Part shown: piece by piece, positions 1 through 32,000 of the stretch
Position numbering within the stretch: the stretch's first letter is position 1
Layout: every line of letters begins with the position of its first letter
From: Candidatus Scalindua sp.
GTDB taxonomy: Bacteria > Planctomycetota > Brocadiia > Brocadiales > Scalinduaceae
Assembly (NCBI GenBank): GCA_031316235.1
Contig: JALDRA010000001.1
Coordinates: 1,140,001-1,172,000 of the forward strand
Direction: 5' to 3'
Length of the DNA: 32,000 bases
Position numbers and translations under genes: made by a program
Notes under the pieces: model-generated
What the model was told of the DNA's origin: nothing
The model's database searches: none
What the model saw: the letters and a program-made list of their open reading frames with translations, nothing else

Positions 1-126
1 TACGGCATTAAACGAACTGAATCCGAATCGTTTCCGTATCTCGTCATAGGTCGGCGCCACCTTGTTCTTTTTTATGTATCTTTCTATATAGATAAAAATA
101 TCTTTTTGTCGTGGTGTTAAATGCAT
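1..126 (-). CDS. lexA: LexA repressor, N-terminal fragment running off the left window edge
   Basis: Minus-strand ATG at 126. The translation MHLTPRQKDIFIYIERYIKKNKVAPTYDEIRKRFGFSSFNAV fits the LexA winged-helix N-terminus (LTxRQ, PxxxEI). It is absent from the ORF track because no stop falls in the window. Confidence 0.7.
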   Translation of the reverse strand, partial: MHLTPRQKDIFIYIERYIKKNKVAPTYDEIRKRFGFSSFNAV

Positions 127-411
127 GGTCTGGCATGTGCGGCTAAACTGTGCAACTCAATTTATGTAACATTTTAAATCTTTTTCAGAAATTCTATTTT
201 GGAAGCGTTCAAAAGGTTCAGAGTTCACCGTTCTGGGTTACCTTTCTTTCGTTGACCATCCCTGCCAGAACTTCCTTTTCTGACTGGTGAACGGCCTTGA
301 TGGCCGACCAGGATTGTAGGACAGCCAACACTTTCAAAACTTACGAATGAACGGTTTAGACCAGATCAACGGATAGCAGGCTTTCGACGAACCCGGAACC
401 TTACAACACTG

Positions 412-430
412 AACGGCTGCACCGTTTTTT
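412..430 (+). terminator. Possible intrinsic terminator
   Basis: AACGG-ctgca-CCGTT hairpin running into a T6 tract. Confidence 0.3.
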
Positions 431-479
431 AATGTATAGGTGAAAATAAGGTGAAAGTCAAGTTATTTCTAAAAATTTT

Positions 480-531
480 AAATTTCACTTGAAAATTGCT
501 TTAAAGTAATATAAACCATGACTATGATATT
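480..531 (+). repeat. Rep4 copy 1 (~50 bp, promoter-like), followed by core-like GTTACGC at 543-549
   Basis: AAATTTCACTTGAAAATTGCTTTAAAGTAATATAAACCATGACTATGATATT is near-identical to 25628-25678. A partial third copy lies at 4335-4363. Confidence 0.6.
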
Positions 532-643
532 GGAAATATAATGTTACGCCATTAACAATGTTGACCCAAGAGATGTTGATGATTCTGTCTGTCAAAAAGA
601 AAGGGAAACATTAAAACGTTCAGGAGAAAAATTCAATAAATTT

Positions 644-865
644 ATGAAAATGAAACGAGACAAAGAAGTAGAAATTCCTTATAAAATTAGAAATGAAAGG
701 TATAATGCGTTTTTAGAGGAGTATAGTTCTTATACTGAAGAGATATTAGAAGAACTACATAAAACACATTGTCAAACAAAATGGGGAAGTTCAGACTCTT
801 CTGAATATATGGCAATAGCACAACAATTGGCGAAAAAGAGAAGACAACGGCTACTTTCTCAATAA
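644..865 (+). CDS. Hypothetical 73-aa protein (cassette ORFan)
   Basis: ORF track. It lies between a core-like GTTACGC (543) and attC-like site 908-1033. No family recognised. Confidence 0.4.
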   Translation: MKMKRDKEVEIPYKIRNERYNAFLEEYSSYTEEILEELHKTHCQTKWGSSDSSEYMAIAQQLAKKRRQRLLSQ

Positions 866-907
866 ATTCTGTTAAAAGAATAGGGAAATGCTAAATATCA
901 TAAACCG

Positions 908-1033
908 TAGTATCAAGCGCATGAAGCCAACCACCAATAACTATAAGGTTTAATATTTATTGAAGCTGCCGCTCCAAGCTTCTCTTGTAAACATTACACT
1001 CAGGTGGTGGTTGCTTATGTTCAAACGTTAGGC
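908..1033 (+). repeat. attC-like site, family 1 copy A
   Basis: Shares the ~125-bp family-1 consensus with 13340, 22706, 27664 and 28334. The arms CATGAAGCCAACCACC and GGTGGTGGTTGCTTATG pair imperfectly with bulged bases. The 3' box GTTAGGC (1027-1033) fits GTTRRRY. The 5' box is degenerate (TAGTATC). Confidence 0.6.
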
Positions 1034-1051
1034 GGTGCAAGGGAAAACATT

Positions 1052-2323
1052 ATGGAATCTGCCATTTCAGCAGACCGTCTCAGGTTTCTCATCAATCGTT
1101 TGCGTAAGCGCCTTTGGGTGAAACCATTGGCGGTTTGCTTGTTGTCGGTCGGCGCGGCCTTCGTGGCGAAACTTGCTGATGACACCGCGCTAGCACAGTT
1201 CGTGCCTAAGATCGCACTTGACTCTATCGAGACGTTGCTGTCCGTCATGGCGGCCAGTATGTTGGTAATCGCCACCTTTTCGGTGGCGTCGATGGTGTCG
1301 GCATATGCTTCAGCTAGTAGTACCGCTACTCCGCGTTCATTTGGTTTGGTCGTTGCCGACGACGTATCCCAGAACGCGCTTTCGACTTTCGTTGGCGCTT
1401 TCATTTTCAGCATCGTGGCTCTAACGGCGGTTAAAAACGCCTACTTTGAAAAGGCAGGTCTGTTCATCCTCTTTATCCTGACGACGATAGTATTCGGGAT
1501 GGTAATCTTTACGTTTGTGCGCTGGGTTGACAGCATCGCCCGCCTTGGGCGCCTTGGATCGACGATTGACAAGGTTGAAAAGGCAACGGTTGAAGCCCTG
1601 AAACGACGACGTGCTGCGCCAAGCCTATATGGTATGCCGGAGGATAAATCTCGGGTACGGGGGCAACCAGTATTTGCAAAGAATATTGGATACGTGCAGC
1701 ATATCGACATGGCCGCAATTCAAGTGTGGGCCGAGGAAGCCAGCGCACGGGTGGTGGTAGCGGCATTGCCTGGTACGTTTGCTGCACCTGATCGGGTACT
1801 GGCGTATGTGAGCAGCTCATCAGGCAACCGGTCTGAAATTGACTACACGTGCGCTGTCGAGTCGTTTCAGATTGGAAACGAACGTCTTTTCGATGATGAC
1901 CCACGTTTTGGTCTGGTCGTTCTATCGGAAATAGCCGGTCGTGCTCTGTCACCGGCTGTAAATGACCCCGGTACGGCGATCAATATTATCGGCGTACTGC
2001 TTCGACTCTTTGCTCTGTGGAATGACCCGTCGAAAGGAGACGACACGAAAACGTGCAAGTATAATCTCGTAGAAGTGCCTCAGATTTCGATCCGCGATAT
2101 GTTCGATGACGCGTTCACAGCGATTTCCCGTGACGGTGCGGGGACGGTCGAAGTCGCAGTGCGGCTACAGAAGGCGCTGGGCACTCTGACATCGATTGGA
2201 CATTCTGAAATGAGGGATGCTGCTATCTATCATGGGCAGCTGGCACTGAAACGCGCATGCAAAGCGCTTGATTTGGATGAAGACCTGGCGGTCGTCCGAG
2301 ATGCGGCCAGCGAAGTAGGGTAG
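1052..2323 (+). CDS. Membrane protein, DUF2254-like
   Basis: ATG at 1052 is in frame with ORF 1004..2323 and lies just after the GTTAGGC box. It has N-terminal TM helices followed by a soluble domain, which resembles DUF2254. The gene is visibly GC-richer than its surroundings. Confidence 0.55.
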   Translation: MESAISADRLRFLINRLRKRLWVKPLAVCLLSVGAAFVAKLADDTALAQFVPKIALDSIETLLSVMAASMLVIATFSVASMVSAYASASSTATPRSFGLVVADDVSQNALSTFVGAFIFSIVALTAVKNAYFEKAGLFILFILTTIVFGMVIFTFVRWVDSIARLGRLGSTIDKVEKATVEALKRRRAAPSLYGMPEDKSRVRGQPVFAKNIGYVQHIDMAAIQVWAEEASARVVVAALPGTFAAPDRVLAYVSSSSGNRSEIDYTCAVESFQIGNERLFDDDPRFGLVVLSEIAGRALSPAVNDPGTAINIIGVLLRLFALWNDPSKGDDTKTCKYNLVEVPQISIRDMFDDAFTAISRDGAGTVEVAVRLQKALGTLTSIGHSEMRDAAIYHGQLALKRACKALDLDEDLAVVRDAASEVG

Positions 2324-2405
2324 GCATCGCCTATCGTCATTTATAATAGTAAGACGAGAAATTTATAGTGAATAGGATAAGCATTGCTTGACTTTTACAT
2401 GCTTT

Positions 2406-2760
2406 TCAGTTTTGGTTGGCAGGCAATGCCTGCCCTACTCGACTGACAGGCTCAAGTTCCTCTGAAACAGGCAGATCGAGAACATGTCTGTACAGAAATA
2501 CAATGGCATCCAACACCTGCCGCTGAGTTGATGCCGAAACATTCCGTTCTGTTGCCAGACGGCTCAAAAATGCCTCGATCTCAGTTTTTCCCATTTCACG
2601 AGGATGCTTTTTTGCATTTGTGAAACTTGATATAATACTCAATTCAGTCACAATACGTTCGTTCAGTGTGATATGCGTAATGATGATATCGTAATACCTG
2701 GCGAACCTGGTCCATAAGTTTCAAACGAGAATCCAGTTTAAATTTCTTCTTGATTTCCAT
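2406..2760 (-). pseudogene. intI: Integron-integrase-like tyrosine recombinase, N-terminal ~118 codons only
   Basis: The minus-strand reading MEIKKKFKLDSRLKLMDQVRQVLRYHHYAYHTERTYCD*IEYYIKFH, after a frameshift, continues NAKKHPREMGKTEIEAFLSRLATERNVSASTQRQVLDAIVFLYRHVL. This parallels the IntI1 N-terminus ([37 protein letters not shown]...[31 protein letters not shown]). There is a TGA where Trp is expected, one frameshift, and no catalytic domain. Confidence 0.7.
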
Positions 2761-2851
2761 GATATAGTTCATTAACGTAAATAGATGAAAAATTCAACTA
2801 CAAATATTCTATCTATTTATGAAAATATAAAAGTATATGGAAATTTTTCAG

Positions 2852-2902
2852 GTTGATAAATGCAATATGTACGAAATATTCCATTTATCAACGATGTTAG
2901 GC
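2852..2902 (+). other. attI-like junction: 11-bp inverted repeat plus GTTAGGC core
   Basis: GTTGATAAATG (2852-2862) and CATTTATCAAC (2882-2892) form a perfect inverted repeat, followed by GAT and then GTTAGGC (2896-2902). It lies between the divergent intI remnant and the first + strand ORF. Confidence 0.4.
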
Positions 2903-2977
2903 ATCGCGAGCACGAAGTACAGAAAGTAATTACGACACATTCGTAATATTATTCTCCAGTCAAAGAAGAGCATAAAA

Positions 2978-4156
2978 ATGACAAGTATATTTCTTAGCCA
3001 TAGTCATGCAGACAAACCTTTCGTAAGGAAGCTTGCGTCAGATTTGACTGAGAATGGGGTTAAAGTTTGGCTTGATGAGGCTGAAATGCTCATAGGAGAT
3101 TCGCTTATTGAAAAGATAAGTGCTGGACTTGAAGAAACCGCATTTGTCGGAGCCATATTATCAGAAAATTCTGTAACTTCGAGTTGGGTGAAAAGAGAGC
3201 TCGAAATAGCGATCAATGAAGAAATAGATGGAAAACAGAGAAAAGTTCTACCCATAGTAATTGAAAACTGTGACATTCCTAAATTTCTTGCAGGGAAGCT
3301 TTACGCCGATTTTAGAGACCCGGATACTTATAATCAAAAACTCAATATGGTTCTAAAAAGCCTAGGAATTAACGTTGATGTTTTGAGTGATAAACCATTT
3401 GAACCAGAAACAATACTAATTCCAAAAGGTAGTTTCCTTATGGGTAGTGATAGGAAAATTGATGACTACGCAGATGATGATGAACTACCCCTGCATGAGC
3501 TATACCTTGGATATTACTACTTGGGAAGAACGACGGTTACGAATAGTCAGTTTGCCGAATATGTACGTCAAACAAATAATATTCCGAAAAAGTGGAAGGA
3601 TTTTGGATATGACCCTGAGAAAGGGATTAAACAAAGCTTGCTTAATCACCCAGCGGTTTGGATTACTTGGTACGAGGCGCTCGATTATTGTGTTTGGCTA
3701 TCTGCTATGACCGGAAAAAAATACAAACTCCCGTCGGAAGCAGAGTGGGAGAAAGGTGCAAGAGGGACATCAGGTAGGATATACCCGTGGGGTGATAAGT
3801 ATTCTCCAGAACGCGCTAGAAACTGCGACAAAGGGGAAGTTGAAATCGACGAAATACATGTTGATGTAGAGTCTTATCACATAGGGGGCAGTCCTTATGG
3901 GTTGTTACATATGGCGGGTAATGTACAAGAATGGACTTCTAGCTTATGGGGTGCTAACCAAACAACGAGCTTTCCCTATCCATACAGTTCCTCTGATGGA
4001 AGGGAATATCAATTAGCGAATAGTGATATTGCTAGAGTAGTAAGAGGAGGTTCGTTCTTACATAATATGAAGGGCATAAGATGTGCGTACCGAAATGGTG
4101 TAAAACCAAATGACCCAGGTGCAGCCATAGGTTTTCGTATAGTGAAAGTCGTGTAA
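2978..4156 (+). CDS. TIR domain / FGE (SUMF1)-like domain fusion protein
   Basis: N-terminal TIR motifs: IFLSHSHADKPFV, VWLDEAEMLIGD, SSWVKRELEIA. C-terminal FGE-family motifs: HPAVWITWYEALDYCVWLS, LPSEAEWEKGARG, YPWGD, HMAGNVQEWT, RVVRGGSF, IGFRIV. Confidence 0.85.
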   Translation: MTSIFLSHSHADKPFVRKLASDLTENGVKVWLDEAEMLIGDSLIEKISAGLEETAFVGAILSENSVTSSWVKRELEIAINEEIDGKQRKVLPIVIENCDIPKFLAGKLYADFRDPDTYNQKLNMVLKSLGINVDVLSDKPFEPETILIPKGSFLMGSDRKIDDYADDDELPLHELYLGYYYLGRTTVTNSQFAEYVRQTNNIPKKWKDFGYDPEKGIKQSLLNHPAVWITWYEALDYCVWLSAMTGKKYKLPSEAEWEKGARGTSGRIYPWGDKYSPERARNCDKGEVEIDEIHVDVESYHIGGSPYGLLHMAGNVQEWTSSLWGANQTTSFPYPYSSSDGREYQLANSDIARVVRGGSFLHNMKGIRCAYRNGVKPNDPGAAIGFRIVKVV

Positions 4157-4164
4157 ATTTAAAT

Positions 4165-4517
4165 GTCTAACGCCAGCAATTAACTCGGACAAATCTCCGC
4201 GGTGCTTGTTTTGTGCTAAAAAAGAAAAGAAAAAGGGGTCAAAAAAGAAAAGGGGTCAGATCTTTCCATGACTGCATATCTGCTTTAAGACTGTATATTG
4301 CTTTTTTATATTTGTACTATTATTCATACTCTCTTTCAACCGAAAATTGCTTGAAGCTATAGTTTTGTAAGAGTTGGTTTTATATCTTTTTGCGATCTCT
4401 GGAAAACTCAGTCCTGATATACTAAAACCGATTTGGTTTTCGGTTTTACCGGAAACTCATTCAAAGCGGATTCGTAGGGCAGTTGACGGCTGTCAACACT
4501 GTTGAGAATCGTTAGAT
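4165..4517 (+). repeat. attC-like site, expanded or disrupted
   Basis: The 5' box GTCTAAC (4165-4171) lies 8 nt after the stop codon. The 3' box GTTAGAT (4511-4517) is near-complementary to it. The ~350-bp interval contains a MITE-1 fragment, a Rep4-like piece and GGGGTCA motifs. Confidence 0.4.
4418..4456 (-). mobile_element. MITE-1 fragment (one terminus only)
   Basis: TATACTAAAACCGATTTGGTTTTCGGTTTTACCGGAAAC matches the termini of full copies at 28065 and 30979, after which homology stops. Confidence 0.5.
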
Positions 4518-4566
4518 TTAATATTGTTTTCCGAACATAACACATATACAGTAAGGACAGTAAAAC

Positions 4567-4800
4567 ATGAAAACTTATGAATTTACCCTAATTATTTCGG
4601 AAGTAGACGATAAAAAAGCTGAGGCAATCTATAGTAAGTGTGCCGATTCAAGCTTAGGCAAACGTAACAGTACGACTTATGTTGCTTTCGATAGAGAAGC
4701 AGAGAGCCTGGAATATGCAATTGACTCAGCTATAACTGACCTAAAAAGTGTCGGTGTGCAGCCACTACACATCGAGATTGAAATTCCAGCTACGGTATAA
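4567..4800 (+). CDS. Hypothetical 77-aa protein (cassette ORFan)
   Basis: ORF track. It starts 50 nt after GTTAGAT. No family confidently recognised. Confidence 0.5.
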   Translation: MKTYEFTLIISEVDDKKAEAIYSKCADSSLGKRNSTTYVAFDREAESLEYAIDSAITDLKSVGVQPLHIEIEIPATV

Positions 4801-4828
4801 TCATTTATTTTCGTGACCTAAGCAGTGT

Positions 4829-4924
4829 AGGTGGGGGTCAAATCTTGATTTGTGATTAGTGTTGCATGTCTGTATTTATTGTTGACAAACATCGACAAAG
4901 CTAATAGAAACAGTGACTATTAAA
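4829..4924 (+). repeat. Rep3 copy a, carrying a sigma70-like promoter
   Basis: GGGGTCAAATCTTGATTTGTGATTAGTG...TATTTATTGTTGACAAACATCGACAAAGCTAATAGAAACAGTGA. TTGACA (4882-4887), a 17-nt spacer, then TAGAAA (4905-4910). Homologous to 18577, 23458 and partly 7712. Confidence 0.6.
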
Positions 4925-4925
4925 G

Positions 4926-5052
4926 ACCTAACCAGTCACTGGAGGTGACGCCTTTATCTCTTGCGATTTTTGAGTTTTTGGATTCTTTGCTTATTTTGTT
5001 TTTTTCCATTATTATATACGCCATACGGCGTACCTCACCTCAAACGTTATAC
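4926..5052 (+). repeat. attC-like site (singleton, 127 bp)
   Basis: 5' box ACCTAAC (4926-4932) and 3' box GTTATAC (5046-5052). The arm CAGTCACTGGAGGTGACGCC pairs with GGCGTACCTCACCTCAAAC. Confidence 0.6.
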
Positions 5053-5274
5053 GCTCAACGATAAAAGCATTATCAAGATTTAAAGTCATATTGAAGATTT
5101 TCTTTAAGGAACCTATATTTACTGTAAAATGAAAATATAAACAATTGTGTTTATACCGCTATATTGGAGTTATAAGAACAGTTTTTCCCATACACACGTT
5201 ACCGGTAAGCCGCTGAAATAACGCGTGAAACAAACAAATAAAAATTAAAACTATTAACAAACTGGGGGGCAACA

Positions 5275-7647
5275 ATGAAAAAAATCACCTACACCTTAAT
5301 TGCATTGGTATTACTATCAAGTGCGAGCTTCGCTTCATCAAATCAAAAAACAGATACGGCTATTGTTACCAATAGTATCGACAGAACAATTCTTCCAATA
5401 AAAGAACCGACTCCACCAACCTTCACTGAATTGGATGTGCGCAATGCAAAGTTGCCCCCCCGATTTGAGGTCAAAGCTCCTGAAGGAGCACCCAATGTGC
5501 TATTGGTTTTAATTGATGATCTTGGCTTTGCGGGTACGAGCACCTTCGGTGGTCCGGTTCCTACACCTGCTTTTGATAAGGTCGCAAATGAAGGACTTTA
5601 TTTTAATAATTTTCATACCACTGCTGTGTGCTCGCCCACCAGAACGGCATTAAAAAGTGGCCGCAACCACCATGTTGGCAACATGGGAAGCATTATTGAA
5701 ACCGGCACTGGTTTCCCTGGAAATACAGGCAAGATTCCACAAAATGTTACACCAGTTGCGGAAATGCTACGATTAAATGGTTACTCGACTGCCGCATTTG
5801 GTAAATGGCATGAGTTAGCAGCATGGGAGGCAAACGTTTCCGGGCCTTTTGACCGTTGGCCTACGCGTCAAGGATTTGATAAGTTTTATGGATTCCTCGG
5901 TGGGGAAACCAATCAATGGGCTCCATTTATATACGATGGTGTTCATCCTGTTGAGTTACCGGATGATCCAAATTATCACTTCATGGAAGATATGACAGAT
6001 CAAGCGACAGCATGGATAAAATATCAAAAAGCCTTAACGCCCGACAAACCATTTTTTTTGTATTTTGCTCCTGGTGCTACTCACGCTCCGCATCATGTAC
6101 CACAAAGTTATATTAACAAGTGGAAAGGAAAATTTGATGGGGGTTGGGATGCCATGCGTGAACAGATTTTGGCTCGTCAAATTGAAATAGGCATTACACC
6201 AAAAGGAACCAAATTGGCTCCAAAACCTGAAGCAATACAAGAGTGGGAAAGTCTTTCAGCAGATGAAAAACGACTTTATGCGAAACAAGCCGAAGTTTTT
6301 GCCGCATTTCTTGAAATGACGGATTATGAAGTTGGACGCCTGATTGATGCAATTGACGAGATTGGTCAAGCAGAGAATACAATGGTTATTTTTGTTTATG
6401 GCGATAATGGTACCAGTGCGGAAGGTGGAACAAGCGGTATGTACAGCGAAATGACCTACTTTAATGGGGTACAAGAAACCGTTCCGGATATGCTAAAGAA
6501 AATTGATGAGTGGGGTGGTCCGAACACGTACCCTCATATGGCTGCCGGTTGGGCCGTAATGTTTGATACACCATACAAATGGACTAAGCAAATGGGATCA
6601 GACCATGGTGGAACTAAAGTGGGTATGGCTATTCGCTGGCCAAAAGGAATTAAGGCAAAAGGAGAATTGCGTACACAATTTACACATGTAATTGATGTAG
6701 CTCCGACCATTTTAGAAGCAATTGGATTACCAGAGCCAACAGAAGTTAATGGAGTAGCGCAACGACCAATGGATGGAACAAGCATGTTGTACACTTTCAA
6801 TGAAGCAAATGCTAAAGAAAGACATACTACTCAATATTTTGAAATGTTTGGTAACCGGGCTATGTATCATGATGGCTGGTATGCAAGAACCATTCATAGA
6901 GCTCCATGGGAAAAAACGCCAAGAAGACCTCTTACTGAGGATATTTGGGAACTTTACGAAGTGGCCAATGATTTTAGTTTAATAAATGATCTTTCAGCTG
7001 AACATCCTGAAAAATTAAAAGAGCTACAAGACCTATTTATGAAAGTAGCGGAAGAAAATCACGTGTTGCCCATTGACGACCGTGTGTTCGAACGCATCAT
7101 TGCAGCAAATGTAGGACGTCCTGATATTATGGCGGGCCGTAGTTCATTAACATTAGCTGAAGGCATGACGGGTATGACCGAAAACACTTTCCTGAATATA
7201 AAAAATAAATCAGTAGTTATTACTGCTGAAATTAAGGTTAAAGAAGGCGCCTCTTCGAATGGAATTATTATTGCTCAAGGTGGTCGTTTTGGCGGTTGGG
7301 CATTGTATGTAAAAGATGGCGTTCCTGCTTACGACTATAATTTCTTAGGAATTGAACGTTATACGGTAAAAGCTTCAGAAAAGTTAAAACCCGGTAAATA
7401 CACCATCAAATTTGATTTTGCTTACGATGGTGGTGGTATTGGTAAAGGCGGAATGGGTACCTTCTATATAAATGGCACTAAATCGGGTGAAGGCCGGATA
7501 GAACGCACACAACCCGCAATATTCTCTGCCGATGAAACTGCCGATGTTGGCATCGATCTATCTACACCGGTAGTAGAAACTATTGGCGCAGAACATAAAT
7601 CAAAATTTAACGGACATATACCAAAAGTGGTTGTTGAAGTGAAATAA
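5275..7647 (+). CDS. Exported Cys-type arylsulfatase (~790 aa, AtsA-like)
   Basis: Signal peptide MKKITYTLIALVLLSSASFA. Sulfatase signature TAVCSPTRTALKSGR (CxPxR), plus LIDDLGF and GKWH motifs. Confidence 0.9.
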   Translation: MKKITYTLIALVLLSSASFASSNQKTDTAIVTNSIDRTILPIKEPTPPTFTELDVRNAKLPPRFEVKAPEGAPNVLLVLIDDLGFAGTSTFGGPVPTPAFDKVANEGLYFNNFHTTAVCSPTRTALKSGRNHHVGNMGSIIETGTGFPGNTGKIPQNVTPVAEMLRLNGYSTAAFGKWHELAAWEANVSGPFDRWPTRQGFDKFYGFLGGETNQWAPFIYDGVHPVELPDDPNYHFMEDMTDQATAWIKYQKALTPDKPFFLYFAPGATHAPHHVPQSYINKWKGKFDGGWDAMREQILARQIEIGITPKGTKLAPKPEAIQEWESLSADEKRLYAKQAEVFAAFLEMTDYEVGRLIDAIDEIGQAENTMVIFVYGDNGTSAEGGTSGMYSEMTYFNGVQETVPDMLKKIDEWGGPNTYPHMAAGWAVMFDTPYKWTKQMGSDHGGTKVGMAIRWPKGIKAKGELRTQFTHVIDVAPTILEAIGLPEPTEVNGVAQRPMDGTSMLYTFNEANAKERHTTQYFEMFGNRAMYHDGWYARTIHRAPWEKTPRRPLTEDIWELYEVANDFSLINDLSAEHPEKLKELQDLFMKVAEENHVLPIDDRVFERIIAANVGRPDIMAGRSSLTLAEGMTGMTENTFLNIKNKSVVITAEIKVKEGASSNGIIIAQGGRFGGWALYVKDGVPAYDYNFLGIERYTVKASEKLKPGKYTIKFDFAYDGGGIGKGGMGTFYINGTKSGEGRIERTQPAIFSADETADVGIDLSTPVVETIGAEHKSKFNGHIPKVVVEVK

Positions 7648-7714
7648 ATTGACAACTAAAAACTTATTTGGAGTTCAAGCAATAGCTGTGGATTGGCATG
7701 CACTTGGATTGGGG

Positions 7715-7780
7715 TCACATCTTGATTAGTGAGCTCAAAAATAAGTATAATCTCTAATCAAGATGTGATGCTTTATTTTT
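7715..7780 (+). terminator. 15-bp perfect hairpin plus T-rich tail
   Basis: TCACATCTTGATTAG (7715-7729) and CTAATCAAGATGTGA (7754-7768) with a 24-nt loop, followed by TGCTTTATTTTT. It sits between the convergent sulfatase gene and the recombinase remnant. Confidence 0.45.
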
Positions 7781-7785
7781 CAGTC

Positions 7786-8436
7786 TTATTCTACCAGTGT
7801 TTTTGCCAAATGGGCAGACTTCAAGCCTCCATGGCGATTCGGAAACAGCAAGAGAGGATTTTACGTACTATGAATAAGCCAAAAGCGGCGTAAGAGATCT
7901 AGCGTTGTCTTTGGCAGTGGTACCAAACGGTCTTTATTACCCTTCTTGCTATCGCGGATATGCACCCTCATTCGCTGACCATTGACATCGCCAACCTCAA
8001 GGCATAGTCCTTCACCCAGGCGGAGACCAAGACTGTAAAGCACAAAGTAAAGAACCCGGTAACTGAGCCTTTTGGTCGCCTGAAATAGTTGGCGAGCTTC
8101 ACTAACGGTGATAATATCGGGCAAGCGTTGCATCTTGGGTGGTTTAATAAGATTAACTTCCACCCAACGTTTATGAAGCACATGAGTGTAGAAAAACTTG
8201 AGACCGTAGAGGTCTAATTTGACCGTGCTCCATGAATGGGTATCGAGGAGATTGAAAAAGTAATCGAGCAGTTGCTGTTCAGACAGATCGTGTATCTGAT
8301 GATCAAAATAGTCACCGATCCGTCAGATGGCACGTGAATAAGCCTCGATTGTTTTTGGCTGGAGACCTTTCAAGCGAAGGTGTTTTAGGTGCGTTTGGTA
8401 ATTTTTGTTGAAATTGGACTCAGATAATGTTTTCAT
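7786..8436 (-). pseudogene. Tyrosine recombinase remnant of the type that accompanies IS91-family elements
   Basis: AGGAGG RBS and ATG at 8436. The reading is MKTLSESNFNKNYQTHLKHLRLKGLQPKTIEAYSRAI*RIGDYFD...HSWSTVKLDLYGLKFFYTHVL...LGLRLGEGLCLEVGDV...KGNKDRLVPLP...FWLIHST*NPLLLFPNRHGG. It has two in-frame stops and lacks the HxxR and Tyr portion. Confidence 0.65.
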
Positions 8437-8541
8437 AGACCGGTAACCTCCTATTTGTTAATAGATTCACCCTTCCGTTGAGGGTGTGAGGTTACATTAT
8501 ATAATAAATTTCGGAATTCTGTTCTCCGCGATAGCGGCTTC

Positions 8542-8668
8542 GTCCAACAAATCAGTGGAGCCAACTCCTCCGTCATTTGCGATTCGATTATTCACAGGCT
8601 CTTTGTTTATCTTATTTATTTCTATTATTTTGTTTGCCAAACGGGGTAGATCACTTCAGACGTCAGGC
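8542..8668 (+). repeat. attC-like site, family 2 copy a (127 bp)
   Basis: 5' box GTCCAAC (8542-8548) and 3' box GTCAGGC (8662-8668, GTT degraded to GTC). Same family as 9866 and 18777. Confidence 0.55.
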
Positions 8669-8671
8669 AAA

Positions 8672-8810
8672 TATACTCATCTCATAATGGTTTTCGGATA
8701 AAATCCGGGATAAAATTGAGCGAGTAAAGTCCTCGGCGCTTTTTGTCCGGGGATACCTTCACCAAGATTTGGTTTCCGGTAAAACCGAAAACCAAATCGG
8801 TTTTAGTATA
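8672..8810 (+). mobile_element. MITE-1, long form (139 bp)
   Basis: TATACTCATCTCATAATGGTTTTCGGATAAAATCC...ACCAAATCGGTTTTAGTATA with imperfect TIRs and two internal hairpins. It carries a 27-nt insert relative to the 112-bp form. Confidence 0.7.
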
Positions 8811-8919
8811 TCTATGGACTGGAAGACATTCATGGCAAACACAATAGAAAGCCTGGCGTGTCCCATATTTTCCATTTGACTCCAAATTTCCGACTAATTC
8901 CCGAATTTTCTTATTGGAT

Positions 8920-9840
8920 ATGAAAAGAGTTCGAGTAAACTTGATAGTTATTGTATTTTTCACATGTTGCCTCAATGAATTAGAAAGTGCGGGGCATGGT
9001 CATAGCCATGGTATACACACATCCGCGAGTACTATTCGACTGCGAACAACTGAAAACTTTGATGTAGTTAATTTTTTCAAACCCATACATCCTAAAATTC
9101 CTGATTCTCTTGGTTTTGATATATACATGGCCCCTTTGATCATTCAGGAAATACCACCTGGTGGAGCAGGAGATATGACTGACCGGTTTGGTTTTGTTAC
9201 TGCGGATTCTTCTGGATGCCTTCATATTGATTCGGCGCGCCCTGTTGTTTATTATTCTCAGTCTTACGTTGATTTGGGTGGAAGCGTATATCAACAGATT
9301 TCTTACCTTTGGTGTTATGATAGGGGCAAAACAGAATGCTTTGGGAATAATATGGGAATTGCAGTTCAAGGTATTCGTATGACGATGGGTAGCGCCGGAT
9401 TCCCAGAGATAATTGAGGTCCTTGATGATACGAGCAATCACCGTATCCTTTATGTCTCCAGAACTCTAGAAGATACTGCAGTGGATTTATTTGGCAAACC
9501 CTTGCCGGGCACAAAATATTCCATTGAACGTAATCAAGAGGACTTACCTGATATTGTTGTTGCCCGGGCTGTAGAAAAAGGACCAGCACCTTCCGGGCCG
9601 TTTGTATATATTCAATCCTGTAGTCACGATATCACTACTTTACTTTGTCGTTGCGAAAATACCCAATTTGGGGATTTAGAAGGAGATATACTCTACGAGC
9701 TTTTACCGATCGAGGAACTCAAGAATGTTGGAATTAATGATACGATTTGGTCAAGGGAAATCCTAAACAACAAGTATCCACGGTCGAAGGAGGAAAAGGA
9801 CTTACTGTTGAGGGTTTTGCGGCTACCACCGGAGTTTTGA
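8920..9840 (+). CDS. Hypothetical exported protein (306 aa)
   Basis: ATG at 8920 is in frame with ORF 8914..9840. It has a hydrophobic N-terminus (LIVIVFFTCCL) followed by HGHSHGIH. No family recognised. Confidence 0.55.
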   Translation: MKRVRVNLIVIVFFTCCLNELESAGHGHSHGIHTSASTIRLRTTENFDVVNFFKPIHPKIPDSLGFDIYMAPLIIQEIPPGGAGDMTDRFGFVTADSSGCLHIDSARPVVYYSQSYVDLGGSVYQQISYLWCYDRGKTECFGNNMGIAVQGIRMTMGSAGFPEIIEVLDDTSNHRILYVSRTLEDTAVDLFGKPLPGTKYSIERNQEDLPDIVVARAVEKGPAPSGPFVYIQSCSHDITTLLCRCENTQFGDLEGDILYELLPIEELKNVGINDTIWSREILNNKYPRSKEEKDLLLRVLRLPPEF

Positions 9841-9865
9841 TCTAGTACAACAGCAACCATTAAAA

Positions 9866-10128
9866 TCCTAACAAATCTGTGGAGTCAACCCCTCCGTCAT
9901 TTGTGATTCGATTATTTTCAGGTTCATTGTTTATCTTATTTTTATCTATACTCATCTCATACTGGATTTCGGATAAAATCCGGGATAAAATTGAGCGAGT
10001 AAAGTCCTCGGCGCTTTTTGTCCGGGGATACCTTCACCAGGATCTGGTTTCCGGTAAAACCGGAAACCAAATCGGTATTAGTATATTATTTTATTTACCA
10101 AACGTGTTTGCTTACCTCAACGTTACAG
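9866..10128 (+). repeat. attC-like site, family 2 copy b, split by a MITE
   Basis: 5' box TCCTAAC (9866-9872) and 3' box GTTACAG (10122-10128). It is collinear with 8542-8668 once 9947-10085 is removed. Confidence 0.55.
9947..10085 (+). mobile_element. MITE-1, long form, inserted in an attC with a TA duplication
   Basis: The occupied site reads TATC-TA-[TACTCATC...TTAGTA]-TA-TTATTTT. The empty-site equivalent in copy 8542 reads TTTC-TA-TTATTTT. Confidence 0.75.
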
Positions 10129-10179
10129 GAAAACACATTAACAAAATTTGTAATTTCAGCACTTCATAAGGAGCAAAAA

Positions 10180-10758
10180 ATGTCAAAGAGTATAAAAGGA
10201 TCCCAAACCGAGAAAAATTTACTCACAGCCTTCGCTGGAGAATCTCAGGCGAGAAATAGATATACCTTTTTTGCAAGTAAAGCTAAAAAAGAAGGTTTAG
10301 TCCAAATTTCAGATATATTTGAAGAAACTGCAAACCAGGAAAAGGAACATGCCAAACGATTCTTTAAATTTCTTGAAGGTGGTGAGGCGGAAGTTTCAGC
10401 GTCTTTTCCCGCAGGTACAATTGGAAGCACAGTAGAAAACCTTAAAGCAGCAGCGGCTGGTGAAGAATATGAATGGACAGAAATGTATCCAGGATTTGCC
10501 AGGATCGCAAAAGAAGAAGGATTTGAAGAAATAGCAAAAGCATTTGAGGCTATATCTGTGGCAGAGAAGCAACATGATAAACGGTATAAGGATCTTGCCG
10601 ATAACCTTGAGGCGGGTAGAGCATTTAAAAGAAATAACAAAGTAACATGGCGCTGCAGAAACTGTGGTTATTTGCACGAAGCTGATGAAGCGCCAGAATT
10701 ATGCCCGGCTTGCCTTCATCCACAGTCTTATTTTGAATTATTAGGTGAAAACTGGTAA
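10180..10758 (+). CDS. rbr: Rubrerythrin
   Basis: AAGGAG RBS. MSKSIKGSQTEKNLLTAFAGESQARNRYTFFA, ExxH di-iron motifs, and a C-terminal rubredoxin-like CRNCG...CPAC. Confidence 0.9.
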   Translation: MSKSIKGSQTEKNLLTAFAGESQARNRYTFFASKAKKEGLVQISDIFEETANQEKEHAKRFFKFLEGGEAEVSASFPAGTIGSTVENLKAAAAGEEYEWTEMYPGFARIAKEEGFEEIAKAFEAISVAEKQHDKRYKDLADNLEAGRAFKRNNKVTWRCRNCGYLHEADEAPELCPACLHPQSYFELLGENW

Positions 10759-10824
10759 AGAAAGTGCAAATGACCATTGATTGTATAACAAAAGCAGTCT
10801 CTTACCTGATCGGGCAAGAACTTT

Positions 10825-10881
10825 GCACAACGGATTCGATGCAGCAACATGCAAGGCCGACAATGGTTGAGGACGTTGAGC
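10825..10881 (+). repeat. Short (57 bp) attC-like site
   Basis: GCACAAC (10825-10831) and GTTGAGC (10875-10881, fits GTTRRRY). The flanking arms GCACAACGGATTC and GAGGACGTTGAGC are 9/13 complementary. Confidence 0.35.
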
Positions 10882-10905
10882 GAAACCTGAACGAGGTACT
10901 GAAAT

Positions 10906-12129
10906 ATGGAGATAACTGACGGGGTATTGCGAATTGGACCCGGCTTAGCGGCAACGTTCGGCATTATCGTACTGTTCGTGGGCAAGCGGGTGAATGAAAA
11001 GATCACATTCCTGCAGGAGTTCAGCATCCCGAAGCCGGTTACCGGTGGGCTGTTTTTCTCGATACTGTTCGCCACCGTGTACGCGGCGACGGGCGTGGCG
11101 GTCGAGTTTGATCTCGCGGCCCGGGACTTCCTCCTGGTGTATTTCTTTACGGCCATCGGCATTAACTCCAGCGTCAAAGACCTGCTGACCGGGGGAAAAC
11201 CGCTCGTCGTCCTTCTGGTAATTACCATTTTGTACATGGTCCTCCAGAACCTGACCGGCCTGTCCGTAGCGGCACTCTTCGACTTGCCCGCCGCGGTTGG
11301 CCTTCTGGGCGGTACGGTCTCGCTGATCGGAGGCCACGGTACCGCAATCGCCTGGGCCCCGCGGATCGCGGAAGACTACGGCGTATCCAATGCCATGGAA
11401 GTCGGTATCGCCTGTGCGACCTTCGGCTTGATTCTGGCGAGCCTCATGGGTGGCCCGATCGCCAAGTTCCTGATCACCCGTCACGCTCTCACGCCCGACA
11501 AGGCTGACACCTTGGACGTGGGGGTATCTGAGGAAAAAGGTGATGGTGCGATCGGTTCCATGAACTTTCTAGACGCCATCCTCGCCATCCATCTGAGCGT
11601 GCTTTCCGGGCTGCTGCTTAACGATGGATTGAAAAGGCTGGGGCTCGAGCTGCCCTTGTTCGTCACATGTCTGTTTGCCGGACTCCTCCTTACCAACCTC
11701 ATCCCTGCCAATTTCCCGCGTTTCAGCGGAATGCGCTGGCCCAGTCGCACACCGTCCATGGCCCTGATCGCCGACGTCGCACTGGGGACCTTCCTGGCCA
11801 TGTCACTCATGAGCATGCAGCTATGGGCATTGATCGATCTGGCCGGGCCCATCTTCACCCTTCTCGCGGCTCAATTCGCAATCGCGGTGGCCATCAACAT
11901 ATTTGTTGTCTTCCCCCTCATGGGCCGCACGTATGACGCCGCTGTGGTGTGCGCCGGTTTTGGCGGTATCTCCCTGGGCTCGACACCCACGGCCATGGCC
12001 AATATGTCTGCGGTGACGCAGCGGTACGGCGCCTCCCACCTTGCCTTCGTCATCGTGCCCCTGGTGTGCGCATTTTTCATCGACCTGGTCAACGCATTGC
12101 TGATCCCCTTCTTCCTCGCCAAATTCTAG
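10906..12129 (+). CDS. gltS: Sodium/glutamate symporter
   Basis: Collinear resemblance to E. coli GltS (IPEPVAGGL to IPKPVTGGL, GGHGT, ACATFGL). GC-rich island. Confidence 0.85.
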   Translation: MEITDGVLRIGPGLAATFGIIVLFVGKRVNEKITFLQEFSIPKPVTGGLFFSILFATVYAATGVAVEFDLAARDFLLVYFFTAIGINSSVKDLLTGGKPLVVLLVITILYMVLQNLTGLSVAALFDLPAAVGLLGGTVSLIGGHGTAIAWAPRIAEDYGVSNAMEVGIACATFGLILASLMGGPIAKFLITRHALTPDKADTLDVGVSEEKGDGAIGSMNFLDAILAIHLSVLSGLLLNDGLKRLGLELPLFVTCLFAGLLLTNLIPANFPRFSGMRWPSRTPSMALIADVALGTFLAMSLMSMQLWALIDLAGPIFTLLAAQFAIAVAINIFVVFPLMGRTYDAAVVCAGFGGISLGSTPTAMANMSAVTQRYGASHLAFVIVPLVCAFFIDLVNALLIPFFLAKF

Positions 12130-12533
12130 CCGCTGGGCTACCCTCAGGGCAGTCGGAGGCTGGCAGAAATTCCGAAAACCCTGACATCTCGTTTTAGGAA
12201 TTGGATGGCAGGCTGGGGTGATTGGGCCACTGAGAAAGGAAAGATGGTGAAAAGGGGAAAATTGCTGCCTGATCGGCCATTTGCAATCAAGACATAAATG
12301 CTGCCATACTATTACTGTCTTTTGAAAGTATTCTCATATTCGCATAGGAGAGGTATGCACTTTTCATATGAAAAGGTAAAATTACGTAAGTCCAGACAGA
12401 TTTAATAGGTGATTTTTTTATTTTATTCAATTGAAAAAAGAAAAAACAGGTAGTAATATGCAATTTTGAAGTCTCAAGTAACTCAAATTGAAAGAAACTG
12501 GAGTATTGAATACCCATAGACCCAGCGGTTTCG

Positions 12534-12667
12534 CACAACTGAATTTTATCAGTAATTGAGCTTGTTTACAGGAAGATGCATCAAAATTGCAGACACCTTT
12601 CTGGTCTTTAGAACGGTATTGTAATTTTTTACAGCTCAACTATCGATAAAATCCTTACCGTTATGAA
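12534..12667 (+). repeat. attC-like site (singleton, 134 bp)
   Basis: GCACAAC (12534-12540) and GTTATGA (12661-12667). The arms TGAATTTTATC/GATAAAATCC and AGTAATTGAGC/GCTCAACTATC pair. Confidence 0.5.
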
Positions 12668-12685
12668 AGAAATTATAATAACGCT

Positions 12686-12714
12686 TGACATTATTAACGA
12701 GATGCAATACTATC
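12686..12714 (+). promoter_or_regulatory. Sigma70-like promoter of higBA
   Basis: TTGACA (12686-12691), a 17-nt spacer, then TACTAT (12709-12714). The ATG lies 7 nt after the -10 box and there is no SD. Confidence 0.5.
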
Positions 12715-12720
12715 TAATAA

Positions 12721-13002
12721 ATGATAAAAAACTTTGCTTGCAAAGAAACAGAGGAAATATACAATCGTCGAATATCACTCAAACTTCCGCGGGATATACA
12801 AAAAACTGCCCGGAGAAAACTTGAAATACTTGAAGGTGCTGAAGCCCTGATGGATTTACGTATACCACCGGATAATCATCTTGAAAAACTATCGAAGGAC
12901 AGGAAGAGGCAATATAGTATCCGTATTAATGATCAATGGCGTATATGTTTTGAATGGCGTGGAGGAGATGTTTACAACGCTGAAACAGTAGATTATCATT
13001 AA
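12721..13002 (+). CDS. higB: HigB-type toxin (RelE/ParE superfamily killer protein)
   Basis: [52 protein letters not shown]...VDYH matches the HigB signature. Confidence 0.85.
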
Positions 13003-13012
13003 GGAGGTAACG

Positions 13013-13318
13013 ATGACAAAAAAGCTATTAGATCCAATTCATCCGGGTAAAATTCTTATGGAAGAATTTCTCAAACCCATGGGTATTAGTCAGTACAGGC
13101 TGGCTAAAGATATTAATGTACCTGCACGTAGAATAAATGAGATTGTTCAGGGGAAACGTTCTATAACTCCGAATACAGCTTTAAGATTATCAAGATTTTT
13201 CGGTCTTTCAGAAAGGTTCTGGGTGAATCTTCAGGCTAGATACGATCTTGAAATAGAAAAAGATAGATTAAAGAATCGACTTGATGAAGAAGTGCATGTT
13301 TACACTTCTGCAATATAA
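13013..13318 (+). CDS. higA: HigA antitoxin (XRE-type HTH)
   Basis: IHPGKILMEEFLKPMGISQYRLAKDINVPARRINEIVQGKRSITPNTALRLSRFFG. AGGAGG RBS, starting 10 nt after higB. Confidence 0.85.
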   Translation: MTKKLLDPIHPGKILMEEFLKPMGISQYRLAKDINVPARRINEIVQGKRSITPNTALRLSRFFGLSERFWVNLQARYDLEIEKDRLKNRLDEEVHVYTSAI

Positions 13319-13339
13319 ACAGTTTTGCAGCGAACCTAT

Positions 13340-13464
13340 ACATAACAAGCGCATGAAGCCAACCACCAATAACTATGCGATTTAATATTTATTGAGGCTG
13401 CCGCTCCAAGCCTCTATTGCAGGCCTGCCGCACAGGTGGTGGTTGCTTAAGCAAAACGTTCGGC
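13340..13464 (+). repeat. attC-like site, family 1 copy B
   Basis: 5' box ACATAAC (13340-13346) and 3' box GTTCGGC (13458-13464). About 80% identical by eye to copy A. Confidence 0.65.
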
Positions 13465-13525
13465 GCCAGAAAAAAAATAGCAGGAATAGTCCTGGCTTTA
13501 CTATGAAAACGGGAAGGAGCACATC

Positions 13526-14470
13526 ATGAAAGCATATGTACTGAATGAAGCAGGGGCCGTTGAAAATCTGCTACTGAAAGAAGTCGAAAAACCTGAGATC
13601 AAGGCAGACGAAGTGTTGGTTGAAACGAAAGCAATCAGCATTAACCCGGTAGATGTAAAAGTGAGACTGATGGATGAAGTCATCACTATGATTATGGGTA
13701 CGGAAGATCGTCCGGTCATCCTTGGCTGGGATATAGCCGGAACCGTTGTTGCGATCGGCGAAGAAGTCAGCGAATTTGAGGTTGGCGACAAGGTGTTCGG
13801 CATGGTCAATTTTCCAGGCCAGGGCAAAGCCTATGCCGAGTACGTTGCATCACCGGCCTGCCATATGGCTGTTATGCCGGAAAAGGTAACATTCGAAGAA
13901 GCCGCGGCAACCACACTGGCCGCACTGACCGCACTGCAGGTGTTACAGCCTCGTGTCAAAAAGGGTGACCGCATTCTAATCCACGCCGGTTCCGGTGGTG
14001 TTGGACATTTCGCGATTCAGATGGCTAAGAGACTCGGCGCATATGTGATTGCCACCTCCTCTGCCAGGAACCGTGATTTCATCATGTCACTCGGCGCAGA
14101 TGAGCACATTGACTACCGTGAGCATAAGTTCGAAGAGATCCTGTCGAATATAGACTTCGTCCTCGACGGCATGGGTGGTGAGGTCCTTGAGAACTCTCTG
14201 AAAGTTGTCAAAGAGGGTGGTAAAATCGTCTCCCTGCCCACCCATCAATTCCCGAAAGACCTGCAGGTAGAGGCGGACCAACGCAAGATCAAACTGGAGT
14301 TCGTCCTTGTCCAGTCGAGCGGTGAAGATATGAATACCCTGAAAGCCATGCTCGAAAACGGCGAACTGAAACCTCATGTTTCAAAAATCTTCCCGTTTGA
14401 GAACATGGCGGATGCCCATGTACAGATTGAATCCAGTCGAACTGTGGGCAAAGTGATTGTTAAGCGCTAA
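13526..14470 (+). CDS. NADPH:quinone oxidoreductase-like MDR-family protein
   Basis: N-terminal GroES-like fold pattern (MKAYVL...EVLVETKAISINPVDVKVR) and the Rossmann motif HAGSGGVGHFAIQ. Confidence 0.8.
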   Translation: MKAYVLNEAGAVENLLLKEVEKPEIKADEVLVETKAISINPVDVKVRLMDEVITMIMGTEDRPVILGWDIAGTVVAIGEEVSEFEVGDKVFGMVNFPGQGKAYAEYVASPACHMAVMPEKVTFEEAAATTLAALTALQVLQPRVKKGDRILIHAGSGGVGHFAIQMAKRLGAYVIATSSARNRDFIMSLGADEHIDYREHKFEEILSNIDFVLDGMGGEVLENSLKVVKEGGKIVSLPTHQFPKDLQVEADQRKIKLEFVLVQSSGEDMNTLKAMLENGELKPHVSKIFPFENMADAHVQIESSRTVGKVIVKR

Positions 14471-14491
14471 GAAAACTTCGCACAATACTGC

Positions 14492-14631
14492 GCCGAAGAA
14501 TTGCTTTCAGCGCAAAGGATATATAGATCCTGTGGATTTCAGGAAGTTTCACGAGAACCGTGGGAATGCGATAAGACACAGAGTAAAATCCACTACCAGA
14601 AAAAATGATACTCTTTATAAGGGCGTTGGAC
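14492..14631 (+). repeat. Degenerate attC-like site
   Basis: GCCGAAG (14492-14498) is complementary to the TTCGGC that opens this cassette. The 3' box GTTGGAC (14625-14631) fits GTTRRRY and is followed by AAGGAG and an ATG. Internal pairing is weak. Confidence 0.3.
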
Positions 14632-14644
14632 AAAGGAGATTTAT

Positions 14645-15613
14645 ATGAAATCACCACCAAAAAGCAACTTTTTAGTCACTGAACGTTTTTTTTCACAGGA
14701 TGACAACAACCTCTCTATTGGCCTTGCCAACATTCACGCGGTTGTGCCCGATATTGAGGCCAACAAAGAGAAAATGCTTCTGGCTACGCAGATTTTCAAG
14801 GAGAGGAAAGTAAACGTCGCCATATTTCCTGAGTTCTGCCTTTCAGGATATTTCTGGGAAGACGAGAACGAGTGCCGCTTATATATGGACAAAGCCGTCA
14901 TTGAGAATCATCGGGATTGGGTAGTATCGACTTTGAAGCCGTGCCTTGATGACAATCTTCGGGCTATTGTCTTCAATAACATCCGCATAGGCCGTGAGGG
15001 AAAATATCTCAATTCGACGATGATTTTGGCCCACGATCACTTGGATGCTGACGGCACATACGAGAAAACGTTTCTTCCTCCTCTGGAAAAGGTCTACACG
15101 GTAAGCGGGAGGGACGATCACCTTGTTGTAGATTCGCCTCACGGTAAGTTTGGCTTTACAACTTGCTACGATGTAATGTTTACCCACTTGTTGCTTGAAT
15201 ACTCCAAAATTGAGGAAGTCGATGCCGTGATTCAGCTTGCTTCTTGGCGAGCCATGGCGCGGAGAGATTATCCTGAAATAAATGTCAAGTCAGATACCTA
15301 TTATGGCTACTTGTGGGATGTGATGATGGCAGCGACTGCGGCCACTAATCAGATCTGGGTGATTGCGTGCAACGCCGTTGGCGTAAATGCCATGACGGGA
15401 GCAAGGTTTTGGGGCGGATCGGGAATTTGGGCGCCATCAGGCTTGCCGCTTCTCCAAGCTTCGCGAATCAATGAAGAACTGCTAATTGTCCACAACATTG
15501 ATATCAAGGCTCATCGTGAGTTCGAAAAAGACGACTTCGATTACGCCATGGACTTTAAATCTGTTTACAGACCTATCGAAGGGAAGCGAACATTTTCGCG
15601 GATTGGTATTTAA
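14645..15613 (+). CDS. Carbon-nitrogen hydrolase (nitrilase superfamily)
   Basis: Context of the Glu-Lys-Cys triad: VAIFPEFCLSGY and GFTTCYDVMF. Confidence 0.8.
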   Translation: MKSPPKSNFLVTERFFSQDDNNLSIGLANIHAVVPDIEANKEKMLLATQIFKERKVNVAIFPEFCLSGYFWEDENECRLYMDKAVIENHRDWVVSTLKPCLDDNLRAIVFNNIRIGREGKYLNSTMILAHDHLDADGTYEKTFLPPLEKVYTVSGRDDHLVVDSPHGKFGFTTCYDVMFTHLLLEYSKIEEVDAVIQLASWRAMARRDYPEINVKSDTYYGYLWDVMMAATAATNQIWVIACNAVGVNAMTGARFWGGSGIWAPSGLPLLQASRINEELLIVHNIDIKAHREFEKDDFDYAMDFKSVYRPIEGKRTFSRIGI

Positions 15614-15767
15614 AGGTCGGGAGTGATGATTCTTTAACACCGATTTTCACAGGTATTTAAAACGTTAGCAATGAAACGGATGACAAAAAGAGGTGAATTT
15701 TTAACTGCCGCCAAAGTTGGAATAAAGGGTTGCGTCCTCTTTTTCCTTTTTTTCAACCGTAAACAAC

Positions 15768-17015
15768 GTGATTAAATTAATTCGCGCCCATTTTTCACTG
15801 CTCTCGGCGACCGCTATTTTGTTGCTGGGCTCCGGACTGCTTGGCACCCTGGTCGCTCTGCGGGCAGAAACTGAGTCTTTCCCGCAGCCAATGATCGGCC
15901 TGATCATGTCAGGGTTTTTTATGGGCTATGTTCTCGGTTCCTATCTCTGCCCGCATGTCATTCGTACTATCGGACATATTCGCAGCTTCTCAGTCTTTGC
16001 CGCGATGGGGTGTGTCAGTGTGCTCCTGCACGGCCTCATCATTGACCCTGTTGTCTGGTTGCTGCTGCGTATTATCACTGGTATCTGTATGCTGGGAATG
16101 TATCTCGTGATCGAATCATGGCTTAACACCCTGGCAACGAATAAAACACGTGGCAGCCTTTTTGCAATCTATATGGCTATCAACCTCCTTGCACTGGGTA
16201 CCGGTCAATATCTGTTAGTGATATATGAGATACAAAGTCTGGCACCTTTTGCGCTCATAGCATTGTTCTTTTCTCTCTCGCTGGTACCCATTGCATTCAC
16301 CCAGATCTCGCAACCGACTCAGATAGAAACCGGCCACCTCGGAATCAGACATCTTTATACAACTTCACCGCTGGCATTTTTTGGCGCGTTACTTTCGGGT
16401 ATCGTCAATGGCGCTTTCTGGGGAATGGGACCGGTTTATGCGCTGAGTGTGGGTTTTGATGTGGCCGGCATTGCATTGTTTATGAGTGGTATCGTTTTTG
16501 GTGGTTCACTTCTGCAGTGGCCACTGGGGCATTTATCTGACAATTACGATCGACGTTTAGTGATCTTCGCAGTCAGCATCATGGCCAGCGGTGCAGCGAT
16601 AGCGGTGTTTTATATGATTGATTCACATAAGGCTCTCGGACTATTGGCTGCATTTATCTTTGGCGGCTGCGCCTTCTCGATCTACTCACTTAGTATGGCG
16701 CATGCCAATGATCACATTGCGGTGACAAATGTACTTGAAATAAGTCGTGGGCTTTTATTGCTCAGTGGCATTGGCGCCACTATCGGACCGCTCAGCGCCG
16801 GTATGTTAATGGGGTGGTTTGGTCCGCAAACACTGATGATTTATTTTTCTTTGCTCATGCTGCTGCTGGCCAGTCTTGCCCTGATGCGACGTTCCATTGG
16901 ATCACCGATTAGCGTATCCGAACAGGGTGATTTCGTTATCATGGCGCGTTCTTCAGCTGCTGTGCTCGAACTGGATCCACGTGCTGAATCTGTTGAGGAT
17001 ACTGGTAGTCATTAA
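15768..17015 (+). CDS. MFS transporter, YcaD-like
   Basis: 12-TM pattern collinear with E. coli YcaD (ESWLN...RG, QWPLGHLSD). GTG start. Confidence 0.75.
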   Translation: MIKLIRAHFSLLSATAILLLGSGLLGTLVALRAETESFPQPMIGLIMSGFFMGYVLGSYLCPHVIRTIGHIRSFSVFAAMGCVSVLLHGLIIDPVVWLLLRIITGICMLGMYLVIESWLNTLATNKTRGSLFAIYMAINLLALGTGQYLLVIYEIQSLAPFALIALFFSLSLVPIAFTQISQPTQIETGHLGIRHLYTTSPLAFFGALLSGIVNGAFWGMGPVYALSVGFDVAGIALFMSGIVFGGSLLQWPLGHLSDNYDRRLVIFAVSIMASGAAIAVFYMIDSHKALGLLAAFIFGGCAFSIYSLSMAHANDHIAVTNVLEISRGLLLLSGIGATIGPLSAGMLMGWFGPQTLMIYFSLLMLLLASLALMRRSIGSPISVSEQGDFVIMARSSAAVLELDPRAESVEDTGSH

Positions 17016-17039
17016 ATAAGTGCTTGATAAATTCATATA

Positions 17040-17070
17040 AAATAAGTGGGACGTTACCCCTTATTTCTCT
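17040..17070. terminator. Hairpin between convergent genes
   Basis: AATAAGTGGG-acgtta-CCCCTTATT followed by TCTCT. Confidence 0.35.
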
Positions 17071-17132
17071 ACGGCTCTGCGTGAGAAAATTTCTTTTTTC
17101 CTCTTGCCAGGGCATTAAGGATACCAAGAGAA

Positions 17133-18059
17133 CTACAGCGATTTCACGATGAGCAGTATTCCGGATACAAACAGAAATACTGAGAAAATTTTACTGTATT
17201 TTTCGTTATCTATATTTGTATAAAGAAACTTTTCCGTTAAAAGGAAAATAACTACGCCTACAATCAGATAGATAACATTGCTGAAGGAGATATTCATGGT
17301 ATCAGCAGCAAAACCGGGGATGTTGATAATGCCGATAACGGCCAATAAAAGAGTTATTACCTGAAAGAGTGCAAATGTTCCATAAGATACCCCTACAGTG
17401 ACCCTGGTTGTGTCTTTCGGGTAGTTTTTCTCATGCACGATTGCCGTCAGCAATGAACCGCCAAGGTTTGTCAGCCCGTGGATGATCCCCATCACCACAA
17501 AATATGTTTTTTCATATTTCACAAACGCCTTTAAAATCTGTTCTATTTTCCCGGAACAACTCTTCAAAGCTACAAACAGCATGAACAGTCCAACAAAAAT
17601 TCCAATGCCGAGATGTTTGAATTTAGCTTCCAGAAACAGAACCAGAGCAAGGAATACAATAACAAACGGTATGGTTATGAAAAGTATTCTTTTGTAGAAG
17701 TGGGTATCTATATATTTGTAGTGTTTGACAACCTGAAAAATATTGATAGCGATTGATATCGGTAGGATGATTGGAAGTACAAGGGTGAGCTTTTCATACT
17801 GCAAAAGGAGCAGAGGTGTGCCAAACAGTAAAACCCCGACACCAAAAACCGATTGAACTGTTGAAGTAATAATAATCACTATCAGAGTATATACTGAGAT
17901 ATCAAGCGGCAGAGAACATATTCCTGCACATTCGCTTCCTTCCATAAAATATGTTCTATTAATTACTATGATACCTGCCATAACCAGTCCCATTATGGCA
18001 ATCTTAATTAATATCCACATTAATTTTCCAGCTCTTGTTCTCATGAATTTAATTTCCAA
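17133..18059 (-). CDS. TauE/SafE-family (DUF81) membrane transporter
   Basis: Two repeated halves carrying FGVGVLLFGTPLLLL and GLTNLGGSLLTAIV. The start codon is uncertain. Confidence 0.6.
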   Translation of the reverse strand: MEIKFMRTRAGKLMWILIKIAIMGLVMAGIIVINRTYFMEGSECAGICSLPLDISVYTLIVIIITSTVQSVFGVGVLLFGTPLLLLQYEKLTLVLPIILPISIAINIFQVVKHYKYIDTHFYKRILFITIPFVIVFLALVLFLEAKFKHLGIGIFVGLFMLFVALKSCSGKIEQILKAFVKYEKTYFVVMGIIHGLTNLGGSLLTAIVHEKNYPKDTTRVTVGVSYGTFALFQVITLLLAVIGIINIPGFAADTMNISFSNVIYLIVGVVIFLLTEKFLYTNIDNEKYSKIFSVFLFVSGILLIVKSL

Positions 18060-18135
18060 TTTGTTTTTCCTTAATTTAAATTTCTCTCACCGCAGAGCTT
18101 GCTATATTGCAGAAAGTAAATAGTTCTTATAATAA

Positions 18136-18306
18136 ATCAGTAACGTCCGGTTAGGAATATGCACGTGCGGCTTTTGTCATACCCAAGTGCTTTTATCGGG
18201 TATCCAGAGAGTCTCATTCATCCTGGATTCCCGCTAAAAACATGCGGGAATGACATCTTGTGAACAATAAATTAAATACGCAAAAACCTAACCGGACACT
18301 ACTGAT
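18136..18306. mobile_element. MITE-2 (171 bp) with 20-bp TIRs
   Basis: ATCAGTAACGTCCGGTTAGG (18136-18155) against CCTAACCGGACACTACTGAT (18287-18306), 18/20 complementary. AATAA lies on both flanks. Internal hairpin ATTCCCGC-taaaaacat-GCGGGAAT. Confidence 0.55.
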
Positions 18307-18390
18307 AATAAATAGGCTATACTCTTTCTTTTGATTTTAAGTAATTGAGCAATTTGGTTTAACTTAAAACTTAAGAAATGAGGGATAGCC

Positions 18391-18537
18391 ATGAGAAACA
18401 TTGAAACAAAAAAAGTCAGAGTAATCAATAAGGAAACACTTATCGTAACCGTAGATATTAGTAAAATAACGAATGTTGGATATTGTAGATGCCCAAATGG
18501 AACAGATGTTAAGCCATTCAGTTTTATGAACAAATAG
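18391..18537 (+). pseudogene. IS110-family transposase, N-terminal 48-codon stub
   Basis: MRNIETKKVRVINKETLIVTVDISKITNVGYCRCPNGTDVKPFSFMNK* fits the IS110 N-terminal pattern (hhGhDhSK...F.F). It is too short to appear in the ORF track. Confidence 0.5.
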
Positions 18538-18576
18538 GGACAGCGACTATTTATTGTTGACAACCGGAAAAAGAAT

Positions 18577-18672
18577 GGTGATCACCTTGATCAGTGATTA
18601 TCACTGTAAAGCTGCATTAAAGTATTTATTGTTGACAAATATTGACAAAGTTAATAGAAATAGTAATGATTA
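18577..18672 (+). repeat. Rep3 copy c, carrying a sigma70-like promoter
   Basis: TTGACA (18632-18637), a 17-nt spacer, then TAGAAA (18655-18660). Palindrome CAGTGATtATCACTG. An extra partial TATTTATTGTTGACAA lies at 18548-18564. Confidence 0.55.
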
Positions 18673-18776
18673 CATGCCCTCGGACGTTAGAATTAATAAT
18701 TAAGAGACAATAAAGCACTACTAATTGATATTGGTACACACGATGAAGTGTATTAACTGAAAATGTTTCAACCAAA

Positions 18777-18903
18777 TTCTAACAAATCAGTGGAGCTAAC
18801 CCCTCCGTCATTTGTGATTCGATCCTTTTCAGGCTCTTTGCTTACCTTATTTTTGTCCATTATTTCATTTGCCAAACTGGGTTGCTCACTTCAGACATTA
18901 TAA
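18777..18903 (+). repeat. attC-like site, family 2 copy c
   Basis: 5' box TTCTAAC (18777-18783). The 3' box position reads ATTATAA (18897-18903). Collinear with 8542-8668. Confidence 0.5.
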
Positions 18904-19022
18904 GGGTTAACAAAACCATCAAACAACTAAAAATGTTGATTTACTTTCTCGTGAACAATAGCGTGTACAAACAAAATATTACTATAGAGCCTCCGCATAA
19001 ACTCGAACGAAAAGTGTTCAAC

Positions 19023-20880
19023 GCAAAATTTTTTTTACTCGTATTTCAAAATCAAGTAAAAAGCAAACAGAAAGAAATAGCACAGCACCAATAATGGAGG
19101 TAATTTGCAAATTTGGAAACACCTCTCCCATGGTCTTTTATTTTGCTTCCAGAAACATCAATTTAATTCTGTAACAAGAGGTGAAAAGCAATCATCGTCT
19201 TATCCAGGTATGCCTGAAATGAGAGATTCCCTCTCTTGCTTAAACGATCATCACCACTATCACACTTCAGCCGCTTTATCATCCGCTCAACTGAAGGGCG
19301 ACGTGTCATTATCGCCTTAAATCTCTTTGCCATCGGAGGGTCTTCTGTGTCTATGTGGGATAACAATCCAAATGATATATTAATCATCCTGCCGGTTAGC
19401 GAATTGGGGCAACACTCTACCTGATGCCGGCATGTTGAACACACCGATCCTCCATCTGTATCCGTTGGCGCATGATAAATGAATTTCTCTCGTTCATAAC
19501 GCATTCCTTTGTAATCCATCTCATGGCCCCCATTGCAAATTACGACACCATACGGCGTTATCTTCTCCATACCACGCGGCAACCCAACTGTTACTTCCCT
19601 CTGACGCCTTGGATTTAAAGATGCCTTTAATTCCAGCCCAAGTTTGTCCATAAACTTATCTTTCAAATCTTTGCTGTCACACGCACTATCATACAATGCT
19701 CTTTTAACCGATTCTTTAATTACCGGATAGGTATCAAATACTTCTTCTATATGCGGAAGAAATGTCTCTCCATCATGGGTCGGTCCATCCAACACCGCCC
19801 TTGCATCCAAAGGCACCCCTTGGCGGGGAAAACCGACAATGCTTGCTTTGTGGCCCCAATACATCTTTGTTATGGATTTCACGATTGTTCCCGCTCCTTC
19901 ATCTGCCAGTACCCAGTCATGTTCACACTTGTCTCTGTCTTGACAGCGACACTTCTTGGTTAACTTTGATTGCGACTTCCTCTGCTCCTTGCCGTCTTTG
20001 TCTTTATACTTTACTGTCTCAAACCCTGAATACGCATAATAGTGGGTTGTATCTCCGACTACTTCTTTCTCTATTTTAATCGCACCTGTCTCTATGTTTT
20101 CAGTCACCAGCATAATCTTCATCTTATCCCATAGCCCCCATTCACTCATGATCTGGTCAAACTGCTGCAGTTTACGCTCACTCGGGATATGCCTGCTGCA
20201 ATACTCATCCCTTTCTCCTTTCGGCGCAAATCCACATACTCGGACAAAACTCGGATTACTCTTTAATAACATGGACACCTTTTCCGGTTCGCACGGAAAT
20301 CCCATGAGCGCTGTACCCAAAAAACTCTTCAACAACGCAAAAAAACACTTTGGCCTCTTACCTCCCAATCGAAATGGTACTACCCCGGGAGATATCCTAA
20401 AGGGATTTACCATCTGGACTTTGGATTCAGCCTTTACTTCATAAAGTACTCTACTTTTTTTCTCCTTATCAACCTGCATGGTTACTCTATCAAATAAAAG
20501 CAGCTGCCTTCTATCTTCTTTGCTCTGAGACAATACAACGTTCTTTTGGAGTTTACTCTCTTGCCTCTTTCTCTCTTCTCGCTTATTAAATTCATAAAGC
20601 GCATCATAATACTCAGCACCAAAAACACGGTGTTTCTCCCAGGGAAAATAATATAAAACCCTAAACCACTCTGCATCTGGCGTATTAAGCAGTACCTTGT
20701 CGTCTTCGTGAACGGTGTGAATGAGAAGTGGTTTTTGGTTGCTTTCAATTTGTGATAATGGTAGCATTCTTGTGTGTCCTTTCTTGTATAGTAGTTTGTG
20801 TTGTTGTGTGACTTCTATTATACAAGTTGGGCACCGTATTTTGTAATTTTACTTTTGCATTTTGTAAATTATTTTGCAAA
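19023..20880 (-). mobile_element. Insertion sequence (ends not resolved)
   Basis: Carries a single DDE transposase ORF. AT-rich candidate inverted repeats are GCAAAAT... (19023) against ...ATTTTGC (20877), or TAATTTGCAAA (19101) against TTTGTAAATTA (20861). No clear TSD. Confidence 0.45.
19163..20767 (-). CDS. DDE transposase, IS4/IS5 superfamily-like
   Basis: C-terminal (Y)-x2-R-x3-E-x6-K-type motif MTRRPSVERMIKRLK. Cys-rich inserts CRCQDRDKCEH and CSTCRHQVECC. Confidence 0.7.
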   Translation of the reverse strand: MLPLSQIESNQKPLLIHTVHEDDKVLLNTPDAEWFRVLYYFPWEKHRVFGAEYYDALYEFNKREERKRQESKLQKNVVLSQSKEDRRQLLLFDRVTMQVDKEKKSRVLYEVKAESKVQMVNPFRISPGVVPFRLGGKRPKCFFALLKSFLGTALMGFPCEPEKVSMLLKSNPSFVRVCGFAPKGERDEYCSRHIPSERKLQQFDQIMSEWGLWDKMKIMLVTENIETGAIKIEKEVVGDTTHYYAYSGFETVKYKDKDGKEQRKSQSKLTKKCRCQDRDKCEHDWVLADEGAGTIVKSITKMYWGHKASIVGFPRQGVPLDARAVLDGPTHDGETFLPHIEEVFDTYPVIKESVKRALYDSACDSKDLKDKFMDKLGLELKASLNPRRQREVTVGLPRGMEKITPYGVVICNGGHEMDYKGMRYEREKFIYHAPTDTDGGSVCSTCRHQVECCPNSLTGRMINISFGLLSHIDTEDPPMAKRFKAIMTRRPSVERMIKRLKCDSGDDRLSKRGNLSFQAYLDKTMIAFHLLLQN

Positions 20881-21032
20881 ACCCTTTAAAATACGGCATC
20901 CTGACTCGTTGGTACATTCTTCTTGTCACTCTTTTTACAAAAAACTACCACTAACGTTTCCCATAACTTATTTACTAACAAAAGCTTTGTAAGTTTATGC
21001 GTCTGCTCTATATTAAAAAGGAGTATATTACC

Positions 21033-21428
21033 ATGGGTATGATGAAAGAGTTTAAGGAATTTGCGGTAAAAGGAAATGTCATTGATATGGCCGTTGGCAT
21101 CATCATTGGCGCTGCATTTGGGAAAATTGTATCTTCCTTTGTAGGGGATGTGATTATGCCTCCAATAGGTGTGCTTGTAGGTGGAATCGATTTTTCCAAT
21201 TTAGCAATTACTATTAAGGAAGCTGCAGGCGAGGCTCCTGCTGTAGTAATCAGTTATGGGAAGTTTATTCAGACGGTTGTCGATTTCGTAATTATCGCAT
21301 TTGCAATTTTCATCGCTGTCAAAGGAATCAACTCACTCAAGAGAAAAGAGGAAGAAGCACCTAAGGCTCCACCAGCACAAGAAGTATTGCTTTCGGAAAT
21401 ACGCGATTTGCTGAAAGCTAAAGTGTAA
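21033..21428 (+). CDS. mscL: Large-conductance mechanosensitive channel
   Basis: [55 protein letters not shown] is collinear with E. coli MscL. Confidence 0.9.
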
Positions 21429-21436
21429 GCTTTTTT
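21414..21436 (+). terminator. Weak hairpin plus T tract at the mscL stop
   Basis: AAAGCT-aaagtgta-AGCTTT followed by TTT. Confidence 0.3.
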
Positions 21437-21638
21437 GAATCTCATCTTATAATAAAGCTAATTCAGCCGATACAAAAAAGCCGCACGGCAAATTAGCAGC
21501 AATCAGGGGTCAAAAACCTTATCTATTGCCATTATGAATACTTTTTGTTAGTTTATCGCCATGGTGGAGCTTAGAGTCAGAGGGAAATCGACATTCACAA
21601 TAATACACGTGTAAGCACAACTAAATTAACTGAGTCAT

Positions 21639-21860
21639 ATGCCAACTATCTCGATGTTTTACAGAATTATTATCAGGATGTATTGTTACCCTAGAGAGCA
21701 TAACCCTCCGCACTTCCACGCATATTATCAGAATCATAAGGCTGTAACGGTTAAGTTTGATTCTATAGAATGGGCAAATCATTTGGATAATGATCCAGAA
21801 ATATTGTATGAAAAATGTGCAAAAGTAGAAACCAAACACATAACGAATCACTCAAGTTAA
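21639..21860 (+). CDS. DUF4160-family protein
   Basis: MPTISMFYRIIIRMYCYPREHNPPHFHAYY is the DUF4160 N-terminal signature. The C-terminus overlaps a hairpin and may not be native. Confidence 0.6.
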   Translation: MPTISMFYRIIIRMYCYPREHNPPHFHAYYQNHKAVTVKFDSIEWANHLDNDPEILYEKCAKVETKHITNHSS

Positions 21861-21882
21861 CCCCTTCGTTATGTGTGGTTTT
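21829..21882 (+). other. Long hairpin overlapping the DUF4160 stop codon
   Basis: AAACCAAACACATAACGAA (21829-21847) pairs with TTCGTTATGTGTGGTTTT (21865-21882). Confidence 0.6.
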
Positions 21883-21984
21883 CAAATTTTAGATTCTTTA
21901 TTAATTTTGTTTTTATTCATAGTTTTCTCCGTCCCACGGGTTAGCTCATACTCGACGCTATGAGCAGGAAGATAAGGAGACAAG

Positions 21985-22701
21985 ATGAATCAAATTAATA
22001 TTCAGTATTACAAGACCAAGATTGGAGAGCTAATATTAGGTTCTCTTGATGGGAAATTATGCTTGCTTGATTATAGGTATAGGAGAATGAGGGCAACAGT
22101 TGATAATCGAATCAAAAAAGGTCTAAGGGCCGACTTTGTAGAAAAAAATGCTGATGTATTGTCTAAAGCAAGAGTACAACTTGATGAGTATCTTAATGGA
22201 GGTAGAATAAATTTTGATATCCCAGTATTAGTGGCAGGGACTGATTTCCAGAAAAGTGTATGGAAAGCTTTAGTGAAAATTCCTTACGGTAAGACCGCTT
22301 CTTATTTAGATATAGCAAAGTTCATTAATAAAGAAAAGGCTGTGAGAGCTGTTGCAGGTGCAAATGGAGCAAATTCAATTAGCTTGATTATTCCCTGTCA
22401 TCGAATCATAGGAAGTAACGGAGAGCTTGTTGGTTATGGTGGCGGGGTACCAGTAAAAAAACGGTTATTGAAGCTTGAGCAAAACAACTCAGGTTTACGC
22501 GATAATGAGAAATATAATTTCATTGGAAGTAAAAACATAAAGTATGATGGTGTGTTCTTTACCGCTGTAAAAACAACAGGTATATACTGCAAGCCATCTT
22601 GTAGTGCAAAAAAGCCCAATAGAGAAAATGTCATATTTTATGATACAAAAAAAGATGCTACCGAAAATGGCTATAGGCCCTGTAAGGTTTGCAAGCCATA
22701 A
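21985..22701 (+). CDS. ogt: Methylated-DNA-protein-cysteine methyltransferase fused to a C-terminal Ada-type zinc domain
   Basis: Active site IPCHRIIGSNG. The C-terminus FFTAVKTTGIYCKPSCSAKKPNRENVIFYDTKKDATENGYRPCKVCKP parallels the E. coli Ada N-domain [29 protein letters not shown]...GFRPCKRCQP. Confidence 0.85.
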   Translation: MNQINIQYYKTKIGELILGSLDGKLCLLDYRYRRMRATVDNRIKKGLRADFVEKNADVLSKARVQLDEYLNGGRINFDIPVLVAGTDFQKSVWKALVKIPYGKTASYLDIAKFINKEKAVRAVAGANGANSISLIIPCHRIIGSNGELVGYGGGVPVKKRLLKLEQNNSGLRDNEKYNFIGSKNIKYDGVFFTAVKTTGIYCKPSCSAKKPNRENVIFYDTKKDATENGYRPCKVCKP

Positions 22702-22705
22702 AAAC

Positions 22706-22830
22706 TTATAACAAGCGCATGAAACCAACCACCAGATTATATGCAGTTTAATATTTATTGAAGCTAACGTTTCACTGTTCTTCTGCATGAATCATACACA
22801 GGTGATGGTTGCTTATGTGTGTCATTATGG
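22706..22830 (+). repeat. attC-like site, family 1 copy C
   Basis: 5' box TTATAAC (22706-22712). The 3' box position reads ATTATGG (22824-22830). Confidence 0.6.
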
Positions 22831-22846
22831 CTTTTGGTACTGAGCG

Positions 22847-23482
22847 ATGAAACAAATTTCCTTAATACTCATTGATCCACAAAGAGGATTTTGCTCACCA
22901 ACAGGTTCACTCGGAAAGGAATATGGTGTAGGCGAGATATGTGAGATAACGCGAGTAATACCTAATATAAAAAAAGCTCTTAGTGAGAGTTCAAGACGAC
23001 ATGTAGTTAGTTCGTCGTATTCAGTGGCTCAATTTACTAATGGCAATACAAATCACGGCCTTGCCAACTTGTGCGTTCCTGACATCAACTCGGATTGTGC
23101 AATAATCGATGAATTTTCTGAGGTCGAGTTTAATTCACACTCAATTAAGCACGAACAAAGCGCGCTTTCATCTAGCGTATTTGTAAAAGAAATTGACAAC
23201 GACATCAGGCTGGGAATAGAGAGGTTTGTTGTGGCGGGCTTCTTACTAGAACACTGCGTAAAAAAAACCGCAGAAGATCTTAAAAAACACCTGGTAAACA
23301 CAAACTCCAAAGTATTTTTCTGCAATGACTTATCAGCTTCCAGATCGGAGAAATACAAAAATGGTATTGTGGCAGACACAATAAAAAGTCTTAATAGCAG
23401 CGGAATTCAAACTGAATTATGGCAGAGTATTCGGACATATCAATCACAGGCAGAATCGGTTCACACCTTGATTTGTGATTAG
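22847..23482 (+). CDS. Isochorismatase-family cysteine hydrolase (nicotinamidase-like)
   Basis: LILIDPQRGFCSPTGSL and VVAGFLLEHCVKKTAEDL fit the D-K-C triad context. The last ~9 codons lie inside Rep3. Confidence 0.65.
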   Translation: MKQISLILIDPQRGFCSPTGSLGKEYGVGEICEITRVIPNIKKALSESSRRHVVSSSYSVAQFTNGNTNHGLANLCVPDINSDCAIIDEFSEVEFNSHSIKHEQSALSSSVFVKEIDNDIRLGIERFVVAGFLLEHCVKKTAEDLKKHLVNTNSKVFFCNDLSASRSEKYKNGIVADTIKSLNSSGIQTELWQSIRTYQSQAESVHTLICD

Positions 23483-23540
23483 TGTTGTAAATCTGTATTT
23501 ACTGTTGACACAAATATTGGAAAGGCTAATAGGATTTATT
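23458..23540 (+). repeat. Rep3 copy b
   Basis: GGTTCACACCTTGATTTGTGATTAGTGTTG...TATTTACTGTTGACA (TTGACA at 23505-23510), a 16-nt spacer, then TAATAG. Confidence 0.55.
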
Positions 23541-23684
23541 AATGCTTTTCTTGATTTATCCAAAAACTGCCCAATCCATAAGCGAGGGGTTGATCAAGCC
23601 GTTTTCGCTGCCAATCAATTAGGGTTGCCACTCTACATCCTGTTAGCTTCCGTTTGAGTGACCTGACATAAATTTTTCTTAGTA

Positions 23685-23729
23685 TTTGTTATGGGAGAAT
23701 AACATATTTTGTTATTCTCCCATAACAAA
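23685..23729. repeat. Perfect 20-bp-arm palindrome
   Basis: TTTGTTATGGGAGAATAACA-tattt-TGTTATTCTCCCATAACAAA. Confidence 0.85.
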
Positions 23730-23944
23730 ACATAATCACTGAATTTGGTTCCTGCTGTTATATTCTTAATTTATAACTACTTGCATAATTGTCATCTACA
23801 GGCAGTATGTGGCATGATATCTGCGAAAGCATATTATTAGATTTGTTAAAATAAAAGGGGACTATAAAAAAAGTGGATCAGTCGCATAGCCACTCATCTC
23901 ATCCTGGGAATTGGAAAAACAAAGATTATTGATAGGAGGTTATA

Positions 23945-24202
23945 ATGTTGGGTTCAGAAAGAGAAGGAAATCGTAAGGTAGTTCTTACCAAGTGGATGCT
24001 AGTAATCTTTTCGCTCGGCACATTTGGCTATTACATACTATTAGGGATTAATGATAAAGCCTCTCCTTGAATCCTCTTTATGAATTTTGTGCTTGGGTTA
24101 GGTGCAATTGGAGGAGCTTTCACTTTAGGTAATATATTTAAACATCGGGCGAAAACAGAACAGGCTAAGAGTGCGGCTGATGAGAAAAAGGTTCAGGGAT
24201 GA
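23945..24202 (+). pseudogene. Small 2-TM protein ORF interrupted by one in-frame TGA
   Basis: AGGAGG RBS 5 nt upstream. The reading is MLGSEREGNRKVVLTKWMLVIFSLGTFGYYILLGINDKASP*ILFMNFVLGLGAIGGAFTLGNIFKHRAKTEQAKSAADEKKVQG*. Confidence 0.4.
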
Positions 24203-24351
24203 GAGGAAAAAGGCAAAGCGGAAGCAGATAAAGTAACAACGGAAACTGTCACCATAAAATAAAAAGCTTAACAAATACCAGAGCAAACTGATACCCCAGC
24301 CTTAGAACAAAACTTTTTAAGATAAAAACAAATATGAAAGAGAGGTATTAA

Positions 24352-25239
24352 ATGTTTGGCAAAAAAAATATAACAATTTTTGTCCTGTTAATTCTATTAT
24401 TTTCCATAGGATGCACTAGCATTCCAGTTAAGAAGTATGAGTTACTAACTAAATCAAGCCAAAGCATAATGAATGGTACGACGGAGACATATAATCGTAT
24501 CGAAAAACTTCAACACATCTTTTCCATTGAAACGGCTGATGATGGACAAATTGATGCAAATACTTTTCAACCCAAAATTGAGATTGAAGAGTGGAAGTTC
24601 GAGTCTTTTGATCTTACACCAGAACTTCGATTTAGAGAGACGGCATTAGAAGTGTTGGTGAAATACTCTCTTGTGTTGGAAGCTTTTACCAAGGAGGATT
24701 TCCAGGGAGAAGTTAATAAAGCGTCTATTGAATTGGCGGGAAGTTTGAAATCACTTGCCGAGACTACAGCACCTAATGATGCGAGCAAAACTCAAGCTGT
24801 CAGTGTTCTTGCAACATTAGTTAATGTAATTGGTACTCAAATCGTCGTGCATAAACAAAAAGAAGCATTAAAAAATGTTATGGACCTAGCTCAAAACGAT
24901 CTCAATGTTTTAGCGACATTAATTAATGGGAGTAATGGTAAATTGAAACAGGCTGTTGGCATACATCTGGACAGAATTATTAGACACAGAAACACAAGAC
25001 GACCACCTGTTAATTCTATTGAACGTTATAACTTTGATCTGGCGGTTTCTAACCTAATCAGTGAAGGAATAGAAGTTAAGGATGCACTTGACACACTTAG
25101 TAACGCAGTAAAAGAATATTCTTTAGCCCATCAAGAAATCAGACAAAAACTTGATGTAAGTGGCACCAGTATAGAAGCATTAACTGCACTCATTAGCGAA
25201 GCACAGCGTATTAATAAATTTTATAGAAGTGTTAAGTAA
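24352..25239 (+). CDS. Lipoprotein of unknown function, predicted all-helical
   Basis: Signal peptide plus lipobox LFSIGC. No family recognised. Confidence 0.7.
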   Translation: MFGKKNITIFVLLILLFSIGCTSIPVKKYELLTKSSQSIMNGTTETYNRIEKLQHIFSIETADDGQIDANTFQPKIEIEEWKFESFDLTPELRFRETALEVLVKYSLVLEAFTKEDFQGEVNKASIELAGSLKSLAETTAPNDASKTQAVSVLATLVNVIGTQIVVHKQKEALKNVMDLAQNDLNVLATLINGSNGKLKQAVGIHLDRIIRHRNTRRPPVNSIERYNFDLAVSNLISEGIEVKDALDTLSNAVKEYSLAHQEIRQKLDVSGTSIEALTALISEAQRINKFYRSVK

Positions 25240-25265
25240 TTTTTCTAGAAAAGGAGAGAATTATC

Positions 25266-25580
25266 ATGAGTCATGAATTATGTGAAAAAATTGGGGGGTT
25301 AGCTTCTCGTGTAAATAACGCAGCCGTACACTCTACTGGTTCTGAAAGTAGGCAATTGCTTGAGATTCAAGATCGGTTTGCTAAGCTACAGCTTGTTGCT
25401 ATTGTTAAGGATCTTCAGGCAGAACATAATGATTATAAGGCGGCAGTCAAAGGTCTTAATGAAGCTATTGATTTTATTGGTGATGCTACAGAGAAAATTA
25501 ACAATGTTGCCAAAGCAATTAAACTTACAGCCAAAGCAGCTGAACTTGTAGAAAAAGCAATTAAGAGTGCCGCAGCATAA
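25266..25580 (+). CDS. Small helical protein (104 aa), unknown function
   Basis: AAGGAGAG RBS, starting 26 nt after the lipoprotein gene. Ala/Lys-rich helical C-terminus. Confidence 0.6.
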   Translation: MSHELCEKIGGLASRVNNAAVHSTGSESRQLLEIQDRFAKLQLVAIVKDLQAEHNDYKAAVKGLNEAIDFIGDATEKINNVAKAIKLTAKAAELVEKAIKSAAA

Positions 25581-25627
25581 AACATAGCAATCGTAGCAAT
25601 CAATCCAATCGGAGGTCCCCCGATTCG

Positions 25628-25678
25628 AAATTTCACTTGAAAATTGCTTCAAAGTACTATAACCATGACTATGATATT
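25628..25678 (+). repeat. Rep4 copy 2, followed by core-like GTTAGGA at 25684-25690
   Basis: Near-identical to 480-531. Confidence 0.6.
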
Positions 25679-25797
25679 TAACTGTTAGGATTTCGAAAAT
25701 TATCAAACAGATCATAAATCATTGACTCAAAGCTATACATATAATCTATTCACGATGGTGAACCATATTCTCAACCCACCTTTAAGGAGAAAACAAA

Positions 25798-26580
25798 ATG
25801 GCTGCTGATAAAACCCAGCAACAGGAAGAGAATGCGAGAAGTAAAATTGGGCGTCATATTGTTTATTTCGCTCTCGCAATAATCGGGATACTAGGTATTT
25901 CTGCATTAATTGTTATATGGCGAGCAGAGGCTACTAGCCTGGAAAAGCGCTTATCTGCGGTAAAAGACATACTTTCCATTCTTTTGCCAGTAGTGGGTAC
26001 CTGGGTTGGTACTGTCCTAGCCTTTTATTTTTCAAAAGAAAATTTTGCCACTGCAGCACAGCAAACTTCCGATTTAGTTCGTCAACTCACTCCTGAAGAG
26101 AAGCTGAAATCTATTAAAGCAAAAAGTGTATGGATATCGATGACTAATAAAAAGACCGTCTCTCTAACTCTTGATAAAGAAGAAAAAGAAATACATCTTA
26201 AAAAAGATATCCTTGACTTACTAACAAAAACCAATAGAAATAGACTGCCAATAGTTACCGCTTCAGGAAATGTAAAGTACTTGATACACCGAAGTATTAT
26301 AGATAAATTTATTTCTGAACAAGCGATTTCAGGAAAACTTTCAGATGAGAAAACAGCAGCGAAATTAACCTTGGAAGAATTCCTTCAGGAGGGTACTTAT
26401 AAACAAATTTCCCAGTCATTTGGTATCGTAAATATAGATGCAAGCCTAATTGATGTTAAAGCACAGATGGATTCAATCGATAATTGCTCAGACGTTTTTG
26501 CGACAGAAGATGGTACAAAAAATGGTAATGCATCGGGTTGGGTGACTAATGGAATCTTACAAGAACATTCAAAAGTCTAA
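25798..26580 (+). CDS. Membrane protein: two N-terminal TM helices plus a C-terminal CBS-pair-like region
   Basis: TM helices HIVYFALAIIGILGISALIVIW and ILSILLPVVGTWVGTVLAFYF. Two CBS-like units (...NRNRLPIVTASGNVKYLIHRSIIDKF and ...NCSDVFATEDGTKNGNASGWVTNGILQE). Confidence 0.6.
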   Translation: MAADKTQQQEENARSKIGRHIVYFALAIIGILGISALIVIWRAEATSLEKRLSAVKDILSILLPVVGTWVGTVLAFYFSKENFATAAQQTSDLVRQLTPEEKLKSIKAKSVWISMTNKKTVSLTLDKEEKEIHLKKDILDLLTKTNRNRLPIVTASGNVKYLIHRSIIDKFISEQAISGKLSDEKTAAKLTLEEFLQEGTYKQISQSFGIVNIDASLIDVKAQMDSIDNCSDVFATEDGTKNGNASGWVTNGILQEHSKV

Positions 26581-26585
26581 ATATG

Positions 26586-26608
26586 GCCTAACGCCGAAGA
26601 GTAGGAGG
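26586..26608 (+). repeat. attC 5' remnant
   Basis: GCCTAACGCC parallels GTCTAACGCC at 4165, and CGCCGAAGA is shared with 14491. No 3' half follows. Confidence 0.4.
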
Positions 26609-26720
26609 TATACTCATCTCATAATGGTTTTCGGATAAAATCCGAGATAAAATTGAGCGAGTATACCTTCACCAAGATTTGGTTTCCGGTAAAACCGAAA
26701 ACCAAATCGGTTTTAGTATA
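26609..26720 (+). mobile_element. MITE-1, short form (112 bp)
   Basis: A full copy lying between the attC remnant and the start-less TIR reading frame. Confidence 0.75.
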
Positions 26721-26779
26721 TTACCAGGGAAGGAAATTTTGATATAGCATTCTCTTTTGCTGGTGAACAGCGAGAATAT

Positions 26780-27652
26780 GTGGAAGCTACCTATACAAAA
26801 TTAAAACAACTCGGTATCTCCGTCTTCTACGACGCATCACAAGTTGCCGATCTTTTGGGTAAGAATTTATACGAATATTTGAGCGATGTTTACCAAAACC
26901 AAGCTAAATATTGTGTAGTTTTCTTATCAAAGGAGTACGCAAATAAGTTGTGGACTAAGCACGAACTAAAGAGTATGCAGGCTCGGGCTTTCCAAGAGTC
27001 AAGAGAGTATATATTACCTGCCCGTTTTGACGACACAGAAATTCCTGGTTTACTTCCTGCTATTGCTTATATAGATCTTAACGAATATGCCCCTGGTAAA
27101 TTTGCTGAATTAATTGCAGATAAAGTCAAAGATCGAGATATGGGACAGGAACCAATCATTAATCCAGAACTCGAAGTAAATTTAACAGATGTTGTCATAT
27201 GGGCTCAAGAATATTTAAGGCCCCAATCGTTAGATCTTTCAGATGCTGTTGCTGAGTCTGTTCGTACATCTTTTCGAGAAGCTGGAATCCAACCAGAACG
27301 CCAACATTTAATTCCATACATTCGGAATCCGAGAGCCGAATACCGTGTTGTTGGCTATTTTGCATTCCAAATTGATCCAATAAAGGAAATGGTTCTGGAC
27401 TTGATTAATGGTCTAAGCCACGAACGAGTGGAGGCAACCGAACGAAAAGAGACCAGGCCACTCTGGCAACTTTTAGTCTGCTTTACATATCTCATGCAGC
27501 ATCAGACCCCTCCTGCGGATCGCGACTTGATCAAGAAGGCTCTTAAAGATTTTATAGAGTTCATGCAGAATGATTCTGCTATAGATCCAGGTGGGGAATG
27601 CCGGGCACGTATTGAAATGATAACAGGGGAACGCTGGCTATTCACTGCATGA
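26780..27652 (+). CDS. TIR-domain protein with an unknown C-terminal domain; 5' end apparently lost
   Basis: The frame is open from 26717 (YITREGNFDIAFSFAGEQREYVEAT...), so the TIR betaA motif FDIAFSFAGE lies upstream of the first canonical start (GTG at 26780). Also YCVVFLSKEYANKLWTKHELKS and ILPARFDDTEIPG. Confidence 0.7.
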   Translation: MEATYTKLKQLGISVFYDASQVADLLGKNLYEYLSDVYQNQAKYCVVFLSKEYANKLWTKHELKSMQARAFQESREYILPARFDDTEIPGLLPAIAYIDLNEYAPGKFAELIADKVKDRDMGQEPIINPELEVNLTDVVIWAQEYLRPQSLDLSDAVAESVRTSFREAGIQPERQHLIPYIRNPRAEYRVVGYFAFQIDPIKEMVLDLINGLSHERVEATERKETRPLWQLLVCFTYLMQHQTPPADRDLIKKALKDFIEFMQNDSAIDPGGECRARIEMITGERWLFTA

Positions 27653-27663
27653 AATATGAAAGC

Positions 27664-27788
27664 GCATAACAATTGCACGAAACCAACCACCAGATTATAT
27701 GCAGTTTAATATTTATTGAAGCCACCGTTTCACTGTTCTCCTGCATGAATAGCGTACCGGTGGTGGTTACTTATGTGTAGCGCTAGGT
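27664..27788 (+). repeat. attC-like site, family 1 copy D
   Basis: 5' box GCATAAC (27664-27670). The 3' box position reads GCTAGGT (27782-27788). Confidence 0.6.
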
Positions 27789-27843
27789 GAAAAAGTAATA
27801 ATAACACTTGAAATTATTAACGAGATGCAATACTATCTAATGA

Positions 27844-28312
27844 ATGATTAAAAACTTTGTTTACAAAAGAACAGAGAAAATATTCAACTGTCGAATACCA
27901 CTTAAACTTCCACGGAATATACAAAAAACTGCCCGAAGAAAACTTGAAATACTCGAAGCTGCTGAAATGCTGGCTGATTTACGTATACCACCAGATAATC
28001 ACCTTGAAAGACTACCGAAAGACAGGAAGGGGCAATAGAGTATCGGTATTGATGATGAATGGCATATACTAAAACCGATTTGGTTTTCAGTTTTACTGGA
28101 AAACAAATCTTGGTGAAGGTATACTCGCTCAATTTTATCTCGGATTTTATCCGAAAACCATTATGAGATGAGTATTTATGTTTTGAATGGCGTAGAGGAG
28201 ATGCTTACAACGTAGAAATAGTAGATTACCATCAGGAGGCACGTATGGCAAAAAAGATAGATTAAAGAATCGACTAGATCAAGAAGTACACGTTTACACT
28301 TCTGCAATGTGA
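27844..28312 (+). pseudogene. Decayed higB-higA paralogue
   Basis: Collinear with 12721-13318. It has a TAT>TAG nonsense at 28036, a MITE inside the WRICFEW codons, and a lost higB stop. higA is reduced to MAKKID* by a ~230-bp deletion between AAAAAG repeats. Confidence 0.8.
28065..28175 (-). mobile_element. MITE-1, short form, inserted in the higB remnant
   Basis: TATACTAAAACCGATTTGG...GAGATGAGTA interrupts sequence that is contiguous in the intact copy at 12948-12960. Confidence 0.75.
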
Positions 28313-28333
28313 ACAATTATGCAGTGATTCTGC

Positions 28334-28453
28334 ACATAACCGCATGAAGCCACCCACCAAGCTCATTCATGATTCACTTTTAGCGAGGCTACTTCTAAAC
28401 CTCCCTTGCATGAATCATACACAGGCGATGGTTGCTTATGCGAAACATTATTA
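28334..28453 (+). repeat. attC-like site, family 1 copy E
   Basis: 5' box ACATAAC (28334-28340). CGCATGAAGC pairs with GCTTATGCG. The 3' box position reads ATTATTA (28447-28453). Confidence 0.6.
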
Positions 28454-28463
28454 GGATACCAGA

Positions 28464-29225
28464 ATGAAACCAAAAATAACAATAGCCACCACCCGGACCC
28501 CGGACGGAGGTGAGGTGGTGCTTTATCAGCACGATCGTGATTTCTCGATCGAGATCAACGGTCAGGATCTGATGAACAGCCGTCAGCATGAGTCCGAACT
28601 GGAACTGGCGCGACTGGGCTGTGCGCATCTGGTTGGCAGCAAGGCGCCAAGTGTACTCATCGGCGGCCTGGGCCTGGGTTATACCTTGCGGCAGACTCTC
28701 GATATGCTCAACCCCCACGCCCATGTGGTAGTGGCTGAACTGTTGAGTGCTGTAGTCGAATGGAATCGTGAGTTCCTCGGGGAACTCAACGGCCGGTCAC
28801 TGGGAGACGGACGGGTTGACGTCAAGACGGGCGATATCGTGGAGCTTATCTCCCGTTCCAGGAGCAGATTCGATGCGATCCTGCTGGATATCGATAATGG
28901 TCCCAGCCCCATGACCAATTCAGGGAACCGCCGTCTGTACGGTTATGAAGGAATTCTGGCCTGTCGCAACGCCCTGCGCAAACAGGGGTGCCTGGCTGTG
29001 TGGTCAGCTGAGCCGTGTAAGAAATTCGAGCAGCTCTTGATGGACTGCGGCTTCCATGTACGGCGTTTCCGGGTCCCCGCCTATAAGGGGAGGAAAGCAC
29101 AGTCACGTTTTGTATGGGTCGCTTCGGAGGACAAGAGTATCCTCCCCCCCGGTGGCGGCGAGCCGCACCTGCCGGTCAGATACGAGTCAAGGGGAGGCCG
29201 CAGACTGCCCCGGGAGATACACTAG
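28464..29225 (+). CDS. Spermidine-synthase-like SAM-dependent methyltransferase-fold protein
   Basis: VLIGGLGLGYTLR (GxGxG) and FDAILLDIDNGP. GC-rich. Confidence 0.65.
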   Translation: MKPKITIATTRTPDGGEVVLYQHDRDFSIEINGQDLMNSRQHESELELARLGCAHLVGSKAPSVLIGGLGLGYTLRQTLDMLNPHAHVVVAELLSAVVEWNREFLGELNGRSLGDGRVDVKTGDIVELISRSRSRFDAILLDIDNGPSPMTNSGNRRLYGYEGILACRNALRKQGCLAVWSAEPCKKFEQLLMDCGFHVRRFRVPAYKGRKAQSRFVWVASEDKSILPPGGGEPHLPVRYESRGGRRLPREIH

Positions 29226-29307
29226 CCTCGGACGTCTGGAGTGTCTGCTCCCCGGTACGGGGTATAGTCACAGTAAATGTAAATGTTGGGAGACATCATA
29301 AAACGAT

Positions 29308-29622
29308 ATGGCATTTCTTGCGGAGCTGAAACAACGAACACGTCATCTCAAGTCAGAGAGCTTTGCTCTTTTCCTTGCTGCGCGTGACCCGGGAACACCA
29401 TGGTATGCAAAACTCCTTGTGGCCGGCATCGTCGCCTATGCCTTCAGCCCCATTGATTTGATCCCGGACTTTGTACCGGTTCTCGGCTACCTGGATGATC
29501 TCATCCTGATTCCAACCGGTATTGCCCTGGCTATCAAACTGGTCCCTCATTCCGTTTTAGCCGAGTGCCGGGCACGGGCGCAGGACACTCTACAGAATGG
29601 AAATACTAAACCAGCTATTTAA
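29308..29622 (+). CDS. DUF1232 (YkvA-like) membrane protein
   Basis: YAFSPIDLIPDFVPVLGYLDDLILI is the DUF1232 signature. Confidence 0.7.
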   Translation: MAFLAELKQRTRHLKSESFALFLAARDPGTPWYAKLLVAGIVAYAFSPIDLIPDFVPVLGYLDDLILIPTGIALAIKLVPHSVLAECRARAQDTLQNGNTKPAI

Positions 29623-29884
29623 GAATAAATACTTTTTACCATCATTGCAATCCGCAACACTTTTTGCATTCATACTTCTTATTTACGGGGCAATTGGTGT
29701 AACGACACATGATAAAGATTTTGCCCTGGTACTGCGGAATACAAACGTATCAAATCTTATCGTATGGTCATATTGGTGGCCATTAATAATTTTAACGGCA
29801 ATACTTCTTTTTTTGATTATACCGACCCTGTTTTATTCGTTGTTTGTGATATTAAGGCGCTTATCTCTCAATGAAGTAGAATAA
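29597..29884 (+). CDS. Hypothetical membrane protein (95 aa)
   Basis: ORF track. It has three hydrophobic segments, is AT-rich, and overlaps the previous ORF by 26 nt. Confidence 0.35.
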   Translation: MEILNQLFKNKYFLPSLQSATLFAFILLIYGAIGVTTHDKDFALVLRNTNVSNLIVWSYWWPLIILTAILLFLIIPTLFYSLFVILRRLSLNEVE

Positions 29885-29948
29885 CGCGGTACTCTGTCTC
29901 CTAAAATGACAGACTCCGGTCCGGTCGGAAGAGGACCAAACCGTGCCA

Positions 29949-30926
29949 TTAACCAACACGGTACCACTTCTTGACAGCAGCAAAAAGCTCGTCTCTGTTC
30001 CTTGAGTTTATAAGGGCTGCCTGGACCTGTTTCTTCTCTGGATGACGCTTGCTGTACCCCACTGCAAATTTACGGAAATACCGTACGCTCTTTAGCATCG
30101 GGCGAATTTCCGCAATCAGCTCATAGTGTGTCAGTAATACTTCTCCCTGTTCCGCCAGGCTTGGTCCTTCCGGTTTCGGCCTGCCTTCCCACAATGCACG
30201 TGCCTCTTTGAATATCCAGGGATTGCCGATAGCGCCTCTTGCTATGATCACCCCGTCAAGCCCGCTCGTCTTCAGTCGCGTAATTACGGTCTCAGCATCC
30301 ATTACGTCACCGCTGCCGATAATGGTTGCCTGGGGAAGCTGCCGTTTCACCTCTGACAGTAACTCCCAATCACCCATGTCCCGGTACATGTTTTTAACCG
30401 ACCTGCCGTGGATGACGATCCCGTCAACTCCTTCGGCAACCGCTCCCTGGCAAATCTTCCAGAACCTGTCAAGCGACTCCTGGCTGCTGTCAAATCCCGT
30501 GCGTAATTTTATGGTGAGAGGACAGGAAACGGCATTTCTTACGGCTTGAATAATTTTGATCACGGAATCGGGCTCCTTCTGCAGGTATCCGCCACGGTGG
30601 CGCCTGAGAACCTTTGGAGCCGGGCAGGCAAAATTCAGATCAATCAGATCAAAACCAACATTGACAAATGATGCAGCTGCACCCGCCATCGTTTCAGGAT
30701 TTGCACCGAGGATTTGGGCACCGACGGGACTCTCATCGGCTCCGGGCCGGAAAAACAGTTTGCGGGAGGCTTTCTCATGCAGGGCGATCATGTCGAGGAG
30801 AACTCCCGTATAGGTAAGGGGCGCACCATATCTGCGGGCCAATAAGCGCATCGCCCGGTCTGTATACCCACTTAAGGGTGCCTGGTAAAATGGTACTTCA
30901 AGGTTAAGGTTACCCAGTTTCAACAT
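29949..30926 (-). CDS. dus: tRNA-dihydrouridine synthase
   Basis: APLSGYTDRAMRLL, DLNFACPAPKV, IHGRS and GAIGNPWIF fit the Dus family. Confidence 0.85.
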   Translation of the reverse strand: MLKLGNLNLEVPFYQAPLSGYTDRAMRLLARRYGAPLTYTGVLLDMIALHEKASRKLFFRPGADESPVGAQILGANPETMAGAAASFVNVGFDLIDLNFACPAPKVLRRHRGGYLQKEPDSVIKIIQAVRNAVSCPLTIKLRTGFDSSQESLDRFWKICQGAVAEGVDGIVIHGRSVKNMYRDMGDWELLSEVKRQLPQATIIGSGDVMDAETVITRLKTSGLDGVIIARGAIGNPWIFKEARALWEGRPKPEGPSLAEQGEVLLTHYELIAEIRPMLKSVRYFRKFAVGYSKRHPEKKQVQAALINSRNRDELFAAVKKWYRVG

Positions 30927-30978
30927 TATTCACCGCTTTCTTTTTTGTGCTTGAACGGAAATGCTCTGGTTCGGCTAC

Positions 30979-31090
30979 TATACTAAAACCGATTTGGTTT
31001 TCGGTTTTTCTGGAAACCAAATCTTGGTGAAGGCATACTCGCTCCATATTATCTCGGATTTTATCCGAAAACCAGTATGAGATAAGTATA
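30979..31090 (-). mobile_element. MITE-1, short form
   Basis: A full copy just upstream of dus, outside the cassette array. Confidence 0.75.
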
Positions 31091-31488
31091 TTTATTCTGA
31101 TATCTGTAAATATCCTATTGTAAAACAAATTTGGCTTTAGCGCAATCGATCAGTGAAAATAAAGCTGTCACCTGAACAAAGTAAGACAACGTGTAACGTG
31201 TCTGCCCGCCTGTCCAATCAGTTCGGGCAGGAACTATGAATCAAGGAAAAATAAACAGTGTAATAAAAATTGTTATCATGGTAGCTGGTGCAGTCCCCAC
31301 ATTCTCTTCCCGCTTTACCTCGTATTCCTCCGGCCTGTGATACCTATAGCCTCTAGAATCCCTTGTACCACAACACCAGATGACTAACATAACAAAAAAA
31401 AATTGCTTGATTTGATTACAGGGTTTGGATAGTGTAATTTCGCTTCTCATATTCTCCTGACAAGTAAGATAAGTGAGAAGTTATTCGT

Positions 31489-31605
31489 TATACTCAACTT
31501 ACAATACTTTTCGGATACAATCCAAGAAAAGCGGAGCGGGTATACCAGCAATCAGGCTCTGGTTTTTAGAAAAAATTCTAAAATCAGATCGGTTTGATTA
31601 TATAC
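31489..31605 (+). mobile_element. Diverged MITE-1-like copy
   Basis: TATACTCAACTTACAATACTTTTCGGATACAATCC...GATCGGTTTGATTATATA. About two-thirds identical by eye to the 112-bp form. Confidence 0.4.
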
Positions 31606-31623
31606 AAAAATATCGAAGAATAA

Positions 31624-32000
31624 ATGATATCCCTACTTGACTGGCTCGTAATTCTCCTCTACGCAGGTATCGTAATCACCTTTGGTTATTTCGCAGGAAA
31701 AAAGGAAAGCACAACTGACGACTATTTCCTGGGCAGCCGTAAAATGCCCTGGTTTTCCGTCATGATCTCCATTTACGCCACATCACTTTCCGCACTTACC
31801 TTCATCGGTGTACCGGGCGCTGCATTCGGCGGTGATTTTGTCTACCTGCAGCTGGCGATCGGCGATCTGGCCGGCCGTGTTCTTATATCAGCCCTGCTCT
31901 TAACCGCATACTACAAGAGTCGGATAACAACTATTTATGAATTTCTCGGTCACCGTTTTGGTCCGAGAAGCCGCGATGCCGGGACCGGGTTTTTTATCCT
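31624..32000 (+). CDS. Sodium:solute symporter family transporter, N-terminal part (runs off the window)
   Basis: MISLLDWLVILLYAGIVITFGYFAGKKESTTDDYFLGSRKMPWFSVMISIYATSLSALTFIGVPGAAF is a typical SSF N-terminus. It is absent from the ORF track because no stop falls in the window. Confidence 0.75.
   Translation, partial: MISLLDWLVILLYAGIVITFGYFAGKKESTTDDYFLGSRKMPWFSVMISIYATSLSALTFIGVPGAAFGGDFVYLQLAIGDLAGRVLISALLLTAYYKSRITTIYEFLGHRFGPRSRDAGTGFFI

Follow-up and report, generated by a model that had tools for sequence, protein, structure and literature searches.

Very probable remains of a chromosomal integron, with a gene-cassette array and an intI pseudogene, in the anammox planctomycete Candidatus Scalindua

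Sedentary chromosomal integrons include the Vibrio cholerae superintegron, with its VCR repeats, and the integrons of Xanthomonas. The integrase is inactivated in many Xanthomonas strains (PMC2426708). Clusters of attC sites lacking an integron-integrase are called CALINs (Cury et al., 2016, IntegronFinder; PMC4889954). Planctomycetes chromosomes carry clustered attC sites of taxon-specific sequence and structure (Ghaly et al., 2021; PMC8352920). Members of this group were already known to have integrons, attC families specific to a lineage, and intI pseudogenes. We found no published integron description for an anammox planctomycete in the literature.

We analyzed a 32,000-nucleotide stretch of Candidatus Scalindua DNA (the window). 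Positions ~475-28453 very probably form a genuine array of integron gene cassettes, left over from a chromosomal integron of this anammox member of the Planctomycetota. The initial annotation had read the region as a cassette array, and every proposed test that was run came out in favor of that reading. The locus is an ordinary example of a well-known system and is probably largely frozen.

We used a covariance model (R1) trained on 44 sites, all from genomes other than the source; it is specific to site families 1 and 2 and says nothing for singleton sites. In the window, R1 matched ten attC sites, every one on the + strand, with E values from 2e-25 to 4e-7:

908-1033, +, family 1; 92.4 bits, E = 1.4e-20; R'' degenerate (TAGTATC), R' GTTAGGC
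4926-5052, +, family 2 subtype, diverged member; 95.6 bits, E = 2.3e-21; R'' ACCTAAC, R' GTTATAC
8542-8668, +, family 2; E = 7e-16; R'' GTCCAAC, R' mutated (GTCAGGC)
9866-10128, +, family 2, split by a MITE; E = 4e-7, two nhmmer halves; R'' TCCTAAC, R' GTTACAG
13340-13464, +, family 1, fully canonical (ACATAAC...GTTCGGC); 111.9 bits, E = 2e-25
18777-18903, +, family 2; E = 6e-17; R'' TTCTAAC, R' mutated (ATTATAA)
21838-21963, +, family 2, diverged member; E = 1.6e-10; R' mutated (GCTATGA)
22706-22830, +, family 1; E = 5e-19; R' mutated (ATTATGG)
27664-27788, +, family 1; E = 8e-18; R' mutated (GCTAGGT)
28334-28453, +, family 1, last of the array; E = 5e-8; R' mutated (ATTATTA)

The structure-aware model picks up sites on one strand only: no other R1 match in the window was better than E = 0.7, and nothing on its minus strand beat that value. 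An Rfam search of the window gave no match. Both repeat families lie where the initial annotation had placed them. Of the 13 or more sites of shared architecture that it had counted, ten are solid and the remainder unvalidated or only plausible. It had also assumed a 3' GTT box throughout, which four of the ten solid sites carry, whereas six have ATT, GCT, or GTC.

Base pairing in the attC alignment extended to 84% of cells, compared with 26-50% when the partners were slid. Pairing reached 90% in the L stem, where five positions showed compensatory double changes, and the covariation score was 0.232 versus 0.120 in shuffles (0/500); the structure test was also done for family 2 alone. On the + strand, bulged bases (bracketed) fall on the 5' (AAC) arm, in GCAT[G]AAGC[C]AACCACC and GTG[G]AGC[C/T]AACCCC, a placement that agrees with the top-strand rule (PMC5027507). 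In site 4926-5052, TG[G]AGGT[G]ACGCC pairs with GGCGTACCTCA.

As had been claimed, the sites tightly bracket + strand ORFs. An attC typically lies 5-45 nt past a stop codon, the following start codon lies 11-62 nt beyond the 3' box, and cassette GC spans 31% to 59%. Along the window we identified:

1-126, -, N-terminal part of lexA in the left flank, running off the window (MHLTPRQKDIF...; PF01726 LexA_DNA_bind, E = 4e-10)
475-549, +, attC truncated to its 3' part, with R' GTTACGC (543-549) at its end; the array's leftmost trace
544-1027, +, cassette with a 73-aa ORF (644-865), bounded by G|TT at 543 and attC 908-1033
1028-2335, +, DUF2254 cassette, ORF 1052-2323, 53% GC (PF10011, E = 1.6e-89); only an R''-like box, after the stop
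2897-4171, +, first cassette, TIR + FGE-sulfatase fusion 2978-4156 (PF13676, PF03781; PADLOC matches at the TIR level); orphan R'' GTCTAAC 4165-4171
4172-4518, +, degenerate stretch with a MITE fragment; public contigs L001 and L002 end at 4443
4567-4800, +, ORF of a cassette closed by attC 4926-5052
5047-7751, +, sulfatase cassette, ORF 5275-7647 (PF00884, E = 2e-58); orphan R''-like GTATAAT 7745-7751
8914-9840, +, ORF of a cassette closed by the MITE-split attC 9866-10128
10123-10881, +, rubrerythrin cassette, ORF 10181-10758 (PF02915)
10876-12666, +, GltS cassette, ORF 10906-12129, 59% GC (PF03616)
12661-13464, +, higB/higA toxin-antitoxin cassette (PF05015, TIGR02607)
13459-15670, +, Zn-dehydrogenase 13526-14470 and CN-hydrolase 14645-15613 (Pfam)
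15768-18059, MFS transporter (+) and TauE (-) (Pfam), without verifiable cassette ends
21033-21963, +, mscL and a DUF4160 ORF (Pfam), closed by attC 21838-21963
21958-22830, +, Ogt/Ada methyltransferase cassette (Pfam)
22825-25690, +, isochorismatase-like gene, ORFs 24352-25239 and 25266-25580 (Pfam)
25685-26721, +, cassette of ORF 25798-26580, its attC cut down by a MITE to R'' GCCTAAC 26586-26592
26780-27788, +, TIR-domain gene, N-terminally truncated (PF13676 match from profile position 17)
27790-28453, +, decayed second higBA cassette copy with an inverted MITE inside (repeat comparison)
28464-32000, right flank, which is probably core genome: a methyltransferase-like gene (58% GC), DUF1232, and Dus (-) (Pfam), another MITE copy (30979-31100), and the start of a putative membrane/transporter-like ORF

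Seven more claimed sites, all unvalidated, are orphan boxes, remnants, or plausible singletons. The truncated site 475-549 has lost its 5' half; what is left shares 90% identity with the 3' part of the site at 25623-25662. Site 12533-12666 (GCACAAC...GTTATGA) is a singleton attC-like site with a long bulged stem (bottom-strand fold -15.3 kcal/mol, z = -2.0) and no homologues. Two possible candidate attC sites, neither with an R1 covariance match, are 10783-10881 (GTATAAC...GTTGAGC), whose boxes were spotted by eye and whose 3' end is common to locus L003, and 25577-25690 (R' GTTAGGA). Folding and R1 revealed no verifiable hairpin or 3' partner for the orphan 5' boxes at 4165, 7745, and 14492, of which the latter two end in AAT and AAG instead of AAC. 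The R''-like box GCCTATC (2329-2335) gave no convincing hairpin on folding, and 4172-4518, which ends in R' GTTAGAT (4512-4518), yielded neither an attC fold nor an R1 match. Fold and R1 support were also absent for the degenerate boxes that are all that separates the Zn-dehydrogenase and CN-hydrolase units (GCCGAAG 14492, GTTGGAC 14625, and the short site 15632-15670).

Cassette excision should leave a footprint, which we scored by comparing the first four bases of R'' with the complement of the bases that open the same cassette. Within the window, 28/40 informative positions agreed, versus 17.6 expected (p≈1e-4), and the six complementary hexamer pairs quoted in the initial annotation were all found within 1 nt of where it had put them. 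Other Scalindua arrays gave 69/100 versus 53.6 expected (0/20000 permutations, p<5e-5), with only 54/100 when R'' was compared with the site's own R'. Individually, the cassettes at 2897-4171 and 10876-12666 each scored 3/4, as did box 26586-26592 against TTAGGA. The sulfatase cassette scored 4/4, yet the AAC of its box is AAT. Box GCCTATC (2329-2335) agrees with the cassette start TTAGGC.

Three further features concern recombination:

2406-2760, -, integron-integrase (intI) pseudogene (TIGR02249, E = 8e-27; PF13495, E = 3.5e-30)
2761-2902, +, attI region: hairpin 2852-2892, then ATCAAC-GAT-GTTAGGC (GTTAGGC 2896-2902); crossover G|TT at 2896/2897
7861-8440, -, second tyrosine-recombinase pseudogene, truncated and with an in-frame stop (TIGR02249 75 bits, XerA 74.5, XerD 70)

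The initial annotation had missed all three, together with the MITEs described below. In the intI pseudogene, an in-frame TGA replaces a conserved Trp and there is also a frameshift. It covers model positions 1-87 of 315 only, so that the IntI call comes from the N-terminal third and the IntI-specific insertion that defines integron integrases lies outside that evidence. Homology stops abruptly after ...EELEPV (~2445), where homologues continue ...EELEPVRAKK..RPPVVMT. The attI hairpin folds at -11.8 kcal/mol, and the region is homologous to sequence adjoining intI remnants in loci L015 and L024. This homology ends at G|TTA; the first cassettes differ among the loci, and that of L024 has a footprint of 6/6. 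In three genomes, the repeats occur together with intI remnants and a conserved attI. A "57-bp site," listed earlier as an attC and given no coordinates, is probably this hairpin with its GTTAGGC end, beside the intI pseudogene. By its profile scores, the second recombinase pseudogene is not specifically IntI; it is absent from L003.

We propose that IntI once captured promoterless gene cassettes one by one. The attC bottom strand would have folded as a single-stranded hairpin and recombined at G|TT with attI beside intI, building up an array in which unrelated genes all point one way and each is closed off by an attC. The platform would consist of intI and attI (to 2902), with the array extending right to 28453 and two further cassette units (475-2335) left of the intI remnant. 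Cassettes past the 3' end of intI depart from the textbook layout. Cassette genes would persist only with their own expression signals, and the higBA toxin-antitoxin cassette may help stabilize the array.

One explanation for this arrangement, quite possible although we lean somewhat against it, is that the span joins two pieces: a true integron (2897-28453) with intI and attI, and a separate attC cluster (475-2335) that a deletion or rearrangement put at the 3' side of intI, truncating intI as well. Consistent with this, cassettes flank the intI remnant on both sides, all on the + strand, IntI homology breaks off at ~2445, the leftmost site has just its 3' half, and CALINs can arise by chromosomal rearrangements that split integrons (PMC4889954). 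However, we found no diagnostic junction, an attC-by-secondary-site join at 2400-2412 has weak folding support, and we recovered no related locus that keeps the ancestral arrangement. This question bears on the history of the locus, not on the nature of its elements.

The cassette array has been invaded by MITEs and an IS, as well as by the second recombinase pseudogene. Insertions and repeats in the window are:

8672-8811, +, MITE copy, 3 nt past attC 8542-8668 (internal repeat families)
9947-10085, MITE in attC 9866-10128, with a TA duplication
18979-21016, -, IS1182-family IS, transposase 19163-20767 (NF033551, E = 3e-6), with 25-nt terminal inverted repeats (18979-19003 and 20992-21016)
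23458-23547, REP-like element
26609-26721, MITE, internally deleted, reducing the attC of the ORF 25798-26580 cassette
28065-28186, MITE, inverted, disrupting the second higBA copy
30979-31100, MITE copy outside the array

The proposed interruption at 15.6-21.5 kb is mostly the IS1182-like insertion, accompanied by decayed sites and the minus-strand TauE gene. The crossover GTT is mutated at 6/10 window sites, compared with 5/44 elsewhere (Fisher p=0.0026). With a dead integrase and crossover-point mutations at most recombination sites, the array is probably largely frozen; in the source genome it would now be largely immobile, or "fossilising." Since the triplet is needed mainly for micro-homology between partner sites (PMC5027507), GTT-mutated sites may keep some activity.

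The locus lacks gene-for-gene conservation. In a close relative, Scalindua sp. SCAELEC01, shared cassettes are rearranged: the sulfatase cassette is 98.7% identical (L003, 633-3103) and the GltS gene 95%, with order and neighbors differing and the site downstream of GltS not the same. The differing order of cassettes that are 95-99% identical points to fairly recent rearrangement. One could therefore suppose that the array is still active, with an intact second IntI acting in trans from elsewhere in the genome or from a mobile element and the local pseudogene merely one of several copies. Both triplets are kept at 4926, the MITE-split 9866, 13340, and the unvalidated 12533, and ~20% of integron-bearing genomes encode more than one IntI, with half of all CALINs found in IntI-encoding genomes (PMC4889954). 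We consider ongoing activity unlikely, as each of the four intI copies seen in Scalindua-group loci is dead through a lesion of its own, crossover triplets are lost significantly more often than in other genomes, MITEs split or truncate several sites, and some differences from SCAELEC01 resemble illegitimate joins and not clean G|TT exchanges.

That the ~125-bp repeats are instead ordinary Scalindua REP/MITE-type intergenic repeats with no integron relation, positioned by insertion preference or a terminator role, is effectively refuted: although they are lineage-specific (the family-1 pattern is confined to Scalindua/Brocadiales genomes), hairpin-forming, intergenic, and unmatched in Rfam, and the window holds real MITE and REP-like repeats, they form strictly co-oriented clusters with cassette-sized spacing at 19 Scalindua/Brocadiales loci, end in RYYYAAC/GTTRRRY with the variable part agreeing with the start of their own cassette, accompany intI remnants and attI, and are shuffled cassette-wise between strains, whereas the true MITE occurs in both orientations, within genes, and beyond the array.

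Formally, the integron cassette array lacks a working integrase and is a CALIN containing an intI pseudogene; IntegronFinder would probably class it as a CALIN. Like CALINs, it has at least two attC sites, mostly <4 kb apart and co-oriented, no functional intI nearby, cassettes of mostly unknown or miscellaneous function, and associated IS elements. Unlike a typical CALIN, it retains a recognizable intI pseudogene and attI inside the cluster. Pseudogenes were reported near only 15/279 CALINs using a C-terminal profile (PMC4889954), which would miss an N-terminal remnant such as this one. With ten solid sites plus remnants, the cluster exceeds most CALINs, 83% of which have <6 sites (PMC4889954). 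Families 1 and 2 may belong to the Planctomycetes-type attC defined by a taxon-specific covariance model (PMC8352920), or they may constitute a distinct Brocadiales-specific type. The "sedentary chromosomal integron" of the initial annotation stands with a single qualification: its integrase is dead and its crossover triplets are mostly mutated. As in sedentary chromosomal integrons, the array is long and chromosomal, its ~125 bp attC families are homogeneous and lineage-specific, it includes a toxin-antitoxin cassette, and its content varies between close relatives; like many Xanthomonas strains (PMC2426708), it has an inactivated integrase. It differs from them in its two diverged attC families rather than one, its mostly mutated crossover triplets, its heavy MITE and IS invasion, and its host, an anammox planctomycete.

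The + strand of the window (42% GC) carries a succession of unrelated genes with repeats of ~125 bp in between. Repeat comparison and a covariance model identified the following sites:

908-1033, + strand: family 1 attC
13340-13464, + strand: family 1 attC
22706-22830, + strand: family 1 attC
27664-27788, + strand: family 1 attC
28334-28453, + strand: family 1 attC
8542-8668, + strand: family 2 attC
9866-10128, + strand: family 2 attC
18777-18903, + strand: family 2 attC
4926-5052, + strand: diverged family 2 attC
21838-21963, + strand: diverged family 2 attC

Every copy has the same layout from 5′ to 3′: a box ending in AAC, a spacer of 4-6 nt, an arm, an imperfectly pairing second arm, a spacer, and a GTT-type box. 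As families 1 and 2 can be aligned in both arms and have a common core (...AGC[C]AACC... / ...GGTTGCT...), they represent diverged versions of one type of site. The ten validated attC sites, all on the + strand, mostly separate single ORFs that run on this strand too. The exact family 1 pattern matched 19 loci of our genome collection, all from Candidatus Scalindua, Brocadiaceae, or other Planctomycetota MAGs. The attC copies were co-oriented in each of these 19 related loci, and the two families were found together in related loci at cassette-sized spacing. The distribution of the pattern assigns the window to a Scalindua genome.

We defined the attC structure, R″/L″-L′/R′ (5′ and 3′ boxes, respectively), solely on 44 sites from other genomes. 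In these foreign sites, 84% of cells in the structure were paired, compared to 26-50% when the 3′ partners were slid. The L stem was 90% paired, with compensatory double changes at five positions; one of its pairs, for example, was AU in 22 sites, CG in 18, and GC in three. The covariation score was 0.232 versus 0.120 in shuffles, and none of 500 shuffles reached 0.232. When family 2 was analyzed alone, the structural picture was the same. Both families have two single-base bulges per site, in the 5′ arm of the + strand, which is the AAC-bearing arm. This agrees with the rule that the extrahelical bases of the attC top strand lie on the AAC arm (Nivina et al., 2016, PMC5027507).

We ran the covariance model, trained on these 44 sites, on the window with filters off. 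It matched exactly ten sites, on the + strand only (E 2e-25 to 4e-7), while the runner-up on either strand had E=0.77. Pairing, covariation, and the model matches concur on the imperfect R″/R′ and L″/L′ hairpin of an attC. Plain MFE folding of single sites recovered the stem of family 1 but not the structure of family 2, and z-scores were modest, making covariation and the covariance model necessary. A rigid box-and-stem scan overlooked real attC sites because of their bulges, and Rfam searches of the window at gathering and permissive thresholds returned nothing relevant.

The six pairs of matching hexamers that the initial annotation had quoted for cassette starts and 5′ boxes are all present. 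Integron recombination crosses over at G|TT, and the variable part of R″ is therefore expected to be complementary to the start of the cassette that it closes, and not to the neighbouring R′. Of 40 informative positions in the window, 28 matched, versus 17.6 expected (p≈1e-4). Other Scalindua arrays gave 69 of 100 versus 53.6 expected, a value reached in 0 of 20,000 permutations (p<5e-5), whereas the comparison of R″ with the site's own R′ gave just 54 of 100. The footprint thus places the boundaries at G|TT, as in an integron cassette array, and supports the integron interpretation that had been proposed for this DNA.

The span originally assigned to the array, 543-28453, also contains an integrase platform that had been overlooked:

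2406-2760, - strand: intI pseudogene (TIGR02249, E=8e-27; PF13495, E=3.5e-30)
2761-2902: candidate attI region, adjoining the intI start, ending in GTTAGGC (2896-2902), with homology to L015 and L024

The intI remnant covers only positions 1-87 of the 315 in TIGR02249. A conserved Trp codon has become TGA, the reading frame is shifted, IntI homology ends after ...EELEPV, and neither catalytic domain nor IntI-specific insertion remains. The best integrase-model score in the window was 94 bits versus a threshold of 265, with no ORF passing the cutoff, and the window lacks the functional intI of a complete integron. The 140 bp from the intI start codon to GTTAGGC are homologous to the flanks of the intI remnants in L015 and L024, two related loci from other genomes. 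Homology among the three breaks off at G|TTA, beyond which each has a first cassette of its own; that of L024 opens with TTAAAC, and its attC opens with GTTTAAC. The conserved flank, the end of homology at G|TTA, and the differing first cassettes point to 2761-2902, which adjoins intI upstream and ends at the first-cassette junction, as the putative attI. A 57-bp site previously listed as an attC is most likely the hairpin of this attI. The array proper extends from 2897 to 28453, while two cassette units and a half-site (475-2335) lie beyond the intI remnant, beside lexA.

The lexA gene (1-126, - strand) borders the array directly. LexA is a known repressor of many integron integrases; the adjacency of its gene to the intI remnant may be coincidental. 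Between lexA and the first attC remnant, 130-435 (+ strand) is a non-coding stretch of ~300 bp ending in a terminator-like hairpin at 411-432 (GAACGGCTGCACCGTTTTTT). We found no convincing ORF and no Rfam match in this stretch, which may represent either a small RNA missed by annotation or sequence in decay.

The attC consensus, RYYYAAC...GTTRRRY, includes conserved AAC (R″) and GTT (R′) triplets. Of the 44 foreign sites, 39 have GTT and 42 have AAC, a count that includes two SCAELEC01 (L003) sites whose boxes were shifted in the alignment and were read directly. Both triplets are kept in three of the ten validated window sites (4926, 9866, and 13340), and the site at 908 has ATC in place of the R″ AAC. 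By alignment, the R′ crossover triplet is mutated in the following sites:

8542, + strand: GTC
18777, + strand: ATT
21838, + strand: GCT
22706, + strand: ATT
27664, + strand: GCT
28334, + strand: ATT

GTT is therefore absent from 6 of 10 window sites versus 5 of 44 in other genomes (Fisher p=0.0026). These mutated crossover points, like the dead integrase, are evidence that this copy of the integron is largely inactivated. The family 1 sites at 908-1033 and at 3230-3355 in L004, another related locus, have a common unusual 5′ box (...GTATC, not ...ATAAC). Both lie past the 3′ end of an intI pseudogene, in opposite relative orientation, and they may be orthologous.

The original observation of co-oriented attC-like sites was largely correct. 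The family-specific covariance model detected none of the seven singletons (4165, 7745, 10783, 12533, 14492, 15632, and 25577), and we therefore count them as unvalidated. The orphan 5′ boxes at 4165, 7745, 14492, and 26586 and a short, unconvincing site at 15632-15670 were unsupported by folding or the covariance model. The stretch at 12533-12666 forms a good bulged stem (z=-2.0) and is without homologues, and 10783-10881 and 25577-25690 are only plausible as attC sites.

Mobile elements have entered the array repeatedly. Repeat comparison revealed copies of a MITE of ~140 bp with terminal inverted repeats (TATACTCATC... / ...ATTAGTATA) and TA target duplication, along with other elements:

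8672-8811: MITE, directly following an attC
9947-10085: MITE within an attC, with TA duplication
26609-26721: MITE, with most of an attC and the start of a TIR gene removed
28065-28186, - strand: MITE interrupting the second higBA cassette copy
30979-31100, - strand: MITE
~4425-4450: MITE fragment
31489-31530: MITE fragment
L003 6937-7052: MITE
18979-21016: IS1182-like element with 25-nt inverted repeats
7861-8440, - strand: second, generic tyrosine-recombinase pseudogene, with an in-frame stop and truncated after ~190 aa

MITE copies thus lie in or beside attC sites, within a cassette gene, and beyond the array. Public short-read contigs of the locus break off within the MITE, and the attC repeats also interrupt short-read contigs; the locus is contained in long-read runs from enrichment cultures, such as SRR28338161 and SRR28338162. 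The IS1182-like element explains much of the 15.6-21.5 kb region, which had been suspected of interrupting the array. The pseudogene at 7861-8440 scores equally against IntI, XerA, and XerD models, lies immediately left of the attC at 8542, and lacks a counterpart in the closest relative. Its origin may lie in another mobile element or in a second integron platform.

A REP-like element (GGGTCA.A.CTTGATTTGTGATTAGTGTTG...TTGTTGACAAA) occurs at 4835-4925, 18583-18678, and 23458-23547 and in related loci L006, L013, L015, and L020. In several Scalindua genomes, it is found repeatedly a short way upstream of family 2 attC sites. In L015, the element (1895-1965) is followed by an IS200/RAYT-like pseudogene, suggesting a REP/RAYT relationship.

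The cassettes themselves encode transporters and redox enzymes, among other products. A higB/higA toxin-antitoxin cassette occurs twice, at 12661-13458 and 27790-28340 (~86-90% identity), the latter being a pseudogene broken by the inverted MITE. TIR domains are encoded by two cassettes: the one directly following attI (2978-4156) carries a fusion of TIR and FGE-sulfatase (SUMF1-like) domains, and the other (26780-27652) is N-terminally truncated. PADLOC matched the TIR cassettes at the level of the TIR domain only, and an anti-phage role is a guess.

The closest relative of the window is strain SCAELEC01 (assembly SHMT01). Its 4926-type site and its sulfatase cassette are 98.7-98.8% identical to those of the window, and its GltS cassette, at 95% identity, has a downstream site different from the window's. 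Downstream of the sulfatase, SCAELEC01 has a higA fragment and further genes. Cassettes that are 95-99% identical therefore occur in another order and context. The locus is thus not the same gene for gene in relatives, whereas the initial annotation had named gene-for-gene identity as grounds against an integron. At L003 3095-3150, a fragment similar to the 3′ part of the window site 475-549 / 25623-25690 stands in place of the final sulfatase codons; arrays of this kind therefore also undergo rearrangements other than clean G|TT exchange.

All inspectable intI copies in Scalindua-group loci are dead, and every lesion is different:

Window copy: stop codon, frameshift, and truncation
L004: internal deletion, after which ...TTEIYTHV follows directly on the N-terminal domain
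L015: cut by a palindromic element, then an IS200/RAYT-like pseudogene
L024: split into ORFs of 124 and 131 aa, truncated

These may represent at least four independent kills (stop, frameshift, and truncation; internal deletion; mobile-element insertion; split and truncation). On two unrelated long contigs, a truncated intI lies between cassette-like arrays and core genes. Among the closest IntI N-terminal homologues, all three that were inspected on long contigs (L025 8001-8507, L027 8001-8498, and L024 2133-2895) are internal truncated intI copies separating a cassette-like array from core genes.

One explanation for such repeated loss is a lineage-wide shutdown of integrons in Scalindua and related Brocadiales, possibly through selection to freeze useful cassettes and not through neutral decay. 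We consider this unlikely; if true, these genomes would form a natural series from integron cassettes to permanent chromosomal genes. The best 120 IntI N-terminal homologues from a word-index search (P0001-P0120) were all 89-193 aa long. An exhaustive search also found relatives of full-length size (300-350 aa), but at no more than ~50% identity, and the impression that all close homologues are truncated is therefore partly an artefact of metagenome fragmentation. The short homologues probably have two sources, such fragmentation and intI decay, the latter being frequent. As a weaker possibility, the widespread N-terminal fragments of ~100-190 aa may be retained for an activity such as attC or attI binding. 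Truncation of intI by attC recombination is ruled out as a rule of the clade by the palindromic element and IS200/RAYT-like pseudogene in L015 and by the internal deletion in L004. For the window copy, we rejected as unsupported such an "integrase suicide", in which a presumed complete attC downstream of DUF2254 would have recombined with a GTT inside intI: the fold is weak, at -6 kcal/mol, and the IntI homology stops ~40 nt deeper inside the gene.

Our analysis assigns a sizeable array of integron cassettes to an anammox planctomycete; in the library searched, we found no paper on integrons in Scalindua or anammox planctomycetes. Beyond the initial annotation, the analysis adds the host lineage, the intI/attI remnant, a statistical test of the footprint, and the evidence of inactivation. 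The two related, Brocadiales-specific attC families could help recover cassettes from marine and groundwater metagenomes, and the locus clearly exemplifies integron decay: its integrase is dead, its crossover points are mutated, and MITEs and an IS have invaded it. The biology is ordinary for integrons and leaves knowledge of the integron mechanism unchanged; the value lies in annotation and comparative genomics.

Earlier work established that Planctomycetes have integrons, that attC families can be taxon-specific, that intI is often a pseudogene ("pseudo-integrons"), and that attC sites can cluster in the absence of an integrase, as CALINs (PMC2426708, PMC8352920, PMC4889954). A CALIN consists of at least two attC sites no more than 4 kb apart, with no integron-integrase gene called nearby (PMC4889954); the window has ten validated sites, by our own family-specific attC model, and no integrase was called. 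A sedentary chromosomal integron combines an integrase with either >19 attC sites or occurrence in every genome of the species (Cury et al., 2016), whereas the window contains 10 solid sites, about seven remnants, and a dead integrase. Since the attC sites and the cassette array are present and a functional intI is not, we file the locus as a CALIN with an intI pseudogene and attI. It is a sedentary chromosomal integron in decayed form.

Follow-up and report, generated by a model that had tools for sequence, protein, structure and literature searches.

A TIR-FGE fusion gene beside a dead integron integrase in Candidatus Scalindua: a plausible candidate for an anti-phage sensor-effector

In the 32-kb stretch of Candidatus Scalindua DNA that was analysed (the window), a gene for a protein of 392 amino acids lies beside the remains of an integron integrase. 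Its product joins an N-terminal TIR domain to a C-terminal domain of the FGE/SUMF1 family, and is 100% identical to the NCBI protein 'SUMF1/EgtB/PvdO family nonheme iron enzyme [Candidatus Scalindua sp.]'. The features of the locus are as follows.

2406..2760, minus strand: remnant of an integron integrase, N-terminal ~100 aa only, oriented divergently from the TIR-FGE gene and interrupted by one frameshift and one in-frame stop (NCBIfam)
2896..2902, plus strand: GTTAGGC (GTTRRRY core), a likely attI-type recombination point (pattern match)
2978..4156, plus strand: TIR-FGE fusion gene, ATG start, 392 aa (Pfam domains)
2978..3379, plus strand: N-terminal TIR domain, aa 1-134 (Pfam, PDB sequence matches)
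3197..3199, plus strand: codon of E74, the TIR's putative catalytic Glu (WVKRE motif; invariant in 58/58 homologues)
3395..4147, plus strand: C-terminal FGE/SUMF1-like domain (C-type-lectin fold), aa 140-390 (Pfam, alignment, Foldseek)
4058..4129, plus strand: hypervariable patch, aa 361-384, LHNMKGIRCAYRNGVKPNDPGAAI (entropy among homologues)
4165..4517, plus strand: ambiguous 3' cassette boundary (pairing motifs, dispersed repeats)

The best NCBIfam match of the integrase remnant is the integron integrase TIGR02249, of which it covers positions 1-86 of 315 (E=7e-27); a second tyrosine recombinase is also a pseudogene. GTTAGGC is 136 nt away from the start of intI (2760), and the ATG (2978) follows 75 nt downstream of it; the sequence that ends at it, ...CGTTAGGC, recurs in an attC-like family (D1). 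On the 3' side of the gene, GTCTAAC (4165-4171) can pair with GTTAGAT (4511-4517), 346 nt apart; folded as a long attC, the stretch 4157-4530 was no better than shuffled sequence (z=-0.81). A scan for attC by strict pattern and fold (RYYYAAC...GTTRRRY with paired ends) gave one weak site, and the clear attC-like families came from a repeat search, which placed such sites and cassettes on both sides of the integrase remnant. An earlier note on this DNA had taken the gene for the first, attI-proximal cassette. The GTTRRRY core at the 5' boundary agrees with that placement, but the reduction of the adjoining integrase to a remnant, the attC-like sites on both sides and the ambiguous 3' attC leave it in doubt. 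Its further claim, that this is the best-expressed position, is not supported: the integrase is a dead remnant of ~100 aa, and a promoter and terminator scan around the gene gave no excess over shuffles, promoter-like matches being no more than chance. What lies here is a solitary gene beside the dead integrase of a decayed, rearranged integron array. A 77-aa ORF at 4567-4800 has a weak PDC-M06B match only (8.4e-6) and is not conserved beside homologues.

Both domains named in the earlier note are present. Pfam places TIR_2 at aa 4-122 of the product (E=6.8e-30) and FGE-sulfatase PF03781 at aa 143-390 (E=5.4e-46), the latter over profile positions 3-255 of 255. In the AlphaFold2 model (pLDDT 78.8), beta and alpha elements alternate over aa 3-128 as in the TIR fold, and a Foldseek search with the model returned ToxD, FGEs, PvdO, CalU17 and the DGR variable protein TvpA at E=1e-16 to 1e-10, the matches to FGE structures being at about 1e-15. 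These Pfam and Foldseek E-values put both domains and the fold well beyond chance matches. The TIR domain begins right at the first beta strand and the protein has no signal peptide; with moderate confidence we lean towards a cytoplasmic, immune-type protein of two modules, a grading that belongs to the reading of the whole protein as a sensor joined to a catalytic TIR in defence.

The closest solved relatives of the TIR domain in a PDB sequence search are NADases of the AbTIR, TcpB and PdTIR type; Cat1 was also matched. The glutamate that the earlier note had singled out in SSWVKRELEIA is E74, in the motif WVKRELEIA at nt 3185-3211. In the alignment with AbTIR, an NADase of solved structure (8g83, 7uwg), it falls on the Glu of 'WTNYEL'; it is invariant among the 58 homologues, and W70 is kept in 50 of them. 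The PADLOC ThsB1 profile matches the domain at E=2.7e-12, Pfam ThsB_TIR reaches 17.0 bits, under its cut-off of 21.2, and in an NCBIfam scan the protein reaches no family cut-off, Thoeris type III ThcB4 being a weak match (E=0.005). PADLOC holds no system model for the TIR-FGE fusion, and its match is limited to the TIR part. A conserved E74 alone is no proof of catalysis, and the sequence suggests, rather than establishes, that the domain is an NADase.

In the FGE-like domain the segment at RCAxR reads RVVRGGSFLHNMKGIRCAYR (nt 4034-4093). When HMMER aligns it to the T. curvata FGE (FLCHESYCNRYR), both catalytic cysteines of that enzyme (FLCHESYC) stand opposite gaps in the query. Among the homologues, any Cys between GGS and RCA occurs in only 2/58 and a pair in 0/58, which bears out the earlier reading that the catalytic Cys pair is absent. 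With that pair gone, the protein does not qualify as a sulfatase-maturing enzyme.

The same region is where the family varies most. In 20-residue windows the sensor scaffold shows 0.3-1.4 bits of entropy and aa 361-384 about 2.4-2.5 bits, the highest variability of the protein, while R368, C369, R372 and P377 inside the patch are conserved scaffold residues. The patch is the equivalent of the FGE active-site loop and also of the variable region of DGR targets. The locus of one relative (L037) carries a complete diversity-generating retroelement (DGR) with bAvd, a reverse transcriptase and a template repeat, and its three targets include a TIR_2-FGE protein of 384 aa; there, 16/16 mismatches between template and variable repeats fall at template adenines. 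The 12 residues changed by that DGR correspond to positions 361, 362, 363, 365, 366, 373, 375, 376, 378, 381, 382 and 383 of the Scalindua protein. They rank 1-22 by entropy among the 251 FGE positions, at 3.43 bits vs 1.04 for the others (Mann-Whitney p=6e-9). The composition of the variable positions is DGR-like, with K/Q/E/M/W at 6.8% vs 20.3% elsewhere (Fisher p=2e-22) and N/D/S/Y at 48.5% vs 19.1%. TvpA (2y3c) was matched by Foldseek at E=9e-11. The contig profile scan with FGE-derived patterns served this DGR test, not the TIR-FGE counts; it returned mostly FGE-only relatives, because the patterns came from the FGE domain. The proposal that the FGE-like domain is a variable ligand-binding module is thus strengthened, since the DGR-equivalent residues are the most variable ones and a relative of the same architecture is a DGR target.

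These observations bear on whether the FGE-like domain could nevertheless be an enzyme, one that matures a downstream Cys-type sulfatase or oxidises or reduces small molecules in the manner of PvdO, ToxD or CalU17, the TIR being a regulatory addition. There is indeed a gene for a Cys-type sulfatase with a CSPTR motif and a signal peptide at 5275-7647, 1.1 kb downstream of the TIR-FGE gene; in two homologue loci (L008 and L092) TIR-FGE has ATP-sulfurylase and Phosphodiest genes in its vicinity, and the best structural matches, ToxD, PvdO and CalU17, are biosynthetic-pathway proteins that likewise have no Cys pair. However, both Cu-binding cysteines are missing here, and no part of the protein is less conserved than the would-be active-site region, which a DGR randomises in a relative. 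A conserved scaffold with a variable patch argues against an enzyme, whose active site would show the opposite pattern. Moreover, an attC-like element (4927-5045) and another ORF stand between the sulfatase and the TIR-FGE gene, and a sulfatase adjoins TIR-FGE in 0/10 homologue loci. With the Cys pair missing and the sulfatase linkage not conserved, sulfatase maturation was rejected, and we consider an enzymatic FGE-like domain to be extremely improbable.

In the Scalindua copy itself the patch is probably fixed and not under active diversification, because a repeat search found no template repeat for the 3' end of the gene within the 32-kb window, Pfam found no RVT_1 or bAvd in those window ORFs that were scanned, and the scaffold codons are adenine-rich (AGA GTA GTA AGA GGA). 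The patch contains K, K and M, and C at the third position of variable codons has a frequency of 0.22, vs 0.50-0.83 in relatives, so that the NNC signature is lost. This loss, together with the adjoining intI and second tyrosine recombinase being pseudogenes, would suit an intact-looking but non-functional gene stranded in a degenerating cassette array. Such a relic is very improbable in our judgement, given that the ORF of 392 codons is intact, that all family-invariant residues are retained, including E74 and those of the scaffold, and that full-length copies in other phyla are 71-72% identical.

The Scalindua gene is one more member of a large, widespread and already annotated family. The TIR-FGE architecture occurs in 108 of the best 120 database clusters, which span Planctomycetota, Acidobacteriota, Chloroflexota, Gammaproteobacteria and Cyanobacteria, and a copy from Pyrinomonadaceae, a different phylum, is 72% identical. 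The gene appears to have been acquired horizontally. In the family the FGE domain is always C-terminal and the N-terminal modules are interchangeable (TIR, NACHT or nSTAND1). Defence-type neighbours of the homologues include MmeI with a PLD gene (L003), an XhoI restriction-modification system with PIN (L089) and SIR2-TIR (L037). Of 10 homologue loci, 8 have additional TIR genes close by, and three have SLOG, SLATT or 8xMP genes, in a Thoeris-like layout: four tandem TIR-FGE genes followed directly by a 654-aa LSDAT(SLOG)-SLATT_1 membrane protein in L091; LSDAT_prok, 8xMP and TIR_2 with two TIR-FGE genes in L008; and 8xMP with several TIR genes in L090. The 8xMP and LSDAT-SLATT proteins of these loci carry TM-like segments. 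Around the Scalindua copy there is no further TIR gene within 22 kb, and Pfam and PADLOC scans found no SLOG, Macro, SLATT, 8xMP or SIR2 gene among the ORFs of the window. A ThsA/SLOG/SLATT-type partner, sought among the other window ORFs in the same scans, was not found. The gene had been put forward earlier as a single-gene sensor-effector; its own locus, which has no partner, agrees, but the TIR neighbours in eight of the ten homologue loci and the SLOG/SLATT/8xMP genes in three do not, and the family may often work in Thoeris-like multi-gene sets.

Two further explanations turn on these neighbourhoods. Under the first, the TIR would do no more than assemble with the TIRs of neighbouring proteins, as happens in animal TLR signalling, and the FGE domain would bind and neutralise an invader component. 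The adjoining TIR-domain genes of the homologues are what such an adaptor would call for, and FGS domains have been proposed to be 'neutralising' binders in systems for which adaptor-type homotypic domains are also described (Kaur et al. 2020, PMC7159879). Yet a pure adaptor would have no need of the NAD+-cleavage Glu or of W70, at the conservation given above, the domain matches catalytic bacterial TIRs best and TLR1 much more weakly (E=7e-4 in the PDB sequence search), and the Scalindua copy lacks a TIR neighbour. We regard this alternative as quite improbable. Under the second, the protein would be a ThsB-type sensor whose TIR makes a cADPR-type or ADPR-derived signal, and the killing would fall to a separate effector of a kind such as SLOG/LSDAT-SLATT or 8xMP, encoded at another place in the Scalindua genome, the cassette alone being inert. 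The SLOG-SLATT or 8xMP genes beside TIR-FGE in L091, L008 and L090, the ThsB1 match and the closeness of the TIR to AbTIR all point this way, and the mostly TIR-gene neighbours of the homologues argue for frequent signalling to a separate effector, not for killing alone. Against this, the window holds no gene of the effector types sought, 7/10 homologue loci are likewise without a SLOG/SLATT/8xMP-type effector, ThsB_TIR stays below its cut-off, and a mobile single-gene cassette is expected to function by itself. We consider dependence on such a partner unlikely, though it deserves serious attention.

The reading that we prefer, and hold as a whole to be slightly on the probable side, is that the protein is a sensor joined to a catalytic TIR and acts in defence. 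The FGE/C-type-lectin-fold domain would be a rigid, non-enzymatic scaffold that displays a predicted variable ligand-binding patch (aa 361-384), and the patch would recognise an invader-derived molecule, most likely a phage protein. The TIR domain would be an NAD+-cleaving enzyme of the AbTIR/ThsB type, and its active site, by analogy with other TIR enzymes, would form only once TIR domains come together. Ligand bound by the sensor would cluster the protein and turn on NAD+ cleavage, and the infected cell would be stopped, as in abortive infection. The TIR chemistry would also give ADPR-derived signals, which some relatives probably pass to SLOG/SLATT membrane effectors. Because there is no partner effector at the Scalindua locus, direct NAD+ depletion by the protein alone is favoured here, although this version takes only part of the probability of the whole reading and is itself possible rather than probable. 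Ligand-induced oligomerisation, NADase activity and an anti-phage role are what the sequence and the better-known relatives lead us to expect.

FGE/'FGS' C-type-lectin domains have been predicted as sensors in conflict systems (PMC7159879; PMC10907252; PMC13581612). The literature searched held zero papers for TIR-FGE, and no experimental work on any member of the family was found in it. The TIR-FGE concept has already been predicted in print, and the Scalindua gene is a plausible candidate for an anti-phage sensor-effector. Tentatively, the two-domain family might be seen as a minimal single-gene immune receptor, an 'antibody-plus-enzyme', whose patch some lineages diversify by a DGR while others keep it fixed. 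Its scaffold would bind phage proteins directly and activate the TIR NADase fused to it without the help of an NTPase or a separate effector, and it would be compact enough to move between phyla as an integron cassette.

If true, TIR-FGE would be the simplest known link of a programmable hypervariable binding surface to an immune NADase, and the 'antigen sensor' role proposed for DGR-diversified C-type-lectin domains would become testable with one small gene. A very widespread family would join the anti-phage repertoire, and the locus would be another case of defence genes kept in chromosomal integron arrays. Taken alone, the Scalindua locus is a modest gain: a further member of a family already annotated, in an array that has decayed.

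Among known systems, AbTIR, TcpB and PdTIR resemble the Scalindua TIR over ~90 residues (E=1e-13 to 5e-9), with the W-x-x-x-E aligned, but these known NADases have no FGE domain and instead have coiled-coil or other N-terminal regions. The product of AbTIR is a cADPR isomer. TcpB is a host-directed virulence factor, whereas Scalindua is a free-living anammox bacterium without a host. The likeness to FGE proper (SUMF1 and bacterial FGE) is one of fold over the full domain length, with the scaffold motifs RGGS, RCAxR and GFR kept; C238 and C369, which are conserved among homologues, we take to be the counterpart of the structural cysteine pair in human FGE. The Scalindua domain differs in lacking the two catalytic Cu(I)-binding cysteines, in the shortened and hypervariable loop that would carry them, and in its fusion to a TIR.

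Thoeris ThsB (types I-VIII; Yirmiya et al. 2025 preprint) is comparable in that the Scalindua TIR is bacterial, has a catalytic-type Glu and matches ThsB1 in PADLOC, and some TIR-FGE relatives stand in multi-copy arrays of divergent paralogues with SLOG/SLATT effectors. Type III Thoeris likewise comprises multiple divergent TIR genes with one SLOG effector, and type VII a TIR with SLATT (bioRxiv 10.64898/2025.12.03.692087); that survey of Thoeris and TIR signalling makes no mention of FGE, sulfatase or lectin. The Scalindua locus differs in having no effector gene and a ThsB_TIR score below the cut-off, and its sensor part is a large FGE/CLec domain of its own. Phage defence systems are known from integron cassettes (Mobile Integrons Encode Phage Defense Systems, bioRxiv 10.1101/2024.07.02.601719), and the Scalindua gene resembles these as a small candidate defence gene that adjoins an intI/attI region directly and precedes a cassette array. 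In contrast to them, its integrase is dead, the array is rearranged, the 3' attC is ambiguous and the defence role is that of a candidate. The DGR-diversified conflict proteins combine a C-terminal FGE/'FGS' domain with an N-terminal TIR, NACHT, nSTAND or caspase (Kaur et al. 2020, PMC7159879; Dore et al. 2024, PMC10907252). The Scalindua copy differs from them in having no TR, RT or Avd in 32 kb, no NNC signature and no NTPase module between TIR and sensor, which makes it a minimal two-domain form, and the DGR-targeted L037 protein is only 28% identical to it. It shares with them the order of modules, an N-terminal effector or signalling part and a C-terminal FGE/CLec domain, as well as the non-catalytic FGE fold and the same variable positions.

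The product of the TIR-FGE gene joins an N-terminal TIR domain that keeps its conserved glutamate to a C-terminal FGE/SUMF1-like domain in which both catalytic cysteines are gone.

2978-4156, + strand: TIR-FGE gene, 392 aa

Pfam places TIR_2 at aa 4-122 (E=6.8e-30) and FGE-sulfatase (PF03781) at aa 143-390 (E=5.4e-46), the latter match covering essentially the whole profile. The protein is predicted to be cytoplasmic because its very N-terminus is the first TIR strand and a signal peptide is absent. NCBI lists a 100% identical protein for a Candidatus Scalindua MAG, annotated as 'SUMF1/EgtB/PvdO family nonheme iron enzyme'; no NCBIfam model matched at its cut-off, and PADLOC recognized the TIR part only, via PDC-S66, bSEFIR and ThsB1. 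The sequence relatives in the PDB are AbTIR, TcpB, PdTIR and Cat1 for the TIR part, and ToxD (E=1.6e-24), bacterial and human FGEs, PvdO, PorK/GldK, CalU17 and the DGR (diversity-generating retroelement) variable protein TvpA for the FGE part. An AlphaFold2 model built with 58 homologues as input (mean pLDDT 78.8) led Foldseek to ToxD, FGEs, PvdO, CalU17 and TvpA (E=1e-16 to 1e-10), so that both folds proposed in the earlier note are borne out. The residues it had singled out behave as it described. In the alignment to AbTIR, a NAD+ hydrolase, the Glu of 'WTNYEL' is the counterpart of E74 (motif WVKRE, nt 3197-3199). E74 is invariant in 58/58 homologues, with W70 present in 50/58. The catalytic cysteines of T. 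curvata FGE (FLCHESYC) fall opposite gaps in the query (SFL-HN--MKGIRCAYR), and none of the 58 homologues has the pair.

Per-column entropy, averaged over 20-residue windows of the 58 homologues, shows an FGE scaffold that is strongly conserved (0.3-1.4 bits) and, amid the GGSF, RCA and GFR motifs, a patch at aa 361-384 that is the most variable stretch of the whole protein (~2.4-2.5 bits). This position corresponds to the active-site loop in FGE and to the variable region in DGR targets. To test the link to DGRs, we sought the 3′ end of each FGE-domain ORF elsewhere in its own fetched locus and tabulated the mismatches. Template repeats with mismatches confined, or nearly so, to template adenines were found in nine loci (L015, L027, L030, L036, L037, L055, L080, L086 and L053), and L037, from a Methylococcaceae MAG, holds a complete DGR.

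Features of the DGR in L037:
4218-4571: accessory gene bAvd
4568-5632: reverse transcriptase
5632-5755: template repeat
Three targets: an nSTAND1-FGE protein, a 384-aa TIR_2-FGE protein and a third FGE protein

The 384-aa target has a two-domain architecture identical to that of the window protein. The template peptide reads ...GGSWNNKPNNLRSANRNRNNPNQRNNNLGFR... and the variable-region peptide ...GGSWFILPYYLRSANRSRYLPLQRSIYLGFR...; the 12 residues that differ correspond to window residues 361, 362, 363, 365, 366, 373, 375, 376, 378, 381, 382 and 383. In the window family these 12 positions, which contain no alignment gaps, have a mean entropy of 3.43 bits versus 1.04 for the rest of the domain and occupy ranks within 1-22 of 251 (Mann-Whitney p=6e-9). 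K/Q/E/M/W make up 6.8% of their residues versus 20.3% elsewhere (p=2e-22), and N/D/S/Y 48.5% versus 19.1%, which is the product expected from adenine mutagenesis of AAC-type codons. Because the site is randomized by a DGR in a relative and is the least conserved in the family, we read it as a surface for binding rather than for catalysis. The suggestion that the FGE-like domain is a variable ligand-binding module gains support from both the entropy maximum and the rewriting of the matching residues in L037. A related arrangement is found in L015, where a 1052-aa TIR_2-NACHT-FGE protein (7789-10947, - strand) is a DGR target with a template repeat at 7521-7654 and 12/12 mismatches at template adenines; the two modules of the window protein, TIR and FGE, are separated here by an NTPase.

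The window copy itself is probably not under diversification, since its 3′ end has no template-like counterpart within the 32-kb window, none of the window ORFs scanned matches RVT_1 or bAvd, its scaffold codons are adenine-rich and the NNC signature is lacking. Codons for invariant scaffold residues read AGA GTA GTA AGA GGA, and an active DGR would mutate these. The NNC signature at the variable codons is 0.22 versus 0.50-0.83 in relatives, and those codons encode K, K and M.

Two ORFs follow the TIR-FGE gene.

4567-4800, + strand: 77-aa ORF directly downstream, with a weak PADLOC match to the candidate PDC-M06B (E=8e-6)
5275-7647, + strand: Cys-type sulfatase, 790 aa, with a CSPTR motif and an N-terminal signal-like peptide (Pfam Sulfatase, E=2e-58)

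A sulfatase as second ORF downstream raises the possibility of a maturation role. A sulfatase-maturing enzyme is ruled out for the window protein because the catalytic cysteines fall in gaps and the pair is absent in homologues. With the unrelated 77-aa ORF and an attC-like element of the D2 family intervening, and a sulfatase adjoining TIR-FGE in 0/10 homologue loci, maturation of this particular sulfatase would be very unlikely. Activation of the sulfatase requires a formylglycine-generating system, which TIR-FGE is unable to provide; the sulfatase gene appears to be an independent cassette. The 77-aa ORF has no Pfam or NCBIfam match and is not conserved beside homologues.

The cassette lies next to a dead integrase gene, in a window that contains at least two families of attC-like imperfect palindromes (~120 nt, just past stop codons).

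2406-2760, - strand: intI remnant, ~100 codons of a tyrosine recombinase, upstream of TIR-FGE
900-1028, 13332-13460, 22698-22826, 27656-27784, 28338-28449: D1 attC-like copies, ending ...CGTTAGGC
4927-5045, 8543-8661, 9867-9985, 18778-18896: D2 attC-like copies
4417-4455, 28064-28102, 30978-31016: further dispersed repeats, first set
8672-8811, 9947-10086, 26582-26721: further dispersed repeats, second set

The best NCBIfam match of the remnant is the integron integrase TIGR02249 (positions 1-86 of 315, E=7e-27; XerD, 0.006), and it is truncated and carries an in-frame stop (TYCD*I, W expected) as well as a frameshift. GTTAGGC (2896-2902) occupies the expected place of an attI core, after the start of intI and ahead of the TIR-FGE ATG. 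The earlier note placed the gene at the attI-proximal, best-expressed position; the first part is reasonable, while the second has no computed support, promoter-like matches at the gene showing no excess over chance. The candidate motifs for an ambiguous 3′ boundary of the cassette, GTCTAAC (4165) and GTTAGAT (4511), could pair but stand 346 nt apart, with a fold no better than that of shuffles. Since one D1 copy and a DUF2254 cassette are located beyond the remnant as seen from TIR-FGE, and an inverted repeat (2314-2439) overlaps the remnant's end, the array has evidently been rearranged; shuffling by the integrase of this remnant would no longer be possible. The repeats, together with a GC content of 33% to 60% per 1 kb, agree with a large, sedentary array of cassettes that reaches past the dead intI in both directions. 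Elsewhere in the window, a second tyrosine-recombinase pseudogene (7861-8400, - strand), with an in-frame stop and truncated past ~190 aa, scores similarly with IntI, XerA and XerD models, so that its assignment to the integron integrases is doubtful. A toxin-antitoxin pair at 12721-13318 (region 12667-13346), with a HigB-like toxin and an HTH antitoxin, recurs at 27790-28340 with 86-89% nucleotide identity, full ORFs no longer being seen there, which looks like a duplicated cassette with one copy in decay. At 19163-20767 (- strand) a 534-aa ORF that weakly matches a DDE transposase breaks a same-strand gene run, and GC skew is reversed across 19-21 kb.

The gene is one further member of a large, already annotated family. 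A database search returned 2845 relatives; TIR plus FGE occurs in 108 of the best 120 clusters (identity 36-72%). The closest relatives among these clusters are at 71-72% identity, and one is from Pyrinomonadaceae (Acidobacteriota), a phylum other than that of Scalindua, which points to horizontal transfer. Some very close FGE domains, e.g. those of the database relatives P0005-P0008, carry other N-termini, and across 80 reference-genome loci the position of FGE is C-terminal without exception, behind varied N-terminal modules. Comparative genomics has already put the concept in print: FGS/FGE domains have been described as C-terminal sensing or neutralizing modules with partners that are always N-terminal (PMC7159879), and TIR domains in the same conflict systems. 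DGR-diversified CLec (C-type-lectin-fold) targets with TIR and peptidase domains (PMC10907252 and its preprint), STAND receptors with FGE-like sensors (PMC13581612) and defence genes in integron cassettes (bioRxiv 10.1101/2024.07.02.601719) have also been reported. We found no experimental work on TIR-FGE proteins in the literature searched and no defence-database model for them. Added here is the quantitative fit between the variable positions of the family and the DGR variable region of a relative with the same architecture, together with the Thoeris-like contexts of some relatives.

Those contexts come from ten homologue loci.

Neighbours of TIR-FGE genes:
L001: TIR_2 gene 3 kb upstream
L003: Pentapeptide-TIR_2 directly upstream; PLD and MmeI close by
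L005: two TIR-FGE genes and a TIR_2 gene
L006: no notable neighbours
L007: TIR_2 gene directly upstream
L008: LSDAT_prok, 8xMP, TIR_2, two TIR-FGE genes
L089: XhoI restriction-modification genes, two TIR-FGE genes, EAD7, PIN
L090: TIR_2, CAP12-type TIR, Pentapeptide, 8xMP, two TIR-FGE genes
L091: Pentapeptide, four TIR-FGE genes in tandem, then a 654-aa LSDAT(SLOG)-SLATT_1 protein with TM-like segments
L092: no notable neighbours

Extra TIR genes are present in 8/10 loci and SLOG/SLATT/8xMP genes in 3/10. In three loci, proteins with pentapeptide repeats, including one TIR_2 fusion, stand beside TIR-FGE (L003, 6618-7850; L090, 2033-3049; L091, 992-2305) and may be a further sensor or decoy module. 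ATP-sulfurylase (PUA_2) and type I phosphodiesterase (Phosphodiest) genes lie 1-3 kb from TIR-FGE in L008 (10178-13362) and L092 (10323-13051), with an APS kinase gene in L008 only; this could reflect synteny of related genomes or a true link to sulfur/nucleotide metabolism. The window has a single further TIR gene, at 26780-27652, ~22 kb from TIR-FGE. It encodes on the + strand a 290-aa protein with an N-terminal TIR_2 and ~170 aa of unassigned sequence beyond, is followed by a D1 element, matches PDC-S66 (4e-12) and ThsB1 (1e-8) in PADLOC, and may be another TIR sensor cassette.

Folds, key residues, variability, gene contexts and the DGR targeting of a relative rest on direct observation. 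The oligomerization, catalysis and anti-phage function that we infer for the TIR-FGE protein would most likely proceed in three steps: the 361-384 patch of the FGE/CLec domain would bind an invader molecule, the TIR domains would be drawn together upon binding, and they would then cleave NAD+. Direct NAD+ depletion is favoured for the window, which contains no SLOG/SLATT/8xMP-type effector; where relatives have SLOG/SLATT partners, ADPR-derived products are probably the signals. The layout of type III Thoeris combines several TIR sensors and a SLOG effector, and that of type VII a TIR and a SLATT, according to a survey of TIR signalling that makes no mention of FGE domains (bioRxiv 10.64898/2025.12.03.692087). 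The window locus is without such an effector; the contexts of some TIR-FGE relatives are Thoeris-like.

Follow-up and report, generated by a model that had tools for sequence, protein, structure and literature searches.

A membrane CBS-pair gene and a 5′-truncated TIR gene as probable separate units in a decaying cassette array of Candidatus Scalindua

Two genes on the plus strand of a Candidatus Scalindua chromosome, one encoding a membrane protein with a predicted CBS pair (gene A) and the other a TIR protein (TIR-X), are probably separate units, neighbours within an integron-type cassette array that is decaying, and do not represent a co-evolved two-gene system. All coordinates refer to the window, that is, the whole 32-kb stretch of DNA analysed. 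Gene A is an intact member of an uncharacterised family, here called 2TM-CBS, whose proteins are candidate membrane effectors possibly gated by adenine nucleotides. The TIR-X copy is most likely a dead single-gene TIR cassette. The TIR gene of this locus is broken, and annotating the pair as Thoeris would be wrong.

Type II Thoeris consists of a TIR protein, ThsB, and of ThsA, in which a Macro domain accompanies two TM helices. A sequence-only reading of the window had proposed that gene A and its neighbour are a Thoeris-like pair. In a genuine pair of this kind, the TIR protein would make an ADPR-derived signal, the CBS pair would bind it and the TM hairpin would kill or arrest the cell, the system having later been inactivated by the loss of the TIR 5′ end. 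This scenario gains from the common strand of the two genes, from the short distance between them (47 nt from the gene A stop to the FD codons of strand βA once the intervening MITE and one TA are removed) and from the CBS fold modelled in gene A, CBS pairs being known to bind adenosine-containing ligands. We nevertheless consider it quite improbable, as the pair never recurs, from whichever side it is sought. No member of the TIR-X family was found with a TIR-X HMM within ±10 kb of gene A relatives at 80 genome loci, no gene A relative was found at 47 metagenome loci of the TIR-X family, and none was called next to TIR-X orthologues on five further contigs with called genes; in total, ~90 gene A loci are without the TIR-X family and ~55 TIR-X loci without a gene A relative. 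Full-length TIR-X orthologues are found instead as self-contained single-gene cassettes, an arrangement that the earlier reading had itself named as refuting its proposal. At one locus (L083) the gene has attC-type sites on both sides, with GTTAGAC before it and a GTCTAAC...GTTCGGC hairpin after it, and at another (L130) an ACCTAAC...GTTAGAC site is located directly upstream. Gene A, for its part, matches neither the PADLOC ThsA models nor Macro or SLOG. Compared with a ThsA effector (SLOG or Macro plus a SIR2 or TM output), it has the TM helices but a CBS soluble domain; the TIR-X family does have a ThsB-type TIR domain with the catalytic glutamate, and the two-gene operon is not conserved. 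The earlier proposal is partly supported: its CBS fold and its TIR truncation hold, and gene A relatives are placed non-randomly beside other TIR or SIR2 genes, but this specific pair is not conserved. We found nothing useful in the literature on Thoeris with CBS.

Gene A (25798..26580, plus strand) encodes an intact protein of 260 aa, as judged from the ORF call, an identical database protein (100% identity to a hypothetical protein from a Candidatus Scalindua sp. MAG), alignment, AF2 modelling and Foldseek. An N-terminal polar helix precedes two TM helices, TM1 (nt 25852-25923, about residues 19-42) and TM2 (nt 25963-26031, about residues 56-78), the latter with the motif LPVxGTWxGTVLAFYF. 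Behind TM2 come a linker helix (residues 80-96) and, on the cytoplasmic side, the CBS pair (nt 26095-26577, about residues 100-260). By sequence, the protein has no match in Pfam (E<=0.01), NCBIfam or PADLOC, and a profile search of PDB reached only E 0.21 for its best match, the CBS region of IMPDH. The AF2 model (pLDDT 87.9 overall and about 96 across residues 100-260) displays two long N-terminal helices and then two tandem β-α-β-β-α units, so that the C-terminus is predicted to be a CBS-pair fold. The best 50 of the 66 Foldseek matches to PDB with E<=0.001 are CBS pairs only, led by MJ0922 (2p9m, E 7e-6, TMt 0.76) and followed by CorC/CNNM, DarB and AMPK gamma. Structure prediction thus bears out the earlier description of this protein as two TM helices plus a tandem CBS module. 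In the family alignment, polar residues are invariant in both CBS motifs (R149, H164, S166, K221, D225, D232, T236, D238, T250, N251), and the motif-like segments HRSxxD and GWxTN are conserved.

The TIR-X gene (26729..27652, plus strand, stop codon at 27650-27652) is 5′-truncated, as seen from its ORF translation, Pfam matches, an alignment of orthologues and a structure model. It encodes a TIR domain (nt about 26744-27112), with strand βA as FDIAFS and the conserved WTKHE glutamate, and a conserved all-α C-domain (nt about 27164-27643) that includes the segments ETRPLWQLLVC and IDPGGEC. The frame 26729-27649 matches Pfam TIR_2 at 2e-17, the region matches the PADLOC ThsB1 model at 3e-10, and the structure model matches BtpA/TcpB, AbTir and PdTIR (TMt 0.70-0.77), all in keeping with the initial assignment of a TIR domain. 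The catalytic-type glutamate of WTKHE (E79) is invariant in 14 TIR-X orthologues, which is also what a Thoeris-like pair would predict. Upstream, the frame is closed by an in-frame TAG (26714-26716) carried by the MITE, and from there to FDIAF it reads TAT ATT ACC AGG GAA GGA AAT, with no ATG, GTG or TTG. The first canonical start in the frame is GTG 26780, use of which loses βA. The N-termini of the 14 orthologues consist of M and 1-9 residues (mostly 4-6) followed by (Y/F)D(V/I)A(F/L)S, and orthologues with normal starts have 303-317 aa. The start and first codons of this copy are therefore gone and, because only a βA-less product is possible, from GTG 26780, the copy is most likely dead; the codon reading and the orthologues confirm earlier statements that no start codon precedes βA and that the gene is 5′-truncated and probably inactive.

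Members of the TIR-X family are conserved proteins of ~305 aa that combine TIR with a roughly 160-aa all-helical domain and circulate as single-gene attC-flanked cassettes. The C-domain has no Pfam family match, and comparison with solved structures yielded nothing beyond designed helical repeats. It is also found fused to nSTAND1 (PF20703), EAD1 (PF19955), EAD7 (PF19960) and SLOG cluster 4 (PF18306). In an intact TIR-X protein, the C-domain would recognise a trigger or partner, whereupon the TIR domain would assemble and cleave NAD+.

The 5′ break of TIR-X coincides with a MITE identified by repeat comparison, a TA-duplicating, short, non-autonomous, multi-copy element with terminal inverted repeats. 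It comprises 108 nt (26611-26718, plus strand) between TA dinucleotides at 26609-26610 and 26719-26720; the 112 nt reported earlier for the element between the two genes is the extent of the repeat, which with both TAs spans 26609..26720 and is 97% complementary to a copy at 28064-28175. There are five full copies in the window and one partial (4417-4456), the other full ones being located at 28067-28174 and 30981-31088 on the minus strand and, as 135-nt versions with an insert, at 8674-8808 and 9949-10083. TA is present on both sides of four of the five. Rejoining the flanks of the 9949-10083 copy with a single TA restores an attC consensus, and the flanks of the copy in higB overlap by 2 nt. 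No parent transposase was identified for the window's MITE. The element does not supply a start codon to TIR-X, as it ends with the in-frame TAG, after which there is only ATT (26720). Nor would plain excision restore the gene: the sequence with one TA put back is still without ATG, GTG or TTG. Either TIR-X was truncated before the MITE inserted, or the attC 3′ half and the TIR 5′ end were lost together when two MITE copies recombined.

Several features of the window point to an integron-type array. Most genes lie on the plus strand, the GC content varies from 33 to 60% among 1-kb windows, an intact higBA cassette is accompanied by a degenerate duplicate, and there are two families of attC-like repeats of 125-150 nt, with R″ (C/Y)(A/C)TAAC and R′ GTTAGGC, GTTCGGC or GTTATAC. 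A first-family repeat (27661..27790, plus strand) with R″ GCATAAC, a long imperfect stem and a degenerate R′ (GCTAGGT) would close the TIR cassette. In the spacer after gene A (26581..26608, plus strand), the heptamer GCCTAAC (26586-26592) fits RYYYAAC, and the next bases resemble the 5′ end of the second family, CCTAACAAATCAGTGGAG. This R″-like heptamer is followed by about 20 nt only and then by the MITE. It had been described as an attC 5′ remnant; the consensus fit and the second-family likeness hold, but about 30 heptamers of this type are expected by chance on each strand of a 32-kb stretch, so that the candidate R″ remnant of a second-family site is plausible only. Such a site after gene A would argue against a Thoeris-like pair. 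Our attC calls in the window are based solely on repeat families, alignment and folding. A scanner written by hand, which sought RYYYAAC...GTTRRRY together with complementary arms, returned 0 sites in the window and 0-4 in shuffled sequence and was discarded as non-discriminating. None of the large ORFs in the 32-kb window was recognised as an integron integrase (tyrosine recombinase), and such a gene may lie outside it. Defence genes are known integron cassette cargo, according to one preprint (bioRxiv 10.1101/2024.07.02.601686), and the literature yielded nothing useful on Scalindua integrons.

Some observations count against two separate units. The attC remnant between gene A and TIR-X is a candidate only, and no clear cassette boundary was detected upstream of gene A. 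The 217-nt upstream region contains a repeated sequence of ~70 nt (25623..25690, plus strand) with a near-identical copy at 475-545, a partial copy at 4334-4355 and, inside it, a weak sigma-70-like match (TTCAAA-16-TATGAT). A three-gene unit with the upstream genes for proteins of 295 and 104 aa (24352-25580) was considered and rejected, homologues of both being absent from all gene A loci.

A further point against separate units is the concentration of TIR and SIR2 genes near gene A relatives. At ~12 of ~90 gene A loci, about 13%, a TIR or SIR2 gene unrelated to the TIR-X family is located within 2.6 kb (L023, L036, L080, L021, L020, L048, L033, L006, L134, L135, the P0010 contig and, faintly, P0011). 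The TIR-X HMM had proved too narrow as the sole test of TIR absence, missing divergent TIR_2 genes later found by Pfam in these loci. Many of these neighbours share the strand of the gene A relative at a distance of 14-200 nt, with offsets of +195 (L023), +163 (P0010 contig), +43 (L021), -14 (L036), -33 (L006) and -107 (L135), and such directly adjacent same-strand genes would be expected of a Thoeris-like arrangement. In a proximity test whose null is position within the same gene A loci, 12 of 13 TIR/SIR2 matches fell in the zone near gene A, which accounts for 32% of the ±10 kb sequence (p about 1e-5, range about 1e-5 to 3e-4); this, too, favours a Thoeris-like link. Since the custom SIR2 HMM was seeded from proteins adjoining gene A and is biased, we also considered an unbiased subset (a motif scan plus an independently seeded TIR HMM), for which all 7 of 7 matches lie near gene A. 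On the other hand, TIR and SIR2 genes are both missing from the 10-kb surroundings of gene A in about 85% of its loci, and the NADase-type partner proteins are non-homologous to one another, both of which speak against a Thoeris-like pair. In the NJ clade of the window's own gene A, four of nine loci have a TIR/SIR2 neighbour; among other relatives of similar identity, P0011 has a faint one and P0018 and P0026 have none. Because of these four loci and P0011, the adjacency of gene A and TIR in the window may not be pure chance. Given the non-random placement across the family, 2TM-CBS proteins may be linked more loosely in function to enzymes that cleave NAD.

A sequence search revealed 228 clusters of gene A homologues. 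The family is widespread, mobile and unannotated. Its proteins are N-in/C-in, span the membrane with two helices and carry the CBS pair on the cytoplasmic side, and they have no fixed partner gene: no conserved neighbour gene occurs across the 80 gene A loci (±10 kb). One relative, P0026, recurs as an identical protein in different contexts, beside a Tn3 transposase/resolvase, IS66, an integrase, PemK and AIPR, and travels alone on transposon and plasmid backgrounds, again contrary to what a Thoeris-like pair would require. Gene A may instead serve in ordinary housekeeping or regulation at the membrane, perhaps as a membrane-anchored sensor of energy charge or of Mg/nucleotides, with no role in conflict and with TIR/SIR2 neighbours only because it resides in variable, horizontally acquired regions. 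The broad distribution of the family across phyla and the heterogeneity of its neighbours, with synteny to thrS, infC and rplT at Bacteroidales loci, are consistent with such a role, as is the common use of CBS pairs as regulators of transporters such as CorC/CNNM. So is the PADLOC comparison: controls 6.5 kb away gave as many or even more family matches (generic ATPase, kinase and methylase models) than direct neighbours, and we therefore rejected these counts as evidence, general defence-island enrichment around gene A not being demonstrable. However, the clustering of TIR/SIR2 matches within 2.6 kb of gene A, the presence of several such genes on the same strand only 14-43 nt from a gene A relative, and residence on transposons, plasmids and cassette-like arrays, unusual for a housekeeping gene, make a housekeeping role unlikely.

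Under our preferred reading of separate units, gene A would be a solo-acting ligand-gated membrane protein. Its CBS pair would dimerise and bind an adenosine-containing ligand, and the linker helix (residues 80-96) would relay the resulting change to TM2, which is highly conserved, so as to alter membrane permeability or signalling. Because roughly one in seven gene A loci adjoins a TIR or SIR2 gene, the ligand may in some lineages be an NAD-derived nucleotide; we infer both ligand and output entirely. A bolder proposal, to which we give a low probability, is that 2TM-CBS proteins form a class of their own in prokaryotic immunity, new membrane effectors (or guards) gated by nucleotides and wired in some lineages to TIR/SIR2 enzymes with the CBS pair as receptor for an NAD-derived signal, and that the Scalindua locus is a recently broken example.

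Being widespread, mobile, unannotated and found beside TIR/SIR2 genes more often than position alone predicts, the 2TM-CBS family is worth testing, and it offers a concrete and cheap candidate, either for a signal receptor/effector of a new kind or for a gene that acts alone in abortive infection. If the CBS pair does serve as an NAD-signal receptor, the logic would resemble that of Thoeris, and the receptor fold would be one for which such a role is not yet known. A second unannotated module defined by the analysis is the helical C-domain common to TIR, EAD, nSTAND1 and SLOG proteins, and the analysis also finds that TIR genes of the TIR-X type travel as single-gene integron cassettes.

With type II Thoeris, the locus has in common a protein with two TM helices whose cytoplasmic domain belongs to a class known to bind ADP-ribose/adenosine-type ligands, followed by a gene for a TIR protein with a catalytic-type glutamate and a ThsB1 match. 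It differs in that the ligand module of gene A is a CBS pair and that TIR-X carries the extra 160-aa helical domain, has solitary orthologues and, in the window, no start. TIR-X shares the TIR fold, Pfam TIR_2 and the WxxxE glutamate with the bacterial TIR NADases AbTir, BtpA/TcpB and PdTIR, from which it differs by the conserved helical C-domain and, in the window copy, by the cut before βA; its own NADase activity is putative. The occurrence of the C-domain in fusions with nSTAND1, EAD1, EAD7 and SLOG cluster 4 modules links it to STAND/EAD conflict systems, although the domain itself belongs to no Pfam family.

As in sedentary chromosomal integrons and integrase-less attC clusters, the window has promoter-poor genes on the same strand, attC-like imperfect palindromes with AAC...GTT cores, and TA cassettes. 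Unlike sedentary chromosomal integrons, it has no integrase, several of its R′ cores are degenerate, and some attC-to-attC intervals reach 5-12 kb. The MITE resembles TA-duplicating elements of the IS630/Tc1-mariner type in its length (108-135 nt), non-coding nature, short terminal inverted repeats (TACT...AGTA), TA duplication and several gene-disrupting copies; it differs in that three of the five full copies in the window are in or beside attC-like sites.

Gene A is similar to CBS-regulated transporters (CorC/CNNM, MgtE, ClC) in having a cytoplasmic CBS pair on a membrane domain, and Foldseek matches include CorC/CNNM CBS pairs (7cfh, 8ct8); in contrast to these, it lacks both a DUF21 and a transporter domain, crosses the membrane just twice and has no sequence-level match. 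A precedent in defence is DS-11 (CBS-HEPN), an experimentally validated one-protein system for which control of the effector by a CBS-bound adenine derivative was proposed; according to the same paper, no characterised defence system had contained a CBS domain before it (DefensePredictor, Science 2026, PMC13092281). The candidate gene A would likewise unite a CBS module and an effector in a single polypeptide, a likeness of architecture alone, and its logic could be that of DS-11 with a two-helix membrane hairpin as output in place of the HEPN RNase.

The window was taken from a contig of 4.15 Mb in a Candidatus Scalindua sp. MAG, and both proteins discussed here match that MAG's annotation at 100%. 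The first of the two genes (25798–26580, + strand) is an intact ORF of 260 amino acids with no sequence match in Pfam, PADLOC or NCBIfam, and its family profile reached no better than E 0.21 against the PDB, for the CBS region of IMPDH. The AF2 model (24 homologues; pLDDT 87.9 overall and ~96 over residues 100–260) has a pair of long helices, then a linker helix and two β-α-β-β-α units, and each of the best 50 of 66 Foldseek matches (E ≤ 0.001) against the PDB is a CBS pair (TMt up to 0.76), MJ0922, CorC/CNNM, DarB and AMPK γ among them. The sequence-only reading of this protein as two TM helices followed by a CBS pair is thus upheld by its predicted fold. In the family alignment, the second TM segment, LPVxGTWxGTVLAFYFS(R/K)(E/D)N, is near-invariant, and polar residues in both CBS units are invariant (R149, H164, S166, K221, D225, D232, T236, D238, T250 and N251), a pattern of conservation that suggests that the membrane segment is functional and the ligand site specific. 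Upstream of the gene lies one copy (25623–25690) of a ~70-nt repeat (AAATTTCACTTGAAAATTGCTT.AAAGTA.TATAACCATGACTATGATATT) with a weak promoter-like match, the other two copies (475–545, 4334–4355) being intergenic. Two co-oriented, apparently helical genes of 295 and 104 aa, 26 nt apart, lie shortly upstream of the 2TM-CBS gene (24352–25580); they have no match in Pfam, NCBIfam or PADLOC and no homologue in any locus of the 2TM-CBS family.

The neighbouring frame downstream, on the same strand (26729–27652, stop codon at 27650–27652) encodes ...EGNFDIAFSFAGEQREYVE... and matches Pfam TIR_2 (2e-17), so that a 2TM-CBS gene does stand beside a TIR gene, as had been observed. The TIR part of the model resembles BtpA/TcpB, AbTir and PdTIR, and the glutamate of WTKHE, the catalytic position in TIR NADases, is invariant among orthologues of this protein, here called TIR-X. 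These orthologues (303–317 aa, identity up to 72%) begin with Met and 1–9 residues, mostly 4–6, followed by (Y/F)D(V/I)A(F/L)S. From the in-frame TAG at 26714–26716 to strand βA, the frame of the window reads TAT ATT ACC AGG GAA GGA AAT; as this holds no ATG, GTG or TTG, the first canonical start is the GTG at 26780, where the 290-aa NCBI product begins.

The C-terminal region that had been left without assignment (160 residues, 27164–27643) is all-helical (pLDDT 85–94), with the invariant motifs ETRPLWQLLVC and IDPGGEC and two conserved cysteines. It belongs to no Pfam family, and solved structures offered nothing beyond designed helical repeats. The same domain follows an nSTAND1 NTPase or the adaptor domains EAD1 or EAD7, occurs in a SLOG-cluster-4 protein, and lies mid-protein in some proteins of 1,000–1,750 aa (carriers noted: P0243, P0245, P0246, L122, L123 and L125), architectures typical of biological-conflict systems. 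It is an unannotated module, for which 1.84 billion representatives yield only 81 clusters at 50% identity.

The MITE described between the two genes is indeed present (26611–26718), TA-flanked and one of several copies in the window; its complementarity reaches 97% with the copy at 28064–28175 and 93% with that at 30976–31090. Copies measure 108 nt, or 135 nt with an internal insert (8674–8808, 9949–10083), and four of the five full copies have TA on both sides. The 9949–10083 element splits an attC-like repeat whose flanks, rejoined with a single TA, restore the repeat consensus, and the 28067–28174 element splits a higB duplicate whose two flanks share 2 nt when compared with the intact higB (12721–13002); both observations indicate that the element duplicates TA on insertion. 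Removal of the 26611–26718 copy and one TA leaves ...TAA CGC CGA AGA GTA GGA GGT ATT ACC AGG GAA GGA AAT TTT GAT, a junction with no start codon. The 5' end of the TIR gene may have been lost before the MITE arrived, or two MITE copies may have recombined and removed the sequence that lay between them. Under either history the earlier suspicion that the TIR gene is probably 5'-truncated and inactive is supported. Of the five full copies, three are inside attC-like sites or no more than a few bases away: the 8674–8808 copy sits 5 nt past an R' core, the 9949–10083 copy splits a family-2 attC (families below) and the 26611–26718 copy follows an R''-like remnant, which hints at a preference for attC regions.

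Genes of the window are mostly on the + strand and of unrelated functions, GC content ranges between 33 and 60% across 1-kb windows, and two families of 125–150-nt repeats with AAC...GTT cores and long imperfect stems are interspersed: family 1 at 900–1035, 13337–13465, 22703–22830, 27661–27790 and 28331–28455, and family 2 at 4927–5068, 8543–8668, 9867–9946 plus 10087–10130, and 18778–18910. They count as attC-like by repeat family, alignment and folding. No integrase was found within the window, which resembles either a chromosomal integron array in partial decay or an attC cluster. The proposed attC remnant directly 3' of the 2TM-CBS gene, GCCTAACGCCGAAGAGTAGGAGG, fits R'' and resembles the 5' end of family 2, a likeness in its bases that is suggestive only. 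The window also carries an intact higB-higA cassette, attC-like site included (12667–13465), and a duplicate of it at ~86% identity adjoins the TIR gene (27790–28455), with the MITE in higB and part of higA lost. A second TIR gene is fused to a formylglycine-generating enzyme-like (FGE-sulfatase) domain, with a sulfatase gene downstream (2978–4156, 5275–7647). The long gap between the isochorismatase and 295-aa genes contains a perfect inverted repeat (23685–23729; TTTGTTATGGGAGAATAACA / TGTTATTCTCCCATAACAAA) with arms of 20 nt and a loop of 5 nt. On the − strand, a 534-aa ORF (19163–20767) in a region of strongly negative GC skew weakly matches a DDE transposase (PF13751, E 8e-4) and probably represents an IS element that entered the array.

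The two genes had been proposed to form a Thoeris-like signal/effector pair. Neither the TIR-X family nor any conserved neighbour was found within ±10 kb in 80 genome loci of 2TM-CBS relatives, no 2TM-CBS relative occurs in 47 metagenome loci of the TIR family, and none is among the called genes beside the TIR orthologue on further contigs; from either side, this is not a conserved pair. Full-length TIR-X orthologues look like single-gene cassettes instead: one (L083) has ccccGTTAGAC 64 nt before its ATG and, downstream, GTCTAAC, a 60-nt hairpin and GTTCGGC, and another (L130) starts just after an ACCTAAC...GTTAGAC site, amid a run of small same-strand ORFs. A full-length orthologue in a cassette of its own had been named beforehand as a finding that would refute the pair. 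Elsewhere (L128, 1914–6912) an orthologue directly follows TIR-FGE-sulfatase and GAF-TIR genes, making three TIR genes in a row. A 258-aa 2TM-CBS relative, P0026, is found in identical form next to a Tn3 transposase/resolvase on a Thauera replicon of 78 kb, and in other places next to IS66, an integrase, PemK and AIPR; given these differing mobile contexts, it moves as a single gene. The sequence collection lists it in 51 blocks, and its mobile contexts number at least four (L143–L146: the Tn3-family transposon, IS66, integrase/PemK and AIPR), with ~1 kb of apparently non-coding DNA on its 3' side in three of the four places shown and ~260 nt in L146.

What stands of the pair proposal is a looser association. 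Among the closest relatives, P0010 is followed after 163 nt by a SEFIR/TIR_2 gene on the same strand; a split SIR2 gene precedes P0019 by 107 nt; a SIR2_2-NB-ARC-TPR gene is divergent from P0003; and the TPR protein convergent with P0011 gives a faint SIR2_2 match. Pfam found SIR2_2 in four and TIR_2 in two of 148 immediate neighbours (77 loci), and individual scans confirmed TIR proteins in L023 (+195 nt, same strand; also EAD11-TIR at +2.5 kb), L036 (14 nt upstream, in a protein of 1013 aa that ends in TIR) and L080 (+1.25 kb), and SIR2_2 in L021 (+43 nt), L020 and L048 (both divergent), L033 (SIR2_2-TPR, −831 nt) and L006 (weak, −33 nt). Within the ±10-kb loci, 12 of 13 TIR/SIR2 matches fall inside 2.6 kb of the 2TM-CBS gene, a zone holding 32% of the sequence (p ~1e-5), as do all seven when only queries not seeded from these loci are counted (p ~3e-4). 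Positive loci are scattered over the family tree, but the window's clade of nine includes four of them. The partners share no homology with one another, so no fixed two-gene module is visible, and ~85% of loci have no TIR/SIR2 neighbour. PADLOC matches among immediate neighbours (viperin-like, pAgo, TIR, SIR2 and others) cannot be read as defence-island enrichment, since control genes at a distance of 6.5 kb give no fewer matches, mostly to generic models. A purely housekeeping role for the 2TM-CBS gene seems unlikely to us.

The locus probably comprises two units independent of each other: a single-gene TIR-X cassette that is now dead, and a 2TM-CBS gene that is intact and self-sufficient. 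A Thoeris-like pair, which the TIR/SIR2 association would favour, is quite improbable; as neither the receptor domain nor the conserved operon of such a system was found, the Thoeris label should not be applied here. We infer that the 2TM-CBS product is probably a ligand-gated membrane protein, in which the CBS pair would bind an adenosine-containing molecule and control the TM hairpin. By analogy, such a mechanism would resemble that of DS-11, a validated one-protein CBS-HEPN system (PMC13092281).
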